IMG/VR virus record: IMGVR_UViG_3300031417_000379
DNA from: a virus
Taxonomy: Duplodnaviria > Heunggongvirae > Uroviricota > Caudoviricetes
Strand: one strand, 5' to 3'
Length of the DNA: 64,000 bases
In this document: one piece after another, positions 1-64,000 of the stretch
Layout of the letters: each line of letters begins with the position of its first letter
Numbering within the stretch: position 1 is the first letter of the stretch
The notes under the pieces: model-generated
Seen by the model: the letters and a program-made list of their open reading frames with translations, nothing else
Database searches by the model: none
What the model was told of the DNA's origin: nothing
Program-made: the position numbers and the translations under genes

Positions 1-294
1 TTAGTCGCCAGCTTGCTGAAGTTCTTGCTGAACATCTGGTGAAAGCTGGCTCTCAGGATTCGTGAGTGAGGAGCTAATGCCTGATTCTACGCTCTTAACT
101 TCAGGAGCCGGGAACAGTAGCCCAAGCAGCAGCGAGAAGATCACTGTCTGGAAAACAGCTGTAATAGCCCATACCTTTAGCCACTTTACATACGCCAAGC
201 TAGTGTTCTCATTCGATCGAATGTAGAGTGCTCCGACTCCCCAAACTGCAAGAGCTAATACGAACGAGAGTACGTAGTTAGTGAAATCGTCCAT
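1..294 (-). CDS. small membrane protein (2 predicted TM helices)
   Basis: Complete 97-aa ORF (ATG at 292-294, TAA at 1-3) with two hydrophobic stretches; same strand and spacing as downstream operon. Confidence 0.55.
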   Translation of the reverse strand: MDDFTNYVLSFVLALAVWGVGALYIRSNENTSLAYVKWLKVWAITAVFQTVIFSLLLGLLFPAPEVKSVESGISSSLTNPESQLSPDVQQELQQAGD

Positions 295-352
295 GGGCCA
301 GTCCTTAAGGAAGCTTAACGCTTACGAGCGTTGGAAATATCAAGCTCTGGCG

Positions 353-1111
353 TTAGTTCGTTAAGAAATCTCGCACGATGTCACGCGATACGCGATCCAA
401 AATAGCTTTTTCAAGATCTCCGAGTTCAGCGTAGAAATCACCTTCGGGCCCTTTGATCTTTCGAGCGTAGGCTTCAGTATCGTCAAAGTCTTCAACGCCA
501 AACGGCTTACTGCCGTTCCCGTACTCTCTACGAATAGAAGCCAGATTGGTTACACCGGTGACATCGAGATACTCGTCTTCGCCAAGCTTGATAGCCACGT
601 GGCCTTGCCAGTATTTTGAGCTTGTATCGTGCGTAAACATCGTTACTGGGAGTCCAGTCTTTTCACGAAGAGCGTAGGCTAGATAGCCGCAAGCGCCGTG
701 CGTAAAGACGTTCATTGTCTCAGGCGAGTTGTAGTCGAAAGTGGCGTCCATGTTGTGGGTAAAACGAGTGTAGACCGGGGTGCTTGGGCCGATCGGCCCC
801 ATACGTTCGATCTCTTTATTCGTGTAGCCGTTCTTCAGCTGACGTTTGACCATAGCTGTTTCTTTGACAGTTAGAGGATACACGTCGTTCGGGATAGGCG
901 AGTAAACAGCCTGGATATCCTTCGGCATCTTCTTCGGCTTAGACATAACGGTCGGCACAACTTCAGCCGCCATTGCTGTTTCGTAAAGCTGCCGAGCTTC
1001 TTCCTTCGTGGCACCGTGCGGCGCTGTCTCGCCGTAGCGACAGTTTCCAGGCTGGGCTGTACATTTGTTGACACGGCCGGTTTCCGGATTGATGTGATAG
1101 CGCTCAGTCAC
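353..1111 (-). CDS. HCCH-module protein (N-terminal YHINPETG..C..GNC..H motif), C-terminal domain of unknown function
   Basis: 252-aa ORF; N-terminus MTERYHINPETGRVNKCTAQPGNCRYGETAPHG matches the H-C-C-H module shared with 5 other ORFs in this window. Confidence 0.8.
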   Translation of the reverse strand: MTERYHINPETGRVNKCTAQPGNCRYGETAPHGATKEEARQLYETAMAAEVVPTVMSKPKKMPKDIQAVYSPIPNDVYPLTVKETAMVKRQLKNGYTNKEIERMGPIGPSTPVYTRFTHNMDATFDYNSPETMNVFTHGACGYLAYALREKTGLPVTMFTHDTSSKYWQGHVAIKLGEDEYLDVTGVTNLASIRREYGNGSKPFGVEDFDDTEAYARKIKGPEGDFYAELGDLEKAILDRVSRDIVRDFLTN

Positions 1112-1301
1112 TTGGTCTCCTAAAGCTCATGAGGCTTTCTAAACGCTGTAGCTGGGGCGCTAACGGTGAGCGTAAGCGTTTCATACGACCTGACGAGCAT
1201 AAGCTATACCACTGTGAGAAAGCTGAGTAGCGTCTGGCTCAAGTTCTTACACCTCTGGGCCGCAAGAATTGCTCCTGCGGCCCAGAAAGATAGAGCTAGT
1301 G

Positions 1302-2387
1302 TTACTTCGTGGCAGGGATCACCACGGAGTTGTTGCCGCTCCAGCAGGAGAAGCCTGCAGGCAGCTTGTAGTTCGACGAGATAGCGTCAGCTACAGAGTC
1401 AAAGCACTTGGAAACAAGCACGTTCGGATCGTTGCTAACAGAGTCGGAGAGGGTCTTGTTCGCGTTGGCCTGAGCCTTGGCGGTCTCCTCCTTCTGCATG
1501 GCGATACGAGTTTCACCGATGGCAGCGATGTAGTTGTCCAGCTTCTTCTGTGTGTTCGGCGCGAGCTTCAGGTTGGAGAACGTTACGGACTCGATGTTCG
1601 CCAGCCCTCCGGTCGCCTTAAGTCGAGCCTGCATGTCCTCGGTCATGTCCTTGGAAACAGCGTCGTAGTCGGGCGAGAAGGAGACGGTCTGGCCAGTGTT
1701 AGTGCCCTCTACCTTCTTAAGCTCAGCAATCGGATTGTAATCCTTCAGCGCCTTCTGAACAGCCGCCTCAAGCTGAGTAGAGACAACAGCACTGCGGAAC
1801 GTCTGCGTCGGATCGTTCGAGCGGTAGTTCTCGTAGATCTTAGCACCCGATTCCGCGTTGATGCTCCAGCGGTTAGTGATGGTTGCGTGAGCCACGCTAC
1901 CATCACCGATACGGACCGGAATAGTGTACTGAGCGTTGTACTCGTCAGTCTGGATTGTTCCGTCGATCGAAACGATCTCGGCCCACGGTGCCTTAAAGTT
2001 CAAACCGGAGTGGCGAGTGTTCTGATCAACAGCACCGAAGGAGACCACAACGCCAACGTTCTTCGCAGAAACGGTGGTGAAACACATGCTCACAGCGATG
2101 ATGAAACCGATGGCTGAGAGCAAGATACCGCCGTAGAACATACCGAGGTTAGCACTCTTAGAGTACTTCGGGCGCTGAGCGTCCGGCGCTGGGGAGTTGT
2201 AGGAGTTCGAGTCGTCGTTTCCGAAGATAGCGCCACGGATGCCGCTCTTTCCGTGGTTACCTCCGGAGGCTGCAGTCGCGGCAGAAGTCGAACCTGCAAC
2301 CTTACTCTTACTCGGGCGCTTCCGAATAACGACGACACCTCCGACCAACATAGCCAGAGCGATGATGAAGCCGAGGATGTGTACCAT
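1302..2387 (-). CDS. SPFH/band-7 (HflK/HflC-like) membrane protein
   Basis: N-terminal TM helix after a basic/Gly-rich segment, then VGVVVSFGAV...GLNFKAPWAEIV resembling the start of SPFH domains (HflK: GLHFKIPFI). Confidence 0.6.
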   Translation of the reverse strand: MVHILGFIIALAMLVGGVVVIRKRPSKSKVAGSTSAATAASGGNHGKSGIRGAIFGNDDSNSYNSPAPDAQRPKYSKSANLGMFYGGILLSAIGFIIAVSMCFTTVSAKNVGVVVSFGAVDQNTRHSGLNFKAPWAEIVSIDGTIQTDEYNAQYTIPVRIGDGSVAHATITNRWSINAESGAKIYENYRSNDPTQTFRSAVVSTQLEAAVQKALKDYNPIAELKKVEGTNTGQTVSFSPDYDAVSKDMTEDMQARLKATGGLANIESVTFSNLKLAPNTQKKLDNYIAAIGETRIAMQKEETAKAQANANKTLSDSVSNDPNVLVSKCFDSVADAISSNYKLPAGFSCWSGNNSVVIPATK

Positions 2388-2444
2388 AACAACCTTTCAA
2401 GTTGAATTAGGCACATCTTACAAGGCTACGCGTTCATAGTCAAA

Positions 2445-2927
2445 CTAGACGCCTTGGACAACTTTAGCTTCCTCTAACGAAAGCCCGGGCCAGATATAAG
2501 GCAGCCCTGGCTTCGTGTCAGCAGCGAATGCCTGTCCGTAGATAGTTGGAGCTTTAGCTGAAAGTACGGAGCGGTGAGTTTCGTGAAGCTTCTCGTCGCC
2601 GATCCAGTTCGGAAACTCATACTCACCAGCTTTATAGGCGCGAAGCTCATCGGCTGTGAAGAGCGCTAACGACTTCTCCCAGCAGGTGTCTTTAAAGCCT
2701 CTTGAGAGCCACTCGTCGACAGTGACCTCCTGATAACGGAGTAGAGCGAGTTCGTACCCCCACCACATACGGGCCGCAGGATGACGTGACCAACCACCGT
2801 GAAGTCCGCCTTGCCCTTTGAAAGCCTTGAGAACCTGGTACGTCTCTACTCGCTGTTTACCGAGTCGCTTGCTGTCGAGGAGCCCTACAGAACGAGCGAA
2901 ATCGGGGTAAGGGAGGAACGTTTGCAT
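2445..2927 (-). CDS. hypothetical protein; weak resemblance to bacterial pyrimidine-dimer DNA glycosylase-like family (tentative)
   Basis: 160-aa ORF; N-terminus MQTFLPYPDF..LLDSKRLGKQRVE..HP has a pattern reminiscent of the MRLWSLHPKYLD..GLVALWRE family; product assignment is low confidence, the CDS itself is likely real. Confidence 0.55.
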   Translation of the reverse strand: MQTFLPYPDFARSVGLLDSKRLGKQRVETYQVLKAFKGQGGLHGGWSRHPAARMWWGYELALLRYQEVTVDEWLSRGFKDTCWEKSLALFTADELRAYKAGEYEFPNWIGDEKLHETHRSVLSAKAPTIYGQAFAADTKPGLPYIWPGLSLEEAKVVQGV

Positions 2928-3026
2928 GAGAGGCTTCTTCCTAAGCTTGAGGAATTGTGCGTGCGTAAGCTATAACGCTCTACAGCTCTACTTCATTCCG
3001 ATTCGTCTACGAATCTACAGCTAACA

Positions 3027-3068
3027 AGCTTCAAGGGACACCCGAATTAACGGGTATCCCTTGAAGCT
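3027..3068. terminator. imperfect 19-bp inverted repeat (1 mismatch) with 6-nt loop between two minus-strand genes
   Basis: aagcttcaagggacacccg-aattaa-cgggtatcccttgaagctt lies downstream of the 3119 stop and upstream of the 2927 start; no U-tract. Confidence 0.4.
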
Positions 3069-3118
3069 TTAGACTGCTAGGGGGTGGCGCTTTTTACAGC
3101 GTTCGCCTCTCATGCAGC

Positions 3119-3301
3119 CTACGGTTTAAGCCGATCACTCCGGTCGGAGCCGGAATGGTCAAACCCAGCCTTGTCATCAGCTCGTTCCGCTCGAGCCTCG
3201 TGAACCTCTGCCTCGGTATGCTCCTTAGCAGCCTCAGCCTTATTCTGTAGCCCTTCGGCCAAATCCGAAGCTTTTTCCTTGATGTCATCGAATCGGGACA
3301 T
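3119..3301 (-). CDS. small charged protein, CsbD-like (tentative)
   Basis: 60-aa ORF rich in K/E/A (KEKASDLAEGLQNKAEAAKE), resembling CsbD-type stress proteins; short, so low confidence. Confidence 0.4.
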   Translation of the reverse strand: MSRFDDIKEKASDLAEGLQNKAEAAKEHTEAEVHEARAERADDKAGFDHSGSDRSDRLKP

Positions 3302-3436
3302 GAATGCCTCCTTCTAACCTTGGATCGGGGCGGCCACCTTAGGCCGTCGTTGTTGGTAGCTAATATCAAGCGGAGTCGGTTGTTAGCCGCAGTTTCCATA
3401 AAGGAGCCTGAACTCTAGGTTTGAGTTTCCTGCTTC

Positions 3437-3769
3437 TTAGCAAGCCGGTCGTAGCTTGTCCACATCTTCTGGAGAGAGGTTTAGCAAGCGATACCAACGG
3501 TCACAGAAGGTCAGCTTCTCGAGCGCTTCGCGTTCTTTTCGGCGAGGCGCCTCCGGGAATCCGTTATATGAGCACCAAGCGTGCTCACCTGTGGCTCGAT
3601 CGCGGATATCAAGCCAAACGACTCCTCGATCCGAAGCTCGTGTTTTCTCTACTCGAAGCTGCACCACATCGATGCTTCTATTGAGCTTCCGGTTGACCTC
3701 GCCGATGAGGCCAACCGCGCTCTGTGCAAGTTGTTCTGGGGTTTTGTCCATGTCACCCTCCGTACTCAT
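3437..3769 (-). CDS. hypothetical protein
   Basis: 110-aa ORF on the operon strand; overlapping plus-strand ORFs judged spurious. Confidence 0.55.
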   Translation of the reverse strand: MSTEGDMDKTPEQLAQSAVGLIGEVNRKLNRSIDVVQLRVEKTRASDRGVVWLDIRDRATGEHAWCSYNGFPEAPRRKEREALEKLTFCDRWYRLLNLSPEDVDKLRPAC

Positions 3770-3808
3770 GCGGTATATCGCCTATGTGTAACACCGCCAG
3801 CAGTATTT

Positions 3809-4387
3809 CTAATCCTGCGAGTAAAGCATGGCTTCCACTTCGAGCTCCGTCAACGGCGCACGAAGACTAGCGGCGTCTTCTTTAGTAATGAGATCTTCAA
3901 CTAGCCAGGCGTCCACTGTTTTCTCAAGGGAGTCGATGAGCACCTGTAGATGCTTTAGAGGCTGTGTTGATGATTCTAAAAGCCCGTTGGCTATAGCCTC
4001 AGAGATAAGTCGGTGACTGTTTTCAAACGGCTGACGAAAACCTTTCTGCTTTCGGTCAAAGCTTCTCACTGCGGATTCGATGCGATACTTAAGCATACGA
4101 TTTCCGGAGAAACGAAGCTCAATAGTCTCGACTTGCTGCTCAAGCAGGCTAACGAAGAACGGCATTCGCTTTGAGGGGTCACCGATGGCCCAATCACGAG
4201 CTTCAGCTGCTGGAATGAGAGCTTGAAGATAGGCTTTAAAGCCTTCGATCTGTGACTCAGGCGAGTTAAGAGCGGGCCATTCCACTAGCTTCACCTCGCT
4301 TGGAAAGTCCTTGTAGCCGGTCATCGTGGTAGCCGTCTCGATAGAGCGATTGAGTCGCGCTAGCAGCTCTTCAGTAGTAACGATCAT
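3809..4387 (-). CDS. hypothetical protein
   Basis: 192-aa ORF, divergent from the plus-strand gene at 4457. Confidence 0.7.
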   Translation of the reverse strand: MIVTTEELLARLNRSIETATTMTGYKDFPSEVKLVEWPALNSPESQIEGFKAYLQALIPAAEARDWAIGDPSKRMPFFVSLLEQQVETIELRFSGNRMLKYRIESAVRSFDRKQKGFRQPFENSHRLISEAIANGLLESSTQPLKHLQVLIDSLEKTVDAWLVEDLITKEDAASLRAPLTELEVEAMLYSQD

Positions 4388-4411
4388 CGTAGGCCGCCTA
4401 ACTGTTAAAGC

Positions 4412-4432
4412 TCGATAGGATAGCTCTATCGA
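4412..4432. promoter_or_regulatory. inverted repeat tcgatag-N7-ctatcga (with a gatag direct repeat) in a 69-bp divergent promoter region
   Basis: Lies between divergently transcribed 3809..4387(-) and 4457..4960(+); aaaggag RBS 8 nt before the 4457 ATG; candidate operator for the adjacent wHTH-like protein. Confidence 0.35.
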
Positions 4433-4456
4433 CTTGAAGTCACAAAGGAGACTCCG

Positions 4457-4960
4457 ATGAAGACACCTCAGCTTGCATCCCAGAACGGTCGCCGAGCCTT
4501 TCGTGCCCGCCGTGGCGAAACCGCTCTAGCAGTACTTTCAGTGTTAGCGAGCGGGAAAGGTGCTCTTACTCCTGGAGGCATCGCAAAGCGCATCCGTGAT
4601 CTTTCTCGCGGTGAGTGGGCGGTCACCACATCGTCAGTGAACGCACAGCTTGACGATCTCCTTCGAAGCAAGCTGGTCTACAAGACCTATCGGGACGACC
4701 CGCTCACCGGTTCAGATTACTACTACAGCGTAGAGCAGTCCGGAGTCAACCGTCTTACGACTAGCAAAACAGCGCTCGACGCTCTCTGGTCTAACTTCAA
4801 GGAAAGCTCCTCGGACGGATCGCAGCTCGAGGTGGAGCTTGAGAAACTGCAGCAGGCGTTGACCGTTGTGGATAAGCTCCCTGACGATCGCCTCAACCGG
4901 ATCACAGCGGCGGTGGCTGACCTTCGCAAGACTATCTACACCGTCCTCGCCGAAGACTGA
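4457..4960 (+). CDS. putative winged-helix DNA-binding regulator
   Basis: 167-aa ORF with a good RBS; segment LASGKGALTPGGIAKRIRDLSRGEWAVTTSSVNAQLDDLLRSKLVY looks like a wHTH (MarR/PadR-like); one of only two plus-strand genes. Confidence 0.6.
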   Translation: MKTPQLASQNGRRAFRARRGETALAVLSVLASGKGALTPGGIAKRIRDLSRGEWAVTTSSVNAQLDDLLRSKLVYKTYRDDPLTGSDYYYSVEQSGVNRLTTSKTALDALWSNFKESSSDGSQLEVELEKLQQALTVVDKLPDDRLNRITAAVADLRKTIYTVLAED

Positions 4961-5011
4961 CTTACACTACTCCCCCTCGCTGCGCGAAACGGCGAGGGGG
5001 AGTAGTGTAAG
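4961..5011. terminator. bidirectional intrinsic terminator (perfect 20-bp stem, 11-nt loop)
   Basis: cttacactactccccctcgc-tgcgcgaaacg-gcgagggggagtagtgtaag exactly between convergent genes 4457..4960(+) and 5018..5641(-). Confidence 0.7.
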
Positions 5012-5017
5012 TACTAC

Positions 5018-5641
5018 TTAGTCAACACTAGTCACTAGTAAGGTAACCTCAAGGTTTACTAGCCCCTTGCGGAGAGCTGTAAGAGTAGCCTCTACCTCAC
5101 GCTCCTTGAGATTGTGATTCTCATAGTACTCGAAGGTGTCGATCAAGCGCTCACCATAGGCGATGTAGTTGTCTAGCCAGATCTCCGGTGGGTTTGGAGT
5201 AGTCAGAATCTTGAAAGCTTGAAATGAAAGCATCTCTTCCAGCAGTCGCCCGGAGCGGCAAGACTCCCCGTTAAAAGGGATTGGTTTTGTGACGCTTAAG
5301 AAACTTTCGACAGCCTTCATGACTGGAGTGTAGTGTTCCCAGCGTACCAACACACCTGGAAGTTCGGCGGCTAACTTTTCTTTCAGTGCTGCAGCATCGT
5401 GAATATCCAACGCGCTAATAGCGCAATCCTCTAGATCAGCAGCAAAGCTGGGAAGCGCTCTTAAGATCTCTATGATGCGATTCTCATCTTTGAACATCAC
5501 ATAAGGGTCTTGCTCCCAAAACTTCATGAGCTCTTGATTAGCTTCGGTGAGAGTATTGCGATGAGCAACAGTGGCCACCGGATGCTGCAGCGTGTAGTCG
5601 ATGAGATCCATCGTTTGGCGAGATCTGCTCTTGTACTTCAA
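5018..5641 (-). CDS. tandem-array protein A (~200-aa predicted all-helical, unknown function)
   Basis: Last of 12 consecutive similar-sized ORFs; its stop region overlaps the next gene's start (translational coupling). Confidence 0.8.
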   Translation of the reverse strand: MKYKSRSRQTMDLIDYTLQHPVATVAHRNTLTEANQELMKFWEQDPYVMFKDENRIIEILRALPSFAADLEDCAISALDIHDAAALKEKLAAELPGVLVRWEHYTPVMKAVESFLSVTKPIPFNGESCRSGRLLEEMLSFQAFKILTTPNPPEIWLDNYIAYGERLIDTFEYYENHNLKEREVEATLTALRKGLVNLEVTLLVTSVD

Positions 5642-6261
5642 ATTGAAAGCTCCACCCGCATGGCAATCTCGAACTTATCGAGGTAGCTAAGAGTTCTTGC
5701 AAGTTCTTCAGAATAGGCTTCAGGCCAATCTGCAGTTACGGCGGTCTTGAAAAGCTGGAACGACTCATCAAAGGCTTTCACTAACTTTTCACCGTCTTCG
5801 ATAGTTACGTTTTCCCCGTAGAGGAAGTCATAAATCTCATCGTAATGGCTCCAAAGTTGATCCGTTCCTTCTTCATCACCATCATCATCGAACAACGCTT
5901 GAAGCGCCATGGCTGCATCGAAAGCTAGGTCACGAAGAGCTGTGTGACTTCCGAAACGCTTGAGAACCTCGTCACGGCGTGTGCGTACGTAGGCTACATA
6001 CTTAGAGTACTCTTTAGCAAACTTCGGTTGCGCTTTAGCTCGTTCTTCATACTGGAGCATGAGGGGCTCGATAGTCTTTAGAGCCGGCTCGTACTTAGAC
6101 AACGGAGTATCAAAGAACACAACGCTATCCGCCGCCTGTTTGAGAGTTTGAAACTCGCTTAAGCTCTTGATGAAATCATCTGCGTTGTCCAATAGCTCGA
6201 AGAAGAGATACGATGCACTTTCTCCAGCTCTAAGTAGAGCTGCTGCGTACTGCATCTTCAT
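5638..6261 (-). CDS. tandem-array protein B (~200-aa helical, unknown function)
   Basis: 207 aa; 4-nt overlaps with both flanking array genes. Confidence 0.8.
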   Translation of the reverse strand: MKMQYAAALLRAGESASYLFFELLDNADDFIKSLSEFQTLKQAADSVVFFDTPLSKYEPALKTIEPLMLQYEERAKAQPKFAKEYSKYVAYVRTRRDEVLKRFGSHTALRDLAFDAAMALQALFDDDGDEEGTDQLWSHYDEIYDFLYGENVTIEDGEKLVKAFDESFQLFKTAVTADWPEAYSEELARTLSYLDKFEIAMRVELSI

Positions 6262-6860
6262 TACGATGTCACACCCTTAACTGTTTCGATTTCGGCTAGT
6301 ATGAGCAACGACTCAAGTCGATTGAGCATGTTGATCAGTTGATCGTAGTCCGAAGCCATTAGTGAGCGAGTCCGAGCTTCACTCTCTAGATAGCTCCGCG
6401 CGAGGTCTTCTCCACGCTCAACAAGAGCGTGTACCTTTGAGAGATCAAGTTCTCGTGATGAGAGCAAATCGCCGGCGAGCAAAAGCGTTTCGTTACGTCG
6501 ATTCTCCCCAGCCAGATAGCTCATCTGATAACGTCTACAAAAGGCTGTAAACTCATCGATCACATTACGAAGAGGATCAGGTCTTACTCTCAACATCACG
6601 ATAGAGAGTTGTGCTTCGAGTTCCTTCATCGCGCCGAGCGGGAAACGAGTGTTAAGTCTCTCGCGCACATCCTTCTGAAGAAGCTCGAGCAGACGGTCAC
6701 GCACCCGAGGTTCCATAAGCATGCTGTAGAACGCTCCAGGCGAAACAAAGCTTCTAACCTCTTCGCTAAGGTAATCGATCACAGCGTAGTAGCGGTCTTC
6801 GAGGATCTCTACTTCCTCGCCAAACGGCTTGTAGCTATTGACGATGCGATGACTCATCAA
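6261..6860 (-). CDS. tandem-array protein C
   Basis: 199 aa; coupled start/stop overlaps. Confidence 0.8.
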   Translation of the reverse strand: MMSHRIVNSYKPFGEEVEILEDRYYAVIDYLSEEVRSFVSPGAFYSMLMEPRVRDRLLELLQKDVRERLNTRFPLGAMKELEAQLSIVMLRVRPDPLRNVIDEFTAFCRRYQMSYLAGENRRNETLLLAGDLLSSRELDLSKVHALVERGEDLARSYLESEARTRSLMASDYDQLINMLNRLESLLILAEIETVKGVTS

Positions 6861-7486
6861 TTTACCTCTTCAAGTAAGTACAGCACACGAAGCCTGTCAA
6901 GCCGGCGTTCTGCAGAAGCTATACGCTCTGGAGATTTTGTAGCGTCACATTGCGTAAGGAAAGCTTCAATCAGCTGTGTAAGCTTATGCTCCTCATCCTC
7001 GTGAAGTCGAAGCTGACGCTGTACCCAAACAGAGTACTCTACGATGTCAGAAAAAGCGTTGGCAGCTCGAGCGCCGATAAACGCGCCATCCCCAGATGTC
7101 TGAAGAGGAAGAAGTTGGCGAAGCTCCGCCAGCGTTTCGGAAAGTTGTGTCTTGAACTGCACCATGTGCTCAAAGCGCGGAGTGAGCTCATTAATTTGAT
7201 CAGCGATGGATTTGTAGTGCTCTACAAGCTTTCTAGCCGCCAAGGGTACACCCTCACCGTAAAAGTCGATCCCCTGGCTCTCAATGAGCTGTCGTATAGT
7301 CGGTCTTACCTGGCCTAGAAGCTTGAGTACCGAGCTGTCTGTTACCTTAGTTCGAGCGTAGCTAAAGAGCTCGATGCTAAGTGACTCCGCCTTGCTAGCG
7401 TTCTGGCATTCCTGACTAAAGTTGTGGAGCTCTTGGCTTAGACTCTGCAGAGCGCTATAGCGAGAGTATGGATCCCTACGCATCAA
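6857..7486 (-). CDS. tandem-array protein D
   Basis: 209 aa; coupled. Confidence 0.8.
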   Translation of the reverse strand: MMRRDPYSRYSALQSLSQELHNFSQECQNASKAESLSIELFSYARTKVTDSSVLKLLGQVRPTIRQLIESQGIDFYGEGVPLAARKLVEHYKSIADQINELTPRFEHMVQFKTQLSETLAELRQLLPLQTSGDGAFIGARAANAFSDIVEYSVWVQRQLRLHEDEEHKLTQLIEAFLTQCDATKSPERIASAERRLDRLRVLYLLEEVN

Positions 7487-8096
7487 CTACCTCCAGTATC
7501 ATAAGTTGAGCTTCGATGTGATCGAAAGCTGAGTGGAAGGTTTCAAGCACCTGGCGATGTGATCCGTTGCCGTGGTTAGTCACGAGCTCATCCAGCTCGT
7601 TAATAGTCTCGAGAAGTCGTTCAAAGTGAATCTCGCTTGCCGTCCGGGCTCCCCAGATTGGAGTGAGTTCTCGTCGCATATCGCTGAAGATAACGTCAAG
7701 CCGATCACTAAAGACGTAGCTTGTAGGCGGAATCACGCCCGACCCGAGATTGGTCCAGAGCTGGTCCACCGCGTAGCCCAACGGGTCCTTAAGTAGAACG
7801 AGCGCTCCCCAGCGAGCCTCGATGAAATCAAACTCATCAAGAAGCTCGTGAACGCTCTCGACGAACTGAGCGTCCTCTTTGCGCTTGCGGCTTTGAGAAT
7901 AAAACTGAAGTGCTTCACGCAGCTGTTCAAAAGTCAGCAAGAAACTGTGAGCATCACCGATGTGGTTATACTTTCGGAGTGCCTCGAGCTCAACGCTGAG
8001 CTTTGGGACTGTGCTGCTCACAACAGCGTTCACCTCTACGAGGAACGTGTCCGTAGCCTTTTCACGGCTAAGTAAGCTCTTGCTATACCACTTCAC
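7476..8096 (-). CDS. tandem-array protein E
   Basis: 206 aa; 31-bp gap to the upstream member. Confidence 0.8.
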   Translation of the reverse strand: MKWYSKSLLSREKATDTFLVEVNAVVSSTVPKLSVELEALRKYNHIGDAHSFLLTFEQLREALQFYSQSRKRKEDAQFVESVHELLDEFDFIEARWGALVLLKDPLGYAVDQLWTNLGSGVIPPTSYVFSDRLDVIFSDMRRELTPIWGARTASEIHFERLLETINELDELVTNHGNGSHRQVLETFHSAFDHIEAQLMILEVVDA

Positions 8097-8127
8097 TTAT
8101 TCATAGTACGCCTGAGCTAGCCGTCTG

Positions 8128-8733
8128 TCAATAGAGCCCGACCATCATGGCCTCGACCTCGAGCTTCTGTATAGAGTCAAGATGTTCATCACGAAGACTT
8201 GTGTGGAGGGTCGGAGCTTGAACCTGATCGTGGATCGTGTAGTTCAAATTGATGAAGTCTCTTAAAAGTCCCTCGTCTATCTCGCGAGCTTTCAGAAGCT
8301 CAAGCGCGCAGTCCTCCAGATCTTCGTAAAGCGCACGTCTTTCCGGCGGAAGCGCCTCCGCAGTGCGGAGAAAATCAGCGCTTAGAGCTAGCATCGCCTG
8401 GCGTCCAGCTATTTCGATGTAAAGCTTAAGCTTCGGGTTGTAGTACCAGCGCGCTAATACGTCCTCGCACTGCTTTAGAATTGGGCGTGCTATCTTCGTG
8501 TACTCCTGCGCTCGCAGAGGTGAATCTTTTACCATGCGTCCGGAGTAAGAGGCTTCACGAGTGAACTGCTCGAACAGTTCTAGGAATTCACTGTGCTCGC
8601 TATCACTGTCGTTGAATAACTTGCCAGATTCAATGAGAAAGGTGTCAACTAGGGAGTATACTCTGGGCGGCATTGCTGTACGCTTAAGTTTCTGAGCCGC
8701 GGCCATAGCTGCGGTTGCTCGTGTTTGGATCAT
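8128..8733 (-). CDS. tandem-array protein F
   Basis: 201 aa; coupled. Confidence 0.8.
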   Translation of the reverse strand: MIQTRATAAMAAAQKLKRTAMPPRVYSLVDTFLIESGKLFNDSDSEHSEFLELFEQFTREASYSGRMVKDSPLRAQEYTKIARPILKQCEDVLARWYYNPKLKLYIEIAGRQAMLALSADFLRTAEALPPERRALYEDLEDCALELLKAREIDEGLLRDFINLNYTIHDQVQAPTLHTSLRDEHLDSIQKLEVEAMMVGLY

Positions 8734-9347
8734 GTTTGAGCTTCCTCTTGTTCAGCGTAGAGATCGGAAAGGACCGAAGCGACCTCAAAGTTTTCGAGCA
8801 GCTTATCAAGCTTTTTAGCTAAGTCCGACGGATAAATCGAGTCCTCAGCTTCATGCTTGATCGCGCGGAGAAGCACAAGCGTTCGCTCTGCTGAGACCCC
8901 AAGAGAGTCAGTTCGTAGACTCCAATAGGCGGTTGACTCGAAGTCTTGATGATAGACTGTGATAGCCTGTCTGCTCACTTGAAACTGTCTTAGCAGATCT
9001 TCGAGCGCCGTCACCACTGTTTCAACGGCCTGTCGGTACTCTGGGGGCTTACTCACTCGAGTGAGCAGCATTTCAAGCTGATCTCGGTATTCGTAAGCAG
9101 GGAAGTAGCTGTAGCTTTGGGCGTCCTCGAGCCACTCTCTATCGCTACTGAGAACAGCTATGAGATCGCGCATCATGGTGATGAGCTCAGCCTCTTTTTT
9201 GGGCAAGCTCGACTTATTCTCCCTGTAGCTTGAGAGTGCGCGCTTTGCTAAAAACTCGATATCGAGATGAGTAAAGGCCCGAGCGTCTCGAGAGATACTC
9301 GTCAACACGTTTGCCACTTCCTCGTCAAGACTCCTATAGTAGAGCAT
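8730..9347 (-). CDS. tandem-array protein G (start chosen at internal ATG 9345-9347 with gaggag RBS; longest ORF extends to 9440)
   Basis: The longest ORF would overlap upstream gene H by ~100 nt; the internal Met preceded by GAGGAG gives a 205-aa product and a 14-nt overlap. Confidence 0.7.
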   Translation of the reverse strand: MLYYRSLDEEVANVLTSISRDARAFTHLDIEFLAKRALSSYRENKSSLPKKEAELITMMRDLIAVLSSDREWLEDAQSYSYFPAYEYRDQLEMLLTRVSKPPEYRQAVETVVTALEDLLRQFQVSRQAITVYHQDFESTAYWSLRTDSLGVSAERTLVLLRAIKHEAEDSIYPSDLAKKLDKLLENFEVASVLSDLYAEQEEAQT

Positions 9348-9903
9348 CGATACTCTCCTCACGCTTACTAGCGTAAAACTCTGGATAGTAGCCAATTCTG
9401 GTGACGAGCTTTTGAGCTTCGATAATAGCTTTATAGACATTGAGGCTATTGATCTGAGAAAGACGATTCGAGTTAAATAGGTCCAATGTTAAGTAGTAAG
9501 TGGACGCGAACGCGCTCAGCAATTTTAGCTCATCCAGGTTAAGCGAAGAACTCCTCGTTTCAAGCTCCTCTACCACGGAATAAAGTAGGTTGAGCATCGC
9601 TTCAACTTCTTTGCGAACATCTTCTTGCTTTCCCCAGTAATTCCAGAGCTTGACAGCTTCATCAAAACGATCGCTAGCAATAGCCGAACCTTGTGGCTTG
9701 AGAGCTAGAGTCTTGAAGTGCTTCTTGAGCACCGCTAGATGCATCTGGATAAGCTCACTTTGAGCGATTGGATCGCTGCTGAGATAACCTTTCAGAACGG
9801 TTGCAGAGTAGTACGCATCGTTTGATAGCTCTTTGCTACCGTCGCCACAAATCACCTCATTTAAGAAGCGTAGAGTCAACGTCCTTCTATCGCGGTAGAT
9901 CAT
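9334..9903 (-). CDS. tandem-array protein H
   Basis: 189 aa; coupled to I. Confidence 0.75.
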   Translation of the reverse strand: MIYRDRRTLTLRFLNEVICGDGSKELSNDAYYSATVLKGYLSSDPIAQSELIQMHLAVLKKHFKTLALKPQGSAIASDRFDEAVKLWNYWGKQEDVRKEVEAMLNLLYSVVEELETRSSSLNLDELKLLSAFASTYYLTLDLFNSNRLSQINSLNVYKAIIEAQKLVTRIGYYPEFYASKREESIDALL

Positions 9904-10514
9904 AGGAGCGTCTCGAGAGTGATCGCTGTCTCAAAGTCCTCAATAGCCTCTTCAAGCGCATCCATTCGTGCGTTGGCTAACACGTCGTTGGGAAAGCTCT
10001 TGCACAATGCTACTACGTTCTCTTTGAATAGGCCTGCTAGCTCATAAGCAGCTTCTTCGTCAAGGCTCTCTGAAGCGTAGAATCGCTCGATGGCCGGTTG
10101 AAGAATGGCCTTACGCGGCTGAAACAGCTCGGCTGTTGCACTGCTTCTGTCGACTGTAGTTCTCGTGAGCTCCATAACTCTTTCAAGCTTGAGCTTGAGC
10201 TGCGGCCTGTGAACAAAACGAGCTACGGTTGCGTCAGTGTAAGGCACGATCCAGGATACGAAAAGCTCTAAGACTTGGCGCTTCATCGGTAAACGAACCG
10301 AACGAATTACCTGCTTAAGCGTCGGCTCAACATTCCTAAGTGTGGCTAAAAGAGGCGGATTACCCTTAGCTCTACCCTCGGTACTACTACAGTAGTAATG
10401 GAGCTCATTGCCGAGCTCAAGAAGCTTTGGGACTTTCTGATGACGCCCGATTGTCCGAAGCTGATCAGCAATCTCAATCGCAGAGTTATAGCGTGTCAGG
10501 TAAAACCTATCCAT
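9900..10514 (-). CDS. tandem-array protein I
   Basis: 204 aa; shares motif VPKLLELGNELHYY with J (LAKLSKLGGQLHGF) and K (LPKLLEVGSTLDAQY), supporting paralogy. Confidence 0.8.
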   Translation of the reverse strand: MDRFYLTRYNSAIEIADQLRTIGRHQKVPKLLELGNELHYYCSSTEGRAKGNPPLLATLRNVEPTLKQVIRSVRLPMKRQVLELFVSWIVPYTDATVARFVHRPQLKLKLERVMELTRTTVDRSSATAELFQPRKAILQPAIERFYASESLDEEAAYELAGLFKENVVALCKSFPNDVLANARMDALEEAIEDFETAITLETLL

Positions 10515-11103
10515 TGGTTACCTCGTGCATGAGCGTAAGTACCTCAAGTCGCTCAATACCAGCCTCAAGCTTCGGCTTGAGCTCGCGATTAGAGCCGGTG
10601 TCAGCGGCGAAAGCCTGCACCTCGCACGCAAGCTCCAGGAACTTGGAAAGAGCCTCGCCGGTGAGTGATTCTCCGCCAAGAATAGAGATAACGATGGCCT
10701 CTATAGCAACGTAGCTGTCTGATCGCTCCTGACTCCACTGGTAACCCAACTTGTAGAGACAATCCATGACCTCGCTCACAGCTGCCTTTGTCTGTGGCTC
10801 AACAGTGAGTCGATTGTAGAGCGATGTCACAGCAACTTCGGCTTCGTTGCGGTAAGCCTTGAGCCGTTCTCTCTTATCATCGTTACGCACGTGCCTAATG
10901 TGACCGTCGATCACCGGAAGAAGAGTTGGCAGTAGTTTGATGGCGCCCAACCGGTGCGGCTCACTAAGCTCACTCCGGTATGAAAATCCGTGGAGTTGGC
11001 CTCCGAGCTTTGAAAGCTTAGCAAGCCCAAGCCTTGAGCCGGTACGCTGAGCCGTGATTGCAAGATCCAACAGCTCTTTCACCGCCGGCATGTACTTGAT
11101 CAC
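10507..11103 (-). CDS. tandem-array protein J
   Basis: 198 aa; paralog motif as above. Confidence 0.8.
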   Translation of the reverse strand: MIKYMPAVKELLDLAITAQRTGSRLGLAKLSKLGGQLHGFSYRSELSEPHRLGAIKLLPTLLPVIDGHIRHVRNDDKRERLKAYRNEAEVAVTSLYNRLTVEPQTKAAVSEVMDCLYKLGYQWSQERSDSYVAIEAIVISILGGESLTGEALSKFLELACEVQAFAADTGSNRELKPKLEAGIERLEVLTLMHEVTNG

Positions 11104-11267
11104 TAAGGTCTCCTCTAAGCTTTTGCCGATCTTATCATGAGAAAGTTAGGTTGGCAATCGGTAACAAACGCTCTAGATGACAGTTTAAGCGTTTGTAAAG
11201 CTAGGATGACAGGTTGTACGGCTCTTCGCCAATCTACTGTTAGCGACTGATCTCGTCACTTAGAAGC
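11104..11267. promoter_or_regulatory. 164-bp intergenic region inside the array with a 9-bp inverted repeat and gatgacag direct repeats
   Basis: acaaacgct(11164-11172)/agcgtttgt(11188-11196) inverted repeat; gatgacag at 11176-11183 and 11205-11212; the only sizeable gap in the 12-gene array, so a candidate internal promoter/operator. Confidence 0.35.
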
Positions 11268-11915
11268 TTAATTATCTGTCACCGCGAAGTCGAGTTCAAT
11301 CTGAAGCTCTGCTTCTGCTAGAGCGACTTCCATTCGTGAGGCGGCTACAACGCTATCCTGCTCTATCTGAGCCACCATAAGCTCGCCTAGCTCAAAGAAA
11401 CGGCTGAGTGATTCGATTTTCAACTCTCTGCTATCTACCAAGGCAAAAGCTTCCTCGCGAAAAGCATTCTCCACTGCTACTCGAGCTGAACGTCGATGCT
11501 TTCGCCTGTCAACGTTCGCGTCGATGGCTCTGAGCGGCTTCAAAAGTATGGCTTTGCGCGTAAACTGCGAAGTAAAGCGTTCGTAGCTATCAGTAGCAAG
11601 CGGTTCGGCTAGTGCTCGAAGATTTAATAGCGTCTCTCTCGTTTCGTCCTTCTTGAGACGAGAGTACTGTGCGTCTAAAGTTGAACCTACTTCCAGAAGT
11701 TTAGGTAAGCTCTCAGGTTCAAGCTTTCCTTTCCAAAGCCGTTGGCTGTTTGGAAGACTGAAAGCCAATGACATGATACTGGAGAGCTTGTGTTTTACCC
11801 CGTAGTTGTAGAACAAAGCCCGGACTGTCTGCATTCTTACGTGAGCGTTCTCAAGCTCAATCTCCCGAGTGCTCCAAGGGAGTGCCTTGTAGAGCAACGA
11901 ACCCTCAATAGCCAC
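11268..11915 (-). CDS. tandem-array protein K
   Basis: 215 aa; paralog motif shared with I and J. Confidence 0.8.
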   Translation of the reverse strand: MAIEGSLLYKALPWSTREIELENAHVRMQTVRALFYNYGVKHKLSSIMSLAFSLPNSQRLWKGKLEPESLPKLLEVGSTLDAQYSRLKKDETRETLLNLRALAEPLATDSYERFTSQFTRKAILLKPLRAIDANVDRRKHRRSARVAVENAFREEAFALVDSRELKIESLSRFFELGELMVAQIEQDSVVAASRMEVALAEAELQIELDFAVTDN

Positions 11916-12572
11916 TTACAGAACCCCGGTCTGTCGCATAAGAAGAGCAACCTCAAGTTCGTCTTCAGCATCTTTCGGTAGAGCAACCTGCACGCCGAGT
12001 AACTGAAGCTTCGTAATGAGCGCTTCAGCAGCCTTGTGATACTTATCTAGAGTATTGAACGTCACAGTACGGGAGCTCATAACATTCGTAAGCTGGCCAA
12101 CAAGGTTGAACTCTTCAGTTTCAGTTTGCTTACGCTTTGAGAATGCTGCTCTAAGTTGCTCGTTGACACTGTGGTGCAGCTTTAACACCACTGTTTTGAT
12201 TTGTGTGTCACTACTAAGAATCTCAGTGAGGTCAGCAGCAAGTGGCAGCGCAACCGCCTCGAACTCCGCAAAGTCAGCCTTGCGTTCTTCTGAACGGAGT
12301 CGCTTTCTCTGAGCTTCAAGCTTCTGAGCTAGCTCTTTGAGTCCGAGGAATCGGTCACTGGTGTAGAAGTCTGAGCGAATCTTAAGCATGTTGGGAAGGC
12401 AGCGGCCTTGACGAAGCACTATAGATAACCCGCTTGCATGCCCGTAGTCTTGCAGTAGGTAAGTAAGTGTATCGAGCTTCTTATCGAAGGTCCAACCTGA
12501 AAAGTGCTTTGCAGATTTTAGGCGGCGGTAGTAGCTTTGATGTCTCAAAACTCGTCTCTGCGCGGCGTGCAT
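11916..12572 (-). CDS. tandem-array protein L (first member; ATGA overlap with the SNF2 helicase stop)
   Basis: 218 aa; start codon 12570-12572 overlaps the helicase TGA at 12572-12574. Confidence 0.8.
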   Translation of the reverse strand: MHAAQRRVLRHQSYYRRLKSAKHFSGWTFDKKLDTLTYLLQDYGHASGLSIVLRQGRCLPNMLKIRSDFYTSDRFLGLKELAQKLEAQRKRLRSEERKADFAEFEAVALPLAADLTEILSSDTQIKTVVLKLHHSVNEQLRAAFSKRKQTETEEFNLVGQLTNVMSSRTVTFNTLDKYHKAAEALITKLQLLGVQVALPKDAEDELEVALLMRQTGVL

Positions 12573-15409
12573 CAGACACCCCAGGCTCGTCGCTCAGCCT
12601 CGAAGAGAGAGCCCTGTTCGCCGGCAACAGCGTCGTCAAACGCGTGGAGGTCGCTCACGCCGGCGGTGGCGTCGAAGAGCTTCTGCTTCTCGTTCTGCAT
12701 CGCAACCCAGCGCTCATCGATGGTGTTCTTCCCTCGAAAACGCACAACGGTTACCGGCTTGGTCTGACCCATGCGATAAGCGCGGCGAATGGCCTGAGAC
12801 TCAAGTGAGGGCTTGGTCTGAGGCTCAAGGATAAGCACCAGTGAGGCCGCCTGGATGTTGAGCCCGGTGCCTCCCGCCTTGATCTGTGCGAGAAGAACGC
12901 CAGGCTTTTCAGCCTTAGTGAACGCATCCACCTGCTCCTGACGTTCGGATGAGCTCAGGTCGCCGGTGAGCGGGACGAACGGATCATCTTCCTTGAGCTC
13001 GTTCTGCAGGACGCTAATAGCCTCACGATAGAAGCTGAAGATCAGCACCTTGTTGTCGTTGGCCATTGCTTCGCTTACGAGCTCCTTGATACGCTGAACA
13101 GTACTCGACTTCGACCCCGCCAGAACCTTTGCTCGCCGAGCCATGTTCCAGTCACCGGCCTGAAGTGCGCGCTTATAGTATTCAGCGTCGGCTTCGGAAA
13201 GCTCGATGAACTCTTCGGTCTCAAGCAGCTCAGGAAGCTCCTGAAGTACATCTACCTGGTTGCGGCGCAGGTAGGCCGGGGCGATTGCCTTACGGAAAGC
13301 AGTGTAGATGGTCTTGTTCTTCGGCATCTTCAAGTGCGGCTGAACGTACGAAAGAAGCTGTTCGAACTCCTCAAGCTTGTTCTCGAGCGCCGTTCCGGTC
13401 ATGAGAAGTGCACGTTCGCCGGCCTTAACCCAAGGAATCACACCTCGAGTACGAAGAGTCTCCGGGTTCTTCAGATAATGCGCTTCGTCAACCACAGTGA
13501 GATCGGTACTGGTGATGGAGCTCACTAGATGATGAGCGTTTACCTTCTGGATACTCTCGAAGGTGGCTAGAGCAAGACCTCCGTTGGTAGCCCAGCTCTG
13601 GAGGTTATCCTCGAGCTCCTCACCGTAGAGCATGTGCGGTTCGAAGTCCGTGTGCTTGAGTACCTCACGACGCCAGTTCTCAAGCACGGCCAGCGGCACG
13701 ATGACAAGGAATCGGTTGTGATCAGTGTTCTGTAGGTGCTTGGCTAATCCAAGTGCGGTTACGGTCTTGCCGAGCCCCATCTCGTCACCGACAACAACTC
13801 GACGCTGGTGGAGTGCGTACTGAACAGCGAAGGTCTGGTACGAACGAAGCTGAGACTTCATACCTTCGGTCTCGAGTTCGATGTTTCGGATTGCTGCGGT
13901 GAGCTCAGGAGCCAGGAAGCCGGAGATCTGTTCGAGTGTAAGAGCGTTGAATCCGAGTGCGCTCAGCATGGTCTGGAACGTGGCAGGGTTCTCGCGGAAG
14001 TAGAGGCGAGCCTCGTCTACCGTAGGCTCAGCGTACTCCTCAGAAAGACGCTGCAGGCGGTCCGTGTCCGTGTAGGTGTCAAGCGAACCGATCAGGTGCT
14101 TCACCGCAGCCTCGTTACGAGCTACCAGGTGAAGCTGCTCAGGATCATCCTGAAGAAGCTTTGCGAGAGCTTCAAACTGAGTCTTCGAAGGGTGTGGGCG
14201 AAGCTGGTCGAGCTGCAGCTTGTAGCTCTTACGGAGGAATTCCTCAAAGTAAGAGTCCTTATCCGTGAGTCGCGGATAGCCTCGAAGAAGCTTCTGATCA
14301 CGAGCGTAGGTTCTCATGAGCTGCACACCGAAGTTCAACGACTGACCCTCGAAGAGCCGCTCAGCCTTATCGGCAAGACGAAGCACGGCACCGACCGTCG
14401 GAGTCTGATCGCTCGCATCCATGTGAGTTTTTGCGAGGTCGTTGAAGCGATTCTCGAGGAGTCGTCGCGGGAAGCCCTGTCCCTTAGTGTGCTTAGCAAA
14501 AGCCTCCAGCGAGAGTGAGTTCAGGTGGTCACGTAGACGGCGAGTAGTGAGCTTATCGAGCTCTTCACGAAGATCTTCGTTAAGCTGAGCCTGACGCTCA
14601 AAGCTCTTCTGGATCACTACGATTGCAGCCTGGACAGCCTGCATCTTCTCCACGTCGAGAGTCACCACCACCGAGCCGGTGGGGAAGTCCTTAAGTGACT
14701 CAAGCTTTGTGACAGCCTGAAGCCAGTCGCTCAGCTCCGGTAGACGACGCCCAGCCGAAAGGCTAGCGCGAGAATCCATGAGCCCGGCGATGACGTGGAG
14801 GTTACGGTCTCCGGGGTTCGTGGCGGAGAGAAGTAGCTGTGCGGAGCTTCGAAGGTTGACCTGACGCTCATCCTTAGCGACCGGCCACCAGCGCCAGCGC
14901 AGGTACTGCTCAGTGGGCGGAATGAGCTCTTTAAGGTTCTTTAGATCCTGAACGAAGGCTTCTGCGTTCGGCACTCCCCAGAGATCGTGAGCCAGGAGGA
15001 ACCCACCGATGGCTCGCTGAGTGATCTTATTCACCGGGATAGCCACGATGGAGATCTCGCCGTCACGCTGGAACACAGAAATTGCGTTGGAGAAGTCACC
15101 CTTAGTGGAGGAAAGCTCTTTACCAGCATCGTTGAGCAGTTCGTTGACGCTCTCTACGGCCTCGATGGCCACGCGGAGCTTCTTACGGTCTTCGCCGTCG
15201 AGCGCGAGTTTCTCATCCCCGGTGTAGTTCACACGCGGGAAGAACGAAGAATCCTGAGTAGGAGTCCAGTCGTTGAGGAAGCTAAAGTCAGGGCTGTCAG
15301 TCACCGTCTGGAGAAGATCGGTGATCGCGGTGACGCCTCGCGTGTTGATCGCCATGAGCCTACTTTCTTGAACGTTTGTGGAGCGACCCGCTCTTGGGAG
15401 TCGGCTCAA
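12572..15409 (-). CDS. SNF2/RAD54-family helicase with ~500-aa N-terminal extension of unknown function
   Basis: Motif I GDEMGLGKT, motif II DEAHYLKN, motif III LLMTGTALEN, helicase-C GGTGLN and QAIRRAYRMGQ all present in the C-terminal half. Confidence 0.9.
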   Translation of the reverse strand: MSRLPRAGRSTNVQESRLMAINTRGVTAITDLLQTVTDSPDFSFLNDWTPTQDSSFFPRVNYTGDEKLALDGEDRKKLRVAIEAVESVNELLNDAGKELSSTKGDFSNAISVFQRDGEISIVAIPVNKITQRAIGGFLLAHDLWGVPNAEAFVQDLKNLKELIPPTEQYLRWRWWPVAKDERQVNLRSSAQLLLSATNPGDRNLHVIAGLMDSRASLSAGRRLPELSDWLQAVTKLESLKDFPTGSVVVTLDVEKMQAVQAAIVVIQKSFERQAQLNEDLREELDKLTTRRLRDHLNSLSLEAFAKHTKGQGFPRRLLENRFNDLAKTHMDASDQTPTVGAVLRLADKAERLFEGQSLNFGVQLMRTYARDQKLLRGYPRLTDKDSYFEEFLRKSYKLQLDQLRPHPSKTQFEALAKLLQDDPEQLHLVARNEAAVKHLIGSLDTYTDTDRLQRLSEEYAEPTVDEARLYFRENPATFQTMLSALGFNALTLEQISGFLAPELTAAIRNIELETEGMKSQLRSYQTFAVQYALHQRRVVVGDEMGLGKTVTALGLAKHLQNTDHNRFLVIVPLAVLENWRREVLKHTDFEPHMLYGEELEDNLQSWATNGGLALATFESIQKVNAHHLVSSITSTDLTVVDEAHYLKNPETLRTRGVIPWVKAGERALLMTGTALENKLEEFEQLLSYVQPHLKMPKNKTIYTAFRKAIAPAYLRRNQVDVLQELPELLETEEFIELSEADAEYYKRALQAGDWNMARRAKVLAGSKSSTVQRIKELVSEAMANDNKVLIFSFYREAISVLQNELKEDDPFVPLTGDLSSSERQEQVDAFTKAEKPGVLLAQIKAGGTGLNIQAASLVLILEPQTKPSLESQAIRRAYRMGQTKPVTVVRFRGKNTIDERWVAMQNEKQKLFDATAGVSDLHAFDDAVAGEQGSLFEAERRAWGV

Positions 15410-15418
15410 TCTCTTACA

Positions 15419-15460
15419 CTAACGGGCCAGACTCGGTTTGTCAACCGGCTGGCCCGTTAG
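15419..15460. terminator. 12-bp perfect inverted repeat (ctaacgggccag/ctggcccgttag), 18-nt loop
   Basis: Between the BI-1 family gene stop (15471) and the SNF2 helicase start (15409). Confidence 0.45.
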
Positions 15461-15470
15461 CTTTCACTCA

Positions 15471-16139
15471 TCAGCGAAAGATACTGAGGATCCTTAGCAG
15501 ACTCATGAAGATGTTCCAGATGTCCAGGAAGATGTTCAAAGCGAAGACACCGGGGTGGATGTCAGTGCCGTACTTATCCGCGTTCTTCAGGCTCTGGATA
15601 TCCATCACACTGTAGATCGAGAAGATTACGAGCGAACCGATAGCGATGAGCACCTGCAGGGCTCCGAGGTGGAACACGAAGGCGTTGAGAAGCGAGATAA
15701 CGATGACGCCCAGGAGGATAAAGAACATCGGCTTATACCAGCCGGAGAGGTCCTTCTTAGTGGTCCAACCCCAGATCGCCATGCTGCCGAAGACCACCAC
15801 TGTGCCGGCAGCGGCCATCACGATGAGATCTCCCATCCCGGACTGAACGTAGTAGTTCAATGCCGGATATGAGACAGCGCCGACGATGGCTGGGATTGCG
15901 ATGGCCAGCGGACCGGCCAGATACTTAGCCGCCTTACGGACAAACGCGGAGAGCAAGAGCAATCCGAGAGCCACGAAGTAGAGCGGCATGATGAGCGTCG
16001 GAGGGATAAAAGGTCCAATGAGCAGGATGCCGAGAAGCGCCGCTGCGAAGCCACCGGCGAGCCAGGTCATCACCTGCCCAAAGAAGCGAGGTTCAGTACC
16101 TCGCGAGGTGCGAGACGGCTTCAGATCAGTAAAAGTCAC
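15471..16139 (-). CDS. Bax-inhibitor-1/YccA-family membrane protein
   Basis: ~7 predicted TM helices and C-terminal ALNIFLDIWNIFMSLLRILSIF matching the conserved C-terminus of the BI-1/YccA family (..LYLDF.N.FL.LLRIL..). Confidence 0.75.
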   Translation of the reverse strand: MTFTDLKPSRTSRGTEPRFFGQVMTWLAGGFAAALLGILLIGPFIPPTLIMPLYFVALGLLLLSAFVRKAAKYLAGPLAIAIPAIVGAVSYPALNYYVQSGMGDLIVMAAAGTVVVFGSMAIWGWTTKKDLSGWYKPMFFILLGVIVISLLNAFVFHLGALQVLIAIGSLVIFSIYSVMDIQSLKNADKYGTDIHPGVFALNIFLDIWNIFMSLLRILSIFR

Positions 16140-16171
16140 TGCTATTACTCCTTAGTTGAGTAGTAGGAATA

Positions 16172-16792
16172 TCACGCTAGCGGACGTGTCACCGGAAGCT
16201 CAGCAGTTTCGCCAAGCTCCATCATAGCATCGGTAGTCATAACGCTTCCCACGATGATCGGGATCTTCCGGTAAGGTCGAAGCCCAGTGAGCGCAAGTAG
16301 CTGACTAGCGAAGCTACGAGCATCATACATGCGGATCATCTCTGGTTCAATTTCGTCGTCATCAAGGACATCAAACGTGGTGGTCTGCTCAGCCACGTGG
16401 CCTAAGGACTCCGCAACACGAACTACCACATCGAGAATCTCAGGATGAGTAGCTGCTTGAAGAAGAGTCACCATGTCAGCCATGGAGGTTTCTACCAGCT
16501 CCTCCTTCTTAGAAGCCTCGTCAAGAAGCTTAAGAATCTGTGGAGTGATAACGCTCTCCAGAGCCTTACGCGACTCCTTCTTGCGAAGAGCGTGAAGCTC
16601 CCAATCGAGCTTTGTCTCGCAGTACCAGAGGTGGTTCCCCGAAGCCTTTACAATGGTGCCGTCGTCAAGCTCGATCTCCCACATGCTTTCGGGCGTGTGG
16701 ATGTCATGAACTCGAGTAACCTCTACCGGCTGACCATCCGAGCCAAGAACCCAATCGCCGGGCTCTACATCGCCAAAGTTCTTTACAGTCAT
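16172..16792 (-). CDS. hypothetical protein
   Basis: 206-aa ORF; N-terminal GDWVLGSDGQPVEVTRVHDI..IELDDGTIVKASGNHLWY has a faint Hint/beta-strand-rich look but no catalytic Cys/Ser. Confidence 0.65.
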   Translation of the reverse strand: MTVKNFGDVEPGDWVLGSDGQPVEVTRVHDIHTPESMWEIELDDGTIVKASGNHLWYCETKLDWELHALRKKESRKALESVITPQILKLLDEASKKEELVETSMADMVTLLQAATHPEILDVVVRVAESLGHVAEQTTTFDVLDDDEIEPEMIRMYDARSFASQLLALTGLRPYRKIPIIVGSVMTTDAMMELGETAELPVTRPLA

Positions 16793-17697
16793 GGTCGTTG
16801 CTCCTCTAACGCTTCGAGATAGGCATCCCAGTCAGCATCCTGTTTCTCAAGCGCCGCCTGTCGCTCTATCACCCATTGTTCCTTTTCAGCACGCACCGGT
16901 GCCATGCGACGAAGCGCATCTGGCTTGGTGATGTCCCAAACCACACCGATACGGATAGAACCAAAATCTCGATCGTGCACCGGCACCTTGTAGAACGCCT
17001 CAGCAAGCTTTTGATTAGCGTCCCCGACGAAGATAGCCGACTCTGCAGCTTTCACGACACCTACAGAAAGATCAGATGCTTCTTTCGTGGCTAGAATCGG
17101 ATATATCCGTTCCTTATGAGCGTTAGTGAAGAACTCTTCTAACTCATCTAATAAAGCTTGACTTGAGTGAAGCTCTTGCAGCGCATCGGCATCGAGCTTC
17201 AAAAACATGAGAAGGCCAGTGCGTCTTTTTGGGCCGTAAGGTGTATCGGAGTAAGCTGCTCGTACTTCGTCACGGAAAACGTTGAGGTCACGTAGTAGTC
17301 CGGTGAGCGAAGGTGGGACTCGATAGACAAAGTCTCTTGAGAGCTTTGTGAGCTCTACAGCAAGTTCCCGCTGTGTAGCACCGAAGTCGTAGAACACGAC
17401 CTGCCCGTGGTCTTTGAATCCGGTTTCTTCCATGCTTCGACGTTTTGGCCTTGCAGCTGCCTTACGAAGTTTCGGCTCCCTGTACTGCTGGGTCGAGAGT
17501 TTCACTGCCCGCTTGAGCCGATTGAGAAGCTGATCTTCTTGGTCGCCGTAAGCGTATAGCCCGTTGGTGAAGTACGAAGCAGCCCAGTAAACAACGGCCG
17601 GGCTTCTTCCCCACCAGAAGTAGATAGTCTCGGGGCTAGAGTAACGCTGGAGCAGAGTAACGTCAAAGCCTAATGCTTTCTCGGTAACTCTATCCAT
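16789..17697 (-). CDS. hypothetical protein
   Basis: 302-aa ORF, 4-nt overlap with downstream gene. Confidence 0.75.
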   Translation of the reverse strand: MDRVTEKALGFDVTLLQRYSSPETIYFWWGRSPAVVYWAASYFTNGLYAYGDQEDQLLNRLKRAVKLSTQQYREPKLRKAAARPKRRSMEETGFKDHGQVVFYDFGATQRELAVELTKLSRDFVYRVPPSLTGLLRDLNVFRDEVRAAYSDTPYGPKRRTGLLMFLKLDADALQELHSSQALLDELEEFFTNAHKERIYPILATKEASDLSVGVVKAAESAIFVGDANQKLAEAFYKVPVHDRDFGSIRIGVVWDITKPDALRRMAPVRAEKEQWVIERQAALEKQDADWDAYLEALEEQRP

Positions 17698-17885
17698 CGT
17701 GATCCTTTCCTGCGAGAGCCAGCTAACAGCTTAGCCTCGCTGAGATTGTTCGGTTACGCAGGATATCACGTAACCGGGGTTAGTGCTGAAAAAGCCTTCT
17801 TAAGCTGCGCTAAACCGCCCAGTTTCCCCTACTGGCTATTGGGGTCACTAGACGGTCGAGCGTAGCGCTGTTTTGAGCTTCTAAC

Positions 17886-18548
17886 TTACTTCGAAGAATC
17901 CGTGCTACCGCTGGACTTCTGCTGTTGTAAGCCAAGCGACAATCGGAGCTGATCGAGGACGCTGTATGGGGCAAACTTCCACTTCCCATCAACGTAGACG
18001 AATTCCAGGCTGAAGGTATTTGCAGCACCCTGCTGGTTCACAAAAATGTTCATCGGAACCTGTGCTGTGCCAGTCTCCTGGTCGACGTAGATAGTCATAG
18101 GCCCGTCTGCGTAAAGAGACGCGATCTTGCCATCACTACTCGAAGCTTTTGAGAGGGAAGCAAAGGTAACGAGAGCCTGGTAGGTGGTGATCTTAAGCTC
18201 ATCCTTATCGAGCGTGTCAACGAACCGCGCCTTGTCGAGGAATCCGGCTGGTATATCTGTGATCTTAGCCTTGTCCAAAGAGCTCAGTAGCTTCTGGTAA
18301 TCTTCCTGTTTAGCCGGAGCGTTGGTCGACTCTAGAAGCTCAGTAGCCGCTTTGTAGACGTCAGCTCTGTCTTCATCGATCGGCTTTCCTGTGACGCTGC
18401 GCTGCACCTGCTTCGTTGATGAGGTCTGCTGTTGAGTCGGAGCACTACTATCACTGTTCTGCGATGCGACGTAGACGAGACCCCAGATGAGTCCGAGGAT
18501 AATAACCACCGCGCCGGCGATAGCTGTCATCACTAGTTTCTTGTTCAT
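17886..18548 (-). CDS. membrane-anchored (N-terminal TM) secreted-domain protein
   Basis: 220 aa; N-terminal hydrophobic helix then a polar domain; coupled to the upstream gene. Confidence 0.7.
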   Translation of the reverse strand: MNKKLVMTAIAGAVVIILGLIWGLVYVASQNSDSSAPTQQQTSSTKQVQRSVTGKPIDEDRADVYKAATELLESTNAPAKQEDYQKLLSSLDKAKITDIPAGFLDKARFVDTLDKDELKITTYQALVTFASLSKASSSDGKIASLYADGPMTIYVDQETGTAQVPMNIFVNQQGAANTFSLEFVYVDGKWKFAPYSVLDQLRLSLGLQQQKSSGSTDSSK

Positions 18549-19000
18549 TTGATGCCTCGTCTTGCAATGTCGATGATGAATGTGAGAGCTGAAAGCACTA
18601 AGAAGAGCGTCATAATGGCGCCGGCGATCACCCAGCGCAAACCATAGAACTTATAGAAGTCCGAGTACCAACTGAGGCCCGAAGAGGCCATGAGCTCCTT
18701 ATACTCTTTTGAGCCGGCGAGCTGTTGGGTAAGGCCATTGAAATAGTCAACGCTGCCGATCTGATCCGCGGTGGACTGCATAAAGATGATAAAGAGCGTA
18801 GTGACCACGGCTCCGATTACGAGAAGACCGATGGCTAGCGGCCGAAGACTTCTTTTCTCATCCTTCGGCCGCTTAGCCTTCTTAAAACGCTCCCAGGAGA
18901 GAAGAGGGACAGCCGCCGGTTTGGCGGTAGCCATAGCCGTGCGATTATCCGCTCTCACTCGAGCAATAAGCTCGGCTTCCTCTTCTGAAAGATCTTTCAC
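18545..19000 (-). CDS. membrane protein (2-3 TM)
   Basis: 151 aa with hydrophobic helices. Confidence 0.7.
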   Translation of the reverse strand: MKDLSEEEAELIARVRADNRTAMATAKPAAVPLLSWERFKKAKRPKDEKRSLRPLAIGLLVIGAVVTTLFIIFMQSTADQIGSVDYFNGLTQQLAGSKEYKELMASSGLSWYSDFYKFYGLRWVIAGAIMTLFLVLSALTFIIDIARRGIK

Positions 19001-19002
19001 TA

Positions 19003-20265
19003 TTACCCGCTAATGTTCTTTGCAAGCGCCGCAACGAACGGAGCTGAAAGGGTTCGGATGTTGCCAAGATCAAGCTCGGCAGTATCAATCTGACTGATGA
19101 GGAAGTAAGAGCTTGCAAAGTCTTGAGTCTCAAGAGCAGCCTGAATTACAGCAATAGAGATACGGTTCGCGAGCTCCACATCAGTGTCACCGGCTCCAGC
19201 TGTTAGGTCACCAGAGAGGTTAGACTCCACTGATTTCTCATCAGCATTTTCGTCCCATGAAAGAGTCGTAGCTGTCTGTGAACGAACCCAAGCTCGGTGC
19301 TTTTCCTCAAGCTCTAAGAAGTCGTAAAGCTGGAGGCCAAGGGTCTCAGCAATCTTCTCGTTCGGTATCGTCTTCCCGCCGGCTTCTTCAGCAAGAGCTT
19401 TGAGGGCACGTGAACGCTCACGCTGGAACGCACTAAGTTCCTTGCCGAGGTACATGGCCGGAAGGTCATATGGCCAGCGACGAAGAACCGAGTTCAGGTA
19501 GCCACTAAACGGAACTGATGACGACTCGTCGAACTTTTCAATGGCGGTGAGCACCCAAATCACGATCTGTGATTCCTGATCTTCGGGATCCGGGATGAAG
19601 ATTCGGATGGTGTCCATCATCGGCTTGACAAGAGTGTGACCGAACTGACGATAGAACAGTACTAGCCTATTGGCGAAGGCTGGGGTGAAGTCTACGAGCT
19701 CACGCCGCGAGGCTTCAGAGCGAGTGTAGGTCTTGATGATCTGACCGAGTTCTTTCGCAACCTCGTTAATACCGGCGTTGATGTGACTCGGCTCAAGACC
19801 GTAAGCTTTGTACTTGCCAGGAGAAACTTCCCGAACGCGAGCGACGCCTCGAAGCCCTTCCTGTACAGCTGAAGCGGTCTTAGTATCAGCTGTGAATGAA
19901 ACGATGCTTACCGTGCGGAGTGGGGCTGCTAAGAAGCCGTCGTTCTCGGTCTGGTTATCCCAGATTCGCGGTGGGAACAGGAAGTCAATGAGCTGGTCAT
20001 TCTCGAGTGAGTAACCGTGCTCGTGATACCACTTACGAATAGCAGGAAGCAAGAAGCGGTAAGACTTTGCTCCTGTCGCGGACTGCTCAAGATCACCGCT
20101 GGCTGTGTAACGAGCGATCCATTCCTGAAGCTCATCCTCTTCGCAGCGTGCCAGCTTTCTCCACTTCGGAAGAGAGTACCACATACCGTCGGAAACGATG
20201 GCGCCGATGCGGAAGTCAGTCGGCTGTGAGTAGAAGGTCTTCCGCGTGTATAGAGCTTTTGACAT
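19003..20265 (-). CDS. hypothetical protein (possible HTH near C-terminus)
   Basis: 420-aa ORF immediately downstream of a small ORF and the sigma factor gene. Confidence 0.75.
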   Translation of the reverse strand: MSKALYTRKTFYSQPTDFRIGAIVSDGMWYSLPKWRKLARCEEDELQEWIARYTASGDLEQSATGAKSYRFLLPAIRKWYHEHGYSLENDQLIDFLFPPRIWDNQTENDGFLAAPLRTVSIVSFTADTKTASAVQEGLRGVARVREVSPGKYKAYGLEPSHINAGINEVAKELGQIIKTYTRSEASRRELVDFTPAFANRLVLFYRQFGHTLVKPMMDTIRIFIPDPEDQESQIVIWVLTAIEKFDESSSVPFSGYLNSVLRRWPYDLPAMYLGKELSAFQRERSRALKALAEEAGGKTIPNEKIAETLGLQLYDFLELEEKHRAWVRSQTATTLSWDENADEKSVESNLSGDLTAGAGDTDVELANRISIAVIQAALETQDFASSYFLISQIDTAELDLGNIRTLSAPFVAALAKNISG

Positions 20266-20273
20266 CGGGATCC

Positions 20274-20570
20274 TTAGTGGCTGACCTGGGTGAAGTGTGG
20301 GGAGTGCGATGCAGTGATGGTGAAAAGCTGCCAGATCTTCTGGAAGAACTCGCGCTCGTCGGCCAGCGAGTCCATCACCGGTCGCTGAAGCTTCACTACG
20401 ATTTCACGAGAATCCATAGTGGTAAGCTCATGCGCCTTGCCAGACTTGTCACCGAACACATCACCGATTGCGCTGAGAATGCGAGCTGATTCTCCTGAAG
20501 CCTTTACGTCCTCGTTAATGTGAAACGCAACGAAAACGGCTAGGCTTGGGTTCTGAGTGCTTTGCTTCAT
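20274..20570 (-). CDS. hypothetical small protein
   Basis: 98-aa ORF between the sigma gene and the 420-aa ORF. Confidence 0.5.
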   Translation of the reverse strand: MKQSTQNPSLAVFVAFHINEDVKASGESARILSAIGDVFGDKSGKAHELTTMDSREIVVKLQRPVMDSLADEREFFQKIWQLFTITASHSPHFTQVSH

Positions 20571-20626
20571 GCACTTATACTACCAAGCCTAGCCGTTAAG
20601 GTACGCCGTCTCGCGGTTAAGGCCTA

Positions 20627-21547
20627 TCAGTCGAGGAAGTCAGCGAACGTGATGTCTAGACCTTCCAACTCGTGCTTGAGCTTCTCTAGGCCGGTGTTCA
20701 GATGACGCTTGAACTTCTGCGGCGTGAGATTGTGCTTCTCGCGAATCTCCTTCACCGAGAGTCGCTTTGTAGCGGTGTCCTCGATGAGGAACGAGGCGAC
20801 CACAGCTTCCTTCTCGATCTCGGTTAGAGTAGCGAGCTTCTCGAAGAGGAGGTTGCGAAGGCTCTCGCGCATAGCAAGCGCCTCAGAAGAATCCTCAACC
20901 TCGGTGTCAGCGATGTAGTCAATGAGCTCCTTTGCGCCGGAGTCGTCAGAACCAACGCGACGGGAAAGGGAGGTGGGAGTGGATGCGGCCTGGAGAATGT
21001 TGGAGAAATCAGAAGGAGAGAGCTTGAGCTCATCCATCGCGATCTCATCGATCTCCTTCGGAGTTAAGTCAGTGTCCTCGTAGAGACTACGGATCTTCAT
21101 GATTCCGAAGAAGTCCTGCTCACGATTCTCAGGCAGGCGAATTAGGCGGCCGGTCTTGCTCACGGAGCGAGCGATTGCCTGGTCAATCCAGTAGAACGCG
21201 ACGGTGGAGAACTTGTTTCCGCGTGACGGATCGTACTTGTCAGCAGCGCGAAGAAGGCCAAGGTAACCCTCCTGAACGAGATCGTCCAGGTCTCCAGACG
21301 CGGGGTGCTTGGCCTTAAACTTGCGAGCGCGCGACCAGACCAGAGCAGTGTTATGTTCGAGCAGTTCTTCGACAGCCTTCTTTCCCGAACGGATAACCGA
21401 GGGGATGTCTTTAGCCGCAACGGCCACCCCGTCGATTTCGAAGCTTTCAGCGTTTGCAGAAGCCTCACGCGCTTCCTTTACCTTAGAAGCCTTCTGAATG
21501 AGGGCGCCCAGTTCAAGTTCGCGTTCCTTCGAAAGATATACGGCCAT
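20627..21547 (-). CDS. RNA polymerase sigma factor, sigma-70 family
   Basis: Region 2 DLVQEGYLGLLRAADKYDPSRGNKFSTVAFYWIDQAI and a C-terminal region-4-like HTH (LSVKEIREKHNLTPQKFKRHLNTGLEKL). Confidence 0.85.
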   Translation of the reverse strand: MAVYLSKERELELGALIQKASKVKEAREASANAESFEIDGVAVAAKDIPSVIRSGKKAVEELLEHNTALVWSRARKFKAKHPASGDLDDLVQEGYLGLLRAADKYDPSRGNKFSTVAFYWIDQAIARSVSKTGRLIRLPENREQDFFGIMKIRSLYEDTDLTPKEIDEIAMDELKLSPSDFSNILQAASTPTSLSRRVGSDDSGAKELIDYIADTEVEDSSEALAMRESLRNLLFEKLATLTEIEKEAVVASFLIEDTATKRLSVKEIREKHNLTPQKFKRHLNTGLEKLKHELEGLDITFADFLD

Positions 21548-21657
21548 ATGCTTACTCCCTTTTCCGTACTTACATGCGTTCGTGATTTGCTCACGGTGTC
21601 ATTTGGCAAAGCTAATATCGCTACTAGACAGTTCGTTCTAACAGCGTCACAGGTTAT

Positions 21658-21682
21658 CCTCAGGCTCTTAGAGCCGCTGAGG
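21658..21682. promoter_or_regulatory. nested palindrome cctcaGGCTCTtAGAGCCgctgagg in the 318-bp region upstream of the sigma factor gene
   Basis: Perfect palindrome ggctcttagagcc flanked by cctcag/ctgagg; could act as a terminator for upstream genes or an operator. Confidence 0.35.
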
Positions 21683-21865
21683 CGTAGATGACTCGATGAT
21701 GCTAACGCATAGATCTCCCGGTCTATTCCCAGACTATAGCACCTCACCAGACATGCTGGTAGTAAGGTAAGGGAGCGAAGAGCTTCTGTCCGGCGGACCA
21801 CTCATCGTTTCCTCGAGATTCACTTTACTTCATAAAGCGCGCTATGTCAACAAGACTAATAACGG

Positions 21866-22360
21866 CTACTTATCGTAGACGCGACCTTTAATCACACTTC
21901 CATCCGGAAGTCGAAGTGAAAGAGAATTATCGTCGTCATTTTTGTTTACGTCTATATGATCGAAGTCTTTTAATGTCTTATAGACATCAAAAGCGGCGTC
22001 TTCGTAATCATCAATCCCGTCAAGTAGGAGATTCTCTCCACCTGAACCGGAGCTAATCTCTTCGTCAAGCTCAGAATCGTAGGTAGGAAGACCCTGGGTG
22101 GTGCGCGTACCTTGCTCGCCGGCTTCGCGGAAGACGCGGTCGCCGTCAGCATCGATCGGGCGGAATGTTGGTAGCTCCTGTCGATCGAGTACCCCAGAAG
22201 CCGTAAGCTCATCCTTGAGAAGCTCGACCATAGCACGGTCATCCCGCGACATCTGCTTCACACCGGTGAGGTTCATGGCCTGAAGTTTCTCAGGATCAAC
22301 CTTCGGAAGTTCGAGTTCACGACCGACCTTCTCAACCTTGACGCGCTTCCACCACGGCAT
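21866..22360 (-). CDS. hypothetical acidic protein
   Basis: 164-aa ORF. Confidence 0.65.
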   Translation of the reverse strand: MPWWKRVKVEKVGRELELPKVDPEKLQAMNLTGVKQMSRDDRAMVELLKDELTASGVLDRQELPTFRPIDADGDRVFREAGEQGTRTTQGLPTYDSELDEEISSGSGGENLLLDGIDDYEDAAFDVYKTLKDFDHIDVNKNDDDNSLSLRLPDGSVIKGRVYDK

Positions 22361-22362
22361 TC

Positions 22363-22698
22363 CTAATCTCCTAGCTCGCTATTCACCAGGTTGACGACGA
22401 GCTCACAAACAAGATCGAGCTGGTTCGTCTTGGCCAGGAAAATCATGAGCTGAGCAAGAACAAGCTCATCGAGCTCGTCAGTCGGCTTTTGGTAGTCCTG
22501 GAGATACACAAAGGCAATTGAAAAGCCTGTGTCAGTAACCTCTACGGTCTTGCGGTAAAAGCTTGACTCGACCACGCTTGCAAAACCTGGCACCTCGCGA
22601 ATCAGGTGCTGCTGCATAGCAGCTAGCATGGCTCCACCCTGAGCCTGCGACTTGCCCGTAACGTGGAATCGCTTCTTCTGCATCGTAACTGCTTTCAC
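22363..22698 (-). CDS. hypothetical protein
   Basis: 111-aa ORF. Confidence 0.65.
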   Translation of the reverse strand: MKAVTMQKKRFHVTGKSQAQGGAMLAAMQQHLIREVPGFASVVESSFYRKTVEVTDTGFSIAFVYLQDYQKPTDELDELVLAQLMIFLAKTNQLDLVCELVVNLVNSELGD

Positions 22699-22934
22699 CC
22701 TATGAAGATCCTAATTGCGGTGACGGTTACAGCCACCACTGCTGCAACGATGATAAGCCCCACCGCTACGTTCACAAGCAGCTTGGTGCGCTTGTATGTG
22801 TCAAGAGATACGGAACTACTGCCCTTGCGCTGCTTCGCCGACTTCGGCTGAGCGCGGACAATTTTTTCTGCCTGGCGCTCTTCCGGATCATCGAGGCGCT
22901 TAGCGTGCTGGTTGAGTTCTTCGAAAACTGCCAT
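22695..22934 (-). CDS. small membrane protein (C-terminal TM)
   Basis: 79 aa with a C-terminal hydrophobic helix. Confidence 0.55.
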   Translation of the reverse strand: MAVFEELNQHAKRLDDPEERQAEKIVRAQPKSAKQRKGSSSVSLDTYKRTKLLVNVAVGLIIVAAVVAVTVTAIRIFIG

Positions 22935-22939
22935 GAGCT

Positions 22940-23557
22940 TTACTTCCTATCGGTTAGTGGGACACCGAGTAGGTTAGCACTCGGGATCACGTATGCGTTT
23001 CCAGGGGCGCAGGCGCCACGGACACACTCTACAAGATATTCACTATCAAGCTTCTTATCGCCGGGATCCTTCATCAATACACTCGGGACGATCTTTCCAT
23101 CCACGGTGATAATCCCGGGATTAGTCCAGCCGAAAGTTCCCCAAGGACCTTTCAGCACCTTTACCACCGAAACGTCGTCCTGAGGGAGGGTAGCCTGAGC
23201 CAGATAGTCCTGGATCTCCTGCCCCTGAGGCCTCGTCATGCTCACCGCTACTACAGCGTCCTGAGGTACGAGTCCACCCTGGTAGGTGATGTTCTTGACC
23301 GGGAGCAAGCCGGCTGATGTAGTTGGGATTACACGGATAATTGTAGCCGCGAGACCAAGATAAACCACAAGAAGCACCAGCACCGCGAGGCCGAAGCCTT
23401 TTAGAATGCGAGTGCTTAGCATGTTTGCGTAGGTACTTCGGGCGATACGCACCGAAGGAGCCTTCTTAGGAGTTTTCGGCTCGTTACTTAGCCCTTGAGC
23501 GCCGGCGAGAAGAGAAGAACCGAATCGGTTCTTCAGGTTCTCATTGTCGTTAGCCAT
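22940..23557 (-). CDS. membrane-anchored protein
   Basis: 205 aa with an internal TM helix (LAVLVLLVVYLGLAATII). Confidence 0.7.
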   Translation of the reverse strand: MANDNENLKNRFGSSLLAGAQGLSNEPKTPKKAPSVRIARSTYANMLSTRILKGFGLAVLVLLVVYLGLAATIIRVIPTTSAGLLPVKNITYQGGLVPQDAVVAVSMTRPQGQEIQDYLAQATLPQDDVSVVKVLKGPWGTFGWTNPGIITVDGKIVPSVLMKDPGDKKLDSEYLVECVRGACAPGNAYVIPSANLLGVPLTDRK

Positions 23558-23597
23558 CGCGCGAGCTCCCTTCTAAGCTTCACTGTCGAAGGTTATA

Positions 23598-24167
23598 TCA
23601 GCGCGCCACTAGCCCAACGATCACCACGATCGATAGCAGGACGATGCTGGCCACCCCGATTGGACGAGCACCAACAGCGTCGATTATAGCCTGCTTAGCT
23701 GAAGCAACTGTGAAATGCTTTTTAGGCTTCTTCTCAAGGCCGTAGTAACCGTAGTGCACACGGTTGAGAATCTCACTCATACTGCGCGAGAAGTCTTTCG
23801 TGAGGATGAACTCAGCTTTAGATTCGTTGGAGCCCTCGATGGTAAGCACCGGCGGATTTGCGTTAAGCTCTCGTTTACTATACTGTTTGCCTTCAGCGTC
23901 GAAGAGGTTCTCGATCTTCCATGAAACTACACCATCGTCTTGCTTGAAGATGGCGTAGGCTTCTTCGTCTTCTAGTACAGCATCCTTACTTCGGATAAGC
24001 TGCTCGTCATCATCGTATGGAATATCCTCGTAACGCTGAATCGGTTCTCGAGTTGCCGACTCAAGATCTTCTTCAAGCGACTCGTCAAGCTCCTTGTGAG
24101 CTTCGAGTTCCGCATCGGGCTCCGGCGGAGTGTTCGTCGAGTCAAGATTAGCCATTAGAGTTCCCAT
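23598..24167 (-). CDS. acidic protein with C-terminal TM anchor
   Basis: 189 aa; D/E-rich N-terminus, C-terminal hydrophobic helix. Confidence 0.7.
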   Translation of the reverse strand: MGTLMANLDSTNTPPEPDAELEAHKELDESLEEDLESATREPIQRYEDIPYDDDEQLIRSKDAVLEDEEAYAIFKQDDGVVSWKIENLFDAEGKQYSKRELNANPPVLTIEGSNESKAEFILTKDFSRSMSEILNRVHYGYYGLEKKPKKHFTVASAKQAIIDAVGARPIGVASIVLLSIVVIVGLVAR

Positions 24168-25005
24168 CTTCGAGCCCGCCTTGATTTTCTACAGCTTCCT
24201 TATAGTGCTGTAGATTATCGGTCGGCTTCGAGAGTTTGCCGTCGTCGCCGACGGTCTGTACAGTGTAGGTTGTTGGATCAGCGTTAGTGCTCTGGAACTG
24301 TCCGTTAGAGAACGTAAAAGTCTTATCAGTGGCCCAAACGTGAGTGCCCTGATTGAAGTCACGGAGAACCCAACCATCACCCTTCTTAGCTACTGTCACT
24401 GACAAGTCACTCTTAAACGTAAGAGTCTCGTAACGCAGTCCACCCTTGATCAGCTTACCGTCGTTATCGCGGTAGTTGTAATCCTGTCCGATGAACGAAA
24501 GAGTAGTGGTTACGGGAGTGACGAGTTCGATCGTGGGATAACCGTTGAGCTTAGCAACCATGTCAGGATACTGGTACGGCCCGGTGAACTTGGATGTTAC
24601 GCTAAACGGAGTGTCGTAGATCATAGTGTTAGCAGCACGACCGTACTGAGTCGACTTGCTAAGCTCGTTCAGATTTCCGTTGATGGCAGCCGGATCCGTA
24701 TGCGTCAGGTTCTCGTAGATTACTGATGAGTCAACAGCATCTTTGGCCAGATTTAGGTTCGTCTGGTTAGTGAGAATTTCAGGCTTCCAGCCGTAGTTGC
24801 CGGCGGATTCTAGGTACGAATTAGCGATGAGCTCAATGTCTTGCTTGTCGTCCGAAGTGAGCTTGTAGTTCGTACGAGCGATCGGAGGCGCATCCTGCGG
24901 CTTTGGCTCATCCGGCTTGGACGTTACCACCGCGAAGACCACCACCACAACGGTGACGACGAGCAACGCGATGATGCCCACGATGTACTTAGTACGAGTC
25001 TTCAT
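24148..25005 (-). CDS. N-terminally anchored secreted protein
   Basis: 285 aa; N-terminal TM/signal anchor then a T/S/N-rich domain. Confidence 0.7.
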   Translation of the reverse strand: MKTRTKYIVGIIALLVVTVVVVVFAVVTSKPDEPKPQDAPPIARTNYKLTSDDKQDIELIANSYLESAGNYGWKPEILTNQTNLNLAKDAVDSSVIYENLTHTDPAAINGNLNELSKSTQYGRAANTMIYDTPFSVTSKFTGPYQYPDMVAKLNGYPTIELVTPVTTTLSFIGQDYNYRDNDGKLIKGGLRYETLTFKSDLSVTVAKKGDGWVLRDFNQGTHVWATDKTFTFSNGQFQSTNADPTTYTVQTVGDDGKLSKPTDNLQHYKEAVENQGGLEDGNSNG

Positions 25006-25054
25006 ACGATCCCTGTCTATTGCTTCGGACTATTCTACCGAGTTACGTGAACTC

Positions 25055-26428
25055 TTAGTACCAGTTATGAGACTCAGAGTGTGCCCAGGCTCCGCAGGGA
25101 TTTGTATACCTGCCTTGGATATACTTCAAGCCCCACTTGATTTGTGTTTCGGGGTTAGTTTTCCAGTCAGCGCCTTCGGAAGCCATCTTCTCGCCGGGGA
25201 GAGCTTGCGGGATACCGTAGGCCGGTCCAGCAGGGTTGAACGCATCCACTCGCCAGTTTGACTCGCGATTCCAGAGCTTCACAAGACAGGTAAAGTCTGC
25301 TTCGCTCCAGCCGTTAGACTTAACGATCTTGTGAGCAATTTCCTGTGGATTTCCGGACGGAGCGGTCGATGGGCCGCTATTGCCACCACTCGAGCTGTCT
25401 CCTTGAGCCCACTCCGGCGGTGGTGGAAGCATCGGGTCATCGTCTAGGAACGTGCCTTGGTAGCCCTCTGCCGGTGGGAGGAACCAGCCACGGATTCCGG
25501 ATCGGCTACGGTCATCGAGGATACGGTAGCCAGGACCGGTAGCAGGGCCACCGGCGTGGATGTTCCAGGTGTTGTCGATCACCTTTCCGTCGTCTGTAAG
25601 CACAACGTAAGTGTGACCAGCAGGGCCGGTTCCGGTAGACTGTACGATGGCACCGGCAGGAGGTTCAGTCTGTTTAGCTCCTGGAGAAGCGGTGTTTGGG
25701 AACCACCATGACTGCGCTTGCATACCAGCAGCAAGAAGACGCTGGTAGTTCTGGTAAGCATTAACGATGCCGTTGTTACCGATGTAGTGCTCAGGCATAC
25801 CGTAGATGATGTTCACGATGTCTGGGCAAGCAGCACGCCACGGGTTACCGTTAGTTCGTCCGGGGTTACCGCCGTGAGCAGATACGAAGGAGTCAGAGAT
25901 CGGATACTTGTAGGCGTTCTGGCTGAGAAGTACGGCTCTCTGGGCAAGTTTTGCAAAGTTACCGTTAGCGACACCGGCGCCAGTTTCCTGGCCATCTACA
26001 GCGATAGATCCTACAGTCTGGTAGGTGGTCGTGGTAGCGTTGGCTACGATGAAGATAACGAACACTACGGCGATGGCGATCCATGTGATCGGATTCCCGA
26101 GCGCTGCAACAGCACCCTTAGTTGCCCAAGCAGCACGGGAGAGGTTCGCTCGAGTCTTAGCTACAGTTTGCTCTACCTGAGCAGCAAACTTGCCAGCCTC
26201 TTCTGGAGATGTAGGGATACCTCCGAAATCGTTTTCCTTGTTCTGGACTGCCTGGTCGTTGTCAGCTCGATCTTCATTCGTGACGTTAGAACCATTTTCT
26301 AGTTCTTCAGGATCCTGAGGCTCCGCGTAGTACTGTTCGTTCTCGCGGTCCATTTCGAGGTTACATTCTCTGCAGAACTCGCTACCGTTTTCCCGGTCAC
26401 GCTCACCGCAATTGTTGCACTTTTCCAT
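25055..26428 (-). CDS. membrane-anchored cell-wall hydrolase: zinc-ribbon + TM + CHAP-like + C-terminal lytic-transglycosylase-like domain
   Basis: N-terminal CNNCG..CREC zinc ribbon; TM helix; central CHAP-like segment (..GHTYVVLTDDGKVIDNTWN); C-terminal GWSEADFTCLVKLWNRESNWRVDAFNPAGPAYGIPQALP..QIKWGLKYIQGRY transglycosylase-like motif. Confidence 0.75.
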   Translation of the reverse strand: MEKCNNCGERDRENGSEFCRECNLEMDRENEQYYAEPQDPEELENGSNVTNEDRADNDQAVQNKENDFGGIPTSPEEAGKFAAQVEQTVAKTRANLSRAAWATKGAVAALGNPITWIAIAVVFVIFIVANATTTTYQTVGSIAVDGQETGAGVANGNFAKLAQRAVLLSQNAYKYPISDSFVSAHGGNPGRTNGNPWRAACPDIVNIIYGMPEHYIGNNGIVNAYQNYQRLLAAGMQAQSWWFPNTASPGAKQTEPPAGAIVQSTGTGPAGHTYVVLTDDGKVIDNTWNIHAGGPATGPGYRILDDRSRSGIRGWFLPPAEGYQGTFLDDDPMLPPPPEWAQGDSSSGGNSGPSTAPSGNPQEIAHKIVKSNGWSEADFTCLVKLWNRESNWRVDAFNPAGPAYGIPQALPGEKMASEGADWKTNPETQIKWGLKYIQGRYTNPCGAWAHSESHNWY

Positions 26429-26434
26429 CTAGTA

Positions 26435-29400
26435 TCACTCCCCGTTAGATGGGTTATCAGCCTGCGGTCCCGGCAGGCCTCCGCCTGGACGGGTAGGAAT
26501 ACCCCCGCCAGGTCTCGGGGCCGGCGGTGTTGACGGCGGTGTGTCATTGAAAGTCGGAGTTGTCGGAGCAGCCGGCGCCTCAGGCGCAAGCCTTACTAGA
26601 TTCCTGATCTGTTCTTCGATCTTTCGCGCAATAGCGTTAGTACCAGCACCGCTGTTTCGAGCGTTCTTAGCTGTCGACTTAATTAGCTCCTGGTACTTTG
26701 CGATCTCCTTAGCCTGTTCAGTAGTCTGCGGAGCCGCCTTTGCGAGTTCGTTAGCCATATCGACTAGCTTATCGAGACTCTGGTTAATAGCAAAGTCCTC
26801 AGACGTCTTCGGCTTCTTTACCATCGGAGCATCGTCTGCTGTCAAGACGCTTTGGCTGCGAGCGATTCCGGCTTGAACACGCTCGTTATCCTTGATAGCC
26901 TTCTCGTGGTCTTTAGCAGCAGATTGAGCGTCACGAGTTGCATCCTTGACATCACGACGAGCCTCGCGCGACTCACGACGAGCCTCGTCAGCCTCCACTC
27001 GCATCTTGTCAAGCGCCTCCTGAGCTCGAGTCTCGGCTTCCTTAGCTGCCGCATCGCGGGCTATGGCGCCGAGGCTCGAAGAGAGCTTAGTCTCTAGACG
27101 CTGTCGAGCGTTCTCATACATTTCCGGAGTGATTTCCTTGCCTGGCTCAGGAGCGTTCATGCGCTTTTCAAGCTGCTCGAGCTGGCCTCTGGTTTCACGA
27201 ACCACATCGTCCTGACCTCGAGCGTATTCAGCTCTCATTGCCGAGTCGCTCTGTGCAAGTCGAAGCTGTTCTACTGCGGCTCTAACAGCTCGATCAGTGA
27301 GCTCGATGTTGTTATTAGCCTCACCTCTAGCCGTCTTAGCACTGTCCTGAGCCTGTGTAGCAGCTGCGTTACGGGCTTCGGCAGCCTGACGAGTAGCGTT
27401 TGTCTCCGGGAGACGCTCATCGAGAGTCATGCCGGTACGCGATACCGAAGCTGTTTCACGCATTGCGGCAGCGGCACGCTCACGCAGCGTCGGAGCCGAA
27501 GCTTCTGTAGCTTCAAGTCCGTCTGCCTGCTTGAACGCGGTGGAGACGCCCTTACCGATTTCCTGCGCCTCATCCATAGCCTTACGGTTGTCTCTACCCG
27601 TCGGAAGCTTTCCAGGGCCGAGGTCCTGCATCTGCTGGAACATCTTGTCAGCGGTCGCGCGGTTACCGGCAGCCGCAGCCTCAGCAGTACGAGCACGGGT
27701 TCGTGCAGCCTCAGCCTCAGAATCGAGCGAGGACGCCTTCTCCTGTACAACCTGAGTGTTAATTCGCATCTCACCTGCAGCCTCGGTAGCGCGAGTAACA
27801 CCGTTCTCAGCCATAGTGATTCGGATGTCTGCGTTATCCAGATCACGACCGGCGTTCATAGCCTGCTTGTTCGCGTCGAGAACAGCGTTCTCGTTGAACT
27901 TCTGGATAGTGCCGTCATCGTTTACGAACTGCGGGTCGAGACGCTTCTCATTGTTAAGCTTAGCGTTGTAAGCGCTCTCTTCACGCTTCCAGTCCTTGAG
28001 CTTTTCAGGAGTGTTCGTGGCGCCGTTGTAGATCTGACCAGCCTGAACCTTAGCATCGTCACGCTGTTTCTCAAGGCGAACGAGGTTAACCGTATCTCCT
28101 CGAGCTCCAGCAAGCTTCGCCTGAAGACCAAGAGCCTGTACATCGGCCATAAGCTTCTTGAAATCGCTCATGTCCTTACCGAAGGTTCCGTCGGCCAAGC
28201 CGCTTTCGGCTACGGCTTTCTCAAGCTCTGTATGAACAGCTGCTTTAGTGGATTCCGTGTCAAGCTTTAGATCAGCGTCAGCGGCTACATTCTCAAGGCG
28301 CTGTTTGTCTAGGTTAGCATCACGAAGTTCACTTTGAGCTTCTCCGATACCGTTAACCGCTTTATCTTGATCAGCGCGTGCAGTCGCTAGATCGTTATCA
28401 GAGAAAGCCTGAGCCGCCTTGGCGCTGTTGTCTGCATCACGATCAAGTGCAGTTGCTGTGCTTTCTGAGCGCTTTGCAGTGTCTCCAGCACGAGTAGCCT
28501 CGCGGTTAAAGTCAGTCATGTTGTCGCGCTTCTGTCGTTCAGTAGCCTGAGCAGTACGCCCGACGAGACCAGGAGCGGAGCGGAGTTCGTTCTGTGCAGC
28601 GATAGCAGCACCCTGACCCATCTTGCTAATTCCACCTGCAGCGAAACCACCAAGCGCACCGCCAACAATGGAGCTAGGCATCTTAGCAGCCTTGTCGCCC
28701 AGTTGTCGAGCACTTGCACCCATCATGGGGATCTTCTGGTCAAGCACGTTAGCCATACGCTCTCCACCGAGGTTCACACGACTGAAGGTCTCAACGATTT
28801 CCTTACGGTACATCCAGAGGACCATCGAGAGGATACCGACAAAGAGCAGAGCAGACATAGGATCAGCCGCACCGAGAACGGCGCTATAAAGAGCAAGCGA
28901 GACGAGCAAGAAGATGGCTGAAGCCAGGTACTTCAAGATCGAAGCTAGAATTGTCTCAAGCCAGCCGAGCATGATCTTCTTTCCCCGGGTCGGGTGCATA
29001 CCCACCAGGATGAAGAGCGGGGCGAAGATCATAAGAATCACTGCAGTGAGGTAGTACATGAGAGCAGTGATGGCTACAACCGAGATGAGGATTCCACCAA
29101 GGATGGTTGAGACAACAGCAACGATACCCTGAGCGAACTGCTGGCCACCGTTACTCCAGATCGGCCACATCTTGTCGCTAGAAGCGACTGTGGTGATCAG
29201 GTTGTACCAAGCTGGGTCAAACTGCGTTGGAGTGTTGCTCGTTGTCTGTCCCGCCGGAGTGACCTTCATTTGCATGAGCATGTTGTAGACAGCAAGGTTA
29301 CAAACCTTGGAGCCTCCGGACTTAGACTCAAGCCACTTACCATCGTAGCCGTTCGCGCTACCGGTGGTCTGTAGGGAGTAGCAGAACTTATTCGGGTCAA

Positions 29401-30670
29401 CGCCGGATTTTGCTACGGCCTTCCCGGCGACAGTGTCAGCGTTCTTTACCTCAAGCTGGTCAAGATTAGTGCCGAAAGCGCCCTTAGCGTAGTTCTGTAG
29501 GATAAAGGTCTTCCAAATGGTGCAACCCATGCTATTGACTGCTAGCCCGGTGAGCTGATCCGCTGTTGCACCACTAGCATCTGATACGCAGACACCCTTG
29601 TCAGCGGTTAGGGCCACGCCATCAGATGTCTTGGTTCCGAAGCCCGCTCCGCTAAAGCAGTTAGCTCCGTTAAACGCTCCGATCACACAGCCACTTACTG
29701 TGTTCGAGGCCACCATCGGTGCTTTCGCGAGCATGCTTGGGTTAAGGAGTACGGCTAAGCCGATGATGAACGATACCGCGAGCCAAACGGCCTGACCAAG
29801 CGCATCACGGAAGCGTCGCTTAACAACACCGGTGTAGAGCACGCCGAGCGCAGTCACCATGACAACAATGAGCACGAGTGGCTTATAGATGCTGTTGGTA
29901 AGCGAACCGATGAGGCCGGTGTCGCTAGTGTTCGGAGTACCACCGATGATACGAACTAGATCAATACAGCCGTCTGCTGCCGGAGTATTCGGATCACAGA
30001 TGAATGAAGAGTTAAAAGCGTTGGTGGCTAGCCAGGTAACAGTTGTCTGGATAGCGTTAGCAGCTCCGAGCCCAATCCCGTTAGCCACGTTAGTGACGAA
30101 AGTCTGCTCCCAGAAGCAAGTACCGGTGTTGCGCTCGCCGGTGAGCTTATCCTTGATGTCTCCCCAGTTAGTTTTGTAGGTCTGAGGAAGAATGCCGGCG
30201 GTACTGTCGGACGATCCCTTACCGGTGCCGTCGTCAAGAGCCTTACCAGCGAGCCCATTCTGATTGAGCACATCAGCGTACGGCTTCACGAAGAAGTCTG
30301 ACTCAGGGCCTGGCCCAATGCCGGTGTAGTTTGTCCACGCAGGAGCACCGACTACTTCGTTGATGGTGAACGTGCGGCCCTTAAGCTCCGGATAAAGCTT
30401 TCCGCCCCAGGTGCCGGCACCCCAGGGGCCACGTTCGTCCATGTTTCCGCCGATAACGGTGGTACAGCTCATGCCGAGGCCCGCGCTAGCGGTGGTTACG
30501 TGCTTCGTACTGCTAGCATCGATAGCCAGCGCACCGGCGCCGATACCGATGAGTACCGTCGCTACGGCCGCTAACGCTGCTATAGACGAAGTGAGCCTTG
30601 TCTTGAGGCTTCTGACGCGCGTCCTGTCGGTTGCACCGATGTAGTTGGCGCCTTTGGTTCGAAGCTTCAA
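26435..30670 (-). CDS. 1411-aa polytopic membrane protein (VirB6/TrbL-like, tentative) with ~750-aa coiled-coil and Pro-rich C-terminal tail
   Basis: Signal-like N-terminus, many TM helices in the first ~640 aa, then long A/R/D/E-rich coiled-coil; immediately upstream of the CHAP/transglycosylase gene (Tn916 orf15-orf14-like pairing); a tape-measure role cannot be excluded. Confidence 0.8.
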   Translation of the reverse strand: MKLRTKGANYIGATDRTRVRSLKTRLTSSIAALAAVATVLIGIGAGALAIDASSTKHVTTASAGLGMSCTTVIGGNMDERGPWGAGTWGGKLYPELKGRTFTINEVVGAPAWTNYTGIGPGPESDFFVKPYADVLNQNGLAGKALDDGTGKGSSDSTAGILPQTYKTNWGDIKDKLTGERNTGTCFWEQTFVTNVANGIGLGAANAIQTTVTWLATNAFNSSFICDPNTPAADGCIDLVRIIGGTPNTSDTGLIGSLTNSIYKPLVLIVVMVTALGVLYTGVVKRRFRDALGQAVWLAVSFIIGLAVLLNPSMLAKAPMVASNTVSGCVIGAFNGANCFSGAGFGTKTSDGVALTADKGVCVSDASGATADQLTGLAVNSMGCTIWKTFILQNYAKGAFGTNLDQLEVKNADTVAGKAVAKSGVDPNKFCYSLQTTGSANGYDGKWLESKSGGSKVCNLAVYNMLMQMKVTPAGQTTSNTPTQFDPAWYNLITTVASSDKMWPIWSNGGQQFAQGIVAVVSTILGGILISVVAITALMYYLTAVILMIFAPLFILVGMHPTRGKKIMLGWLETILASILKYLASAIFLLVSLALYSAVLGAADPMSALLFVGILSMVLWMYRKEIVETFSRVNLGGERMANVLDQKIPMMGASARQLGDKAAKMPSSIVGGALGGFAAGGISKMGQGAAIAAQNELRSAPGLVGRTAQATERQKRDNMTDFNREATRAGDTAKRSESTATALDRDADNSAKAAQAFSDNDLATARADQDKAVNGIGEAQSELRDANLDKQRLENVAADADLKLDTESTKAAVHTELEKAVAESGLADGTFGKDMSDFKKLMADVQALGLQAKLAGARGDTVNLVRLEKQRDDAKVQAGQIYNGATNTPEKLKDWKREESAYNAKLNNEKRLDPQFVNDDGTIQKFNENAVLDANKQAMNAGRDLDNADIRITMAENGVTRATEAAGEMRINTQVVQEKASSLDSEAEAARTRARTAEAAAAGNRATADKMFQQMQDLGPGKLPTGRDNRKAMDEAQEIGKGVSTAFKQADGLEATEASAPTLRERAAAAMRETASVSRTGMTLDERLPETNATRQAAEARNAAATQAQDSAKTARGEANNNIELTDRAVRAAVEQLRLAQSDSAMRAEYARGQDDVVRETRGQLEQLEKRMNAPEPGKEITPEMYENARQRLETKLSSSLGAIARDAAAKEAETRAQEALDKMRVEADEARRESREARRDVKDATRDAQSAAKDHEKAIKDNERVQAGIARSQSVLTADDAPMVKKPKTSEDFAINQSLDKLVDMANELAKAAPQTTEQAKEIAKYQELIKSTAKNARNSGAGTNAIARKIEEQIRNLVRLAPEAPAAPTTPTFNDTPPSTPPAPRPGGGIPTRPGGGLPGPQADNPSNGE

Positions 30671-30807
30671 GACTCAGGCCTCACTTAGTTGAAATCAGCG
30701 GTAGTCCGCTGCAGAGTAGCTGATTTGAATATCGACTCAGGGTAAGTCTACAGCGATACGTAGTTCTCTAACTTTGCACGGTCGATTTGCCGTGACGAAC
30801 GTTGAAA

Positions 30808-30856
30808 CTAAGCACCGCGGCCACGCAGTTTTGAAGTGCGTGGCCGCGGTGCTTAG
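30808..30856. terminator. 19-bp perfect-stem hairpin downstream of phoH-like gene
   Basis: ctaagcaccgcggccacgc-agttttgaagt-gcgtggccgcggtgcttag; just past the 30872 stop on the minus strand. Confidence 0.6.
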
Positions 30857-30871
30857 GGGTTACTAGCGAAA

Positions 30872-32299
30872 TCAGTCGTGCTCTAGAATGCCAGCAGCAA
30901 TCTCAGCAACACGCGAACGCTCGGTCTTCGTTAAGGTGATGTGAGCGAAGATGTCCGTATCCTTTAGCGAGTCGATGACTGACCAAATGTCAGCATCCTT
31001 ACCGGACTTTAGGAAACGGTTGTCAACCTGAGCAGAGTCGGCGGTGAGAACGATCTTCGTCCCCTGGCCGGCTCGCGAAAGGATGTTCAGAATCTCGGAT
31101 CGGCTGAAGTTCTGAGCCTCTTCAAGAATCATAAAGGTACGAGCAAGCGAGCGACCACGGAGATAAGTGATCGGAGCGATCTCTACCATCTCTCGCATCT
31201 TCTTCGACTCTTCCTTCTGCTTTTCACGAGCAGCCTGAGTTGCGTTCTTCGGGAGTGGCTTCTCAAGGCGCCCGAGGGTGTCGATAGCGTCAAATACAGC
31301 GCCAGCCCAGGGGCCCATCTTCTCATCGACGCTTCCCGGGAGGAATCCCATCTCCTGACCCTGACCAAGCTCGTGGAGGGAACGGAAGATCATGATCTTC
31401 TCATACGTCCCGGCCTTTAGCTCGCTAAGAGCAGCTGCGATAGTAAGAAGCGTCTTTCCGGTACCGGCGCCACCACCAACCGAAACAACGGGGAGCTCCT
31501 CCGGAGATGCGGTAAGCAGTTCGAGGAGTACGTTCTGCTCGATCGTCTTACCGGTAACCTTCATGGCCTTCTTCTTGTGACCAACCTTAGTGATCTTTTT
31601 GTTGGAGACAAGAACGGCGGCCTTGGCTGGCTCACCCTGGATGGTGAACTCGACAAAGCTGGTGCTCGGTGCATCTTCAGGAAGATTGGCAAGCACGTAA
31701 GCCTCTAGCTCGGCATCAACGCCGTCGCTGTAAAGACCGAAAGCGTCAACATCTTCGTTCTTCACGTCGATTACGAAGCGCCCCTGGAACGGCTTCTTGA
31801 GATTACGAGTAGAGGAGTACTCAAAAGCCTCAAGATCGAGCTCAAGCGAAGCGTGTAGACGCATCGGCATGTCGTTGGAAAGGAGTACAACATTCTCACC
31901 CTCCTCGCGCAGGTTGACAGCAACGGCTAGAATTGTGCTGTCGTTGGTTCCGTTCTGCAGGTGCTCAGGGAGTGAGGTCTGGCGTGAGTGGTTCGGCTCG
32001 ATCTGAATGCGAACGCCGGGGTGATCCTCAAGCTCGATTCCCGCCTTGAGCTTGGAAGCATCGGTGATGCGGTAGTTCTCGATGAGTCGCAGCCATTCAC
32101 GTGCCAGGAAGCCCAGAGTGGCGTGAGTCCGCTTTTCCTCAAGCTCTCGAACGACTACGGCTGGAATAACAACCTTACAATCGCTTAGATTCTCGAGGAG
32201 GAACGTCCCTGCAATAAGCAGTGAGGACGTGTCGCTAACTACAACCTTCCCTTTCAAAACTTCGGTTAATGAGCTGGTCTGGATCTTCGAAGATGGCAT
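30872..32299 (-). CDS. phoH: PhoH2-like ATPase (N-terminal PIN domain + PhoH-like P-loop ATPase)
   Basis: Walker A GGGAGTGKT, PhoH-like C-terminal region, and an N-terminal PIN-like acidic-residue segment (VVSDTSSLL..). Confidence 0.85.
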   Translation of the reverse strand: MPSSKIQTSSLTEVLKGKVVVSDTSSLLIAGTFLLENLSDCKVVIPAVVVRELEEKRTHATLGFLAREWLRLIENYRITDASKLKAGIELEDHPGVRIQIEPNHSRQTSLPEHLQNGTNDSTILAVAVNLREEGENVVLLSNDMPMRLHASLELDLEAFEYSSTRNLKKPFQGRFVIDVKNEDVDAFGLYSDGVDAELEAYVLANLPEDAPSTSFVEFTIQGEPAKAAVLVSNKKITKVGHKKKAMKVTGKTIEQNVLLELLTASPEELPVVSVGGGAGTGKTLLTIAAALSELKAGTYEKIMIFRSLHELGQGQEMGFLPGSVDEKMGPWAGAVFDAIDTLGRLEKPLPKNATQAAREKQKEESKKMREMVEIAPITYLRGRSLARTFMILEEAQNFSRSEILNILSRAGQGTKIVLTADSAQVDNRFLKSGKDADIWSVIDSLKDTDIFAHITLTKTERSRVAEIAAGILEHD

Positions 32300-32349
32300 G
32301 CTCTACCTTATTCTATTGGTTGTGGAGTACTGCTAAGCGATGTTAAGTT

Positions 32350-32416
32350 GTATGGTTCTTTCTAACAAGAAAGCTACCCTTCTAACAAGCTTGAGGGAGG
32401 AAGCGTTGTGCCTCCT
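32350..32416. promoter_or_regulatory. two ttctaacaag direct repeats (20-bp spacing) followed by a 13-bp perfect-stem hairpin, upstream of phoH
   Basis: Repeats at 32350-32359 and 32370-32379; hairpin agcttgagggagg...cctccctcaagct at 32378-32416; lies between the TadE-like gene stop and the phoH start. Confidence 0.4.
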
Positions 32417-32464
32417 CCCTCAAGCTATATCAGTAGTAATGAGCGCCAGCTCACAACTCAGGCT

Positions 32465-33115
32465 TCACTTGGAGATGTCTTCGTTAGATCCGAAGGTGAT
32501 GCCGGAGACCACGCTCTTACTAGTGTAACAGCCGGCTTTCTTCCCAAGTACTGCGAAGCCATCGCCGAGAAGGGAGTGTGAAGCTTCGTAAACCGTTGCT
32601 GACAAGACACGGTAATTAGGCTTTGTGTTCGGAGAATGTACAGCCTGTGCCGGTGCGCCACCGTTCGAGATATAGAGCGGGGCGTCAACCGAGCTTACTC
32701 CTCGACCTCGTGAAGGGTCAAGACTAATCTCCATGTACGGAGATGCGTGTACGACTCCGTTTACCTCCACTGTGCTACATGTGGAGCCGGAGCCTTCTGC
32801 CGTCTGGTAAGCAGCACTGTCTTTACCGGCCACTAAGTTTGGGTTAGCGGTACGGTTCGTTAGCTGCATATACTCGCTCACGAACGTATCGACCGAACCC
32901 TTATCGAGGAAACCGGCGTTGTTAATGGCTCCAGCGGCTTTCTGAGCTGACGCTTGAGCGGAATCAGAGAATGAGGCCTTGAACCAGCTGTTCTGAGCGA
33001 GACCTACAGCAAACATGAACGCGGCCATGAACAGAGGAATACAGATGAGCACGGTCACAAGAACCGCGTCACCTCGATCCCTTTGCTTTTTAAGAATAGA
33101 GTCATAGCTAAGCAT
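32465..33115 (-). CDS. TadE/TadG-like pseudopilin-type protein
   Basis: N-terminus ...QRDRGDAVLVTVLICIPLFMAAFMF resembles the TadE-like N-terminal helix. Confidence 0.55.
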   Translation of the reverse strand: MLSYDSILKKQRDRGDAVLVTVLICIPLFMAAFMFAVGLAQNSWFKASFSDSAQASAQKAAGAINNAGFLDKGSVDTFVSEYMQLTNRTANPNLVAGKDSAAYQTAEGSGSTCSTVEVNGVVHASPYMEISLDPSRGRGVSSVDAPLYISNGGAPAQAVHSPNTKPNYRVLSATVYEASHSLLGDGFAVLGKKAGCYTSKSVVSGITFGSNEDISK

Positions 33116-33117
33116 GC

Positions 33118-33723
33118 TTAGTTCCTGTTGACGAGAGCGGAGTCGTTAAGGTTAACCTCGGTTGTGGTAGTGACACGCGTGGTCATTACGCCGTCGAGGC
33201 CCCCGCCGGCCTTAACATTAGCGTTACCGGCAGCACGTAGGAGTGTGAGACCGGAGCCAGGAACACCGGCGTACTTCCACTGAACATCACAGAACGCCTG
33301 CTGTCCGATGAAGTTTGACTTGCTCGGGCCACAAGTGACCTTAGTAATAGTCACATTAGTAAGCCCAGCAGAAGTGCTAAGGTTAGCCATAAGCTGGCAC
33401 TCGATGGCGGTGTTCTTCGTCATCGGGTTACCACTAATCTGAACGTTCGGGTTATTCACTAGCCCCGAACATGGATTAACAGCTGAACCGTAAGCCTTCT
33501 CAAGTTTAGTCTCTTGAGTGTTCGTACCGTTACCACCGAAGATAGAAACGGTACGAACAGCATCACGAGTTGAGCTTAAGATTACGTTGCGGTTCATAAA
33601 GAAGATCGAAGTATCGACAATCGTAATGAGAATTGCAACAATGAGCGGGATGACAATGATGGTAGACACCAGGGTAGAGTCACCCCGGTCACGCATTCTG
33701 CGCTTGAGTTTGGAAAACAGCAT
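33118..33723 (-). CDS. TadE-like protein (paralog of the preceding gene)
   Basis: N-terminus MRDRGDSTLVSTIIVIPLIVAILITIV matches the same pattern. Confidence 0.55.
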   Translation of the reverse strand: MLFSKLKRRMRDRGDSTLVSTIIVIPLIVAILITIVDTSIFFMNRNVILSSTRDAVRTVSIFGGNGTNTQETKLEKAYGSAVNPCSGLVNNPNVQISGNPMTKNTAIECQLMANLSTSAGLTNVTITKVTCGPSKSNFIGQQAFCDVQWKYAGVPGSGLTLLRAAGNANVKAGGGLDGVMTTRVTTTTEVNLNDSALVNRN

Positions 33724-33795
33724 CTGCCTACTCCTGATTGGTCATCTAGCTATTGCGAATATCACTTAGGCTACTTTCTGACCTTTCTAAACGAG

Positions 33796-34665
33796 TCAGC
33801 CGGCAAACGCCTGAAGCTGCTTTACCTGCTCCTGGAGTCGACTAATCTCGTCAGCGTAAGACTCGCACTGAGAGCAATTAAAGACTCCCGGAGGGTTACC
33901 CCAGTTATTGTCGGCCACGTCAATGATGGAAACGTAGAAACGACGGCGTGCGTCTAGATTAAGGTGCTGATCAGCAGCGCTGTTGGGAGTCTGATCAAAG
34001 ATTAGCATACGAAGATAGTCAGTGGTGGACAGGCATAGACGCTGTGCACGGAACTTAACCTTCTCAGCTTCAGCGTAAGTCATACGGCCCTGAAGTCGCA
34101 CCCCACGCTTATCACCGGTCTTTGAAACTAGCTTGTCGAGCTTTTTCATGAGATCAACGAGCTCGCGCTCCATGATCGCCACCTGCTCCGCATCATCGTG
34201 ATCTTCGCCCTCTTCGAGAGCAACCTCGATCATCTTCTTACGGTTCTTCAGGTCCTTCTGGCCTTTCGAGAGGCCGTCTAGCTCATCAAGAGCTTTCTCA
34301 GCAATCTCACGCCAGTCAGCCATGTTCGGAGTACCCATTGCTCGTGAGCGGATGAGCGCGCCAAGAGTAGTGGATTGACCAGTAGCCTTAATCGCGCGAA
34401 CCTCACCGTCGAGGATAGCTCGCTCGCCTGCTGAAAGAGCGATCGATACACGCTGATCCAGCGGGGCACCCTTGCGACGCCGCGCTGCGGTGCGAGGCTT
34501 CCAATCTTTGAAGATCTCGATGAGGTCAGTCTGTCCTCGGCGTTCTAGGATCTTTAGCTTCTGATCTACAGACAACGCTTCTCCAGCGGTGTTATAGCTC
34601 TTCGAAGCGTGATCGTGACGCTGATCGTTGAACTTCCTCGTCAGGTTCTCGGTGGTGTGAGCCAT
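33796..34665 (-). CDS. MobC-like relaxosome accessory protein (two RHH-like repeats)
   Basis: Two copies of the MobC-type motif: RVSIALSAGERAILDGEVRAIKATGQSTTLGALIRSRAM and RMTYAEAEKVKFRAQRLCLSTTDYLRMLIFD. Confidence 0.5.
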   Translation of the reverse strand: MAHTTENLTRKFNDQRHDHASKSYNTAGEALSVDQKLKILERRGQTDLIEIFKDWKPRTAARRRKGAPLDQRVSIALSAGERAILDGEVRAIKATGQSTTLGALIRSRAMGTPNMADWREIAEKALDELDGLSKGQKDLKNRKKMIEVALEEGEDHDDAEQVAIMERELVDLMKKLDKLVSKTGDKRGVRLQGRMTYAEAEKVKFRAQRLCLSTTDYLRMLIFDQTPNSAADQHLNLDARRRFYVSIIDVADNNWGNPPGVFNCSQCESYADEISRLQEQVKQLQAFAG

Positions 34666-34770
34666 CGTTACTCCATACCCTCTAATTAGCTGTAGCTGAC
34701 AGCTTGAGCGATTTGTTTGCTGTTGTGCAGTGGTTGTATGTGGTGCAGGACTAAGCTCTTAGAATTGCTT

Positions 34771-35598
34771 CTAGCACTTCGTCTTAATGACGTTCTCGAC
34801 AGCTTTCTTATCGGCCTCGGTGATGGTGAGCCCGTATTTGTCGATGACCGTTACGAAAGAGTTCACGTACTGGCACTGGAAAGCGCCGTTCGGAGGAAGA
34901 TACTCAGACGGCCCCTTGTCACCTTTGCTTCGGTTCTCTTTAGCAATAGAGATGTAGAGGTTCTGAGGATCGTTAGCGAGCTGCTCTTTCTTCGCCGCGC
35001 TAAGCTTGTCTCCGCCGCTCTTCGCCGCTAAGCTTAGAGCCACCACGTGATCGATGTCCAGCTTGGACGAGTCAGTCACCTTGGTCTTTGCGTAAGGCTC
35101 AACCCATGCACCGCCGGTGATCTTGCAGGTGGATGGATCGTGCGTTACGTTAGTGCCACTCTTAATGAGTACGTCTTCTCTGGTGTCGCAGCCGTTGCCG
35201 TCGAGATCACTCCAGTGCTTCCACTGCGAGCGAGAGTAATCGGTGCTCTGCTCAGGCTTCACTACAAGCGAGTTAAGCTGTTTCGTGAGTTGCGAAGCAG
35301 TAACCGGCTTCTCACCTGTCTTATCTCCGCTAGCGGAGGGGATCTTTGCGCCCTTACCCTCTTCGTAGCCGGGGATCGGCGTCTCGCAGGTCCAGTGTAG
35401 GTCGCTTACGCCACAGTTCTCGATCTGACTGCTCGCGGTACGGAAGTAGTCTAGTGCATCGCTGATGCTGCGGATGTTATTGCTGTTACCCCAGGCTATA
35501 ACGAAAGCTACAATGAGTAGAATGCTGAAGCCGCTAAAGAGGCCGGCTTTAAGACCGCCACCGCCTCCTCCACCGCCTCTACCGGTACGTCGCGCCAT
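34771..35598 (-). CDS. membrane-anchored secreted DUF1524/HNH-like (His-Me finger) nuclease
   Basis: Gly-rich basic N-terminus + TM helix; domain with WKHWSDLDGNGCDTREDVLIKSG and DIDHVVALSLA resembling DUF1524 secreted nucleases. Confidence 0.55.
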   Translation of the reverse strand: MARRTGRGGGGGGGGLKAGLFSGFSILLIVAFVIAWGNSNNIRSISDALDYFRTASSQIENCGVSDLHWTCETPIPGYEEGKGAKIPSASGDKTGEKPVTASQLTKQLNSLVVKPEQSTDYSRSQWKHWSDLDGNGCDTREDVLIKSGTNVTHDPSTCKITGGAWVEPYAKTKVTDSSKLDIDHVVALSLAAKSGGDKLSAAKKEQLANDPQNLYISIAKENRSKGDKGPSEYLPPNGAFQCQYVNSFVTVIDKYGLTITEADKKAVENVIKTKC

Positions 35599-35601
35599 GG
35601 A

Positions 35602-37005
35602 TCAAGCCTCCCCTGAGCCGAAGATGAAGTCCCCGACATCATTGGAGTTTCTAAAGCCGGATGTAGCAAGGAACGAGAGGTTCGTAGTCTGCTTGAACGA
35701 CTTGATTCGAGTCGAGTCACCGGGCATCTGCTCGAGGAAGAGTTCGGCCTGGTCACCTGCAGTCCATGTGACGTTGATGTCGAGGTCAGCGTAGCGCTGC
35801 TTCACGATGGAGCAGTACTTACGAAGGATTTCCTCGGTAGGCGTTTCTACAACAATGCGGTAAGAGCCCTCAACCCATGGGGCCTTATCGCTGCCGAGGA
35901 CATCAGTCATAATCTGCACATCTTCGAGCGCTCGGGCCACATCGTCAGGAAGACCGCCGTTGATGACGCTTCCGGTGGCTGTAGCTCCAGCATAAGCGTT
36001 CTCGATCTCGTCTTTCTGTTCTTTCTTCTTCTTCTCGATTTCTTTCTTCATGATTTCTGACGGCTTAAGCGTCAGTCGAGCGTAGAGAGTGAACGGAAGG
36101 CTAAGTTTGTTCGGGAAGTACATGAACGGGAACGTGCCAGGGTAGTTGCTAAAGCGCGGGAATTTAGTAAAGCTTAGGCAAGCACGGTAACCCTCCAGCT
36201 CTTGACCATCTACAATCTGGTTGATCTTGAGCCAACGGTACTTGTTCTCAATAGCCGAGGCGGTCTCAAGCTCCATGTCTCCAGGGCCGAGGCGTGATTC
36301 GTGGTCAACGTCAAGGTACGGAGTCGGCATGGAGGGGTACATCTGTCGCTTGATCAGAAGTAGAATATCCTCGGAGGTAAGGCGCTTTGCCTGGAGATTC
36401 CCGTTCGCAAGAGTACGGAAGATCTCCGCCTCTTTACGCCGAGCACTATCTTCCTCGTCTGCTGAAATCTCTTCACCGGGAATGGCTAGAGCGCGATCCC
36501 ACCACTTGAGAAGCTGCTCTTTCGTGCCCTTGATACCCATTTCGAGGAAGTTTACGTCTTCGAACTCGAGAGCACCACGTTTACCGATGTTTACGCCGAG
36601 AGTAACTACCTTCTTGAGGTACTCCTCCTGCTTGAGATAGCGAATCTGATCATCGAGGTATTTGTCGAACCCGGGAGACCGTCGCCAATCCTGAGTGATC
36701 TCTTGGATCTGAACGCTCCAGGCGTCAATGTCAATCGGGACGGAAGATTCGATGATGTGGATATCCATCGATTCTTTACGGTCACCCATAAGGTTCGTAA
36801 AAGCGTTAGCAATTTGGAACGCGCCGGCGATCTTTCCATCTGATGAAAGGAAGTCGAAGACATCCGTCGTAAGACGGTAGTAAGCCCATGTTTCGGTCTT
36901 TGAGAACACCAGATTATCTACCACTGCGACCGCTGCTGGCTTTAAGTCTTTCTTGGCTGCCTTTGCCTTCTTCGCCTTAGCGTCCTTCGATTCTTTCTCA
37001 GCCAT
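35602..37005 (-). CDS. hypothetical protein (possible ATPase-less VirB4 N-terminal-domain homologue)
   Basis: 467 aa; N-terminal lysine-rich tail, then VVDNLVFSKTETWAYYRL... pattern reminiscent of VirB4/TcpF N-terminal domains; no Walker A found. Confidence 0.75.
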   Translation of the reverse strand: MAEKESKDAKAKKAKAAKKDLKPAAVAVVDNLVFSKTETWAYYRLTTDVFDFLSSDGKIAGAFQIANAFTNLMGDRKESMDIHIIESSVPIDIDAWSVQIQEITQDWRRSPGFDKYLDDQIRYLKQEEYLKKVVTLGVNIGKRGALEFEDVNFLEMGIKGTKEQLLKWWDRALAIPGEEISADEEDSARRKEAEIFRTLANGNLQAKRLTSEDILLLIKRQMYPSMPTPYLDVDHESRLGPGDMELETASAIENKYRWLKINQIVDGQELEGYRACLSFTKFPRFSNYPGTFPFMYFPNKLSLPFTLYARLTLKPSEIMKKEIEKKKKEQKDEIENAYAGATATGSVINGGLPDDVARALEDVQIMTDVLGSDKAPWVEGSYRIVVETPTEEILRKYCSIVKQRYADLDINVTWTAGDQAELFLEQMPGDSTRIKSFKQTTNLSFLATSGFRNSNDVGDFIFGSGEA

Positions 37006-37059
37006 AGCAACCGTCCGTTCTGAGTTGGTGTGTCACGTTCTATATCGTTTTGGTGCTTA

Positions 37060-37105
37060 AACTTCTAGCCACTGACAAGTGTTAACTCGTCAGTGGCTAG
37101 AAGTT
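37060..37105. terminator. 17-bp perfect-stem hairpin (aacttctagccactgac/gtcagtggctagaagtt)
   Basis: Between the 37117 stop and the 37005 start on the minus strand. Confidence 0.5.
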
Positions 37106-37116
37106 ATGAGCTGATC

Positions 37117-37419
37117 TTAATTGATCTGTTTAGCTGCCTTCTCAGCGGTGCCGGTTAGTGCACCACCATCACCGAACAGTGCCGGACCGGCGAAGATGAG
37201 CACACCGACGATGGCAGCAATACCGATGAAGCCGATGAGCTTTGTCCAGGAGCGGTCTTTAATGAACATGATAGCGAAAATAGCTACAGCCGCAATGAAG
37301 ATTGGAGTAACCCACCCTGAACGGAGAGAGTTCCAAAGCTCATTCAGACCAGCAGCTGGGATTACAGTTGCTAGATAGGTGAATGTGTTTAACATGGTTG
37401 ACCCCAGTTGTGTTTGCAA
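37117..37419 (-). CDS. small hydrophobic protein (VirB2/pilin-like, tentative)
   Basis: 100 aa with 2-3 TM helices, located next to a TraG-like ATPase. Confidence 0.65.
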   Translation of the reverse strand: MQTQLGSTMLNTFTYLATVIPAAGLNELWNSLRSGWVTPIFIAAVAIFAIMFIKDRSWTKLIGFIGIAAIVGVLIFAGPALFGDGGALTGTAEKAAKQIN

Positions 37420-37465
37420 ACATTACCGGTTGGAGGCCGGCGATTCGAATATCGGTATCTCTAAC

Positions 37466-39082
37466 TTATTTCGCCGGCGCGGGTACGTAGTAGTATGGAG
37501 CGAACTTTGTAACCGTATATCCGTTGGAGGCCGGCTCGAGAGTCATAACGTATTGCGACGTATAAATGGTGTTAGAAGTGGCAGTAAACTTGTATTCCCA
37601 GTTAACCTTGATTAGGACTTTGATTTCCTTTGTTGACGTAGAGTAAGCGGTGTAAGTCACAGCGCTGTCAACTCCATCAGCAAAATCGTAGATACCGCCT
37701 AGGCCGTCTGTGAGCTCAGGCCCCGGCTTTGCTGGGAGATACTGGTCAAGGCGGATGTGATCCTCAGGGGTGGATGTGCGGTAGCCCTCCATGAAGCCCT
37801 GAACTACAGCCTTCACATCGTTCTGATCCTCGATCTCCTCGCCTGAACCGAGAGCGTCACCGTCCGGAACCTTAGTCGAAGCCATGTTAGTAGGAGTCGG
37901 GATAAGTGACGGGCTGTCGGGAGTAACTGAATACTGCTGCTTCTTGGCGTCGTAGAAAACGTTGACGCTGAAGAACTGCCACTTCGCCGTGCTCTTGTCA
38001 ATAGGAGCGGTGTTTTCAGTGGTGGAGTCACCATCGGCAGTCTCGGTGTCGCCGGAGTCAGCTTTTCCTCCTGAGGTGTCCTCAGGCTGCACAAGAGCAC
38101 CGACGGTAAAGTTAGCCGACTCATCCGAAAGGTACTGCTTACCGTAGATCGTGGGGCCGTAGAGGATCTTTTGCCCATACCCGTTACCGTTCTGGCGGTT
38201 CGGGTAGTTCTGCTCACCCTCGACCATACGGCCGGAGTAATAGTAGTTTAGAACGCTTTCAGCTGTAGGGTCTGTGCCGAGCGTGAGATAAGCCTGGACG
38301 AAGTCCTTAGCGAAGCCTTCCCCACCGTCGATGGGGAAGTCCGTCATAGCAACTGTCTCTTGTACAGTGTTACGCACATCCGCTGTGGTGAGAGTAGGCT
38401 TTGGGACGATGGCGTTGTAAGCACCGAGGCCGACGATCACAACGAGGAATGCGATCACAACCGCCATGAAGCCCTTAGCTTGAGAGCGTAGGTTCTTGCG
38501 CTTGTCAAGATCCGCAACTTTGAGAGATTTCTTCCCACCGAAGGGGCGAAGCTTCTTCTTACTCTCGCTGATGTGGACGTTCTGCCCCTTCTTATCAACC
38601 TTGCCCGCTTGCGGAGTTAGCTTCTCGGGCTTCGGCTGCTTAGTCTTACGAGCCTTACGAGCTTCTTCTTGAGCTCGCTCGAGCTCGTCATCGTAAGCCT
38701 CTTCGTCTTCTTCAGTAGTACGCTGAGGTTCAGGTGTCGCGATCGGGCGGCGCACTTGCTCTTCATCCTCTTCTACCGCTTCACTCGGCGGAAGAGTGCT
38801 AAAGGGATCGTCTTCCTCGGGTGAGCTGTAGTCACGAGAAAAGTCGGAGTCGACATTTGATGGACGTGAGCCATCGAAGTCGTAGTCTCCAAGCCGGTCG
38901 TTTGTGAGCATATCTGGAAGCGCTGGCGCCTCTGAGCGCGGTGAAGGAGTCGCTCTCGGCGAGAGATCAGGCAGCCCGTTCCCGCTTCCGGTAGCTGCCG
39001 GTCGCTGCGGCAAACCCGGTCGCTGCGGAAGTCCATTTCCCTGTTTAGGGTTGGAAGGTAAGGCCATTTTTTGTCCTCTCAA
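37466..39082 (-). CDS. bitopic membrane protein with Pro-rich N-terminal region and ~300-aa extracytoplasmic domain (VirB8/TcpC-like position)
   Basis: 538 aa; PQRPG repeats, one TM helix (FMAVVIAFLVVIVGLGAYNAIV), then a globular domain. Confidence 0.75.
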   Translation of the reverse strand: MRGQKMALPSNPKQGNGLPQRPGLPQRPAATGSGNGLPDLSPRATPSPRSEAPALPDMLTNDRLGDYDFDGSRPSNVDSDFSRDYSSPEEDDPFSTLPPSEAVEEDEEQVRRPIATPEPQRTTEEDEEAYDDELERAQEEARKARKTKQPKPEKLTPQAGKVDKKGQNVHISESKKKLRPFGGKKSLKVADLDKRKNLRSQAKGFMAVVIAFLVVIVGLGAYNAIVPKPTLTTADVRNTVQETVAMTDFPIDGGEGFAKDFVQAYLTLGTDPTAESVLNYYYSGRMVEGEQNYPNRQNGNGYGQKILYGPTIYGKQYLSDESANFTVGALVQPEDTSGGKADSGDTETADGDSTTENTAPIDKSTAKWQFFSVNVFYDAKKQQYSVTPDSPSLIPTPTNMASTKVPDGDALGSGEEIEDQNDVKAVVQGFMEGYRTSTPEDHIRLDQYLPAKPGPELTDGLGGIYDFADGVDSAVTYTAYSTSTKEIKVLIKVNWEYKFTATSNTIYTSQYVMTLEPASNGYTVTKFAPYYYVPAPAK

Positions 39083-39102
39083 GTACTGATGTAAATATCA
39101 CT

Positions 39103-41679
39103 TCAAAGCTCAGGTAGACTCATGTCTCCAATATTCGGAAGTGATGCATCTGCAGGCTTTTTCTGTTGCGGCGCAGTTGGAATACCCGTAGGGCGAGTGG
39201 GAAGACCGACTCGCTTTGGAGCGCCTGACTGTGAGCTTTGAGCAGGGCTAGGAGGCTGCACCAGCGGCTTAGACGGCGCGGGAGCCGCCGCAGGTGTCGT
39301 CCCAAATAGTGAGTCGAGACCGTCGCTATCTGTCAGCTCTGGCTTTTTCTGCGGGCTCTTTGGACCTACAGGCTTACGAAGCGGAGGAGTCGGCGCCGGT
39401 GCCGCACCGCTAAAGATAGAGCTTAAGGTCTCCGGCTTGTGCTCCTCATCTTCTGACTCGAGTAATTCAGCCGGCGCCTCAGTCATGATCCATTCGTCGT
39501 CTTCCTCGTGATAAGTCGAGAAATCATCCTCTTCGGCGTTACGAGCCGGGAAGTTGAACATCTGGCGCTCTTCTTCGGGATCGAACTCATCAAAGTTCAC
39601 GTCTGCTACTGCCTGCTGACGAGTGTAATCGTGCTCAAGGGCTGTAGACGAATCTTTAGCCTTCTCAACTGCCGGCTTAGGGCGGCGCGCGAGTTCTTTC
39701 TGAGCGCCACTGTAATAGTCAGCGAGCACCGCCACCGGAGGAACCATCCAAACAGAGCGTGCAAGTGCTCCGCCCCCGCGCTTAGAGTACTTCGGATCTG
39801 CCGTTGTCTTCGTAACCCAAACAGCTGATGACTTGAAGCCGTTCACCGGGTCTGGCGAGGAAAGCTTCATGAACTCTGACGGTGGGTAAACCCAACGCTC
39901 TTCCTCACGCGCGGCCACCCGGCTGTCCATGCTTCGTGAACGATTGTAGCTCAGGAATGAGCTGTCGTTCTCATTAGTTCTTGAGTAAACCGTGACAAAG
40001 TGTTTTCCAAGAAGCTTTGAGAGGCGTGTAGCTGAGTCCTCTGTTGAGCCGGCGTGAGCGATGAAGTTACCACAGGTGTCAAGGATAGAGTTAAGGTATG
40101 ACTCCCCAGCTTTCTCAGCTGAGGCTACCACCTGATCGAAAGACTGCTGAGCAATGGTCATGGCCATCTTTGACTCACGTGACTTCTCGAGAAGCGCTGT
40201 AACTGCATCCGGCGGGACCGCCTGGAATTCGTCAACGTAGATGCTTACTTCGTTGTCTGCCTGAGCGTTACGACGAAGAGCTGAGATGTTCGTGAGATCC
40301 GAGAAGATCATTGATCCCACGTACTGAGCGAACTCCGGCTCCGAGTCAGAGTTGAGAGAGAACATAATGACGTTTCCCGGCTGCTTGGTGAGCTCGAAGA
40401 GATCAATCTCTCGATCTCCAGGAGCGTTGCCGGTTCTCATCCAACGGCCGTACTCCGAAGCTGTGATGGTTCGCATCTGGCCTTGGAGCTCAGTGTAGGC
40501 TTGAGTAAGAGCGCCTTTAGACTTAAGCGCCTCACCAATCTCGATAGCGTTCTTTGCGACCGGTGAGTTGACCGGCACTGATTTCCGGACATCGTTGATT
40601 CCACCTTCGCCTACCGGAGTGTAGGTGTACTTGAAAGTTTCGGGGAAGCGCTTGTCATCCGAGTTAGCGTCAACAAGTTCGTTCATGCCGTTGCCGGAAA
40701 CAGCTGAAGCTAACTGAGCTATGCCACCGTGATCCCAGTCGATGCTTCGAGCAATTTCACGGTTTCCGTACTTGAACATGGCAAAAGTTACCTGGAGTAA
40801 CTGCTGCATGGCTGTCTTGTAGACTGCAGCAGCGCTGTCATACTCGCGCATACCGAGAACCATGTCAGCTTTAGACGTAGGAGTACCCGAGCGTAGGGGA
40901 TCGTAGTAGCACTGCCCCTTCGAGCGGGGGATGTCGTAGTCCTCTGGATCGCCGTTGACAAAGTGGTAGAACTCTCTGCCGTTCTCTTCGGCGAACGCAG
41001 CAGCCATAGCTGCGAACTTCGGCGAACGCTTAAAGTCGATGACCACTACGGTCTTGCCCATTTCAATGTCAGAGTGCATGAGACTCTGCATGGTGATACT
41101 CTTACCGGAACCGGTCTGGCCGGTAATGAACGTATGCTTAGCCGCCTCTGTAGAGTAGCGCGAAACCACCTCATCAGTTTTCTCGTCAATTCCCATAGGA
41201 GAGCGCTTCACAGTGGTAAGAAGGCCGTTTTTGAGCTTCTGAATGTTCTTTTTGCGCTCGAGAATCTGTAGAGGCGTACGGCGGTAAGAGAACCTATAGC
41301 GCCATGAGCCTTCTAGCTGAGTTAGGTACGGGTTACGCTTTAGTCGACGAGCTTCTAACCAAACAAAGCCGTACCCGGTCGGTGCACCTAGTACGACACT
41401 AAGTCCAATCCATGCTGGAATTAGCGACGGTAGATACTTGGTGAAGTTTGATAGATCACCGAAGAGCTGTGAAAGTCCGCTTACTCCAATACCAAGAGTT
41501 ATGAGCCCAATAATCCCCACCGCGGCGGCGACCGCGCTGACCACCGTCGGACGATTCCGGTGGTAGCGGAATAGATACCAGAGTGAGTACGCGACGATGG
41601 CACCGGGGAGGAAAACCAGCCCCAGAACGATTAGAATCGGCCACGGAGAACTCTGCTTGGCGTCTTCATCATCGGCCAT
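39103..41679 (-). CDS. FtsK/TraG/VirD4-like coupling-type ATPase with 3 N-terminal TM helices and a Pro-rich C-terminal tail
   Basis: Walker A FITGQTGSGKS (~aa 190) after N-terminal TM helices; Walker B-like IYVDEFQAV; 858 aa. Confidence 0.75.
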   Translation of the reverse strand: MADDEDAKQSSPWPILIVLGLVFLPGAIVAYSLWYLFRYHRNRPTVVSAVAAAVGIIGLITLGIGVSGLSQLFGDLSNFTKYLPSLIPAWIGLSVVLGAPTGYGFVWLEARRLKRNPYLTQLEGSWRYRFSYRRTPLQILERKKNIQKLKNGLLTTVKRSPMGIDEKTDEVVSRYSTEAAKHTFITGQTGSGKSITMQSLMHSDIEMGKTVVVIDFKRSPKFAAMAAAFAEENGREFYHFVNGDPEDYDIPRSKGQCYYDPLRSGTPTSKADMVLGMREYDSAAAVYKTAMQQLLQVTFAMFKYGNREIARSIDWDHGGIAQLASAVSGNGMNELVDANSDDKRFPETFKYTYTPVGEGGINDVRKSVPVNSPVAKNAIEIGEALKSKGALTQAYTELQGQMRTITASEYGRWMRTGNAPGDREIDLFELTKQPGNVIMFSLNSDSEPEFAQYVGSMIFSDLTNISALRRNAQADNEVSIYVDEFQAVPPDAVTALLEKSRESKMAMTIAQQSFDQVVASAEKAGESYLNSILDTCGNFIAHAGSTEDSATRLSKLLGKHFVTVYSRTNENDSSFLSYNRSRSMDSRVAAREEERWVYPPSEFMKLSSPDPVNGFKSSAVWVTKTTADPKYSKRGGGALARSVWMVPPVAVLADYYSGAQKELARRPKPAVEKAKDSSTALEHDYTRQQAVADVNFDEFDPEEERQMFNFPARNAEEDDFSTYHEEDDEWIMTEAPAELLESEDEEHKPETLSSIFSGAAPAPTPPLRKPVGPKSPQKKPELTDSDGLDSLFGTTPAAAPAPSKPLVQPPSPAQSSQSGAPKRVGLPTRPTGIPTAPQQKKPADASLPNIGDMSLPEL

Positions 41680-41730
41680 TGAATCTCACCGGTCTTCCTT
41701 GTTAGCGTAACCTGAAAGGCTACGCCTCGC

Positions 41731-43344
41731 TCACCTCACAATGCTCTGAGGATCAATGGCGAGGCGATTAGCCACAGAAAGGAATATCGGAGGAATGGTG
41801 TCACCGTCGGCCAGGCGAGGCTGAGGCCCGCGAACAGCTTTTTCCAGAGCCGAAAGCTTGTTCTCATCCTCGTCAATTTCGAAAGCGTGAAGATTCGAGT
41901 CAATTAGAACAGGCTCATCATCTTCCTGGAATTCAGAAAGAGCTTCTAGGAACTTCTCAGCGTCCTGAGCTTCGGCTTCAATATCTTCGCCTTCAGCAAG
42001 ATCTCGAATGAACGGGTCGCCGTTTGCGTCCGTGCCGATTACAGCATCCTTAGCATTGAACTCAAGTTCTTGCTCGTCAAGTTCAAAGTCGTGATTACCG
42101 GTAGTTACATCGCTAAAGTCAAAGTGGATACCAGCTTGAGCGATACCGGTGAGTTTCGCAGCTATGAGCGGAGATACTTCGTTCTCTTCTACTACAACGT
42201 TCTCACGAAGACGCTCCAGAATAGCTTCACGCTTTGCGTTGTGAGCCTCACGCTCCTTTAGTAAGAGTCGTATGCTAGCCTGGACATCACCGGGAAGTTC
42301 AGAAAAAGCTACAAACTCTTCATCCGCTAGTTCCTTGATGAGCTGATCCTCAATAGCGTTGACCCTGTCCTCAAGCTTCTCGTTGTCGTTCGTGAGTGCT
42401 AAGGCGCTTTCACGCCAGTCGGAATTAGCGAAGAGTTTCTCTACCAACGGAAGAAGTGAGTCACCGATGACGGTAGGAGTGAACACACGCTCGTACGGCT
42501 TTACCGGCACGCTTAGAAGCTCAGGAAGTTTTAAAGCATCCTCGACGGTGTAAGAAAGCTCCACCTCACCAGCATCTACTAGACGACGAAGTGACCGAAG
42601 AAGCTCAAGCTTGCTAAATCCGTCGCCTAGCTCAAGAGCTTCGTCTAGATTGCTGCCGGCGTTAGCGGCTGCGAGGATGAACTTATCCTCAGACGATTCC
42701 GGGGAGCCGGCCTTTGCACCAAGCTCAAGTAGAACTTCATAACGCTCGTACTCCGCAACACCAAGCACCTGTAGAGCGTCGTGCTCGAGCTTTCGAACTG
42801 CGGTTAAGTTCTCGTCTAGAGCAGCAAGTGCGATACCGTACGGAGCGAGTTCATTCACAACGGCCTTCGTCTTAAAGATCGAAGTGTCTACAGATCTGTA
42901 ATCAGCGATGAGTTTAGAAGCTTCGAGTAAAGCTTCAGTGCCGGAGACAGTGACGTGAGAACGAAGTAACTCGTTTAGCGAAGGAGCTGCCTGAACGCTC
43001 GGAAGCTCAAGAGCAAGAGGAAGTGTTGTCGGGCTGAGCTCACGAACCTTGGTAATGAGATCGGATTTAACTGTTGCAGGCGCGTCTATCCAGTAAAGGA
43101 ATTCGCGAAGACTAATGATGTGAGCAGAGTCTACAGCGCCGATGACCTTGTCGTCCGCGACCCAAACTTTAATCGTGCGTTCATCGTCAAAATGGATCGT
43201 GACAATCTTGGCATCGTCTGAGTTCAGGCTCACCTCGCCGATGAGGAGCTCCTGAACTGAGGTGTACCGGACATCAGCGAGCTTAGCTCCGAGCAGACGC
43301 TCTTTGTCCTTGCTCTTCGATGATTTTCTGTCGAATAGCCCCAT
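41731..43344 (-). CDS. hypothetical acidic protein
   Basis: 537-aa ORF. Confidence 0.75.
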   Translation of the reverse strand: MGLFDRKSSKSKDKERLLGAKLADVRYTSVQELLIGEVSLNSDDAKIVTIHFDDERTIKVWVADDKVIGAVDSAHIISLREFLYWIDAPATVKSDLITKVRELSPTTLPLALELPSVQAAPSLNELLRSHVTVSGTEALLEASKLIADYRSVDTSIFKTKAVVNELAPYGIALAALDENLTAVRKLEHDALQVLGVAEYERYEVLLELGAKAGSPESSEDKFILAAANAGSNLDEALELGDGFSKLELLRSLRRLVDAGEVELSYTVEDALKLPELLSVPVKPYERVFTPTVIGDSLLPLVEKLFANSDWRESALALTNDNEKLEDRVNAIEDQLIKELADEEFVAFSELPGDVQASIRLLLKEREAHNAKREAILERLRENVVVEENEVSPLIAAKLTGIAQAGIHFDFSDVTTGNHDFELDEQELEFNAKDAVIGTDANGDPFIRDLAEGEDIEAEAQDAEKFLEALSEFQEDDEPVLIDSNLHAFEIDEDENKLSALEKAVRGPQPRLADGDTIPPIFLSVANRLAIDPQSIVR

Positions 43345-43372
43345 CAGCTTCCAGCTTTCTTGGTTGAGTTCG

Positions 43373-43945
43373 TTACCGCTCAGTGAATATCGTTACAGCA
43401 TCTTCAAGCGAACCGGCCGGTGGCTGTTCAAGATACAGTCGAGCAAATGTCTCCTCGAGTGACATGTAGAGCTCTCCGAGCACCTCTACAGTTTCAAAGC
43501 GACCAAGAAGCTCCTTATGCTGGACAGTTTCCTTGCCGGGACATTCGACTTGAATGACCGAGTAGTTACGCTCAGTGTTTGACTCAAGAGAGTAGCGCAT
43601 TCCGTCAAGCGTGAAAACCATTCTGGCTTTCGGTTCTACAGCCTTGGGTGTAGGGCCGAAAAGAAGAGAGTAGTACTCATCTGATGAGATACTCTCTCGG
43701 CGACCAATTTTCTCCAGACGCCAAGCCTTGCTTTTTACAGCAAACTCAGCACGAGCAAAGAGTTGTTGTGCCGACTTGTTCTGCAGCTCAAAGACTGAGA
43801 GAAGCTGTGTGAGCTTCTGGTGCTCATCGCTCACGATGAACGACTCGACTACTTGATAGAGCCCGTGAACCTCAGCCCTGCTCCTCTGGATCTCTTTCAT
43901 CAATTGCTTCAGGTTCGTCTCGATGAGGAACAGGCGTCGGGACAA
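43373..43945 (-). CDS. hypothetical protein (start uncertain; overlaps dnaG-like gene by 28-74 nt)
   Basis: 190-aa ORF. Confidence 0.6.
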   Translation of the reverse strand: MSRRLFLIETNLKQLMKEIQRSRAEVHGLYQVVESFIVSDEHQKLTQLLSVFELQNKSAQQLFARAEFAVKSKAWRLEKIGRRESISSDEYYSLLFGPTPKAVEPKARMVFTLDGMRYSLESNTERNYSVIQVECPGKETVQHKELLGRFETVEVLGELYMSLEETFARLYLEQPPAGSLEDAVTIFTER

Positions 43946-45761
43946 GAGGGCTCTCTCTCATGAAAGACTCTTCAGAGCGCAAGGCCTCTTCGAGGAGATC
44001 AAGCTGGTTATTCTCTGTAGAGGAAAGAACGGCGTGAATACGCGCGTGAACTTCCTGCTCATGAGCAGCTTTGACCGTCTCCATATAGCGCTTGAAGACG
44101 TAGGCGAACTGGTGTTTCGTATCGAATGATGGGGATGAAGCGTGGGGGAAGAGATTTGCACTTGTTAAGTACTCGACAAAGTCGGACTCATCAAAAGCCT
44201 CTGGGATAATCGGCTTACTTGGGTCAAGCTGTGCAAGGGTATCGATGAAATTACCGAACTCCTTCGGTAATTTCTTCTTGTTCTTCGGGAGATGCGGCAC
44301 AAGCTCACGATCAATCACCGCAAGACCTAGGAAGCGTGCAGCGAGAGCGTAAGCCTCGTTGGTGTCGATGAGCTCCATCAGCGGCTGCGAGACAGTGTCT
44401 TCAAGCTCTTCAGGAACCGTGTATGTGGTCTCGACGGTCCCAAGCTCCTTATCAAGCTCAAGGGGCTTGCTCTTCTTTGTGAGTTCACGTACAGTTTCCA
44501 CATCCGTGAACGAATCTAAAGCCACCTTACGAGTGAAGGTGTTGCGAAGTGAGTTAGACGCGATGGTAGCCAATACTCGGGCCGCATGGTCCAGGTACTG
44601 CGCACGGCCAAGCTCAGTGCGAAGATCAAAGTCGTTCTTGGCAGCCTCGAGTACGAAGCCGACAAGTGGGATCGGATTACTTACGAGTTCTTTAAGCTTT
44701 TCGTTCCCGTGCTCAAGTCGGTAGTCGCAAGGATCCTGGCCTTCGGGGAATTGAACAACCCAGGCACTCGAGTGGATGTTAGGTACCTTCACGAAGACTT
44801 TGAGTGCCGCGCTGATCCCGGCAGCGTCACCGTCGAAAGCGAAGACCACCCGACCAGACTCCCCTACAAGTCGTTGCAGGATAGCACCCTGCTGTTGGGT
44901 GAAGGCAGTCCCGGATGATGCAACAGTGTTCGGCACGTCAGCTTCAATGAAGGCCGCCACATCGAACTGACCTTCGGCCACATAGACAGCCTTCTCTTTA
45001 GAAGCAGGATCCTTAGCGTTCTGTACGTTGAAGAGCGCCGAAGACTTGTCGAAGACAGGACCGGCGGTTGAGTTGACGAACTTACCACGCTTGTCGCGAT
45101 CAGTAAAGAGAATGCGTCCTGAGAACCCAATCGGCTTGCCGGTAATGTCCGTGATAACGAACATGAGTCGACCGTTCCAGAAGTCTGAGAACTTTCCGGT
45201 GTCCTCCCACTTGGTAGCCACACCGGCCTGGAGGATGATCTCGTCAGCGAAGCTCTTGCTCTTGAGGTGATCGTAAAGTGCGGTGCGCTTTTCAGGGGCA
45301 TAGCCGTAGACCATGCCTTTCTCGGAAAGGCCTCGATCAGTCACCTGCTTGCGAGCCGGGTGCTCTGGCGGGAGCTTGTGATACTCGCGAGCGTAGAAAT
45401 TAGCCGCCTCACGGAGGCACTCTTTGATTGCACGGTAGTCTACCGCGTTTTCGTTTTTCTCGAGCTCAAGCTGAATACCTTTGTCCTCAGCGAGCTTCTT
45501 AAGCGCTTCCATGAACTCAAGATGCTCGATCTGAGTGACCCACTTGAAGATATCTCCAGTTGCCCCACAAGACCAGCACTTGTAGTTCTGGTAGTCGTCC
45601 GAGACGGTGAAGGACGGCTTACTATCGTTGTGGAAGCTGCAGAGGCCTTTCCACTTACCGGCACCCGCCGGCTTTAACTGTACGCCGGAAGCCTTGATGT
45701 AGTCCGACAGCACGTATGCGGATTTAATCTGCGCAACGACGCTCTTTAGATCTGTAGCCAT
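43872..45761 (-). CDS. dnaG: DnaG-type DNA primase (CHC2 zinc finger + TOPRIM)
   Basis: CHC2 zinc finger CSFH..CWSCGATGDIFKW; TOPRIM EGQFDV and DGDAAG motifs. Confidence 0.85.
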   Translation of the reverse strand: MATDLKSVVAQIKSAYVLSDYIKASGVQLKPAGAGKWKGLCSFHNDSKPSFTVSDDYQNYKCWSCGATGDIFKWVTQIEHLEFMEALKKLAEDKGIQLELEKNENAVDYRAIKECLREAANFYAREYHKLPPEHPARKQVTDRGLSEKGMVYGYAPEKRTALYDHLKSKSFADEIILQAGVATKWEDTGKFSDFWNGRLMFVITDITGKPIGFSGRILFTDRDKRGKFVNSTAGPVFDKSSALFNVQNAKDPASKEKAVYVAEGQFDVAAFIEADVPNTVASSGTAFTQQQGAILQRLVGESGRVVFAFDGDAAGISAALKVFVKVPNIHSSAWVVQFPEGQDPCDYRLEHGNEKLKELVSNPIPLVGFVLEAAKNDFDLRTELGRAQYLDHAARVLATIASNSLRNTFTRKVALDSFTDVETVRELTKKSKPLELDKELGTVETTYTVPEELEDTVSQPLMELIDTNEAYALAARFLGLAVIDRELVPHLPKNKKKLPKEFGNFIDTLAQLDPSKPIIPEAFDESDFVEYLTSANLFPHASSPSFDTKHQFAYVFKRYMETVKAAHEQEVHARIHAVLSSTENNQLDLLEEALRSEESFMRESPLVPTPVPHRDEPEAIDERDPEEQG

Positions 45762-45793
45762 ATGGCTATCCTACCAACTCACGCTCTCATACT

Positions 45794-45821
45794 GAAAGCG
45801 CGGTGATTCCACCGCGCTTTC
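45794..45821. terminator. 12-bp perfect-stem hairpin with 4-nt loop after nrdH-like gene
   Basis: gaaagcgcggtg-attc-caccgcgctttc located past the nrdH-like stop (45835) on the minus strand. Confidence 0.55.
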
Positions 45822-45834
45822 ATTGTACAGCCTA

Positions 45835-46062
45835 TCAGGCTCCGAAAACTTCCTGAATCTTCTCCGGCTTGTAACCAGCCCAGGCACCCTTCGGGGTGAC
45901 CATAACGGGAGCGCCTCGGAATCCGAGAGCACGAAGCTGATCGATGTACTCAGGGTTCTCACTGATGTTCACCACAGAGTACTCAACCTCGAGCTTATCG
46001 AGGTCAGCCTTGGTGGCGTCGCAGTTCACACAATCGTTCTTAGAGAACAGTGTCGGTTTCAT
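45835..46062 (-). CDS. nrdH: NrdH-like glutaredoxin
   Basis: 75 aa; CVNC (CxxC) redox motif, thioredoxin-fold size and pattern (SKNDCVNCDATK...). Confidence 0.75.
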   Translation of the reverse strand: MKPTLFSKNDCVNCDATKADLDKLEVEYSVVNISENPEYIDQLRALGFRGAPVMVTPKGAWAGYKPEKIQEVFGA

Positions 46063-46227
46063 CTTGCTCCTTACTAATCGTTCACATTCTACCGAGTATA
46101 AACCGGTAGCTTTAAAAAGCTAGACGAAAGCCAAAGCTTGGGCCAGCGTAAGTTGGGGTAAAAACAGCGCCGAGCTTCGACAAGCGAAGTGCGGCGCGGT
46201 GTATTTCTTTCTAACCGTTACTGCGTT

Positions 46228-46767
46228 TTACTCTCCAGCTAGAAAGCGCAGGTAGTGCCGGTACTCTTCAATAGAGTCCTCTACATCCAGCAATGCTCGG
46301 TGATCCTGACGCTTGTTATAGCGTGGTGCTCCACGAGTCTCCTGGAGAACTGTAGCCAATCCAGTAGCATCCACAGTCATGTGAGTAAGGAGCGAACTGA
46401 ACAGAGGCAGGTGCATCTTAGCAAAGCTTCTATCTGTACCCACTGAGTTTCCGCCGAGGAATAACAGTGTCCTCGGCGGAAGCTCAGTAAGCATGGTGTA
46501 GAGCTCCTGATCGATAAGCTCAGCAGGCTTTGATTCTTTCTCCCAAAGATCCTGCCAGAGATTCGATGTAGTATGCATCCTCTGAACAAGAGGATTTGCA
46601 GAGCTAATCACGGCTTTAAGGTCAGGCACAGTGACCAGCGAACTGTAAGCATCGGAAATCGGTTCGCCGTGGAAGTCGGTGACAATAGCGCCGATCTCGA
46701 GAAGTGTGTCCACTTCAGGAGTTAGGCCGTTGGCCTCCACGTCAAGCCATACGATGGCTTTTCCCAT
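46228..46767 (-). CDS. oligoribonuclease-like DEDD 3'-5' exonuclease
   Basis: N-terminus IVWLDVEANGLTPEVDTLLEIGAIVTD matches the Exo I motif of Orn-type exonucleases. Confidence 0.7.
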   Translation of the reverse strand: MGKAIVWLDVEANGLTPEVDTLLEIGAIVTDFHGEPISDAYSSLVTVPDLKAVISSANPLVQRMHTTSNLWQDLWEKESKPAELIDQELYTMLTELPPRTLLFLGGNSVGTDRSFAKMHLPLFSSLLTHMTVDATGLATVLQETRGAPRYNKRQDHRALLDVEDSIEEYRHYLRFLAGE

Positions 46768-46846
46768 TGCTTTCCGCTTTCAGTTCGCCGGTTTGTGCTT
46801 CTGGGGAGATACGTGGTAGAGGTTCTCCTTATTCAGCAATATCGCT

Positions 46847-47116
46847 TCAGTTCTCTCGCTTGAGGGCTCGTACGAAGTCCCCAATCTCCTGGTGAGAGTA
46901 TCCCGCATCGGACGCCTCAAGCAGTAGATTTACCACCGAAAGCTCCTGGAACTCATCCGAATCAGCTCCACGCTTAATGTCTTCAAGCGCTTTAGTGATG
47001 GCCTGGATAAACAGTGTATCTAGTCCAGTACGAGTATCCAGTGGATCCAGAACCTCAGCAGCTCGCCTCTGGATTTCGAGAAGGAGCTGGCTTAGGGTGG
47101 AGAGCTGTGAAGCCAT
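46847..47116 (-). CDS. hypothetical small protein
   Basis: 89-aa ORF. Confidence 0.5.
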   Translation of the reverse strand: MASQLSTLSQLLLEIQRRAAEVLDPLDTRTGLDTLFIQAITKALEDIKRGADSDEFQELSVVNLLLEASDAGYSHQEIGDFVRALKREN

Positions 47117-47128
47117 AGAGAGTAACTC

Positions 47129-48355
47129 CTACTTAGTAACGCCGGCGAGCATCGGGCGGAACTGCACCCAATCCTCAGAGAAGTTCGACTTAAGCTGGTC
47201 CGAAGCGGTGACAATTCCTTCTGCGGTCGGCGCCACATCGTGATAGAACACATCAGACGCGATAGCCTGGTGCTCGAACGGCGAATAGTGCTTTAGCTTG
47301 AGAAGGCGTTCTCCTAGCTCCGAAGTTCCGGTAGAGCGAACAGACTTCGACTTGTCGTTATAGGAGACCTGAGCCGCCTCCGCAGAAGACTGTAGCAGAA
47401 TCGGACGAAGATCCTCAAAGTTGTGTGACTCCGGAATCGTCTTTCGGTCAACGAACGGAGCGTGGATCCAGCTATCAGTAGGAGCCGATACCTTGAGACC
47501 TTCGCGGATTAGTACTGCGATGGCCTTGATCTCAGGCTGAGCCTCTTCAGCGTCACGAAGCTCAAGCATGTTCCCCCAGTATGAAGAGGTGATGACTTCT
47601 TCGAACTCGGTGTGAGCCTCAATAAGCCGGTTGAAGTTCTGCTTGTGAGCGGAAAGGTAACCCTCCTTAGGATTACCCTCGCTGTCGTAGCCGTTCGCGT
47701 AGTAGTCGTCTAGAAGCTCCTGGTAAGAAGCAGCTACCTCGGTGTCGGTCTTCCCTTCCCGAATGCGCGGGTGGATAAGCATCGACAGAACCGAAGTCAC
47801 ATCCTTGTCGCGCGCTAGGAGCCATTCCTTAGTGAGCGCCTCACGAGTCTCAGGGTCAGCGAACTTCCCGCCCATACCCTTCTGGTTGACGGTGAAGAGC
47901 GGGATCACCGGCGTCTCCATCACATCGCGCAGTGTCGCCTTTACAGAGCGGGCACGTGACGATGCAGCGTTACGCGAGATCACACGGTGACGGAGGAACT
48001 CAGCGTGTACGTAGCGTGGATAACGAGCTACAAAAGTGGTGAGGCGACGGCCACCGCGTACGAATGCTGAGTCAGCAAAGTTACCCTCATGCTCCGTAAG
48101 AGTCGGGGCGCCGTGGTGAGTGTCAGCGATCACAAGAAGCGAATAGTTCTTCAGCATCGGATCGTTGTAGCTGAGCTTGAGAACCTTCTCTTCCTGGAAC
48201 GGAAGGCTGACTTCCTCGATGACCACCGAGGTGAAGTCTGGTTCGTACATGCGTTTCTCTCTTCCTGAAGTCTTCATCGTTGCTGGGGCGGGTTCTAGGG
48301 AGAAAGAGCTCTCACCCTCGCTGCGCGGGGAGTCAGCGAGGGTGAGAGAGACCAT
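47129..48355 (-). CDS. ThyX-like (flavin-dependent thymidylate synthase family) protein, divergent and unusually long (tentative)
   Basis: RHRVISRNAAS fits the ThyX RHR-x7-S signature; 408 aa vs ~250 typical. Confidence 0.4.
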   Translation of the reverse strand: MVSLTLADSPRSEGESSFSLEPAPATMKTSGREKRMYEPDFTSVVIEEVSLPFQEEKVLKLSYNDPMLKNYSLLVIADTHHGAPTLTEHEGNFADSAFVRGGRRLTTFVARYPRYVHAEFLRHRVISRNAASSRARSVKATLRDVMETPVIPLFTVNQKGMGGKFADPETREALTKEWLLARDKDVTSVLSMLIHPRIREGKTDTEVAASYQELLDDYYANGYDSEGNPKEGYLSAHKQNFNRLIEAHTEFEEVITSSYWGNMLELRDAEEAQPEIKAIAVLIREGLKVSAPTDSWIHAPFVDRKTIPESHNFEDLRPILLQSSAEAAQVSYNDKSKSVRSTGTSELGERLLKLKHYSPFEHQAIASDVFYHDVAPTAEGIVTASDQLKSNFSEDWVQFRPMLAGVTK

Positions 48356-48437
48356 TTACGATCTTGCCTTTCGAAGCCTAAAGCCCATGGTAATCTACCA
48401 ATAAGCTAAAGGGACTATCGACTTAGGCTCCTAAGAG

Positions 48438-50909
48438 CTACGCCGCTTTGGCGTTTCTCTTCGTCTTGATCTCTTTGGCGAGCCGGCGGAGCGCGGACTT
48501 GGCCATAGATGACTTAGAAAGATCGTAGCTTGCGCTAGTCGTAAGCAGAGTACGCAGGACGCTCCGATCGAAATCCTTGGCATTCTCACGACTGAGCTCG
48601 CGTGTGAGGTGCTCTAGATCCATAAGAGCCTTTAGTGCTCCTTCACCGTAGCGTGCAACAAAGACCGGCCGTGTCTCTTCGGCCGCCGCGCTTGTGTAGG
48701 GCGAGCCATCGTAGGTGATGTAGGCGTCGAAAATCGTGAGTAGATCACTGTCGTCCTGATCGAGATATGGCTTTACCTCGGCTAGTACGGTCTTGTTCAC
48801 GCCACGATAGCTGAAGGCAAGCTGGCTTCTAATCAGCTGCTCAAGCGTGAGGCTTTCGAGAGTTGTCTTAAGAGCAGAAGCGCTGTAACAGCGATCCTTG
48901 GCCAACTCCTTGAGCGAAGTAGCAGTAAGCGGGTAGCTCGTGTTGAAGTAGAACCGCTCACGATACTCAAGAAGCTGACTAGCCTCTGCACCGGTGAGCT
49001 TGTACTTATAGATTACAACGCTACGACCCGAAACGTCCACACCGGCGTTCTTCATACCGTAGTAAGTATTCTTCCAACCGTCACCCACAAGGATAATAGC
49101 ATCAGTGTCCAGCACGTCCTGGAAGCACATAAGCTCGGACGACCTATTCATTTCATGGCTGCCGAGTTCTTCGATCTTGTTTGGGTCCGCCAGCTTTTCA
49201 GTCTTTAGAGTCCAGAACTCACGACGCCCGGTGAGAATCTCCTGGTCACGGTGCTTGCGCTGAGTCGAGCGCTTCGCCTTCTCGAGATCGATGTCAGGCT
49301 TCACAAGCTCGAAAAGTTCCTTAGCTGTGTAGTGAAGGATACTTTCCTCGCCGAGGAAGATGTTTGCATACCGCAGATCTTCCTGGTTGACACGGTTCTT
49401 TGCTTGCTTAGTGAAGGTGAAGATCCAGGAGGAACGCGCGCCGGCGAAGATAGCGTCGCGCTGTCGAAGAACCTTCCTCATGTCAGCGTCCGAGCAAGAA
49501 TAGACCATCACGACGGTCTTGTCCTTACCCATAAGCTCTTTACCCAGGTGGCCGACCGAGAGGTCCGGAGCGTCCTCATCATAACGCTTGCTAATCACAC
49601 TCATAGTAGAGGTGACGCTGATGTCTAGATCACCCTTGCGGTAGCTTTCGTGCCAGTAAGCAAAGCCGCCTCGAGTGTAGTGATCCTGATTCTTACTAAG
49701 AGCAAGACGAACACTCTTTAAGCTTTCGAAGTCCTTTACGGCGCTTACGACGAGCGGATTAAACCCGAACTTTGAGTCGAGGAGCGAAATGGGATACTCG
49801 TGATTTGCAAAGAGCACCTTATCGCCGGCCACTACGTCGAAGACACGATCAGCCTTGGCCATAAGCTCGCTGAGCTGCTGCCGACTAAAGTTTCGTACCT
49901 GTGCAAACGTCGCCTTAGCGATCTCAGGCTGAGCGAGAGCTGTCACAACTCGTGAAGTAAGCATGTGATGCTTCTGATCATGGGTGATGGAGTCCCGCGA
50001 TGAGTCAAAGTTAACGAGTGCCGGAACAATCTCCACCACGACGTTAGGAGCTAAGTCGATGGCGGTGCTTCCATCACCACGATAAAGCCAACCGGAAAGC
50101 GAGAAGCTCAGGTCACCGTCACCAACAGAGCTGGAGTAGTACCGATCCTTGCCGACACGGCTAAAGTATGAGCTAACCCAGGACTTACGGATGAACACTC
50201 GCCCGGTGATCTCTCCATCCTCGTCAGCGTAGATCACCGCATCGCCAGCAAAGTAATAGTCCAAGTTCGTGCCAGAGATCTCGCCGTCCACCATCACCGG
50301 AAGGAGTCGACTGTGAAGCTGATAGACGCTCACCGCCTCCTTGAAGCGGTAGATGTCCTGAGCCTGAACCGGGATACGAACTGTGGTGCCTGCTTCAGCG
50401 CCGGTGCGCCCAGACGAACGAATCGTGGTGCGAGTTTCACCTCCGGATCGAGCCATTACGAACTCCGTGGTGACGCCGGCGTGCGTGGTAGTGACCTCGA
50501 AAGAATCAGTGTAGGCTAGCGGCGACTTACCTCCGAGACCGTATGAGCCGATGGCCTTCAAGTCGTTGGTCTTCGTCGTCGCACCGTAGTCAGCAAAGAC
50601 ACTCCGTACGGTCTGAAGACTCATGCCGATGCCGTAGTCCTTCACCGTGAAGTACGCCTCAAGCTCAGTCGGAAGAGTGAGCTCAACCGGCTTCCTCTGA
50701 TCCTCAGGAAGAGCGACGGTAGCATCCGTAGCATTGCTGACGGTTTCTCGAACTGTGGCCTTCACGGGGTCAACATAAAGCTTTGTAAGACGATCGATCA
50801 CGTGAGACATGTTCGCCTTGTTGATGCTCGCCTTGATCTCTTCAGATCCCACCGCAGGAAGCAGAGTGGTTACGCTGGGGGCAGTGGTGTCAGTCTTCGT
50901 CAACGCCAT
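48438..50909 (-). CDS. HSP90-like GHKL-ATPase domain protein (823 aa)
   Basis: ETVSNATDA (cf. HSP90 ELISNASDA) and YGIGMS..GATTKT (cf. DTGIGMT..GTIAKSGT) ATP-lid motifs near the N-terminus. Confidence 0.5.
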   Translation of the reverse strand: MALTKTDTTAPSVTTLLPAVGSEEIKASINKANMSHVIDRLTKLYVDPVKATVRETVSNATDATVALPEDQRKPVELTLPTELEAYFTVKDYGIGMSLQTVRSVFADYGATTKTNDLKAIGSYGLGGKSPLAYTDSFEVTTTHAGVTTEFVMARSGGETRTTIRSSGRTGAEAGTTVRIPVQAQDIYRFKEAVSVYQLHSRLLPVMVDGEISGTNLDYYFAGDAVIYADEDGEITGRVFIRKSWVSSYFSRVGKDRYYSSSVGDGDLSFSLSGWLYRGDGSTAIDLAPNVVVEIVPALVNFDSSRDSITHDQKHHMLTSRVVTALAQPEIAKATFAQVRNFSRQQLSELMAKADRVFDVVAGDKVLFANHEYPISLLDSKFGFNPLVVSAVKDFESLKSVRLALSKNQDHYTRGGFAYWHESYRKGDLDISVTSTMSVISKRYDEDAPDLSVGHLGKELMGKDKTVVMVYSCSDADMRKVLRQRDAIFAGARSSWIFTFTKQAKNRVNQEDLRYANIFLGEESILHYTAKELFELVKPDIDLEKAKRSTQRKHRDQEILTGRREFWTLKTEKLADPNKIEELGSHEMNRSSELMCFQDVLDTDAIILVGDGWKNTYYGMKNAGVDVSGRSVVIYKYKLTGAEASQLLEYRERFYFNTSYPLTATSLKELAKDRCYSASALKTTLESLTLEQLIRSQLAFSYRGVNKTVLAEVKPYLDQDDSDLLTIFDAYITYDGSPYTSAAAEETRPVFVARYGEGALKALMDLEHLTRELSRENAKDFDRSVLRTLLTTSASYDLSKSSMAKSALRRLAKEIKTKRNAKAA

Positions 50910-50947
50910 GGGCTAGTCCTTTCGACTCTCCCAAACTACCAGGCTTT

Positions 50948-52597
50948 CTAGGCTACGTCAACCGCTTCGAACTGCTTGTGCAGATAGCGACGAACGAAAA
51001 TCTCAAGCTCTTGAGCAGGCGGAGTGGCGAGCTCTTTGTGCTTAGGAAGCTCCATTTCAGAATCAGGAGTGTAGACCTCGCCGGTGTGAAGATTCGAGAT
51101 AAGCTTTGTAAAGCGATCGTAGACAAGTACAGTGCTCTTACCAGTTTCAGCTTTGTTGAGATTCCACTGATGCTTAAGAGCCCCAGTGAGTGGGCGGTGA
51201 ATATAGCCAGAGGTTACCGTGTACGTCGGCGCCATACCGGTGCGCTGGCGGTCAACGAGCGAGATAATACGCTTCTCTCGGAGAAGTCGAGTGGCGGCTG
51301 AAACGCGGCTTGGCGTAAGTTCGAGAGCTTCAGCCACCGGTTTAATAGCCAACACGACTCGAGAAGCACCAACGTTAAGAAGCGGCTGGAAAACAGCATC
51401 CAGAATGAGAACAGCATCGCGCATAACCTGAGGGATCTTCTTACGCTTGTGTGCGTCAAGACGAAGAAGAACACGCTCAATATGTACTACTCGAGGATCG
51501 CGGCGATGCCAGCTCATAGCGAGAGTACGCTCACGGATCTTGCGGCGATTCTCCTCAATCACAGATTCGAGTGATCGTGGTGACTGTTCAGCCACCTCAC
51601 GACGACCTACTGGACAGTAAACAGTGTGCTCCGTGTTCGGATGATTCTCTCGGAAACGACGTACGTCCTCGATGATCTGCCAAAGTGAGATTCTCTTGCT
51701 CGTGTAGGAGTCTCGATCGATCTCAAGCTCAAGACACGCTATAGCAATGGTGTAATCACTGTAACAGCACTGAAGAGCGGCCGTTACGAAAGCTCGACGA
51801 CGGTAGTACTCGATGTCAGGGCTACGCTTTAGCTTCTTTCGCAGTCCGGCTCGGAGCAAGATCACTACGCCGGCATCCGGCTTCGTCTCCACAAGGTGGA
51901 CCGGTATCTGTTTAGGAGCTTTCGGTTCACGTGAAAGCTTTCGCTCTTTTTGAGAAACTCTTAGCTCACCTAAGATACGTGCAGCGTTTGGCGAGATCTC
52001 TTCAAGCTGACTAAAGTCCCCAGAACGCAAGATTTCACGCGAGCGCCCTTGAAGGATGTAGGAACCAGGAGTCGGATAGGCGGCACCGTCCTTCATCTGT
52101 GAGACGTAAGAACCTGGCCCGACTACGTATCCTGCAGCGTCCGAGGAGCGAATGTCAGCGTCGATCAGCGGGGCTACCTCGTCACCGATGAGTTCTGCAA
52201 GCTTTTTAGCGTAAGGGCGTAATGATCCGTTAAAGATGGTGCCTCCGCCGGGAATACGGAGATAGTAGTGACGCCCACCAGAAGGCGACTTCACTGAAAG
52301 TGTCTCTGACAGAGTGACACCGAGGAAGCGCTCAAAGAACTCTTCCGAAGCTTTTAACGGTGCTTTGTGGATGTCAATGTCAAGTACGAAGAAGTCTGAG
52401 CTTGGAATGACGCCGTAGTTACCTGACTTCGGGACTTCGGTTACTCGAGCTCTAGCCTTACGGCCCTCTTTGAGCCGGTAAGTGCCGGTTGGCTCTTTGG
52501 TCCCTTCCTTAAGCGTGACGTAGTTTGCACGCTCGCCGAGAATCCGAGTCAGTTGTTCTCGTGTTGCTGCGGAAAGATCCGGTGTAGCCAAAAGCAC
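50948..52597 (-). CDS. Prim-Pol-like replication protein with C-terminal HTH
   Basis: NYGVIPSSDFFVLDIDIHK resembles the bifunctional primase-polymerase (RepB'-like) catalytic motif; C-terminal wHTH-like segment. Confidence 0.55.
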   Translation of the reverse strand: MLLATPDLSAATREQLTRILGERANYVTLKEGTKEPTGTYRLKEGRKARARVTEVPKSGNYGVIPSSDFFVLDIDIHKAPLKASEEFFERFLGVTLSETLSVKSPSGGRHYYLRIPGGGTIFNGSLRPYAKKLAELIGDEVAPLIDADIRSSDAAGYVVGPGSYVSQMKDGAAYPTPGSYILQGRSREILRSGDFSQLEEISPNAARILGELRVSQKERKLSREPKAPKQIPVHLVETKPDAGVVILLRAGLRKKLKRSPDIEYYRRRAFVTAALQCCYSDYTIAIACLELEIDRDSYTSKRISLWQIIEDVRRFRENHPNTEHTVYCPVGRREVAEQSPRSLESVIEENRRKIRERTLAMSWHRRDPRVVHIERVLLRLDAHKRKKIPQVMRDAVLILDAVFQPLLNVGASRVVLAIKPVAEALELTPSRVSAATRLLREKRIISLVDRQRTGMAPTYTVTSGYIHRPLTGALKHQWNLNKAETGKSTVLVYDRFTKLISNLHTGEVYTPDSEMELPKHKELATPPAQELEIFVRRYLHKQFEAVDVA

Positions 52598-52748
52598 CTC
52601 CTATGCCAGGTATCTTCTAACAGGTTTAGCGACGATAGTGAAGACGCTGTAGCTGCGATTCTAAGCCGAGTAGTAAGTGGCTTGATGCGTTTGTCGAGCG
52701 AACGACGAAGGCCTCTTAGTCTGACAGCTACGGCTGCTTAGTAAAAGG

Positions 52749-53561
52749 TTAGCGCTTTACCTGGATACTCTCGATGTAAACCTGTCGATCCTTAGGAAGC
52801 GAGGTAAGCCGTTCGTCACCGAGACCGAGCTCAAGGGAGGTGATAATCTGCCCCTTGACCTCTACCTTTGAGCCGTACTGATAGTATCGAAGTTTCTCAG
52901 CCGACTTATACACTGAGTCACTGGCCACGAGCGCGCGACCCTCAGGATTATTCAAGCTTCCACCACCGGTGAGCTGATCGAACGGAAGACCTTCGGGGGC
53001 AGTGATCCAGGAAGGGTAAAGCTCTCTAGCAGGATGTGCCCAGATCGGGTTCGCCGAGTAGTTCGGGCCGGAGCCTAGAGCGTATGAGGGGCCCTGGAAA
53101 AGAGTTCTCGCGTAGCGCTCGTTGAGTAAAGCGGCGGTTTCGTCCGCTGTTTCTGGACGACCGAGCTCGAGCCATTCGCCGTAAGTGAGCCCTCCGTGAG
53201 TGAGTAACCTTCCACGTACAGCTACAGCGGTGAGGGCAGGGTCTTCTCCCATCCAAAGATCGCGAAGAAGAGCTTTCGAGTTAGAGTTTGTCCAGGTGTC
53301 TGGACTTGTGAGCGCTACGAGCTCATTCGGTCCGATGAGCTGATGCCACTTGGAAAGCTTTCGACGGCGTTCGATGCTTTTAAGAAGGATCATGTTTCCG
53401 CCGGACTGAAAGTTATCCGCCGCGTAATCCGAGAGCCCCACGATGTTCCCGAACTGGTAAACCTCATCAGCTACTGCTGACTCCTTATCCAGAAGATGGC
53501 GCCAAACCGTCACCTGCCCTTGGACGGAGGGGAGGTAAAGCGCTCTAATAATCTTCGGCAA
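52749..53561 (-). CDS. hypothetical protein (possible degenerate metallophosphoesterase-like)
   Basis: 270 aa; LLTHGGL could be an HGG-type motif but other phosphoesterase motifs are not clear. Confidence 0.7.
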   Translation of the reverse strand: MPKIIRALYLPSVQGQVTVWRHLLDKESAVADEVYQFGNIVGLSDYAADNFQSGGNMILLKSIERRRKLSKWHQLIGPNELVALTSPDTWTNSNSKALLRDLWMGEDPALTAVAVRGRLLTHGGLTYGEWLELGRPETADETAALLNERYARTLFQGPSYALGSGPNYSANPIWAHPARELYPSWITAPEGLPFDQLTGGGSLNNPEGRALVASDSVYKSAEKLRYYQYGSKVEVKGQIITSLELGLGDERLTSLPKDRQVYIESIQVKR

Positions 53562-53594
53562 GTCTTCGTCTTTCGTTTGTGCGGGCTACGATGA

Positions 53595-53918
53595 CTATCG
53601 CTCTATCGGGAGCCAGGTAAGCACCTCGATACGCTCGTCGAGATCTCCGAACGGAAGCTCCTCCACCGCTAATTTGAAGACCGGAGCGTGCTTCTTCCAA
53701 ATCTCGTGCCAGGTGACGTAGTACTCTACCGGCTCCCATTCCCCACTCTCTTTTAACTGGCGGTGGAACCAAACGCCATCACGCTCTTGCAGGAGAATCG
53801 TGTGTGGTGTCCTGTAGCGCTGTACAGACATGAGAAGCTCTCCCCCGATGGGAGCTTCGGACGGACCGATCTCCTCAGAGTTTTCAAGCATGAGCTTTTC
53901 GATAACAGCGCTATCCAT
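53595..53918 (-). CDS. hypothetical protein
   Basis: 107-aa ORF; its start codon at 53918 overlaps the stop of the upstream nucleotidyltransferase gene by 1 nt. Confidence 0.6.
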   Translation of the reverse strand: MDSAVIEKLMLENSEEIGPSEAPIGGELLMSVQRYRTPHTILLQERDGVWFHRQLKESGEWEPVEYYVTWHEIWKKHAPVFKLAVEELPFGDLDERIEVLTWLPIER

Positions 53919-54733
53919 CAGTCAACCTCTTTAGCAAGCTCCGTCACAAAGTCGTAGACGTTGTTGACATCCTTATAGCGCCGGTTAAGCACCGGCAGTT
54001 GACGGTAGAAAGCTTCACGCTCCTCATCAGTAAACTCAGGTCGAACACGCTCTTCACGCTGGAAACGATTAGCCAGGATCTCATTACGCAGCGCAGTCTT
54101 CAAGAACTTCATAGCCCGAGGTGAATCATCGCCTCGCTTTTCTGCGCCGTCAGCGAACTTTGAGCTAAGAGAGTGGAGTCTAGTGAGATACTCATACTCG
54201 TTGAAACGAAGATCCGCTAGATACGGCGCCCATTCCTCTTCGTCGCCGGAGAGGTTAAATCCTCGAGAATGATAGGTGTCCACGTTGAAGTGGATTCCTT
54301 TCATGTACTCCTCAGCAAAGACGTAGACTGAAGAGACCCGAACATCTCTGACCTCACCGACCTGAGCAAAGTCCTTGCTAGCCTTACGATCAGTGATGAG
54401 AAAGAGATCGTTGTCACTATCTGGATGATCCAGATTGTAGCTTACGGAGCCGAACTGTGCATGACCAACAAGCTCGCCCTTCAGGATACGCTTGTGAGGA
54501 TTCTCAGTTCGAAGATTCGAGAGAACCTCTAGCACTTCATCGGTAGTAGCAGGGACAATACCAGACTTAGCCGGAGCGAACGAACGCTTAAGAGCTTTCT
54601 GTTCAAAACGTTCAGCATAGGCAGCCTCTGCTTCGCCGAGCGTCTTGTGGTGTTCACCAGCTGCATAAGGGCAGTTACGGATTGACGCTGTACAAGGCTT
54701 TGGACCGTCGTCTGTAAGATGGTACATCAGCAA
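53918..54733 (-). CDS. HCCH module fused to Pol-beta-superfamily nucleotidyltransferase domain
   Basis: N-terminal YHLTDDGPKPCTASIRNCPYAAGEHH module; NTase signature GSVSYNLDHPDSDNDLFLI (GS-x9-D-x-D). Confidence 0.7.
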   Translation of the reverse strand: MLMYHLTDDGPKPCTASIRNCPYAAGEHHKTLGEAEAAYAERFEQKALKRSFAPAKSGIVPATTDEVLEVLSNLRTENPHKRILKGELVGHAQFGSVSYNLDHPDSDNDLFLITDRKASKDFAQVGEVRDVRVSSVYVFAEEYMKGIHFNVDTYHSRGFNLSGDEEEWAPYLADLRFNEYEYLTRLHSLSSKFADGAEKRGDDSPRAMKFLKTALRNEILANRFQREERVRPEFTDEEREAFYRQLPVLNRRYKDVNNVYDFVTELAKEVD

Positions 54734-54736
54734 TCC

Positions 54737-55681
54737 TTAATGCGAAGCTTTAGTCTTCTTCTCGAAGAGACCGATGAGCGGGTGGATGCTGTAGAAGAGA
54801 ACCACACCGAGAACAGCGCCGAAGAGTGTCGATGCAGCGGTGTCACCAAGCCAGCCCAGTACAGGGTGAAAGTGGTGGAAGAACTCTTCGACATGATGAA
54901 GACTATCGGAGAAGATGCCTACTCCGATGTCACCAAGCGACTTCCAAACCAGGTGACCGCCGACCCAGAGCATAGCGAGAGTACCGACCACGGTGAGGAA
55001 AGTGAATACACCGGGCATGGTCTTTACGATGCTGAGACCGAAGAGGCGAAGGCTTCGACGCTCTGTACCACGAACAAGAGCGAGGCCGATGTCATCGAGC
55101 TTCACGAGAAGGGCGACAGCGCCGTAGACTGCGATGGTCATCACGAAACCGATGAGTAGGAGCATGAGAAGCTTCTTGATCCAGTTGTCCTCATCCACCG
55201 ATGAGAGCGCAATGAGCATGATCTCGGTGGAGAGAATTAGGTCTGTACGCACAGCCGAAGAGATCATGCTCTTTTCAAGATTCGTCCCTGCAGTAAGGTG
55301 ACCATCCTCGACGTGTTCCTTCACCAGCTTCAGCCACTCGAGAACCTTCTCAGCGCCTTCGAAGACCAGGTAAGAGCCACCGACCACGAGCAAGAATGGA
55401 AGTACCTGCGGCGCGAGCCAGGAGAGAATCATGGCGAGCGGGATGATGAAGAGGAACTTGTTACGAAAGCTTCCGAGAGCGATCTTGATGACCACGGTGA
55501 GCTCGCGCTTTGGGGAGATGCCCTGGACATATTGAGGAGCCACGGCGGTGTCGTCTACTATGACCCCTACGGTCTTTACGGAAGCCTTGCCGGCACCGAG
55601 AGCCACGTCATCGATACCGACAGCGGCTGACTTGGCGAGCAAGGCGATGTCGCGGAGGAGCAATGAGAAGCCAGAGGCCAT
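54737..55681 (-). CDS. DUF808/YedI-family inner-membrane protein
   Basis: N-terminus MASGFSLLLRDIALLAKSAAVGIDDV..KASVKTVGVIVDD and central FEGAEKVLEWL closely match the E. coli YedI pattern. Confidence 0.8.
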   Translation of the reverse strand: MASGFSLLLRDIALLAKSAAVGIDDVALGAGKASVKTVGVIVDDTAVAPQYVQGISPKRELTVVIKIALGSFRNKFLFIIPLAMILSWLAPQVLPFLLVVGGSYLVFEGAEKVLEWLKLVKEHVEDGHLTAGTNLEKSMISSAVRTDLILSTEIMLIALSSVDEDNWIKKLLMLLLIGFVMTIAVYGAVALLVKLDDIGLALVRGTERRSLRLFGLSIVKTMPGVFTFLTVVGTLAMLWVGGHLVWKSLGDIGVGIFSDSLHHVEEFFHHFHPVLGWLGDTAASTLFGAVLGVVLFYSIHPLIGLFEKKTKASH

Positions 55682-55732
55682 AAGAGTTTTAATCCTTAAG
55701 AGTTAACGAGGTTCGATCATATCACGCTTACA

Positions 55733-55768
55733 CTTCTGGGGCGACGCCCGAAAGCGTCGCCCCAGAAG
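55733..55768. terminator. 15-bp perfect-stem GC-rich hairpin (cttctggggcgacgc-ccgaaa-gcgtcgccccagaag)
   Basis: Immediately downstream of the 55786 stop on the minus strand. Confidence 0.6.
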
Positions 55769-55785
55769 GTCGTGGTAGCTCTAAC

Positions 55786-56748
55786 TCACTTAAAGGTGTA
55801 GATTGGCATACTGCGATCCGGAATCTCACCGAACGCCTCGCCGTCCACCTCGGTCTTAAGGCCGCCGACCATAGTCCAGCTGGAGCCTAATCTCGTTAGT
55901 GACTGGTCGTGCTGGAAAGCTGTAGTGGAGCCGATTGTATGCACATCGTCACCGCCGGTAGCCACAAGCTTGTATGCGTCGCGTCCAGTGTCAGTCTTAC
56001 CTTTCCAGACTTCTAAAGTAGCGACGTGTTCGTTGCCCTGGCGATCTTTGTAGTTCCACATTGTAAGGCCGTTAGACGAGTTCGCCATGTCCTTATGCGG
56101 GTTACCTCGTTTAGCGATCGGCAGGATCGAGTACGGACTATAGTAGTCAAAGGAAGTGGTGTGCGTCTGAGAAAGCTGACCGGTCTTTGAAGCATCAAGC
56201 TGACTGTTCGCGGGGAAGCCGGCTTTGCGGTTAGCAGCTTCTCGAACAGCCTTAGTGTCAACAGCTGGAGCAGCGGCAACCGGCGCAGCTACGATGTTCT
56301 CTGGGTTGTTGTAAGCCGTGTTGTAGTCCTCCACACTCATAAGCTCTTCACCAGAGTCTTTTACACGCTTCCAGGCGCCGCGGCCGTTGCGGAGGTCTGA
56401 TGGAGTGCCGCTTGTTTTAGCAGCCTTCCCGTTCTTAAAGACCTCCATTCCGCGAAGATCGTGGATGATAGCGATCTTGCCCTGCGTGTGAACGAAGACC
56501 TCATCATACTTCTCGATGCGACTACGGTAAAGCTCGATGTCAGGCCATGCGCCGCGAGCAGCTCGACCGTCCCCCTTTTGCTTTGAAACAGGAGCGTGAG
56601 CCTTAGTCGCCATGCTGTTTTCGTAGCTACTACGAGCAGCCTCGGCTGAAGTGAAGTGGTCGTCAGTGGAGCCGAACGGGCACTTACCTTTCTGGGCGCT
56701 ACAAGCCCCAGCTTCACCGGTGGCCGGGTTAACGTGGAACAAAGCCAT
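55786..56748 (-). CDS. HCCH-module protein (N-terminal), C-terminal domain unknown
   Basis: MALFHVNPATGEAGACSAQKGKCPFGSTDDHFTSAEAARSSYE module. Confidence 0.8.
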   Translation of the reverse strand: MALFHVNPATGEAGACSAQKGKCPFGSTDDHFTSAEAARSSYENSMATKAHAPVSKQKGDGRAARGAWPDIELYRSRIEKYDEVFVHTQGKIAIIHDLRGMEVFKNGKAAKTSGTPSDLRNGRGAWKRVKDSGEELMSVEDYNTAYNNPENIVAAPVAAAPAVDTKAVREAANRKAGFPANSQLDASKTGQLSQTHTTSFDYYSPYSILPIAKRGNPHKDMANSSNGLTMWNYKDRQGNEHVATLEVWKGKTDTGRDAYKLVATGGDDVHTIGSTTAFQHDQSLTRLGSSWTMVGGLKTEVDGEAFGEIPDRSMPIYTFK

Positions 56749-56785
56749 GAGTCCTCCTAGTCCTGACTATATCTAACGGCTCGGT

Positions 56786-57997
56786 TTAGTCACTCGAATC
56801 TGTCTGACCTGTAAGCTCGCCGGTGACCGGGTTGAACGATGCACCTGCGTTGTACTGATTAGCTTTGCCGAGGAAGAAGATGTCGTCGTTCGTTAGTCCA
56901 TACTTGCGAACACGCTCCATGTCGAAAACCTGCGTTCTCTCACTGTATGCTCTTCCAAGCTGAGCAGATTTACCGGCCTTTACGATCTCGCCGAACTCAG
57001 ACGGACCAAGCTTCTCCTTTAGCTTTGCCATACGGATGGCCGGTGACTTCGGTAGCTTATCCTCGATACGTTTACGAAGGATGCTAGAGGAGCTGGGATT
57101 CGCGTAAACGCGCTCAAGCTGTAGATCTTGATCAACGAGAGCAGTGAGTGTCGCCTCTCGAGTGCGAGTATCACTAGCGATCCAGTACTGGAGACGCTCG
57201 TGGTTACGCTTGAGAGCAACGATTCCGAGTTTTGTAATGTCGCCGCTGGTGAGCCTGTGCGGAAGTCCGGTGGTGGCGAAGTAGCTGAGGTACTTCTCCG
57301 GAGCGTTCGCGAGCATGGCTTCAGTAAGCTTCCCACTCGTAAGCGCTGTCTCAGGCTTGAGAGGATGAGTAGCCCAGTTGTTATCCTCGAGCCAGGTCTG
57401 TAAACGCTGCGAGGTGATGTGGTTGTCTTGGCTTAAGACACGAGCGAAATCACTCTTTGCATAACGATCAAGTCGTTTACTGCTGTTGACTTGATCAAAG
57501 TGAGCGTCGGTTAGATGCGGGCTGTTGACCACGCGCCCTATCGGAGTGCTTGAGTCTTTAAGCTTTGACCAGCTTAGGAAGTTATTCGGTACCGAAAGAA
57601 GAACCTCTTCAAGATCCTCAGGAGTCATCGATTGATTAGGTTCGCCGCCGGCGACGAGAATAGCGGCTCGCACCTTCGGCGATGTGGCCCGTGCTAACGC
57701 CTTAGCTGCCTGAGCAGGAGTCAGATTCGGGTTCTTAGCCACGTTCCCGAGAGTTCTTTCTGACCCCTGTTCGATGGCAGCGTTGATGATCCCTGGATCA
57801 TCGGTAGTCTTGGACTGAGCGTTGAGCTCTTTGAGAGGGAGCTTCGCGAAGACCTGTGAGCCCTGCTTTTCCTCAAAAGCCGCACGAGCAGCTTCCGACG
57901 AAGTGTAGTGTTCGTTCTCACCACCGAACGGGCAGTTGCCCTTGGTAGCTGAACACTTGCCGGCGTCACCGGTCTCAGGATTAACGTGATAGCGCAT
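56786..57997 (-). CDS. HCCH-module protein (N-terminal), C-terminal domain unknown
   Basis: MRYHVNPETGDAGKCSATKGNCPFGGENEHYTSSEAARAAFE module. Confidence 0.8.
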   Translation of the reverse strand: MRYHVNPETGDAGKCSATKGNCPFGGENEHYTSSEAARAAFEEKQGSQVFAKLPLKELNAQSKTTDDPGIINAAIEQGSERTLGNVAKNPNLTPAQAAKALARATSPKVRAAILVAGGEPNQSMTPEDLEEVLLSVPNNFLSWSKLKDSSTPIGRVVNSPHLTDAHFDQVNSSKRLDRYAKSDFARVLSQDNHITSQRLQTWLEDNNWATHPLKPETALTSGKLTEAMLANAPEKYLSYFATTGLPHRLTSGDITKLGIVALKRNHERLQYWIASDTRTREATLTALVDQDLQLERVYANPSSSSILRKRIEDKLPKSPAIRMAKLKEKLGPSEFGEIVKAGKSAQLGRAYSERTQVFDMERVRKYGLTNDDIFFLGKANQYNAGASFNPVTGELTGQTDSSD

Positions 57998-58021
57998 AGG
58001 AACCTCCGATGAGCTATCTAA

Positions 58022-58702
58022 TCAGCTAAGGCCGATCTTGGTGTGAAGCTCGCAAAGCTCTTCAGCTGTGGGCTTCCACTCGAGCAAGTTCATGGCCATG
58101 TGACCCTGACCCACGGCGTCGTCGAGAGCATGGTGTGTGTGAGGTACATCGGTCTTGAGCAAGTGCTTCGGCATCCAACGCTTGGTTGCCCTGGAATACG
58201 GAACATCAGCCTTGGTTGCGTAGGTTTCTTTGAGATCCTTCACCCCGCTGAAGCCGAAGGGGCTAGTGACGCCGAAGTGATCCAGATACCAGCTCACGAA
58301 CTTCCAATCGAAAGCAGCCGGATAAGCAGTGAAGAGAGGACGTGCTCCTTCGATGCGCTTCTGCGCGAGGTTCACCCAGCGAGCAAATTGCTGGATAGCA
58401 TCGGCAGCCTCAACGCCGTGGTCCTTCATCCACTGAAGGCGAAGCTCTCCAGTAGGGTCGTCGGCTTCGAAACCTTCCAGCAAGCCCACCTTAATTGCGT
58501 CGGGGATGAAGTTGTCGTTGAGAGGCTTGAACTCAATGTAGAACGTGTTCTGAGCGTCATGCCGGTCGAAGCGAACGTAGTCGCCGGACTTCAGACGCGC
58601 TCCAGCAATGAACGCGCCGAGTGAAGACATGGAGTAATCTCCAGGGTTCGGACCGGTGGCCTCGATGTCAACAGAGATGTAGAACTCAGAATAGTTACCC
58701 AT
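58022..58702 (-). CDS. DnaQ-like DEDDh 3'-5' exonuclease
   Basis: Exo I ISVDIEATG near the N-terminus and Exo III HHALDDA near the C-terminus. Confidence 0.8.
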   Translation of the reverse strand: MGNYSEFYISVDIEATGPNPGDYSMSSLGAFIAGARLKSGDYVRFDRHDAQNTFYIEFKPLNDNFIPDAIKVGLLEGFEADDPTGELRLQWMKDHGVEAADAIQQFARWVNLAQKRIEGARPLFTAYPAAFDWKFVSWYLDHFGVTSPFGFSGVKDLKETYATKADVPYSRATKRWMPKHLLKTDVPHTHHALDDAVGQGHMAMNLLEWKPTAEELCELHTKIGLS

Positions 58703-58738
58703 AGGCTCATGCTATCACCTTAAGACAGTTACTTCAAT

Positions 58739-59302
58739 TCAGAGCTCGTAGCCTTGCTCCCAAAGAGCGTACGCGAGTGACGACGGCTGGTTAATGCTGA
58801 GCGCAACAGAAACCGGAGCTCTGTTCTCTTCTGTCATCCAGCCCCAGATATGACGCCGAGCCTGCCAGCTCTCGACTGTTTCATCCTCAGGCGCATCAGA
58901 GTTGTCCCAGTAACCAAAGTCTCGAAAGAGGCCAGAGTTAATAAGAGCTTCTCTGTAACTCTTGTCTTCGGAGTAAATGAGTGCGAGTACAGAGTCATCA
59001 CTGTAGGAGGGCAGCAGCATGAGTTCGTAACCGATGTCAGCTCTACTAAACGTGTGAGTGGCGGCTCTCTTGAGATGCTCAACGGCCGCGAAAACAGCAT
59101 GTTCCGCATCGTAGGTCTTACCCAGTGGTTCGCGAAGATCAAAGACATCTTCCGGCGTGTCGCCGCCGCGAGACTCGAGGATCTCAATGAGATTCTTAGC
59201 CTTACTGAAGAACAGTGGTTCGAGAACGGCCCTCGCTTGGCGAGCCACATCAAACGCTGAACCGGCTGCGCTGTGCATGCCGTCGTAGATAGTGATACTC
59301 AT
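58739..59302 (-). CDS. hypothetical protein
   Basis: 187-aa ORF. Confidence 0.65.
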   Translation of the reverse strand: MSITIYDGMHSAAGSAFDVARQARAVLEPLFFSKAKNLIEILESRGGDTPEDVFDLREPLGKTYDAEHAVFAAVEHLKRAATHTFSRADIGYELMLLPSYSDDSVLALIYSEDKSYREALINSGLFRDFGYWDNSDAPEDETVESWQARRHIWGWMTEENRAPVSVALSINQPSSLAYALWEQGYEL

Positions 59303-59316
59303 GGCGCTATCTTACA

Positions 59317-60126
59317 TTACTTACGGTCTAGATGGCGAACGTAAGCTCCGGTCGTGATGAAGCCCGGGCGTCCGATGAGCTCTTCAGCTTTCTTCTGAAT
59401 CGGCTTGGGTGTCTTGCGCACAAACTCAGGAAGCTCTCTACGGCGAGCCTTATCTTTGAAAAGCTCCGCGAACTCCTTAGCAAAGAGCTTTGCTCGGCCT
59501 TCGACAGTGTCTACCTGAACATCCGAGTTTCGGCCTTTGCCCTTCAGCGAAGCTTCGTAGTCAAAGTTAAGATAGTGCCCGTCTTCAATGAGCAGCTTCT
59601 GCACATCGTAGAGGTTCCAATGGTTGATCTTCCGAGTCTGGTTCTTCCCAGGGCCGGCGCTCATCTCAACGATGGTGGCTAAACCACGCTCCATAGCTTC
59701 GTTAGTAGCCATCTTCTCTTCATCGCGCAGCTCGAGTTTGTCGAGCCACTTGCCAACCTCGTTAGCCGAAACTGAGAAGTAAGATGCGATGGTGCCAAGA
59801 TTCACCCACTGCGGCTCCGCGGAAGCCGGCTCCTTGAGCTCCTGGTTAACAGCCGCTCGCTCAAAGTTGTTTCCGAGAGTTGAAAGCTGCCCTTCTACTA
59901 CAGCTAGATTCCAAAGAACCTTACCCTCGTGCGCATCGACAAGACCGTCAGAAGCGGCCTTCTTTGTGGGCTTACCAGCGTCGGTAACCCACCCCTGCTT
60001 AAAGAGAATGAAGCGTAGAGCATTCGCGTCAAGCCCCTTGAAGTTCGACGCAAGTTTAGCAGTGGCCGAATGTGAGGGGAAAGCACCGGAAGTGTACTTG
60101 ATGAGAGGGCCGTTGAGCTTTTCCAT
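59317..60126 (-). CDS. hypothetical protein
   Basis: 269-aa ORF. Confidence 0.7.
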   Translation of the reverse strand: MEKLNGPLIKYTSGAFPSHSATAKLASNFKGLDANALRFILFKQGWVTDAGKPTKKAASDGLVDAHEGKVLWNLAVVEGQLSTLGNNFERAAVNQELKEPASAEPQWVNLGTIASYFSVSANEVGKWLDKLELRDEEKMATNEAMERGLATIVEMSAGPGKNQTRKINHWNLYDVQKLLIEDGHYLNFDYEASLKGKGRNSDVQVDTVEGRAKLFAKEFAELFKDKARRRELPEFVRKTPKPIQKKAEELIGRPGFITTGAYVRHLDRK

Positions 60127-60149
60127 AGCATCCGTTTCTTTAGTGAGTT

Positions 60150-60584
60150 CTAGTCTGCAAAGACAAAGTCGAGATGAAGCCCCTTATCGCCGATGGCGTA
60201 AGGCTTCTCAATGATGATTGCGCCTTGATCCTCGTAGACACGACGAGAGCTTTCCTTGCTAGCGCCGTAGAGAGGGTAGACGTTACGGTCCTTAGCAAAG
60301 TTCACAATGGCTTTAAGGAACTCATCACTTTTACCGCTTCCACGGTGGATCGGATCAATAGCCATCGCCCTTAGTCTCCAGTTGATGTTGTCAGCTCCAA
60401 CTTTCTTCATGTCAGGGACGATGCTCGCGATACCAGCAACTCGGTCATCGTGGACCCAGATAATGTGCTTGGCAGCGTCGGATGTGTCGCCGGTGTAGAG
60501 AGGAGCGTCGTCTGAAAAGCCGAGCCAACGACGACGGTACAGTTGTACCTCGCTGAGTTCGACGGAGAACAGGGCCATAGTCAT
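60150..60584 (-). CDS. GNAT-family N-acetyltransferase
   Basis: Motif A-like RLRAMAIDPIHRGSGKSDEFLKAIVNFA. Confidence 0.7.
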   Translation of the reverse strand: MTMALFSVELSEVQLYRRRWLGFSDDAPLYTGDTSDAAKHIIWVHDDRVAGIASIVPDMKKVGADNINWRLRAMAIDPIHRGSGKSDEFLKAIVNFAKDRNVYPLYGASKESSRRVYEDQGAIIIEKPYAIGDKGLHLDFVFAD

Positions 60585-60627
60585 GGGTCCTATATCAACT
60601 AGCTTTCAGGTATGTTACCATGGCGTT

Positions 60628-60999
60628 ATGACTCACTACCCAGTCGTTCTCATCGATGACCTTCGCTCATTCGTGCAGAAGCGAGACGATGCTCTTGTCC
60701 TGCGTACGCTTGCTGAGGCTCTCTCCTGGTTCACCGATGTGAAGTCCGAGGACACCGTTGGCCAGCTTTGGCTCGACCACGACCTCGGCAAGAACGACAA
60801 GGGCGAAATCATCGAGATCATCCCCTTCGTGGCGGAGCTCGAAGAGCGCGCCTACTTCGGTACTGCGCCGGAGATCGAGCAGGTCATCGTGCACTCGTCG
60901 AACAACCAGCGTGGTCCGAAGATGGTGGTTCCGCTTTCTCGTTACTTCGCGGTGCAGACCATTGCGCAGTCTGAGCTGGACAACTACCTGGTTCAGTAG
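60628..60999 (+). CDS. CPR-like (cyclic-phosphate processing receiver) domain protein (tentative)
   Basis: VVLIDDLRSF...QLWLDHDLGKNDKGE matches the hhLDDxR ... LDHDLG signature of CPR domains; start taken at ATG 60628 because the longer ORF overlaps the divergent GNAT start. Confidence 0.5.
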   Translation: MTHYPVVLIDDLRSFVQKRDDALVLRTLAEALSWFTDVKSEDTVGQLWLDHDLGKNDKGEIIEIIPFVAELEERAYFGTAPEIEQVIVHSSNNQRGPKMVVPLSRYFAVQTIAQSELDNYLVQ

Positions 61000-61010
61000 T
61001 CACAACACGT

Positions 61011-61057
61011 ATACTTCTATCCCCGGATGCAGTAATAGCATCCGGGGATAGAAGTAT
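61011..61057. terminator. bidirectional terminator, perfect 20-bp stem (atacttctatccccggatgc / gcatccggggatagaagtat)
   Basis: Exactly between convergent 60628..60999(+) and 61061..61795(-). Confidence 0.7.
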
Positions 61058-61060
61058 GTT

Positions 61061-61795
61061 TTACGCAGTCTTACGAGCATCCAGTCGTCGCTCAAGCTCC
61101 GCCATAAAAGTGTGATAGCGATCTGCGTTCTCGAGCTTCTCTCGGATGTATTCTAGCCGACGCCCTACGCTAGAAGCGATGGTCTCTAGCATCTCATCGA
61201 TCGACGTAATCTCTCCGATGTTAGCCTGGTCGTACCTCGAAAGTGTCTGATCATTCTCATAATAGCTCTTTGGGAACACTTCGAAGCGTTGAAGCGTCTC
61301 AAGCTGCGCTTCAGCATCCTCCGGGGTAAAAGCTTGCTGTACGAAATTCGGAAGCTCGTCATACTTTGCGTTGTATTCGTTCACCTGATCGATCCTGTCA
61401 AGCATGGCTCGATAGGCCTTAAGGGCGTCCACCACATCCTTGACAATGAGCCCGCGATTGGACTTGGAAAGCCGTTCATCGTGCTCGAAGACAGCCTTAG
61501 CCACCAGACGAAGCTCAGACGGCGTCCAGCTTCTAGGCTCCTTAGTGAGCACCGGAAGAAGTTCCTCAGCTGATTCAGCCTCATCCTGAAGCTCAAGCTC
61601 TTTAGCAAAATCGATGTTGTAGAACCCGTGCATCGGTCCGGCTTCGAACATCTCATCGATAAACACGTCTACATCGTCACGCGGTGCCCGAGGAACACCG
61701 AAGCGCTCAAGCTTTCGAGCAAGGCTATCGTAAGCACTTCGGGCGTAAACAGCCTCTTCAGTAGCCTCGTAGCGCTTCGAGTAAAGCTCGTTCAT
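61061..61795 (-). CDS. hypothetical protein
   Basis: 244-aa ORF. Confidence 0.7.
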   Translation of the reverse strand: MNELYSKRYEATEEAVYARSAYDSLARKLERFGVPRAPRDDVDVFIDEMFEAGPMHGFYNIDFAKELELQDEAESAEELLPVLTKEPRSWTPSELRLVAKAVFEHDERLSKSNRGLIVKDVVDALKAYRAMLDRIDQVNEYNAKYDELPNFVQQAFTPEDAEAQLETLQRFEVFPKSYYENDQTLSRYDQANIGEITSIDEMLETIASSVGRRLEYIREKLENADRYHTFMAELERRLDARKTA

Positions 61796-62121
61796 AAAGC
61801 TGTTGATGTACTCGAGCGACTTCTGCTTCTCCAGCCCGGTATAGCTTCGGTACTCAAGACTCCGTACGAAGAAAGCGATCTGCTGCTCAAGCGCTTCGTT
61901 CTTCGAGATGTAGCTGAAACCGTACGAGCCGAAATCAAGCTTCTTCGCCAGGTTCTTCGTGAGGGTAAACCCCGGAGCGCCATACTTATCGAAGAACGAA
62001 CTTCGCGCCGTCTCGAGTGATTCATAGTGTATTCGCTATCTCCAAAGAGACAGCTGTCCGGCACTTCGCAAGAGTCGATTTTGCCGGTGAGACTGTTGAC
62101 ATGAAAACTAGCCATGTACAC
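61792..62121 (-). CDS. short HCCH-module protein (degenerate module)
   Basis: SFHVNSLTGKIDSCEVPDSCLFGDSEY...H keeps the H-C-C spacing; 109 aa. Confidence 0.55.
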   Translation of the reverse strand: MYMASFHVNSLTGKIDSCEVPDSCLFGDSEYTMNHSRRREVRSSISMALRGLPSRRTWRRSLISARTVSATSRRTKRLSSRSLSSYGVLSTEAIPGWRSRSRSSTSTAL

Positions 62122-62151
62122 AACTGTACATGGCTAGTCCTCAAACGTCAA

Positions 62152-62877
62152 TCAGCTGTTAAGCGAAGCCTGCGCCGCTTCCTTCGAGGTGAAGTGCGCA
62201 TCCTCGTGAGCTACCTTGCAGCTATCAGCACCGTTAGCACAGCGTCTAACAGCGTTAGCATCCGTAGTCACGTGGTACTGACCGGTACGCTTAAGCTGCT
62301 GTCTACGGGCTCTACGTGCTGCTACCGCCTCCTGGTACTTCACGAACGAGGCGTCAGCCTGCTCTTCGACTTTGCGAGCATCATCAACCTGAGCACGAGC
62401 TGCCTCAACAGCCTTCTCTGCGGCTTTGACTGCATCCTGCTTTACACGAAGCTCCTGAACGCTAGCCTGAAGCTCCTTATTGCGAACTTCAAGCTGGCCC
62501 TTCTTCTTTGCCATCTTGTGCTTCGCTACCTCGTGACGGATAAGCTTCGCGAAGTCTCGATCGGAGAAAGAGAGGATACGTCGATCAAGTGTGAAGTTAG
62601 AGAACTGGATACTGTTCTCACCGAGCTTCTCCACCTTCGGCGACCAGGACTGGAGGAACTTACCGAGATCGCCGAGGAACTCGTAGTGCTCAGCACGGAG
62701 GTAGTGAGTACCGAACTTCTTCTTAAGGACACTGTTGCCGACGTAGTTCAGGTGCTGAAGCCGGCGCGTGATGATGCGATCGGTAGCCTCATTCAGCTTC
62801 TCCTGCTCAAGCTTCATGCGTGCCTCAAACTCCTCACGAGCAGCGGCCAGGTTGTTGTAGTTAAGCTTTGCGTTCAT
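62152..62877 (-). CDS. coiled-coil protein with C-terminal HCCH module
   Basis: C-terminus YHVTTDANAVRRCANGADSCKVAHEDAHFTSKEAAQASL carries the same module found at N-termini elsewhere. Confidence 0.75.
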   Translation of the reverse strand: MNAKLNYNNLAAAREEFEARMKLEQEKLNEATDRIITRRLQHLNYVGNSVLKKKFGTHYLRAEHYEFLGDLGKFLQSWSPKVEKLGENSIQFSNFTLDRRILSFSDRDFAKLIRHEVAKHKMAKKKGQLEVRNKELQASVQELRVKQDAVKAAEKAVEAARAQVDDARKVEEQADASFVKYQEAVAARRARRQQLKRTGQYHVTTDANAVRRCANGADSCKVAHEDAHFTSKEAAQASLNS

Positions 62878-62902
62878 TATGGGATTCTCCTTCGCCCTCT
62901 GT

Positions 62903-63223
62903 TTAGTTCTTCTCGATGTGGTGCTTGCCGGCTAGCGGAAGCTTTCGCAGATACTTCTTAACGGCCTCGTTCGGTACGAACGCGACCGCTGTTAGTTCGT
63001 CCTCCAGGTCGGGCTCACGAAAAACAACGGTGTCGAACCCGTTGTGGTGAGCGTCCTGAAGGAGCGCCTCAAGCGACTCCGTGCAGGGAGTCTGGAGAGA
63101 AACGATAAACTGAGAGGTGCTGTGCCAGTTGGCAAAGCTTTCCCCTCGATGAAGTGCGAAATCAGCAACAGCGTGAGCGATCTGGGCAGTCTGCTGGCCC
63201 GATGAAAGCTTTGCGTGCGTCAC
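62903..63223 (-). CDS. PTH2-like (peptidyl-tRNA hydrolase 2 family) protein (tentative)
   Basis: 106 aa; GQQTAQIAHAVADFAL resembles the PTH2 GK.AAQ..HA motif. Confidence 0.45.
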   Translation of the reverse strand: MTHAKLSSGQQTAQIAHAVADFALHRGESFANWHSTSQFIVSLQTPCTESLEALLQDAHHNGFDTVVFREPDLEDELTAVAFVPNEAVKKYLRKLPLAGKHHIEKN

Positions 63224-63305
63224 TAAGTAGAGGGGATATCCTCGATCAGTCTAGAACATTTCCGTAGTACTCCAATTTCTTGATGGTGAATGATGCGTCA
63301 TATGA

Positions 63306-63378
63306 GGTGCCCCCAGTCAGGATCGAACTGACTCAGTTGGGTTTAGAATCCACCGCTCTACCATTGAGCTATAGGGGC
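63306..63378 (-). tRNA. tRNA gene; anticodon CUA (amber-reading) if the canonical 7-nt loop is used; anticodon stem has two mismatches
   Basis: Reverse complement folds with a perfect 7-bp acceptor stem (one G-U), 4-bp D stem with GG loop, 5-bp T stem with TTCGATC loop, U33 and A37; anticodon stem only 3 WC pairs flanked by G-A and A-C; 3' CC encoded. Confidence 0.55.
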
Positions 63379-63558
63379 GTATGAGAAAACTATATCATAC
63401 TGGCTTCGAGTATGCACCTCGAGCGTAAGATTTTTCTCAGATTTTCTAATTACGACTGTTAAGAGCAAGCCTCAAGACTCCACAGGCTGAGAGTACGAGA
63501 GCTATCAACACAATTACTCGCTATATCCTATCAAAGCTAGTAGCTAGCGCTCTTACTC

Positions 63559-63594
63559 TTCGCCGGTGACCATCCGAAGACAGCCACCGGCGAA
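63559..63594. terminator. 10-bp perfect inverted repeat ttcgccggtg/caccggcgaa with 16-nt loop
   Basis: Just downstream of the 63602 stop on the minus strand. Confidence 0.4.
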
Positions 63595-63601
63595 AAGTCG
63601 T

Positions 63602-64000
63602 TTACTTAGCGATGAAGCGGATATCCGTACGGAGACCAGCAGCGGTAGTGCCCTTCTTCGGAGCAACGAGAACAACCAGAGCGTAAGCCGACTTGCCCGG
63701 CTTCAGAACGGTCTTCGCCATGCGAGCGTTGACGATGCCACGAGCAGCGGTGGTGCCGGTACCCGGGAGGACCTGGATGCCGAGCCCGTTCGGAGCGACG
63801 GTGATGTTCTTCTTGCTCTTGTTGGTGAGGGTGATGACGATGGACTTGCTCGAGCCACCCTTCATCTTCGCCCAGGTGTTGTTCGCTGGAGTGACGTAGA
63901 GGTTCGGTCCGGAAACACGAGCGATGTTCTTAGCGCTTCCCGGTGCAGTAGCAACAACCGTGGTACTCGGCTTGGTTACTGCCTGAGCCTGAGCCGCCGG
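63602..64000 (-). CDS. partial CDS (5' end beyond window): Thr/Ala/Pro-rich linker + DUF4352-like beta-rich domain (tentative)
   Basis: Reading frame stays open to the window edge upstream of the annotated Met; C-terminal domain IVITLTNKSKKNITVAPNG...YALVVLVAPKKG resembles Ig-like DUF4352 lipoprotein domains. Confidence 0.55.
   Translation of the reverse strand, partial: PAAQAQAVTKPSTTVVATAPGSAKNIARVSGPNLYVTPANNTWAKMKGGSSKSIVITLTNKSKKNITVAPNGLGIQVLPGTGTTAARGIVNARMAKTVLKPGKSAYALVVLVAPKKGTTAAGLRTDIRFIAK

What the first reader, a model, noticed from the sequence alone, without database searches (positions are those of the whole stretch)
353..62877. Repeated ~40-aa H-C-C-H (putative zinc-binding) module on six different proteins
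Six ORFs carry the same short module with consensus [YF]H[VIL]NPxTGxxGxC[ST]AxxGxC[PR][FY]Gxxxx H[FY]xSxxEAxxA[YF]E. They are at 353..1111, 53918..54733, 55786..56748, 56786..57997, 61792..62121 and the C-terminus of 62152..62877. His, Cys, Cys and His residues sit at conserved spacings. The module is N-terminal in five proteins and C-terminal in one, each fused to a different partner domain (including a nucleotidyltransferase). This suggests an autonomous targeting or binding domain, for example for nucleic acid or a host protein. Five of the six cluster within 9 kb.
Basis: seen in the sequence. Interest (0 to 1): 0.8.

Follow-up and report, generated by a model that had tools for sequence, protein, structure and literature searches.

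The report
Undescribed His-Cys-Cys-His header domain family
Six genes in this window share a ~45-residue, probably zinc-binding module that no domain library describes, and the same module heads dozens of unrelated enzymes in giant (0.3-0.8 Mb) uncultivated mobile elements, so it looks like a portable handle whose target is still unknown.

Summary
A profile built only from non-window sequences finds exactly six copies in the six-frame translation (E 1e-24 to 4e-6; the next hit has E>1). His, Cys, Cys and His are invariant, usually spaced H-x10-C-x6-C-x7-H.

One correction is needed. ORF 61792..62121 is not a separate protein. It is the 5' part of a ~351-aa gene broken by a 1-nt deletion, and a close relative carries that gene intact.

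No Pfam, NCBIfam, PHROG or PDB-sequence entry covers the module. An exhaustive HMM search nevertheless finds 4,942 50%-identity clusters.

AlphaFold gives a beta-hairpin, a loop and a helix (pLDDT 83). No solved fold matches it significantly, and it is neither a zinc ribbon nor a treble clef.

The window is a fragment of a clade of giant elements, on contigs of up to 828 kb. Their module genes form arrays of up to 11 per 20 kb. In 201 of 210 genes the module is N-terminal. It is fused to DNA and RNA ligases, PNKP-like kinases, nucleases, nucleotidyltransferases, ADP-ribosyltransferases, GNATs and many unknown domains.

Best reading: an autonomous, zinc-stabilised "header" that links diverse early or counter-defence effectors to one shared ligand. 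Neither zinc binding nor the ligand has been shown.

The parts
965..1111 (-). HCCH module copy 1. It forms the N-terminus of the 252-aa protein 353..1111, whose partner is a weakly YunG-like domain.
   Evidence: HMM E=5.8e-20. Sequence: RYHINPETGRVNKCTAQPGNCRYGETAPHGATKEEARQLYE. The same partner family recurs behind the module in other elements.
54593..54733 (-). HCCH module copy 2 (diverged). It forms the N-terminus of the 271-aa protein 53918..54733, whose partner is a probable Pol-beta-type nucleotidyltransferase.
   Evidence: HMM E=4e-6. The nucleotidyltransferase hits are weak, but a G-S-x11-D-x-D motif is readable.
56608..56748 (-). HCCH module copy 3. It forms the N-terminus of the 320-aa protein 55786..56748, whose partner has no annotation.
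   Evidence: HMM E=1.6e-24. No Pfam, PHROG or PDB-sequence hit for the partner.
57860..57997 (-). HCCH module copy 4. It forms the N-terminus of the 403-aa protein 56786..57997, whose partner is an all-alpha solenoid followed by a small beta domain.
   Evidence: HMM E=1.7e-24. AlphaFold models of the module alone (pLDDT 83.2) and of the full length (pLDDT 86.6). This partner family recurs in P0008, P0028, P0052 and P0085.
61061..62115 (-). Frameshifted gene carrying HCCH module copy 5. The module lies at about 61976..62115. One base is missing between 62032 and 62031.
   Evidence: Three-frame translation. Alignment to the intact 351-aa orthologue L026:5880-6932. Intact relatives with the same partner: P0057, P0116 and P0142.
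62155..62289 (-). HCCH module copy 6 (diverged). It forms the C-terminus of the 241-aa, largely coiled-coil protein 62152..62877.
   Evidence: HMM E=7.6e-7. The orthologue in L026 is 83% identical.

Best explanation
**Shown**
- The six copies belong to a large protein-domain family that has no annotation. The domain is about 45 residues long: a beta-hairpin, a ligand-bearing loop and one alpha-helix.
- Four residues are invariant, typically spaced H-x10-C-x6-C-x7-H. The surrounding consensus is [YF]H[IV]NPxTGxxGxCxAxxGxCPFGxxxxH[YF]xSxEEARxAYE.
- The domain is portable. It is nearly always the first thing in the protein, ahead of partner domains that are unrelated to each other.
- It is massively expanded in a clade of giant extrachromosomal elements, of which this window is a fragment.

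**Inferred**
- The four invariant residues hold one structural Zn(II).
- The domain works as a common 'header' or handle. It does no chemistry itself. It couples many different element-encoded effectors to one shared ligand, so that they are handled together. These effectors include nucleic-acid repair and end-processing enzymes, ADP-ribosyltransferases, acetyltransferases, kinases and repeat proteins.
- My preferred version: it marks proteins needed immediately on entry into a new cell for co-delivery or co-localisation with the element's DNA. It would do so by docking either to the transfer or packaging machinery or to the transferred nucleic acid itself.
- The ligand has not been identified.
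For: - **Reality and scale.** The independent HMM finds exactly six copies in the window. An exhaustive HMMER scan of 1.84 billion representatives gives 4,942 hits at E<=1e-3 and 1,462 at E<=1e-10, nearly all starting at residues 1-10.
- **Unannotated.** No Pfam, NCBIfam, PHROG or PDB-sequence match, either for the window proteins or for 146+148 homologues.
- **Fold.** pLDDT is 83. The secondary structure is the same alone and in the full-length protein.
- **Metal ligands.** H, C, C and H are invariant in 146 and in 50 sequences. The spacing is 10/6/7 in 90 of 145 and otherwise varies by about one residue.
- **Portability.** 201 of 210 carrier ORFs have it at the N-terminus. Tandem and C-terminal cases exist.
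- **Recognisable partners.** They include NAD-dependent DNA ligase, T4-type RNA ligase, YqaJ, ART-PolyVal and ADPrib_exo_Tox, zeta/AAA_33 kinases, HAD_PNKP, a CCA/poly(A) polymerase head, RNase_T, MvaI/BcnI, GNAT and TelA, plus HD and LPD29.
- **Arrays.** There are 11, 10, 8 and 7 carrier genes in 14-20 kb stretches.
- **Element type.** The window backbone is syntenic with contigs of 309-697 kb. Carrier contigs reach 727-828 kb.
- **Transfer genes in the window.** It encodes a coupling-protein homologue that matches 1,238 plasmids, 1,215 of them conjugative, and no phage. It also encodes a VirB6/TrbL-like protein, a CHAP+transglycosylase hydrolase and a NikA-like protein.
- **Overlap with delivered effectors.** ART-PolyVal, LPD29, zeta-type kinases, Pol-beta nucleotidyltransferases and GNATs are the domains that Iyer et al. 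2017 (PMC5512222) describe in 'polyvalent proteins', which they propose are delivered with invading DNA. That paper also proposes N-terminal 'header' domains (ArdC-N) and MuF fusions for delivery.
- **Charge.** The module's mean net charge is -0.86, and 0 to -5 in the window copies. This argues against a generic polyanion binder.
Against: - Nothing shows metal binding, and no ligand is known.
- Many recognisable partners act on nucleic-acid ends. Tandem modules also exist. Both fit a plain nucleic-acid-binding finger at least as well.
- Housekeeping-type enzymes such as the NAD-dependent DNA ligase need no delivery tag in T4-like phages (own knowledge).
- A single-copy ~180-aa chromosomal form in high-GC Actinomycetota joins the module to a C-terminal membrane anchor. 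A delivery header does not explain that form.
- Module copies within one element are no more alike than copies from different elements (0.45 vs 0.43; window 0.35). There is therefore no sign of co-evolution with an element-specific receptor.
- Known T4SS signals are C-terminal or internal (own knowledge).
- Whether these elements are plasmids, phages or hybrids is unresolved.
Confidence: 0.4

Rival explanations
1. The module is a nucleic-acid-recognition zinc finger for RNA, tRNA, single-stranded DNA, nicks or ends, or a nucleic-acid-like polymer such as poly-ADP-ribose. It localises each fused enzyme onto its substrate inside the cell and plays no part in delivery.
For: - Most partners that can be named work on nucleic-acid termini: DNA ligase, Rnl1, PNKP-like kinase/phosphatase, CCA/poly(A) nucleotidyltransferase, RNase_T, YqaJ and a restriction endonuclease.
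- The window cluster sits among RNA-centred genes: an Rv2179c-like exoribonuclease, cREC_REC, PTH2 and a tRNA.
- Tandem copies exist, two or three per protein.
- There are conserved aromatic residues and a GxCP[FY]G knuckle like the one in TTP-type CCCH fingers. Pfam gives faint hits to zf_CCCH_4 and zf-CCCH_DUS3L in 3 of 50 modules. hhalign matches 9 columns.
- Eukaryotic repair enzymes carry analogous small fingers: GRF, the PARP-type finger on ligase III, and PBZ (own knowledge).
Against: - The module is neutral to acidic, with a mean net charge of -0.86, and several of its conserved residues are Glu.
- Many partners are not obviously nucleic-acid enzymes: alpha-solenoid, TelA, GNAT, SPOR and a membrane anchor.
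- Annotated genes of mobile elements are mostly nucleic-acid enzymes anyway, so the apparent enrichment is weak evidence.
- The CCCH resemblance is limited to 9 columns, with a probability of 32%.
Confidence: 0.3
2. The module is a docking domain for one highly conserved host hub protein, for example RNA polymerase, the ribosome or a chaperone/protease. The element's enzymes would then all be recruited to that hub. The chromosomal membrane-anchored form would be the host's own regulator of the same hub, comparable to an anti-sigma factor.
For: - The sequence is highly conserved across carriers with G+C from 0.27 to 0.62, and there is no element-specific clustering.
- The surface is acidic to neutral.
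- A chromosomal form consists of the cytoplasmic module plus a C-terminal membrane helix.
- A ClpS adaptor gene lies next to module arrays in two giant contigs.
Against: - No partner has been identified.
- The chromosomal gene has no conserved neighbours.
- Most of the conserved residues could be purely structural in so small a metal-dependent fold.
Confidence: 0.15
3. The module is a regulatory or stability element: a redox- or zinc-sensitive switch, a degron, or a folding/solubility cap that controls the amount or activity of the attached protein.
For: - Cys2His2 zinc sites can act as redox switches, as in the ZAS anti-sigma factors and Hsp33 (own knowledge).
- The position at the extreme N-terminus is strict.
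- ClpS genes lie nearby in relatives.
Against: - The module is tethered ahead of very different folds, and no conserved interface with the partner is evident.
- C-terminal, tandem and stand-alone forms exist.
Confidence: 0.08
4. The similarity is an artefact: chance, low-complexity composition, or a recently copied DNA repeat.
For: None was found. Three of the six copies are diverged, with E around 1e-6.
Against: - The independent HMM gives E-values down to 1e-24, and nothing else in the window scores below E=1.
- There are thousands of homologues.
- Nucleotide identity between copies is only 53-69%.
- The fold prediction is confident.
Confidence: 0.01

Closest known systems
N-terminal 'header' and carrier domains of delivered effectors in phages and conjugative elements: ArdC-N on polyvalent proteins and MuF fusions (Iyer et al. 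2017, PMC5512222)
   Same: - A common domain at a fixed end of the protein is joined to a changing set of effector domains in invasive elements.
- The partner repertoires overlap: ART-PolyVal, LPD29, zeta-type kinase, Pol-beta nucleotidyltransferase and GNAT.
   Different: - There is no sequence or fold relation.
- Here each protein carries one effector behind a 45-residue module, rather than 2-15 domains in one polypeptide with processing peptidases.
- Delivery is only inferred.
Small zinc fingers appended to eukaryotic nucleic-acid repair enzymes: GRF fingers, the PARP-type finger of DNA ligase III, and PBZ fingers (own knowledge)
   Same: A metal-stabilised module of about 30-50 residues is fused to ligases, kinases/phosphatases and nucleases. 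It acts as a targeting device, not a catalyst.
   Different: - The ligand pattern and spacing differ.
- None of those families is hit by Pfam models.
- The charge is acidic to neutral.
- Binding to nucleic acid has not been tested.
TTP/TIS11-type CCCH zinc fingers
   Same: A shared local knuckle, G-x-C-P-[FY]-G, around the middle cysteine. Pfam CCCH hits are faint.
   Different: - The ligands are H-x10-C-x6-C-x7-H, not C-x8-C-x5-C-x3-H.
- The profile-profile match covers only 9 columns, with a probability of 32%.
- This module has a beta-hairpin and a long C-terminal helix.
Lineage-specific expansion of a zinc ribbon (~35 copies) in the jumbo Bacillus phage G (Iyer et al. 2021, PMC7824862)
   Same: A small metal-binding domain is multiplied to dozens of copies within one giant element.
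   Different: - tblastn of the module against 50,697 phage records found nothing, which argues against a detectable relationship to any phage-encoded domain there. I did not verify that phage G is in that collection.
- That domain is a Cys4 ribbon and is mostly stand-alone. This module heads many different enzymes.
N-terminal trafficking domains of polymorphic toxins (for example LXG)
   Same: A conserved N-terminal domain is joined to a highly variable C-terminal domain, and the genes lie in arrays.
   Different: - Carrier genes abut one another with no room for interleaved immunity genes.
- Many partners are repair enzymes, not toxins.
- The module is much smaller.

Membership tests
Any curated protein family (Pfam-A 2025, NCBIfam 20, PHROGs v4) | A significant match of the module region to a family model | tested here: not met
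   No family covers residues 1-50 in the six window proteins or in 146 and 148 homologues. With module-only queries at E<=10, the most frequent hit is DUF7552, in 6 of 50 with best E=0.027, below cut-off.
   The four ligands are single residues 10, 6 and 7 positions apart, and no CxxC is present.
CCCH (TTP-type) zinc finger | C-x8-C-x5-C-x3-H ligand pattern | tested here: not met
   The observed pattern is H-x10-C-x6-C-x7-H.
CCCH (TTP-type) zinc finger | Profile-level homology | tested here: inconclusive
Pfam zf_CCCH_4 and zf-CCCH_DUS3L hit 3 of 50 modules at E 0.04-0.18.
Structural Zn(II) site | Four invariant Cys/His side chains | tested here: met
   H4, C15, C22 and H30 are invariant in 146 full-length homologues and in 50 module sequences.
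Structural Zn(II) site | Tetrahedral ligand geometry and bound metal | not testable with these tools
   Model coordinates are not returned by the tools, and there are no experimental data.
His-Me finger (HNH-like beta-beta-alpha-metal nuclease) | A beta-beta-alpha-metal fold with a catalytic His at the end of strand 1 and a structural match to HNH-type nucleases | tested here: not met
Polyvalent proteins (Iyer et al. 2017) | Two to fifteen effector domains in one polypeptide, usually with a zincin-like processing peptidase | tested here: not met
   Carrier proteins have a median length of 270 aa and carry one partner. No peptidase domain is listed among the partner families that displays (25 of 32).
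Polymorphic toxin systems | A variable C-terminal toxin followed by a cognate immunity gene | tested here: not met
   Variable C-termini are present. However, carrier genes are back to back or overlapping in arrays (for example L031 4162-12805 and L075), which leaves no room for immunity genes.
Conjugative element (for the window as a whole) | Type IV coupling protein, VirB6-like channel protein and cell-wall hydrolase | tested here: met
   The 858-aa protein at 39103..41679 hits TrwB_AAD_bind and TraG-D_C and 1,215 conjugative plasmids. The 1411-aa protein hits TrbL. The protein at 25055..26428 combines CHAP and transglycosylase domains.
Conjugative element (for the window as a whole) | Relaxase and VirB4-type ATPase | tested here: inconclusive
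   Neither was recognised among the large ORFs scanned; only a NikA-like accessory protein was found. About half of the ~69 ORFs were not scanned, and the element extends beyond the window.

The most novel reading that the evidence does not exclude
The module is a protein 'address label' used by a previously unrecognised clade of giant (0.3-0.8 Mb) phage/plasmid-like elements. Dozens of otherwise unrelated enzymes per element would be sorted by this one zinc-stabilised tag into the transfer channel or particle, and so enter a new host together with the DNA. That would be a modular, tag-based alternative to polyvalent proteins. The nearly invariant A-x-[YF]-E at the end of the helix could then be the site where a maturation protease removes the tag.
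Probability: 0.2. Interest if true: 0.9.

Novelty: new variant of a known kind. Interest (0 to 1): 0.7.

Why it matters
- **A gap in the domain libraries.** A domain with about 5,000 distinct 50%-identity clusters has no entry in Pfam, NCBIfam, PHROGs or the PDB. Defining it would annotate the first 45 residues of thousands of 'hypothetical' proteins.
- **A marker for giant elements.** The domain is a sharp sequence marker for a clade of giant extrachromosomal elements. These are missing from the plasmid and phage reference collections searched here.
- **A list of co-handled proteins.** The module is the single feature shared by dozens of unrelated proteins per element. Finding its ligand would therefore show at once how these elements organise their effector arsenal.
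- **A tractable question.** If the module is a delivery or localisation tag, it is short, portable and testable. It would open the question of how giant elements sort proteins.

Tried and rejected
- **Phage origin.** Megablast of the window against phage and plasmid collections found no match. The window is not an actinophage as first guessed. It carries conjugation-type genes alongside phage-type genes.
- **Module in reference collections.** tblastn of a consensus module and of eight concatenated modules against 50,697 phage and 72,556 plasmid records found no match.
- **Word-indexed homologue search.** With the module profile it returned only 5 hits. The exhaustive scan was needed.
- **P0006.** This was the top hit (1,766 aa, 9 stretches). 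It is a repetitive protein that matches only part of the profile, so I rejected it as a false positive.
- **Heat-shock context.** The chromosomal form in L009 sits beside a MerR/HspR-like gene and an Hsp20 gene. This neighbourhood is not conserved in 24 loci, so I dropped the idea.
- **Amber recoding.** I considered it because of the tRNA with a CTA anticodon. TAG ends 12 of 63 genes with short downstream extensions, so I rejected it for this window.
- **Module versus partner conservation.** Comparison between orthologues gave no consistent difference.
- **CCCH homology.** Only a 9-column match was found.
- **Partner functions by PDB sequence search.** Nothing was found.
- **Coupling protein as a single query in IMG/VR.** It found nothing.
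- **Literature.** Searches for the motif letters and for HCCH, zinc and conjugative terms found no description of this domain. A link to the ~350-kb oral 'Inocle' elements (PMC12340149) was considered but not tested.

Full report
**1. The observation**

ORF listing and a six-frame motif scan place a [YF]H...C...C...H module at all six stated positions, all on the minus strand. An alignment of the six copies has invariant H, C, C and H, plus a Glu and an Ala.

To avoid circularity I built an HMM from 145 homologues found elsewhere and searched every stop-to-stop piece of the window with filters off. Exactly six pieces score, with E-values of 1.6e-24, 1.7e-24, 5.8e-20, 7.6e-7, 4e-6 and 4e-6. The seventh-best has E=1.3.

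The coding segments are only 53-69% identical as DNA, so these are old protein-level paralogous modules and not a repeat. Outside the module the six proteins share nothing detectable by BLAST. Five of the six lie within 8,960 bp.

**2. One correction**

ORF 61792..62121 reads 'MASFHVNSLTGKIDSCEVPDSCLFGDSE' and then turns into Arg/Ser-rich out-of-frame text. The -1 frame continues with 'IHYESLETARSSFFDKYG...', which is the missing half of the module, and runs on into ORF 61061..61795.

A closely related metagenome contig (L026, 74-97% protein identity across window 53.9-63.9 kb) has one intact 351-aa ORF at this place. The window lacks one base between 62032 and 62031. More distant intact relatives with the same partner also exist (P0057, P0116, P0142). 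So there are five intact carrier genes and one frameshifted gene, which is either a pseudogene or an assembly error.

**3. Is the module known?**

- No Pfam, NCBIfam or PHROG model covers it in the window proteins, and no PDB sequence matches the profile.
- Scanning 146 and then 148 homologues against Pfam again shows no family over the module.
- With module-only queries at E<=10, the only recurring hints are DUF7552 (6 of 50, E>=0.027) and CCCH-finger models (3 of 50, E 0.04-0.18). All are below threshold.
- A profile-profile comparison with TTP-type CCCH fingers aligns only the 9-column knuckle GnCPFG / GxCxYG, with a probability of 32%.
- Literature searches found no description.

**4. How big is the family?**

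An exhaustive HMMER scan of 1.84 billion cluster representatives gives 4,942 proteins at E<=1e-3 and 1,462 at E<=1e-10. The listed hits almost all carry the module at residues 1-50 and are 64-540 aa long. The top hit, P0006, is a repetitive false positive.

The consensus is M-x-K-[YF]-H-[IV]-N-P-x-T-G-x-P-G-x-C-x-A-x-x-G-x-C-P-F-G-x4-H-[YF]-x-S-x-E-x-A-R-x-A-Y-E. The four ligands are invariant. The spacing is 10/6/7 in 90 of 145 sequences and otherwise varies by about one residue.

Cluster look-ups show these proteins are almost all metagenome-only, unnamed singletons. tblastn finds the module in none of 50,697 phage or 72,556 plasmid records.

**5. Fold**

- AlphaFold2 on a 50-sequence module alignment gives pLDDT 83.2. 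It predicts strands at 3-5 and 12-14, a long loop bearing both Cys, and a helix at 34-50.
- The same elements appear in a full-length model of the 403-aa protein. There the module precedes a confidently modelled all-alpha solenoid and a small beta domain (pLDDT 86.6).
- Against predicted viral structures, the only good matches are at least 10 different uncharacterised proteins of one metagenomic virus, 'Siphoviridae sp. ctHip2' (TM 0.6-0.8, 22-38% identity). These are homologues.
- Zinc binding is inferred from the four invariant His/Cys residues. I could not inspect coordinates.

**6. What carries it?**

*The window itself.* It is not a typical phage or plasmid.
- Conjugation-type genes: a coupling-protein homologue (39103..41679) that hits 1,238 plasmids, 1,215 of them conjugative, and no phage; a 1,411-aa TrbL/VirB6-like protein; a CHAP+transglycosylase hydrolase; and a NikA-like protein.
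- Phage-type genes: an RIIA-like protein (PHROG E=2.5e-45), a T4 endoV-like glycosylase, ThyX and PhoH-PIN.
- Others: a sigma factor, DnaG, a primase-polymerase and an SNF2 helicase.

*Its relatives.* The backbone at 37.4-53.6 kb is syntenic, at 33-47% protein identity, with loci from contigs of 309, 345 and 697 kb. Module-bearing contigs reach 673-727 kb in one metagenome and 573 and 828 kb elsewhere. Their G+C ranges from 0.27 to 0.62. Relatives carry a 21-tRNA array and a tmRNA.

*The arrays.* Within these elements the module genes form dense same-strand arrays: 11 in 20 kb (L038), 10 in 20 kb (L075), 8 in 14 kb (L031) and 7 in 16.5 kb (L027). At least 17 copies were seen in the 100 kb sampled from one 681-kb contig.

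*The chromosomal form.* Separately, 24 high-GC loci (Aeromicrobium and other Actinomycetota MAGs) hold a single ~180-aa gene in which the module is followed by a charged linker and a C-terminal membrane helix. That gene has no conserved neighbours.

**7. Partners**

Of 210 distinct complete carrier ORFs, 201 have the module at the very N-terminus. The median length is 270 aa. Most partners have no annotation. The ones Pfam recognises are:
- NAD-dependent DNA ligase (3 proteins)
- T4-type RNA ligase (3)
- YqaJ exonuclease (3)
- ART-PolyVal (3) and exotoxin-type ADP-ribosyltransferases (2)
- AAA_33/zeta-type kinases (2)
- PNKP-type HAD phosphatase
- CCA/poly(A) polymerase head domain
- RNase_T
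- an MvaI/BcnI endonuclease
- GNATs
- TelA
- HD, SPOR and LPD29 in the other sample

In the window the partners are a probable Pol-beta nucleotidyltransferase, a weakly YunG-like domain, an alpha-solenoid, a coiled coil and two unknowns. Several of these partner families recur behind the module in other elements. Tandem (two or three copies), C-terminal and stand-alone forms exist.

**8. Mechanism**

*What is shown.* This is a real, autonomous and portable domain with four invariant metal-type ligands. It sits ahead of unrelated folds and is hugely expanded in giant elements.

*What is inferred.* It binds one structural zinc and serves as a shared handle rather than a catalyst.

*Preferred reading (about 0.4).* It is a 'header' that couples early or counter-defence effectors to the element's transfer route or incoming DNA.
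- The partner set overlaps with the polyvalent-protein repertoire that Iyer et al. (PMC5512222) propose is delivered with invading DNA.
- That paper already proposes N-terminal header domains and MuF fusions.
- The window encodes transfer machinery.
- The module is neutral to acidic (mean charge -0.86).

*Nucleic-acid-finger rival (about 0.3).* Many partners are end-processing enzymes, tandem copies exist, there is a CCCH-like knuckle, and the neighbouring genes are RNA-centred: an Rv2179c-like exoribonuclease, cREC_REC, PTH2 and a tRNA.

*Evidence against an element-specific receptor.* Copies within an element are no more alike than copies between elements (0.45 vs 0.43; window 0.35). That points to an invariant ligand, either a universal molecule or a highly conserved hub. 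The membrane-anchored chromosomal form fits a protein-docking role better than a delivery tag.

None of these readings can be settled by computation with the tools available here.

**9. Novelty and verdict**

The kind of thing is familiar: a small metal-stabilised, promiscuously fused module, and a lineage-specific expansion in a giant element. Bacillus phage G has ~35 copies of a zinc ribbon (PMC7824862).

This particular family, its ligand pattern, its strict header position and its scale have no entry in any library searched. It marks a clade of giant elements absent from the phage and plasmid reference collections searched here. I rate it a new variant of a known kind, with interest 0.7.

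Noticed in passing
window 63306..63378 (-) and 62903..63223 (-): A tRNA with anticodon CTA, which would read the amber stop codon (ARAGORN labels it tRNA-Pyl), lies next to a PTH2-type peptidyl-tRNA hydrolase (Pfam E=8e-7). The same tRNA is conserved in relatives L026 and L034. TAG still ends 12 of 63 window genes, so there is no sign of recoding here.
   Followed up: partly
window 5018..12572 (-): Twelve consecutive same-strand ORFs of 189-236 aa. Only one pair is detectably similar by BLAST. Seven of the twelve are found, at 43-71% identity, in relative L051. This may be a rapidly diverging paralogue array of unknown function.
   Followed up: partly
window 25055..41679 and 2445..2927, 47129..50909: Conjugation-type genes sit in one co-oriented block with phage-type genes. 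The conjugation-type genes are a coupling-protein homologue, a 1,411-aa VirB6/TrbL-like protein, a CHAP+transglycosylase hydrolase and a NikA-like protein. The phage-type genes are an RIIA-like protein, a T4 endoV-like glycosylase, ThyX and PhoH-PIN. Relatives are contigs of 0.3-0.83 Mb, some listed as viral in IMG/VR. Whether the element is a plasmid, a phage or a hybrid is unresolved.
   Followed up: partly
window 62031/62032 (gene 61061..62115, -): A single-base deletion, relative to the intact orthologue in L026, splits a 351-aa module-bearing gene into two ORFs. It is either a real pseudogene or an assembly/sequencing error.
   Followed up: yes
L025 1..18540; L062 5017..5375: A 309-kb relative carries 21 tRNA genes within 18.5 kb, interleaved with module genes. 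A 697-kb relative encodes a tmRNA.
   Followed up: no
window 60583..60999 (+): A cREC_REC (cyclic-phosphate-processing receiver) gene is the only plus-strand gene inside the module cluster. Its neighbours are a GNAT and an Rv2179c-like exoribonuclease, which gives the region an RNA-repair or NAD/ADP-ribose flavour.
   Followed up: no
L103 5017..5349 and 8112..8579; L105 5659..5997 and 7450..7908: In 828-kb and 573-kb contigs the module arrays sit just downstream of conserved ClpS and Macro-domain genes, together with HAD and metallophosphatase genes. The metallophosphatase-like gene is also conserved in the window (52749..53561).
   Followed up: no
module helix end, e.g. window 57872..57880 (A-F-E of copy 4): The nearly invariant A-x-[YF]-E at the end of the module helix matches the S/A/G-X-E cleavage motif of phiKZ-type prohead proteases (own knowledge). 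It could equally be purely structural. Untested.
   Followed up: no
L006-L016, L068-L097 (high-GC loci): Actinomycetota chromosomes (Aeromicrobium and relatives) hold a conserved single-copy ~180-aa protein. It consists of the module, a charged linker and a C-terminal membrane helix, and it sits in variable neighbourhoods.
   Followed up: partly

Follow-up and report, generated by a model that had tools for sequence, protein, structure and literature searches.

An SPFH/band-7 membrane protein and a Bax inhibitor-1 (BI-1)/TMBIM family protein are encoded in the window (the whole 64-kb stretch of DNA analysed here). The reading we favour, with a probability of about 0.5, is that both are genuine, maintained accessory membrane proteins that function independently of each other, and that the BI-1 protein is YccA/TMBIM5-like. 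The two would then be separate, selectively maintained proteins and not a two-part system. The SPFH gene is ordinary, being another member of a large, already annotated and functionally uncharacterised family of phage membrane proteins. The BI-1 gene is the unusual and more informative part, a Bax-inhibitor-1 protein being rare on such elements.

Gene content and nature of the element

The exact sequence of the BI-1 ORF is present on a contig of 740,336 bp, giving an element of ~740 kb. We consider this element (~0.74 Mb) to be extrachromosomal and phage-like or conjugative-plasmid-like, its phage or plasmid nature being uncertain, and its host to be probably Gram-positive and possibly actinobacterial. 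Derivation of the window from a small cellular genome was rejected, as most genes are without a Pfam match, ribosomal and housekeeping genes are absent, and the sole tRNA is a suppressor. A megablast search of window positions 1-20000 against phage genomes found nothing, and a promoter and terminator scan of positions 1-18000 gave signals at chance level. Host-like membrane proteins are numerous in relatives of the element and include a K+ channel, VIT1, YitT, DUF808 and giant TrbL-like proteins. A comparative genomics study of jumbo phages leaves SPFH, Bax inhibitor and FtsH unmentioned (PMC7824862).

The SPFH gene (1302..2387, minus strand; 361 aa) has a gene for a denV-like pyrimidine-dimer DNA glycosylase immediately upstream (2445..2927, minus strand; PF03013, E 8.3e-18). 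A small winged-helix (PadR/MarR-like) protein with weak PadR and MarR_2 matches is encoded on the plus strand (4457..4960), and a PF03551 PadR gene occupies the same place, also on the opposite strand, in one relative. Then come an array of 12 tandem ORFs of ~200 aa each (5018..12572, minus strand), an SNF2-family helicase (12572..15409, minus strand; PF00176 and PF00271; PADLOC DpdE 2.6e-111, DrmD 4.5e-97) and the BI-1 gene (15471..16139, minus strand; 222 aa, seven transmembrane [TM] helices). Upstream, the BI-1 gene is adjoined by a gene for a 206-aa protein with a Hint/intein-N-like N-terminus (16172..16792, minus strand), followed by its second conserved neighbour, a gene for a 302-aa protein of unknown function (16789..17697, minus strand).

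A first-pass annotation of this DNA had described the SPFH and BI-1 genes as flanking the helicase and the 12-gene array. On the BI-1 side this is accurate, with helicase and array following BI-1 directly and separating it from the SPFH region, but on the other side the array and the SPFH gene are not adjacent, with five more ORFs between them, including the denV-like gene and the opposite-strand gene at 4457..4960. The SPFH and BI-1 genes are 13 kb and ~20 genes apart, and the opposite-strand gene between them places them in separate transcription units. Only two to three copies of the ~200-aa ORF are found in the relative whose BI-1 protein is 77% identical, and the array is absent in other lineages.

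The SPFH protein belongs to a widespread phage family

An SPFH-like protein had been proposed at 1302..2387, and profile and structure searches agree. PF01145 (Band_7) matched residues 105-308 (E 7.6e-14, 52.6 bits; gathering score 23.6), and phrog_200 matched residues 79-351 over profile positions 76-351 of 379 (E 2.6e-36). The AlphaFold2 model (pLDDT 82) combines TM helices with a beta/alpha domain and a ~40-residue helix, and Foldseek matched it to prohibitin, erlin, stomatin, HflK/C, flotillin and QmcA (E 2.7e-13 to 4e-7). These matches identify an SPFH fold and remove the concern, raised in the first-pass annotation, that the region might be a generic beta-rich domain.

From the N-terminus, the protein has a first TM helix (TM1, ~residues 3-22), a disordered, K/R-rich linker (10 K/R versus 3 D/E), a second TM helix (TM2, ~residues 77-102), the alpha/beta SPFH domain (~residues 103-274), a long coiled-coil helix (~residues 277-318) and a C-terminal motif, DPNVLVSKC...LPAGFSCW, with invariant Cys328 and Cys348. 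A family alignment of 42 sequences has 24 invariant columns, two of which are Cys. The label "lipoprotein", used by PHROG and in some records, was rejected for this family, as the candidate lipobox residue Cys102 is unconserved. The family numbers at least 162 database matches. Its profile found E. coli HflC as the best PDB match (E 1.3e-5), over the TM segment and first 70 residues only; the single protein sequence gave no meaningful matches in the PDB. Single-sequence scans of IMG/VR with either the SPFH or the BI-1 protein likewise returned nothing, and alignment-based scans were needed.

Assignment to HflK or HflC was not supported at the family level. The NCBIfam HflC model (TIGR01932) scored 14.8 bits (E 0.0093) and did not reach its equivalog cut-off of 134.4, and the HflK model (TIGR01933) gave no match. 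The SPFH gene is the only one of its kind in the 64-kb window, and five relatives (L009, L091, L092, L097 and L100) also have a single Band_7 gene. The gene context of the SPFH gene differs in each of these five and in the window.

A tblastn search found homologues of the SPFH protein in 572 phage records, at 24-38% identity over ~75% of the length; most carry the annotation "band-7-like membrane protein", and the family is widespread in phages with Gram-positive hosts. Strictly lytic phages (for example, Staphylococcus phage K and cluster C mycobacteriophages) encode them, as do temperate phages and M. abscessus prophages. Their presence in strictly lytic phages means that a lambda-style role in the choice between lysis and lysogeny cannot be the general function of the family. 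In phage Bongo, the SPFH gene lies among tRNA, RtcB and MazG genes and not among lysis or protease genes, and overexpression of the band-7-like gp49 of LeBron was only mildly toxic (PMC13148394).

The distribution of the family, the Bongo context and the LeBron phenotype are all consistent with a role for the SPFH protein that is unrelated to proteolysis, namely as a scaffold for superinfection exclusion, in lysis/holin timing or in flotillin/PspA-like protection from envelope stress, with BI-1 as unrelated cargo. We put this forward only tentatively. Bacterial SPFH proteins are known in many functions: in B. subtilis they link the phage-shock protein with the membrane (PMC8581546), and aerobic respiration is regulated through HflKC (PMC12005517). 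Against such a role, PADLOC defence models gave no match to the SPFH protein (or to the BI-1 protein). In the preferred reading of two independent accessory proteins, the SPFH protein would be held in the cytoplasmic membrane by a two-helix hairpin, and its SPFH domain, coiled coil and C-terminal cap, the last probably stapled by a disulfide, are predicted from the sequence to lie on the outer face of that membrane. By analogy with all solved SPFH proteins, it may form a ring- or dome-shaped assembly that encloses a membrane patch.

The BI-1 protein has a YetJ-like fold and a conserved triad

The BI-1/YccA-like protein proposed at 15471..16139 does belong to the BI-1 family. PF01027 (Bax1-I) matched over profile positions 3-207 (205 of 207; E 2.7e-31, 109.4 bits; gathering score 34.1), so that both profile searches suggested in the first-pass annotation, Band_7 and Bax1-I, scored above the gathering score. 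The AlphaFold2 model (pLDDT 87, pTM 0.83) has seven helices, and in a structure search only chains of B. subtilis YetJ matched it (TM-score 0.74-0.89, rmsd 2.3-3.7 A). YetJ also aligned with the protein over its full length by sequence (E 4.5e-14, 22-24% identity), and the pH-sensor triad is kept, YetJ Arg60/Asp171/Asp195 aligning with Arg68/Asp180/Asp206. Across the 24 protein clusters of the BI-1 clade, Arg68 is kept in 23 and Asp180 in all 24, with the Asp206 position being D in 13 and N in 11. Because the second Asp is replaced by Asn in these 11 members, the activity that the clade conserves may be something other than canonical pH gating.

The BI-1 ORF starts with GTG downstream of an AAGGAG Shine-Dalgarno sequence, and its homologues begin at the same alignment column. 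The N-terminal tail is unstructured over ~17-23 residues (residues 1-17 are non-helical, and residues 1-10 have a pLDDT of <50) and is variable in sequence across the clade, except for a PRFFxxVMTW motif at the start of TM1. E. coli YccA, according to Kihara et al., reportedly has an unstructured cytoplasmic N-tail of ~20 residues at which FtsH begins degradation, a length that the tail of the window protein borders on. The YccA model NF007765 matched residues 47-220 of the BI-1 protein (46.6 bits, E 3.5e-12) and did not reach its equivalog cut-off of 353; judged by this model, the protein is not a YccA equivalog.

These similarities could also describe a purely YetJ-like, pH-gated cation (Ca2+/H+) leak channel, independent of FtsH, that adjusts membrane potential or cytoplasmic pH and ions. 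Such a channel might, for example, delay the collapse of infected cells or counter abortive-infection systems that depolarise the membrane. YetJ is the only solved relative, by both sequence and fold, the window protein carries the full triad, and the matches in BFVD are to BI-1 proteins of giant viruses. TMBIM proteins encoded by eukaryotic viruses (GAAP) are reported to be cation channels (PMC4416878). Nevertheless, we think a role as a leak channel alone is rather unlikely: the second Asp is Asn in 11 of the 24 clade members, ion transport is undemonstrated for YccA (PMC9379554), and FtsH binding is compatible with channel activity, TMBIM5 doing both.

BI-1 is inherited with fixed partner genes

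Members of the BI-1 clade share 45-100% identity, followed by a gap to cellular homologues at ≤34%; apart from one partial match of 42% in a Solirubrobacterales MAG, other cellular proteins reached ≤34% over comparable length. All long contigs with a clade BI-1 gene measure 0.19-0.74 Mb. The protein has no PHROG family and no full-length match in 50,697 phage records (10 weak matches), and BFVD gave no phage or prokaryotic-virus match, the only significant viral structural matches being giant-virus BI-1 proteins. On plasmids, BI-1/YccA genes are sporadic, being found on megaplasmids and chromids (47 of 72,556 records).

The gene for the 206-aa Hint-like protein is directly upstream of BI-1 in 19/19 related loci, down to 39% BI-1 identity. 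Residues 6-58 of this protein match DnaB mini-inteins (PDB 6rix, E 7.4e-7), with weak matches to intein-containing models. Its start is overlapped by the stop of the 302-aa gene, and a gene of 302-306 aa is found upstream of the 206-aa gene in relatives L001-L008, L011/L012, L096, L182 and L183, with a weak match in L014. The 302-aa protein had no match in Pfam, PHROG, NCBIfam or the PDB. BI-1 keeps both neighbours across lineages of 35% to 54% GC, as would be seen if it were inherited as a module with these two genes throughout the clade of huge elements. Catalogued phages essentially lack any such clade-conserved TMBIM protein with a constant partner gene.

SPFH and BI-1 are not linked in relatives

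Linkage of the two genes was surveyed in relatives over 10 kb on either side of each gene. An SPFH gene was found near none of the other BI-1 loci (0/18), and a BI-1 gene near none of the SPFH loci (0/164). None of the 572 phage records with an SPFH homologue belongs to the genus of any of the 10 weak BI-1 matches. Alignment-based scans of four BI-1-bearing IMG/VR contigs of 189-437 kb gave no SPFH match. In the lineage with 77% BI-1 identity, SPFH is absent from the syntenic site, where an FtsK-like gene directly follows the denV-like gene, and from the rest of its 45.8-kb contig. A looser, genome-wide association between SPFH and BI-1, beyond the 10-kb flanks, may still exist.

The first-pass annotation had advised looking for the two proteins in related elements. 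Each gene does occur in relatives, but the pair was found only in strain-level copies of this element (740,336 bp, with variants of 189,255 and 30,135 bp), where both genes are present in all three assemblies. Cluster listing sizes refer to the representative sequence alone, which for the SPFH cluster of the window is 6.5 kb long. Contigs of 697,753 bp (with BI-1) and 697,643 bp (with SPFH) were considered as a shared genome, which was rejected on account of their local GC contents (54% versus 37.5%). That one member each of two very large superfamilies is found on an element of ~740 kb is not surprising, given this size and the abundance of host-like membrane proteins in its relatives. Two plausible homologues on one very large element do not make a system without evidence of linkage.

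The first-pass annotation had instead taken the co-occurrence to suggest deliberate manipulation of host membrane proteolysis or cell-death pathways. In this model, the SPFH protein would act as HflK/C and the BI-1 protein as YccA to retune host FtsH jointly, either for a lysis-lysogeny-type decision or to block cell death. Prohibitin associates with the m-AAA protease, a precedent that links the SPFH superfamily to FtsH-type AAA proteases. The E. coli precedents that were invoked for FtsH modulation are likewise real: HflKC-FtsH cages (PDB 7wi3, 7vhp and 9cz2) are among the structure and profile matches, and YccA-FtsH is documented together with TMBIM5-AFG3L2 (PMC9379554). As cited in that paper, E. 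coli YccA binds both FtsH and HflKC (Kihara 1998). The best PDB match of the SPFH family profile being HflC, an inferred topology like that of HflK/C and the presence of both genes in all three strain-level assemblies would also fit. However, the genes are not adjacent, co-transcribed or syntenic in relatives, SPFH is abundant in phages without BI-1, and the BI-1 contigs of 189-437 kb are without SPFH. Moreover, the YccA and HflC equivalog cut-offs are missed, a single SPFH gene takes the place of a K/C pair, SPFH occurs in obligately lytic phages, and neither a CII-like target nor an integrase was seen in the window. Joint manipulation is thus unsupported, and we consider it improbable.

Recent capture of one or both genes from a host, followed by carriage as neutral passengers, is very improbable: sporadic BI-1/YccA genes on megaplasmids and chromids and the many host-like membrane genes of the element and its relatives would allow it, but each protein belongs to a deep clade specific to such elements, in which motifs are strongly conserved and close cellular relatives are absent, and the BI-1 neighbours stay constant across elements of 35% to 54% GC.

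A possible link between BI-1 and FtsH

For the BI-1 protein on its own, a link to FtsH is plausible by analogy with YccA and TMBIM5 and with genetic data from actinobacteria. Each of YccA and TMBIM5 binds an FtsH-type protease and inhibits it, and TMBIM5 combines an ion exchanger and an inhibitor/substrate of the m-AAA protease AFG3L2 in one BI-1-family protein (PMC9379554). In M. smegmatis, knockdown phenotypes of the YccA homologue correlate with those of ftsH, and in C. glutamicum and B. breve the phenotypes of the homologues correlate with ftsH-linked genes (bioRxiv 10.1101/2025.11.14.688347). Within the preferred reading of independent proteins, BI-1 would act as a cation/proton leak protein of the host membrane that responds to pH and may, on the same analogies, also bind host FtsH as a pseudo-substrate that is degraded slowly. 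The turnover of membrane proteins by FtsH (e.g., of jammed SecY) would then be damped at a time when the element fills the membrane with many such proteins of its own. If BI-1 is indeed an FtsH inhibitor or leak channel, mobile elements would join E. coli and mitochondria as settings of the relationship between TMBIM proteins and FtsH-type proteases, and a tractable bacterial model for viral "anti-death" TMBIM proteins would be at hand.

A bolder proposal, to which we assign a low likelihood, is that the clade of huge elements (0.2-0.75 Mb) has domesticated a TMBIM protein and its Hint-like partner as a cytoprotective factor, which through FtsH inhibition and/or buffering by ion leak would keep the host alive during a long, membrane-intensive infection or residency; in the present element, an SPFH cage would complete an HflKC/YccA-like control of FtsH. 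If true, the anti-death TMBIM proteins known from poxviruses and giant viruses would have their first counterpart in prokaryotes.

Comparison with known systems

The SPFH protein shares its superfamily and fold (SPFH domain, long coiled coil and C-terminal cap) with E. coli HflK/HflC, in which the SPFH domain is on the outer face of the membrane, the orientation that the sequence suggests for the window protein. HflK and HflC are encoded by an adjacent gene pair, whereas the window has a single gene, and its modelled structure appears as close to prohibitin, erlin and stomatin as to HflK/HflC. Phage band-7-like proteins (phrog_200; Mycobacterium phage Bongo gp116, LeBron gp49, Rhodococcus phage Trina and Staphylococcus phage K), none of which has an established function, share the architecture of a membrane anchor and then an SPFH domain. 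What sets the window protein and its nearest relatives apart is the longer, disordered K/R-rich linker between the TM helices, and the window gene is on an element of ~740 kb, while theirs are on phages of 40-160 kb.

The BI-1 protein has PF01027 and seven TM helices in common with E. coli YccA, and its short N-tail, predicted to be unstructured, may be cytoplasmic as in YccA. The YccA gene is chromosomal, whereas the window gene is in an element-specific module with a Hint-like gene. With YetJ of Bacillus subtilis, a Ca2+ leak channel that is sensitive to pH and the sole TMBIM protein of solved structure, the BI-1 protein shares both fold and triad, although about half of the element BI-1 clade carries Asn at the second Asp. 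Phage lambda CIII, a small amphipathic peptide, is a phage-encoded FtsH inhibitor. Any likeness to it would be confined to the proposed outcome, a mobile element damping host FtsH, as there is no relationship to CIII in sequence or structure and no CII-like target was seen in the window. Mitochondrial TMBIM5, poxvirus GAAP and the BI-1-like proteins of giant viruses are eukaryotic or belong to viruses that infect eukaryotes; giant viruses of eukaryotes encode BI-1 homologues, as does the element described here.

Family assignment and fold of the two membrane proteins

The first-pass annotation had read two genes as putative HflKC-like (SPFH) and YccA-like (BI-1) homologues of FtsH modulators, whose presence on one element suggested deliberate manipulation of host membrane proteolysis or of cell-death pathways. 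Both open reading frames are present at exactly the coordinates it gave, each on the minus strand, and both family assignments are borne out by profile searches. The SPFH gene (1302..2387, minus strand) encodes 361 aa, of which residues 105-308 match PF01145 Band_7 (E 7.6e-14, 52.6 bits, gathering score 23.6). The BI-1 gene (15471..16139, minus strand) encodes 222 aa that match approximately the whole of PF01027 Bax1-I (E 2.7e-31, 109.4 bits, gathering score 34.1). As both matches exceed the Pfam gathering score, the SPFH region is not a generic beta-rich domain.

AlphaFold2 models of both proteins were made from family alignments. The SPFH model (pLDDT 82) comprises two transmembrane (TM) helices, an alpha/beta domain, a helix of ~40 residues and one shorter helix, and Foldseek matched it to prohibitin, erlin, stomatin, HflK/C, flotillin, QmcA and vault (E 2.7e-13 to 1e-5). 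The BI-1 model (pLDDT 87, pTM 0.83) has seven helices, and its sole structural match was Bacillus subtilis YetJ (TM-score 0.74-0.89). Residue numbers follow the full proteins, while the alignments of the BI-1 clade (A1) and the SPFH family (A2) start without the first residue.

Genomic linkage of the SPFH and BI-1 genes

That both genes are present is most likely a coincidence of sharing a very large genome. Within the window, 13 kb and ~20 genes, one of them on the opposite strand, separate the two. They had been described as lying on either side of a 12-gene array and an adjoining helicase gene, which holds for the BI-1 side, but five ORFs intervene between the SPFH gene and the array, including a denV-type pyrimidine-dimer glycosylase gene (2445..2927) and a weakly PadR/MarR-like ORF on the opposite strand (4457..4960, plus strand).

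The pairing was also not seen among relatives: of 183 loci (gene plus 10 kb on each side), the window alone holds both genes. In the nearest distinct lineage (77% BI-1 identity), an FtsK-like gene directly follows denV, and no SPFH match was found on the entire 45.8-kb contig. Band_7 was similarly absent near BI-1 in the four further lineages that keep the BI-1 gene order, and the context of the SPFH gene differs in every lineage examined. Scanning IMG/VR with two near-invariant SPFH motifs yielded 73 loci, none of them on the four BI-1-bearing IMG/VR contigs (189-437 kb). By exact-sequence look-up, the two genes occurred jointly only in three strain-level assemblies of the window element (740,336, 189,255 and 30,135 bp). 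For other complete elements, the linkage test covers the flanks of each gene, 10 kb per side. The sequence data offer nothing that connects SPFH with BI-1, or either of them with a CII-like target or a lysis-lysogeny switch. The two family assignments are confirmed, and the interpretation built on them is partly supported.

The array itself (12 ORFs of ~200 aa each, 5018..12572, minus strand) is specific to the window lineage, and its adjacent copies share only ~23% identity. Only two to three copies occur in the 77%-identity relative (loci L007 and L008), broken up by RF-1-like and PadR genes, and more distant relatives (L011, L096, L182 and L183) have neither the array nor an SNF2 helicase after BI-1. 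In the window, the SNF2-family helicase (12572..15409, minus strand) matches the PADLOC models DpdE (2.6e-111) and DrmD (4.5e-97); both matches are confined to its C-terminal helicase half, with the N-terminal ~420 residues outside.

Distribution and predicted topology of the SPFH protein

The SPFH gene is of an already known kind. Its product matches the phrog_200 profile (E 2.6e-36), and tblastn recovered 572 phage records (257 Mycobacterium, 226 Staphylococcus and 62 Streptomyces, with further records from Gordonia, Arthrobacter and Rhodococcus), the majority already annotated as "band-7-like membrane protein". Family members are also encoded by Mycobacterium abscessus prophages, and in phage Bongo the gene is placed among tRNA, RtcB and MazG genes. 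Because Staphylococcus phage K, the 155-kb cluster C mycobacteriophages and other obligately lytic phages encode homologues, a lysis-lysogeny role for the family is disfavored.

An alignment of 42 sequences reveals a conserved order: TM1, a K/R-rich linker of variable length, TM2, the SPFH domain, a coiled coil and a C-terminal motif (DPNVLVSKC...LPAGFSCW) in which Cys328 and Cys348 are invariant. Based on this Cys pair and the positively charged loop (10 K/R versus 3 D/E in the window protein), the SPFH domain is predicted to lie on the outer side of the cytoplasmic membrane, the same orientation as that of the HflK/C SPFH domain. The "lipoprotein" label attached to phrog_200 and to a number of RefSeq phage records looks wrong for the family, as its only candidate lipobox cysteine (Cys102, closing TM2) shows no conservation across the 42 homologues. 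The sole functional datum found is that overexpression of LeBron gp49 is mildly toxic (PMC13148394).

The BI-1 clade and its conserved neighbors

The BI-1 protein is less ordinary than the SPFH protein, being a new member of a known superfamily with an unusual carrier, namely a clade of huge elements. The sequence itself forms a tight clade with 23 related clusters (45-100% identity), and all of its long contigs are 189-740 kb; beyond it, identity drops sharply to ≤34% with cellular BI-1/YccA proteins. A PHROG search returned no family for the protein, and comparison with 50,697 phage records yielded no more than 10 matches, all partial (41-58% coverage, 29-37% identity), nine of them unannotated and most of them short fragments. 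Among viral structures in BFVD, the only BI-1 matches were eukaryotic giant-virus BI-1 and herpesvirus US12-family proteins. Weak BI-1/YccA matches were found in 47 of 72,556 plasmid records; large replicons predominated among those listed, and 38 of all 47 were typed as non-mobilizable.

Two genes upstream are conserved partners of BI-1. The nearer encodes a 206-aa protein (16172..16792, minus strand) and sits directly upstream of BI-1 in all 19 related loci. Its residues 6-58 resemble the N-terminal part of DnaB mini-inteins (PDB 6rix, E 7.4e-7), and the first catalytic block is absent. The other, encoding a 302-aa orphan protein (16789..17697, minus strand), overlaps the start of the 206-aa gene, and a gene of this approximate length precedes it in most BI-1 loci. 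Both neighbors are kept across elements with local GC ranging from 35% to 54%. Four further lineages share an order of 302-aa gene, 206-aa gene, BI-1, SfsA_N-domain gene, MoxR and a giant gene, the last being TrbL-like wherever Pfam matches were recorded. One 437,576-bp contig (IMGVR_UViG_3300012642_000011, loci L015 and L016) carries the BI-1 locus twice in inverted orientation, each copy ~74 kb from its contig end; these mirror-image distances suggest either that the assembly is artefactually palindromic or that the contig has very long terminal inverted repeats.

Nature of the element and its relatives

Over the 20.7 kb compared, the window is 100% identical to an ENA metagenome contig of 740,336 bp (ERZ27247408:k141_1142885). 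The genes are almost all on a single strand, and the majority are without a Pfam match. In the window, phage-like genes (sigma factor, PhoH, primase, rIIA-like protein, thymidylate synthase and denV) occur beside a gene set resembling Gram-positive conjugation/T4SS systems (25055..41679, also 33118..34665, minus strand). This set encodes a 1411-aa "mobilome membrane protein" with both TrbL/VirB6 and CD3337/EF1877 similarity, an 858-aa VirD4/TraG/TrwB-like coupling ATPase, a 538-aa protein with a weak TcpC match, a 457-aa protein with a C-terminal transglycosylase domain, and NikA-like and TadE-like proteins. Relatives are found on several independent contigs of 673-745 kb, some filed as viral in IMG/VR. 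Taken together, these features identify the element as a probable huge phage- or plasmid-like extrachromosomal element, which may be a megaplasmid, a huge phage or a hybrid.

Weak hints point to a Gram-positive, possibly actinobacterial, host: genes nearby have matches to DUF6458, Mtb12_C and the Rv0361 family, the closest named homologues of the SPFH protein come from Rhodococcus, Gordonia and Mycobacterium phages, and the lone GTDB match of BI-1 is a Solirubrobacterales MAG.

Other window genes encode a GmrSD_C-type endonuclease domain (34771..35598, minus strand), an 823-aa rIIA-like protein (48438..50909, minus strand; phrog_612, 2.5e-45) and a Prim-Pol protein (50948..52597, minus strand). 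An amber suppressor tRNA with a CTA anticodon is located at 63306..63378 (minus strand; ARAGORN tRNA-Pyl, Rfam tRNA model 58 bits), and a 160-aa RF-1/PCRF-like gene lies near the array in L007 and L008. Long ORFs in the window terminate at TAA (20), TAG (12) or TGA (26); with every stop codon in use, this region gives no obvious sign of recoding.

A contig from a different sample that bears SPFH (ena:ERZ15609956:NODE_1) reaches 745,514 bp. Both this contig and the 740,336-bp one, each putatively viral, surpass in length the largest phage genomes that PMC11748809 cites (735, 717 and 676.5 kb). Huge contigs carrying SPFH or BI-1 (L009-L183) have local GC of 35-66% and encode many host-like membrane proteins (Ion_trans_2 K+ channel, VIT1, YitT, DUF808 and signal peptidase S26), as well as an ADP-ribosyl exotoxin-like protein and NrdD/NrdG. 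This GC spread and host-like gene content point to a diverse, largely undescribed group of elements.

Possible functions and the FtsH question

The precedents for FtsH control are real and run deeper than first stated. HflK/C cages surround FtsH (PDB 7wi3 and 9cz2, among the Foldseek matches of the SPFH model), YccA is both substrate and inhibitor of FtsH, and mitochondrial TMBIM5, besides being a Ca2+/H+ exchanger, inhibits the FtsH homologue AFG3L2 and serves as its substrate (PMC9379554). In Mycobacterium smegmatis, Corynebacterium glutamicum and Bifidobacterium breve, phenotypes of YccA homologues correlate with those of ftsH and of genes partnered with it (bioRxiv 10.1101/2025.11.14.688347). 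For BI-1 on its own, action on FtsH is thus a sensible guess at the mechanism (probability roughly 0.3-0.4), and would be compatible with an ion leak. An invader-encoded TMBIM module for cytoprotection or FtsH control is unlikely. For the SPFH protein, an FtsH-directed role is one among several equally unsupported options.

We propose that the two act as independent accessory membrane proteins. The SPFH protein could form an outward-facing oligomeric dome that compartmentalizes the membrane, a trait that may be common to this family in many phages of Gram-positive bacteria. BI-1 might be a YccA- or TMBIM5-like, pH-responsive leak protein that also occupies FtsH. In this way it would shield the membrane proteome, and with it the viability of the host, during expression of the element, which encodes unusually many membrane proteins.

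Comparison with HflK/HflC, YccA and YetJ

E. coli HflC is the top PDB sequence match of the SPFH family profile (E 1.3e-5), in an alignment limited to the TM segment plus the initial ~70 residues. Membership of the HflK/C family is nonetheless disfavored: the HflC equivalog model scored 14.8 bits against the window SPFH protein (cut-off 134.4), the HflK model gave no match to it, HflK/C is a gene pair whereas the window has a single gene, and the predicted structure is equally near prohibitin, erlin and stomatin, with HflK/C no closer. The YccA equivalog model scored 46.6 bits against the BI-1 protein (cut-off 353). BI-1 aligns with YetJ over its full length (E 4.5e-14), and in this alignment Arg60, Asp171 and Asp195 of YetJ correspond to Arg68, Asp180 and Asp206. 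Within the clade, the Arg is kept in 23 of 24 clusters and the first Asp in all 24, and the second Asp position holds D in 13 and N in 11.

Follow-up and report, generated by a model that had tools for sequence, protein, structure and literature searches.

An array of twelve small genes in the stretch of viral DNA analysed here (64,000 nucleotides; the window) represents, on present sequence evidence, a new and previously unseen protein family of which six of the twelve are firm members. The family is found only in one clade of elements of 0.7–0.8 Mb: an exhaustive hmmsearch of 1.84 billion (1.84e9) representative proteins gave 13 hits, all from arrays of this clade. Protein evolution in the array runs at about four times the rate of the neighbouring genes, under continuing purifying selection, and a tentatively preferred reading is that the products, a family restricted to this lineage, are non-enzymatic binders that interact with the host or the recipient cell.

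The array consists of twelve minus-strand ORFs of 189–218 amino acids each between 5018 and 12572, directly downstream of a gene for a SNF2-family helicase, and the coordinates and uniform size given for them in the original prediction are confirmed. Gene letters are counted from the helicase side, A being nearest to it and L farthest. The ATG of A (11916..12572; 218 amino acids, basic, pI 9.6; 55% identical to its orthologue in the related element L005) shares 1 nt with the helicase TGA, and B (11268..11915; 215 amino acids) follows with a 0-nt gap. Next come C (10507..11103; 198 amino acids), D (9900..10514; 204), E (9334..9903; 189), F (8730..9347; 205), G (8128..8733; 201), H (7476..8096; 206, with a GTG start), I (6857..7486; 209), J (6261..6860; 199), K (5638..6261; 207, pI 4.5) and, last, L (5018..5641; 207). 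From the helicase onward the junctions are -1, 0, +164, -8, -4, -14, -4, +31, -11, -4, -1 and -4 nt, negative values being overlaps; the first is the one-base overlap with the helicase stop noted before, 9 of the 11 inside the array overlap or abut, and the two sizeable gaps (11104–11267, 164 nt; 8097–8127, 31 nt) had been placed exactly. The longest ORF for F, of 236 amino acids, is 31 codons too long, and a start at 9347 fits the alignment with L005 and with protein P0059, while L may begin at the ATG at 5611 to yield 197 amino acids. No near-identical copies or DNA repeats were found inside the array, which speaks against recent amplification. Compared with L005 the ORFs stay intact and syntenic although synonymous sites are saturated.

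Firm homology joins A, B, C, D, G and I, the core members. BLASTP relates A to B (E 7.5e-9), hhalign relates C to D at 95%, and iterative HMM searches begun with A, B, C or D picked out array genes only from 578 ORFs, converging on 21 of them. Profile–profile comparison supports F, H, K and L as members at group level: a profile built independently from F, H, J, K and L matched the family profile with 94% probability (hhalign; E 1.2e-7) over 150 collinear columns, all 18 controls for this comparison being at or below 0.42%, and singly H, K and L score 80%, 45% and 84% against the family. Membership of E and J is unproven, with hhalign values of about 1% for E and of 2–6% for J, collinear over the C-terminal third. 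By eye J has a mid R-V and a C-terminal LNRLESLLIL motif, and the L005 orthologue of E has the C-terminus YLEVSIDDFL. The proposal of twelve diverged paralogues thus stands firmly for six and at group level for four, leaving out E and J, and the motif it ascribed to three members (B, C and D in the present lettering) is part of a full-length signature: an N-terminal Y-G, a mid R-W/F with a nearly invariant K 7 residues on, and a C-terminal L-E-V..L. In a search of the 578 ORFs with an HMM of the C-terminal motif, L, F and a gene beyond the PadR-like gene described below (dn1; 3809..4387, minus strand, 192 amino acids) outrank all unrelated ORFs; F is linked to the family through this motif also, and the match in L is 4 residues from the protein end. 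dn1 is the top non-core match, its LTELEVEAML likewise 4 residues from the C-terminus, and with a collinear hhalign match of 47% it is a probable 13th family member, with a lower rate of change than the array genes (86% identity with L005). Part of the E-V richness at the C-termini also serves as a Shine–Dalgarno-like GAGG for the next gene. Paralogues within the array are 10–25% identical, and lineage-specific duplicates in the tree are A with B, C with D and I, and genes 1 and 2 of the relative L001.

The helical character suggested earlier is borne out by AlphaFold. The model of B (pLDDT 88.5, pTM 0.81) is all-helical with eight main helices, and that of E (pLDDT 70.9), also helical, has helix boundaries matching those of B after an offset of about 20 amino acids; the C-terminal motif is modelled as a well-packed helix with pLDDT >90. 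The family went unrecognised when first noticed, and it has no relative in Pfam, PHROG, PADLOC or the PDB. Foldseek of the fold against the PDB or BFVD gave nothing significant, and no array member was matched by sequence or fold to known anti-defence, defence, immunity, effector or structural families. Structural matches are generic up-down four-helix bundles only (Avd of diversity-generating retroelements, 4dwl/8ub7; XCC0516, 2gsc; talin rod domains; ROP), covering half of the protein at 5–8% identity; this fold is very common and the likeness says nothing about function, and no reverse transcriptase or other part of a diversity-generating retroelement occurs among the window proteins scanned. 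The array proteins show no catalytic signature, one lysine being the sole near-invariant residue, and the models are consistent with non-enzymatic helical bundles.

Helicase-plus-array synteny, for which a search in other genomes had been proposed, also occurs in relatives. The copy number is 12 in the window (13 with dn1) and 12 in L090; 11 in L005, where K has no orthologue, K being present in L090; seven in L001, where five are intact, one is split (152 + 67 amino acids) and one lies beyond an RF-1-like gene; and three (2+1) in L006. L003 and L007 have no array copies, and L008, L009, L012, L015, L016 and L017 have an unrelated gene at the array position. A protein identical to G, P0045, is encoded on a contig of 740,336 bp, and metagenomes hold several additional alleles of G and L.

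Comparison with L090, 98% identical to the window, gives a pS of 0.052 for the array and 0.058 for its flanks, as against a pN of 0.0080 and 0.0024, 3.3-fold higher in the array (Fisher p 4.6e-6), and so a pN/pS of 0.15 versus 0.04, about 4-fold. In comparison with L005, array proteins are 43–71% identical and flanking proteins 91–98%. The expectation of a rapidly evolving locus in a mobile element is therefore upheld, as the array changes faster than its surroundings and varies in copy number. An overall pN/pS of 0.15 gives no direct sign of positive selection, and the faster evolution could be just weak constraint; at the same time the intact orthologues and a pN/pS well below 1 mean that the array is more than chance. 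Changes are distributed evenly over the length of the proteins and do not concentrate in any hypervariable surface patch or domain, and hydrophobic positions are more conserved than the remainder (61% versus 50%).

Three expression units are predicted: helicase-A-B, C-G and H-L. In the 164-nt gap between B and C is a sigma-70-like promoter (11129..11157, minus strand; TTGCCA, 17 nt, TG-TAAGAT) followed by a ribosome-binding site, AGGAG, upstream of C, and L005 retains the promoter hexamers as well as several stretches of this gap, against an identity of only about 59% in the coding DNA on either side. No hairpin like that of a single-strand (Frpo-like) promoter was found in this conserved gap. 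The candidate promoter of H (8103..8131, minus strand; TTGACA, 17 nt, TACTAT) has both hexamers and spacing identical in L005 and L090, and as it ends 6 nt ahead of the GTG its transcript may be leaderless. Ten of the twelve array genes thus lie behind separate predicted promoters conserved in L005, and, these being of sigma-70 type, host RNA polymerase can transcribe C-G and H-L. L and a convergent gene for a PadR-like winged-helix regulator have their stops 57 nt apart, and the space between holds an inverted repeat (4960..5012) whose 21-bp arms match perfectly around an 11-nt loop, probably a bidirectional terminator; L005 has a 16-bp hairpin of different sequence there. The regulator gene (4457..4960, plus strand; 167 amino acids) has a weak Pfam PadR hit of 18 bits, below the cut-off, and orthologues in relatives carry PF03551 hits; its product is 80% identical to the L005 orthologue.

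The helicase (12572..15355, minus strand; 927 amino acids; Pfam SNF2-rel_dom 101 bits and Helicase_C 61 bits) has its likeliest start at the ATG at 15355, the start shared by all 32 full-length homologues (914–949 amino acids), rather than at the TTG at 15409. Its ATPase core spans residues about 487–900, to which Pfam and PDB matches are confined; no known family matched the N-terminal ~480 amino acids. It is the core, and not the array, that strongly resembles DpdE, DISARM DrmD and Actinomycetota SNF2 helicases. The helicase stop and the start of the first array gene overlap by 1 nt in the window and likewise in L005, L090 and L001; in L006 an 8-nt gap separates the two genes. Sister clades retain the helicase at 46–60% identity without the array family, having a PadR gene or an unrelated membrane-like gene at the array position. 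The claim that the array is coupled to a SNF2 ATPase consequently does not hold in the form given: A and B, which alone share the helicase unit, could be co-translated with it, C-G and H-L have their own predicted promoters, and the coupling is positional. Type IV secretion genes occur 13–29 kb from the array on the same strand, and as no phage structural genes were detected within the window it looks like part of a giant conjugative element, though oriT was not located.

That the family is weakly constrained, with a minor or redundant role, and has changed by relaxed selection and birth-and-death drift within a very large element rich in genes, with no arms race, is unlikely yet deserves the most attention of the alternatives. 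Such drift would fit a pN/pS that stays far below 1 and exceeds that of the flanks only about 4-fold, the evenness of divergence along the protein, the split copy in L001, the absence of K from L005 and the lack of recent duplicates; it fits less well with the intactness and synteny of all twelve ORFs despite saturated synonymous sites, the conserved promoters and terminator, the preserved hydrophobic core and independent expansion in two lineages. Uniform gene size, the close junctions and a C-terminal helix motif common to the members, through which they could associate, would be expected of subunits of one hetero-oligomeric assembly (a scaffold, structural or regulatory complex) whose overlaps set equal dosage. 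Copy numbers of 0, 3, 7, 11 and 12–13 among elements with conserved neighbouring genes disfavour such a multi-subunit assembly, an option raised originally, as do the low orthologue identities relative to the flanks and the division into three transcription units, making it quite improbable. Just as improbable is that the paralogues are accessory or specificity subunits of the helicase, each docking on its N-terminal half and directing it to a different substrate. The retained overlap and the N-terminal half without family match are in keeping with this, but sister clades devoid of the family have the helicase as a core gene, and it is slow to change (95% identical to the L005 orthologue) while the array changes, is separated from ten of the twelve genes by their promoters and in L006 does not overlap the array.

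Export of the array proteins into the recipient by the type IV secretion system, with the glutamate-rich hydrophobic C-terminus as translocation signal, can be a special case of host interaction and is rated marginally lower again. Genes for VirB6-like, VirD4-like, TcpF/VirB4-like, CHAP-hydrolase and NikA-like proteins are within about 30 kb on the same strand, the extreme C-terminal motif is conserved in nearly all members, and type IV substrates usually carry C-terminal signals. The motif is, however, modelled as a packed helix rather than a flexible tail, is not a known secretion signal, and its E-V content owes something to the ribosome-binding sequence of the next gene. Least probable, and very doubtful, is an element-encoded defence system around the helicase with the variable paralogues as sensors. 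PADLOC scores of 371 bits for DpdE and 324 bits for DrmD, both over the core only, would favour it; against this, the helicase falls far short of the NCBIfam cut-offs for DrmD and ZorD, the core is 40–44% identical to chromosomal helicases across Actinomycetota, the helicase persists where the array is absent, and no other Dpd, DISARM, Zorya or BREX component is among the 10 neighbouring genes scanned with PADLOC. Unlike DpdE and DrmD systems, the helicase here has a clade-unique N-terminal half and lacks their partner genes.

The closest parallels to the preferred reading, a family of host- or recipient-interacting binders, are with the ‘genomic accordion’ tandem multigene families of large DNA viruses, such as MGF360/505 of ASFV and the poxvirus Bcl-2-like and ankyrin families. 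These too vary in copy number between close relatives, evolve faster than core genes and encode helical binders of similar size with similarity nearly erased, binding by the array proteins being presumed. The element here differs in having conjugation genes with no detectable virion genes, and its paralogues are old and without recent amplification. In jumbo phages, arrays may comprise more than 30 similar genes (PMC13282480), as reviewed along with accordion-like expansion (PMC13359090, PMC13282480), and these phages share with the array and the viral families diverged tandem paralogues within a mobile genome of great size. Phages amplify counter-defence genes, as with T4 tifA (PMC9391042) and SegB-driven amplification (PMC13096335), where a small-protein locus likewise gains copies as an adaptive route, but those repeats are recent and near-identical whereas the array copies are ancient and individually maintained. 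In plasmids, anti-defence genes cluster in leading regions (Samuel et al. 2024, PMC11541004). Such islands, and anti-CRISPR operons with an adjacent HTH regulator, resemble the array, a one-directional cluster of small, uncharacterised, fast-evolving genes in a T4SS-bearing element beside a winged-helix regulator gene. The array differs in showing no homology to a known anti-defence gene and no Frpo-like promoter, in having a regulator that is convergent and not co-transcribed, and in being one paralogue family, where known islands hold unrelated genes.

Tandem duplication would have built the array within a single clade of giant T4SS-bearing elements, starting from an ancestor with about three copies beside the helicase; separate lineages would then have grown to 7 and to 12–13 copies, one relative having lost a copy and another carrying a split one. 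Expressed as three units, with the hairpin after L closing the array, the products would be soluble helical bundles of about 200 amino acids with no enzymatic activity. They may act, in anti-defence or other host interaction, as binders (inhibitors, decoys or adaptors) against variable factors of the host or recipient, for example defences or barriers to establishment, the host perhaps being the selective agent, and as copies duplicated and diverged more targets would come within reach.

Between 5018 and 12572 lie twelve consecutive minus-strand ORFs, A to L (189-218 aa, lettered from the helicase onward), immediately downstream of the 945-codon ORF 12572-15409, which encodes an SNF2-family helicase, and the ORF list confirms the array of uniform ORFs that the original prediction had described. 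The junctions, read from the helicase to L, measure -1, 0, +164, -8, -4, -14, -4, +31, -11, -4, -1 and -4 nt (negative values are overlaps); both gaps within the array, as well as the one-base overlap at the helicase stop, agree exactly with the first description. The helicase start is placed at the ATG at 15355 because all close homologues are 927 aa. Homologues put the start of F at 9347, giving a protein of 205 aa, and that of L may be at 5611.

That these genes are related to one another is not obvious from pairwise comparison, as BLASTP among the members links just A with B (E 7.5e-9) and C with D (1e-3). No member matches Pfam, PHROGs or PADLOC. When the same locus was gathered from relatives by means of the helicase and the resulting local set of 578 ORFs was searched iteratively with HMMs, seeds A, B, C or D each converged on an identical 21 proteins and recruited nothing else from the set. 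The 21 are A, B, C, D, G and I, their orthologues in L005 (one of the two closest related elements), seven genes of the related element L001 and three of L006. Their alignment has an N-terminal Y-G common to the family, R-W/F mid-protein, a near-invariant lysine 7 residues past it, and L-E-V..L at the C-terminal end.

The other six are more distant. Tested singly against the family profile, L reaches a profile-profile (hhalign) probability of 84%, H 80%, F 47%, K 45%, J 2% and E 0.4%. When F, H, J, K and L were aligned independently, together with their orthologues, the comparison of this alignment with the family reached a probability of 94% (E 1.2e-7) across 150 columns in collinear order. 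The controls, which comprised 12 alignments of further window proteins of ~200 aa, a reversed set and five shuffled ones, stay at or below 0.42%. Larger profiles draw in neither E (1.2%) nor J (5.7%), and membership of these two is unproven; in its AlphaFold model (pLDDT 70.9), E shows helix boundaries that match those of B once shifted by about 20 residues. A model of the C-terminal motif built from the core members alone (A, B, C, D, G and I) has dn1, L and F as its best non-core matches, each 4-12 residues from the C-terminus, and since dn1 (3809-4387, minus strand), which lies past the PadR-like gene (4457-4960, plus strand), is among them, it is a probable thirteenth member. The diverged paralogue family originally proposed is thus borne out as homology of adjacent genes, six of them firm and four more at group level with clean controls, and stops short of E and J.

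The array does not read as a single operon. The 164-nt gap between B and C has a sigma-70-like TTGCCA, 17 nt and TG-TAAGAT (11129-11157) together with an AGGAG site, and these elements are kept in L005, though the flanking coding DNA is just 59% identical. The gap between G and H has a sigma-70-like TTGACA, 17 nt and TACTAT (8103-8131) that is identical in L005 and in L090, the other closest relative. In one relative the identity of this promoter was seen with flanking proteins merely 52-71% identical. Its -10 element ends 6 nt ahead of the H start codon (GTG, 8094-8096), and because of that spacing the H transcript may be leaderless. At the far end, the space separating L from the convergent PadR-like gene is taken up by a perfect 21-bp inverted repeat (4960-5012). 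L005 also has a hairpin there, of different sequence, as would be expected of a functional bidirectional terminator. With two promoters and this hairpin the array reads as three predicted units: helicase-A-B, C-G and H-L. An Frpo-like single-stranded DNA hairpin was not found in the B-C gap (folded as single-stranded DNA, it gives z -1.7 for the window sequence and -1.1 for that of L005, with the two structures differing), and Rfam has no match in 3000-17000. The Shine-Dalgarno-like GAGG of several downstream genes sits within the final codons of the preceding gene. At the ends of C, F, H, I and K, the GAGG of the next gene lies in the C-terminal Glu-Val/Glu-Leu codons, and part of the C-terminal conservation may therefore be a dual constraint, coding and ribosome binding.

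The helicase itself (12572-15355, minus strand) is assigned as an SNF2-family ATPase with an N-lobe and a Helicase_C lobe (PF00176, 101 bits; PF00271, 61 bits), Walker A (GxGKT) and DExH motifs; D-E-x-G-L-G-K-T and D-E-A-H are invariant in 23 homologues, and SNF2 remodellers in the PDB match at E 1e-50. Chromosomal helicases across Actinomycetota share 40-44% identity with the core, and over this SNF2 core helicases from human-gut contigs of 585-706 kb are about 40% identical. The N-terminal half, some 480 aa, is clade-specific with many invariant residues in the 23 homologues, and residues 1-480 have no counterpart in Pfam, the PDB or isolate genomes. What had been taken as coupling to a remodeller-type ATPase stands as far as the 1-nt overlap is real, but the association is positional rather than functional, because the array reads as three separate units and some relatives keep the helicase without the family. 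The gene of about 220 aa, termed 'Y', that overlaps the helicase stop in distant relatives was considered as a conserved helicase partner and rejected; it is unrelated to the array family (hhalign 0.1-0.6%), membrane-like and normally evolving.

Helicase plus array is found in relatives, as had been proposed for checking, and the size of the array differs from 0 to 12-13. Relative to the helicase of the window, with its 12 array genes and dn1, L090 (helicase identity about 100%) has 12 array genes and L005 (95%) has 11, being without K. L001, an 828-kb contig (68%), has five intact genes, one that is split (152 + 67 aa) and one past an RF-1-like gene; L006 (71%) has 2 + 1. L003 and L007 (60% and 59%) have none, with PadR coming after the helicase, and L008, L009, L012, L015, L016 and L017 (46-54% full-length identity; the L017 helicase is partial, its C-terminal part only, at 67%) have in its place one unrelated membrane-like, normally evolving gene. 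Copy number at this one locus of 12-13, 12, 11, 7, 3 and 0 is what is looked for in accordion-type multigene families, with which the array also shares homologous neighbours. It differs from them in being without recent near-identical copies: no direct DNA repeat longer than 24 nt occurs in 3700-15500, and the paralogues are 10-25% identical to one another. In a neighbour-joining tree A+B, C+D(+I) and L001 genes 1+2 are lineage-specific duplicates, and the three L006 genes pair with three L001 genes, a pattern that suggests an ancestral set of about three copies followed by independent expansions (bootstrap support 60-100%). The split L001 member (14256-14917) is likely a frameshifted pseudogene, since its 152-aa ORF aligns with the family over the N-terminal half before diverging. 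A short RF-1-domain gene is present inside or beside the arrays of relatives (L001 16325-16729, L006 12168-12650).

Against L005 the flanking proteins are 91-98% identical (dN 0.007-0.048) and the array proteins 43-71% (dN 0.20-0.55), with synonymous sites saturated; L090, 98.3% identical, was therefore used for rates. There synonymous divergence is alike, 0.052 in the array and 0.058 in the flanks, while nonsynonymous divergence is 3.3-fold higher in the array (0.0080 versus 0.0024), giving gene-wide pN/pS of 0.15 and 0.04 (Fisher p 4.6e-6). The array genes are therefore functional and constrained, but less so than their neighbours, and the gene-wide ratios carry no direct sign of positive selection. 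The excess divergence from L005 exceeds what the ratio of 0.15 to 0.04 predicts, and pS is higher in the array too, which would fit allelic lineages of greater age or an exchange of cassettes. In metagenomes G occurs as several alleles (61-71% identical), and so does L (50-83%). A hypervariable sub-domain was ruled out, as the identity between orthologues stays level from end to end (0.48-0.58 in each octile).

The distribution of the family was settled by hmmsearch, run exhaustively on 1.84 billion representative proteins, which returned 13 matches at E<=1e-3, all of them array genes from this clade; word-indexed protein searches with family alignments agree, finding 5 and 7 clade members only. 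Foldseek had no match below E 0.38 in BFVD or the PDB. The array proteins are soluble, their pI ranging from 4.5 to 9.6, and the family has no conserved His, Asp, Cys or Ser pattern; we infer that they are non-enzymatic helical binders. The resemblance to the Avd-type four-helix bundle of diversity-generating retroelements covers half of an array protein only, and no RT domain occurs among the approximately 50 window proteins scanned against Pfam. The protein family itself is new; its kind, tandem multigene families within large mobile genomes, is known.

The mobile setting first proposed for the array stands, since the window carries a conjugation gene set of Gram-positive type by Pfam and NCBIfam, at 25055-41679 and on the same (minus) strand as the array. 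It comprises a CHAP/lysozyme hydrolase (25055-26428), a VirB6/TrbL-like mobilome membrane protein of 1411 aa (26435-30670), a TadE-like protein (33118-33723), a NikA-like protein (33796-34665), a TcpF/VirB4-like ATPase (35602-37005) and a VirD4/TraD-like type IV coupling protein (39103-41679). A search of the window for virion genes (capsid, portal, terminase, tail) found none, and neither IMG/VR nor the GenBank phages include relatives. A huge-phage reading, drawn from PHROG matches to RIIA, terminase, tape measure, primase and PhoH, was dropped: by Pfam and NCBIfam these are generic ATPase or transglycosylase domains, the 'terminase' match being the P-loop of the type IV secretion system (T4SS) coupling protein and the 'tape measure' matches a transglycosylase domain. 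An identical protein G is encoded on a 740,336-bp contig (ENA ERZ27247408 k141_1142885), taken as the element's own; the contigs of relatives measure 475-885 kb, among them 828, 683 and 609 kb. On the genes of the window, the most fitting description is a giant element of conjugation type with affinities to actinobacteria, not demonstrably a phage. Also on the minus strand are a membrane protein of Bax1-I/YccA type that comes just upstream of the helicase (15471-16139), a sigma-70-family factor (20627-21547), a GmrSD_C-domain nuclease-like protein (34771-35598) and an 823-aa GHKL-ATPase protein that PHROGs label RIIA (48438-50909). Nearly all ORFs of at least 150 aa are on this strand throughout the 64 kb, most without a family assignment; G+C is slightly lower in the array region (0.49-0.51) than in its surroundings (0.52-0.56), and a tRNA with anticodon CUA, of amber suppressor type and tRNA-Pyl according to ARAGORN, lies at 63306-63378 (minus strand).

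What the array does can be tentatively framed by analogy: a lineage-specific family of binders, diversified by duplication against variable host or recipient factors, is the most likely reading, held at somewhat less than even confidence, and viral multigene families and plasmid or phage anti-defence loci offer the parallels (PMC11541004, PMC9391042, PMC13096335, PMC13359090, PMC13282480). The original interpretation is partly supported, in its tandem multigene family within a mobile element. Membership in a named anti-defence or defence family was looked for and not found; in general libraries (Pfam, PHROG, PADLOC, PDB sequences, folds) the proteins have no match to known anti-defence proteins. 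Leading-region anti-defence islands, taken as genes on the T-strand that are no more than some 30 ORFs from oriT, on the side transferred first, are a further comparison. The T4SS genes and the NikA-like gene are 13-29 kb from the array on the same strand, with neither oriT nor relaxase identified, and the array differs from such islands in its lack of an Frpo-like hairpin in the B-C gap and of any match to anti-defence proteins already known in those libraries. Less likely than the binder reading is a family with a minor function under weak constraint, to which the raised pN/pS could also be put down.

The remaining readings are less probable again. That the proteins are subunits of a hetero-oligomeric assembly is doubtful, their uniform size being set beside a copy number that falls to zero in relatives, and it is just as doubtful that they are helicase cofactors, where the overlapping stop has to be weighed against relatives that have the helicase alone. 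A defence system is very improbable: the helicase core matches DpdE and DrmD models strongly, but a DISARM (DrmD) or Dpd (DpdE) system has its helicase encoded with DrmA/B/C/MTase or DpdA-K, and both were rejected, as PADLOC matches the helicase alone among the 10 neighbouring genes scanned and its NCBIfam DrmD score of 58 bits is far under the 950-bit cut-off. Export of the array proteins by the T4SS, whose genes share their strand, is improbable, and slightly slimmer is the chance that they are effectors or cargo injected into recipients by the element's own T4SS, with the shared C-terminal helix motif as recognition signal and each paralogue neutralizing a different recipient barrier. Were that so, the array would be a diversified 'establishment effector' repertoire belonging to a conjugative element of 0.7 Mb, and as a family of paralogues it would be without known precedent.

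On present evidence this is a narrowly distributed family whose immediate value is as a lead rather than a view-changing finding. Should the binder family indeed act against barriers of the host or recipient, large eukaryotic DNA viruses, whose host range is set by multigene families, would have a counterpart in a bacterial element, and about 12 new helical binder scaffolds would be added. The locus is in any case a clean natural series, with 0, 3, 7, 11 and 12-13 copies between conserved flanks, for the birth and divergence of gene families in very large mobile elements.
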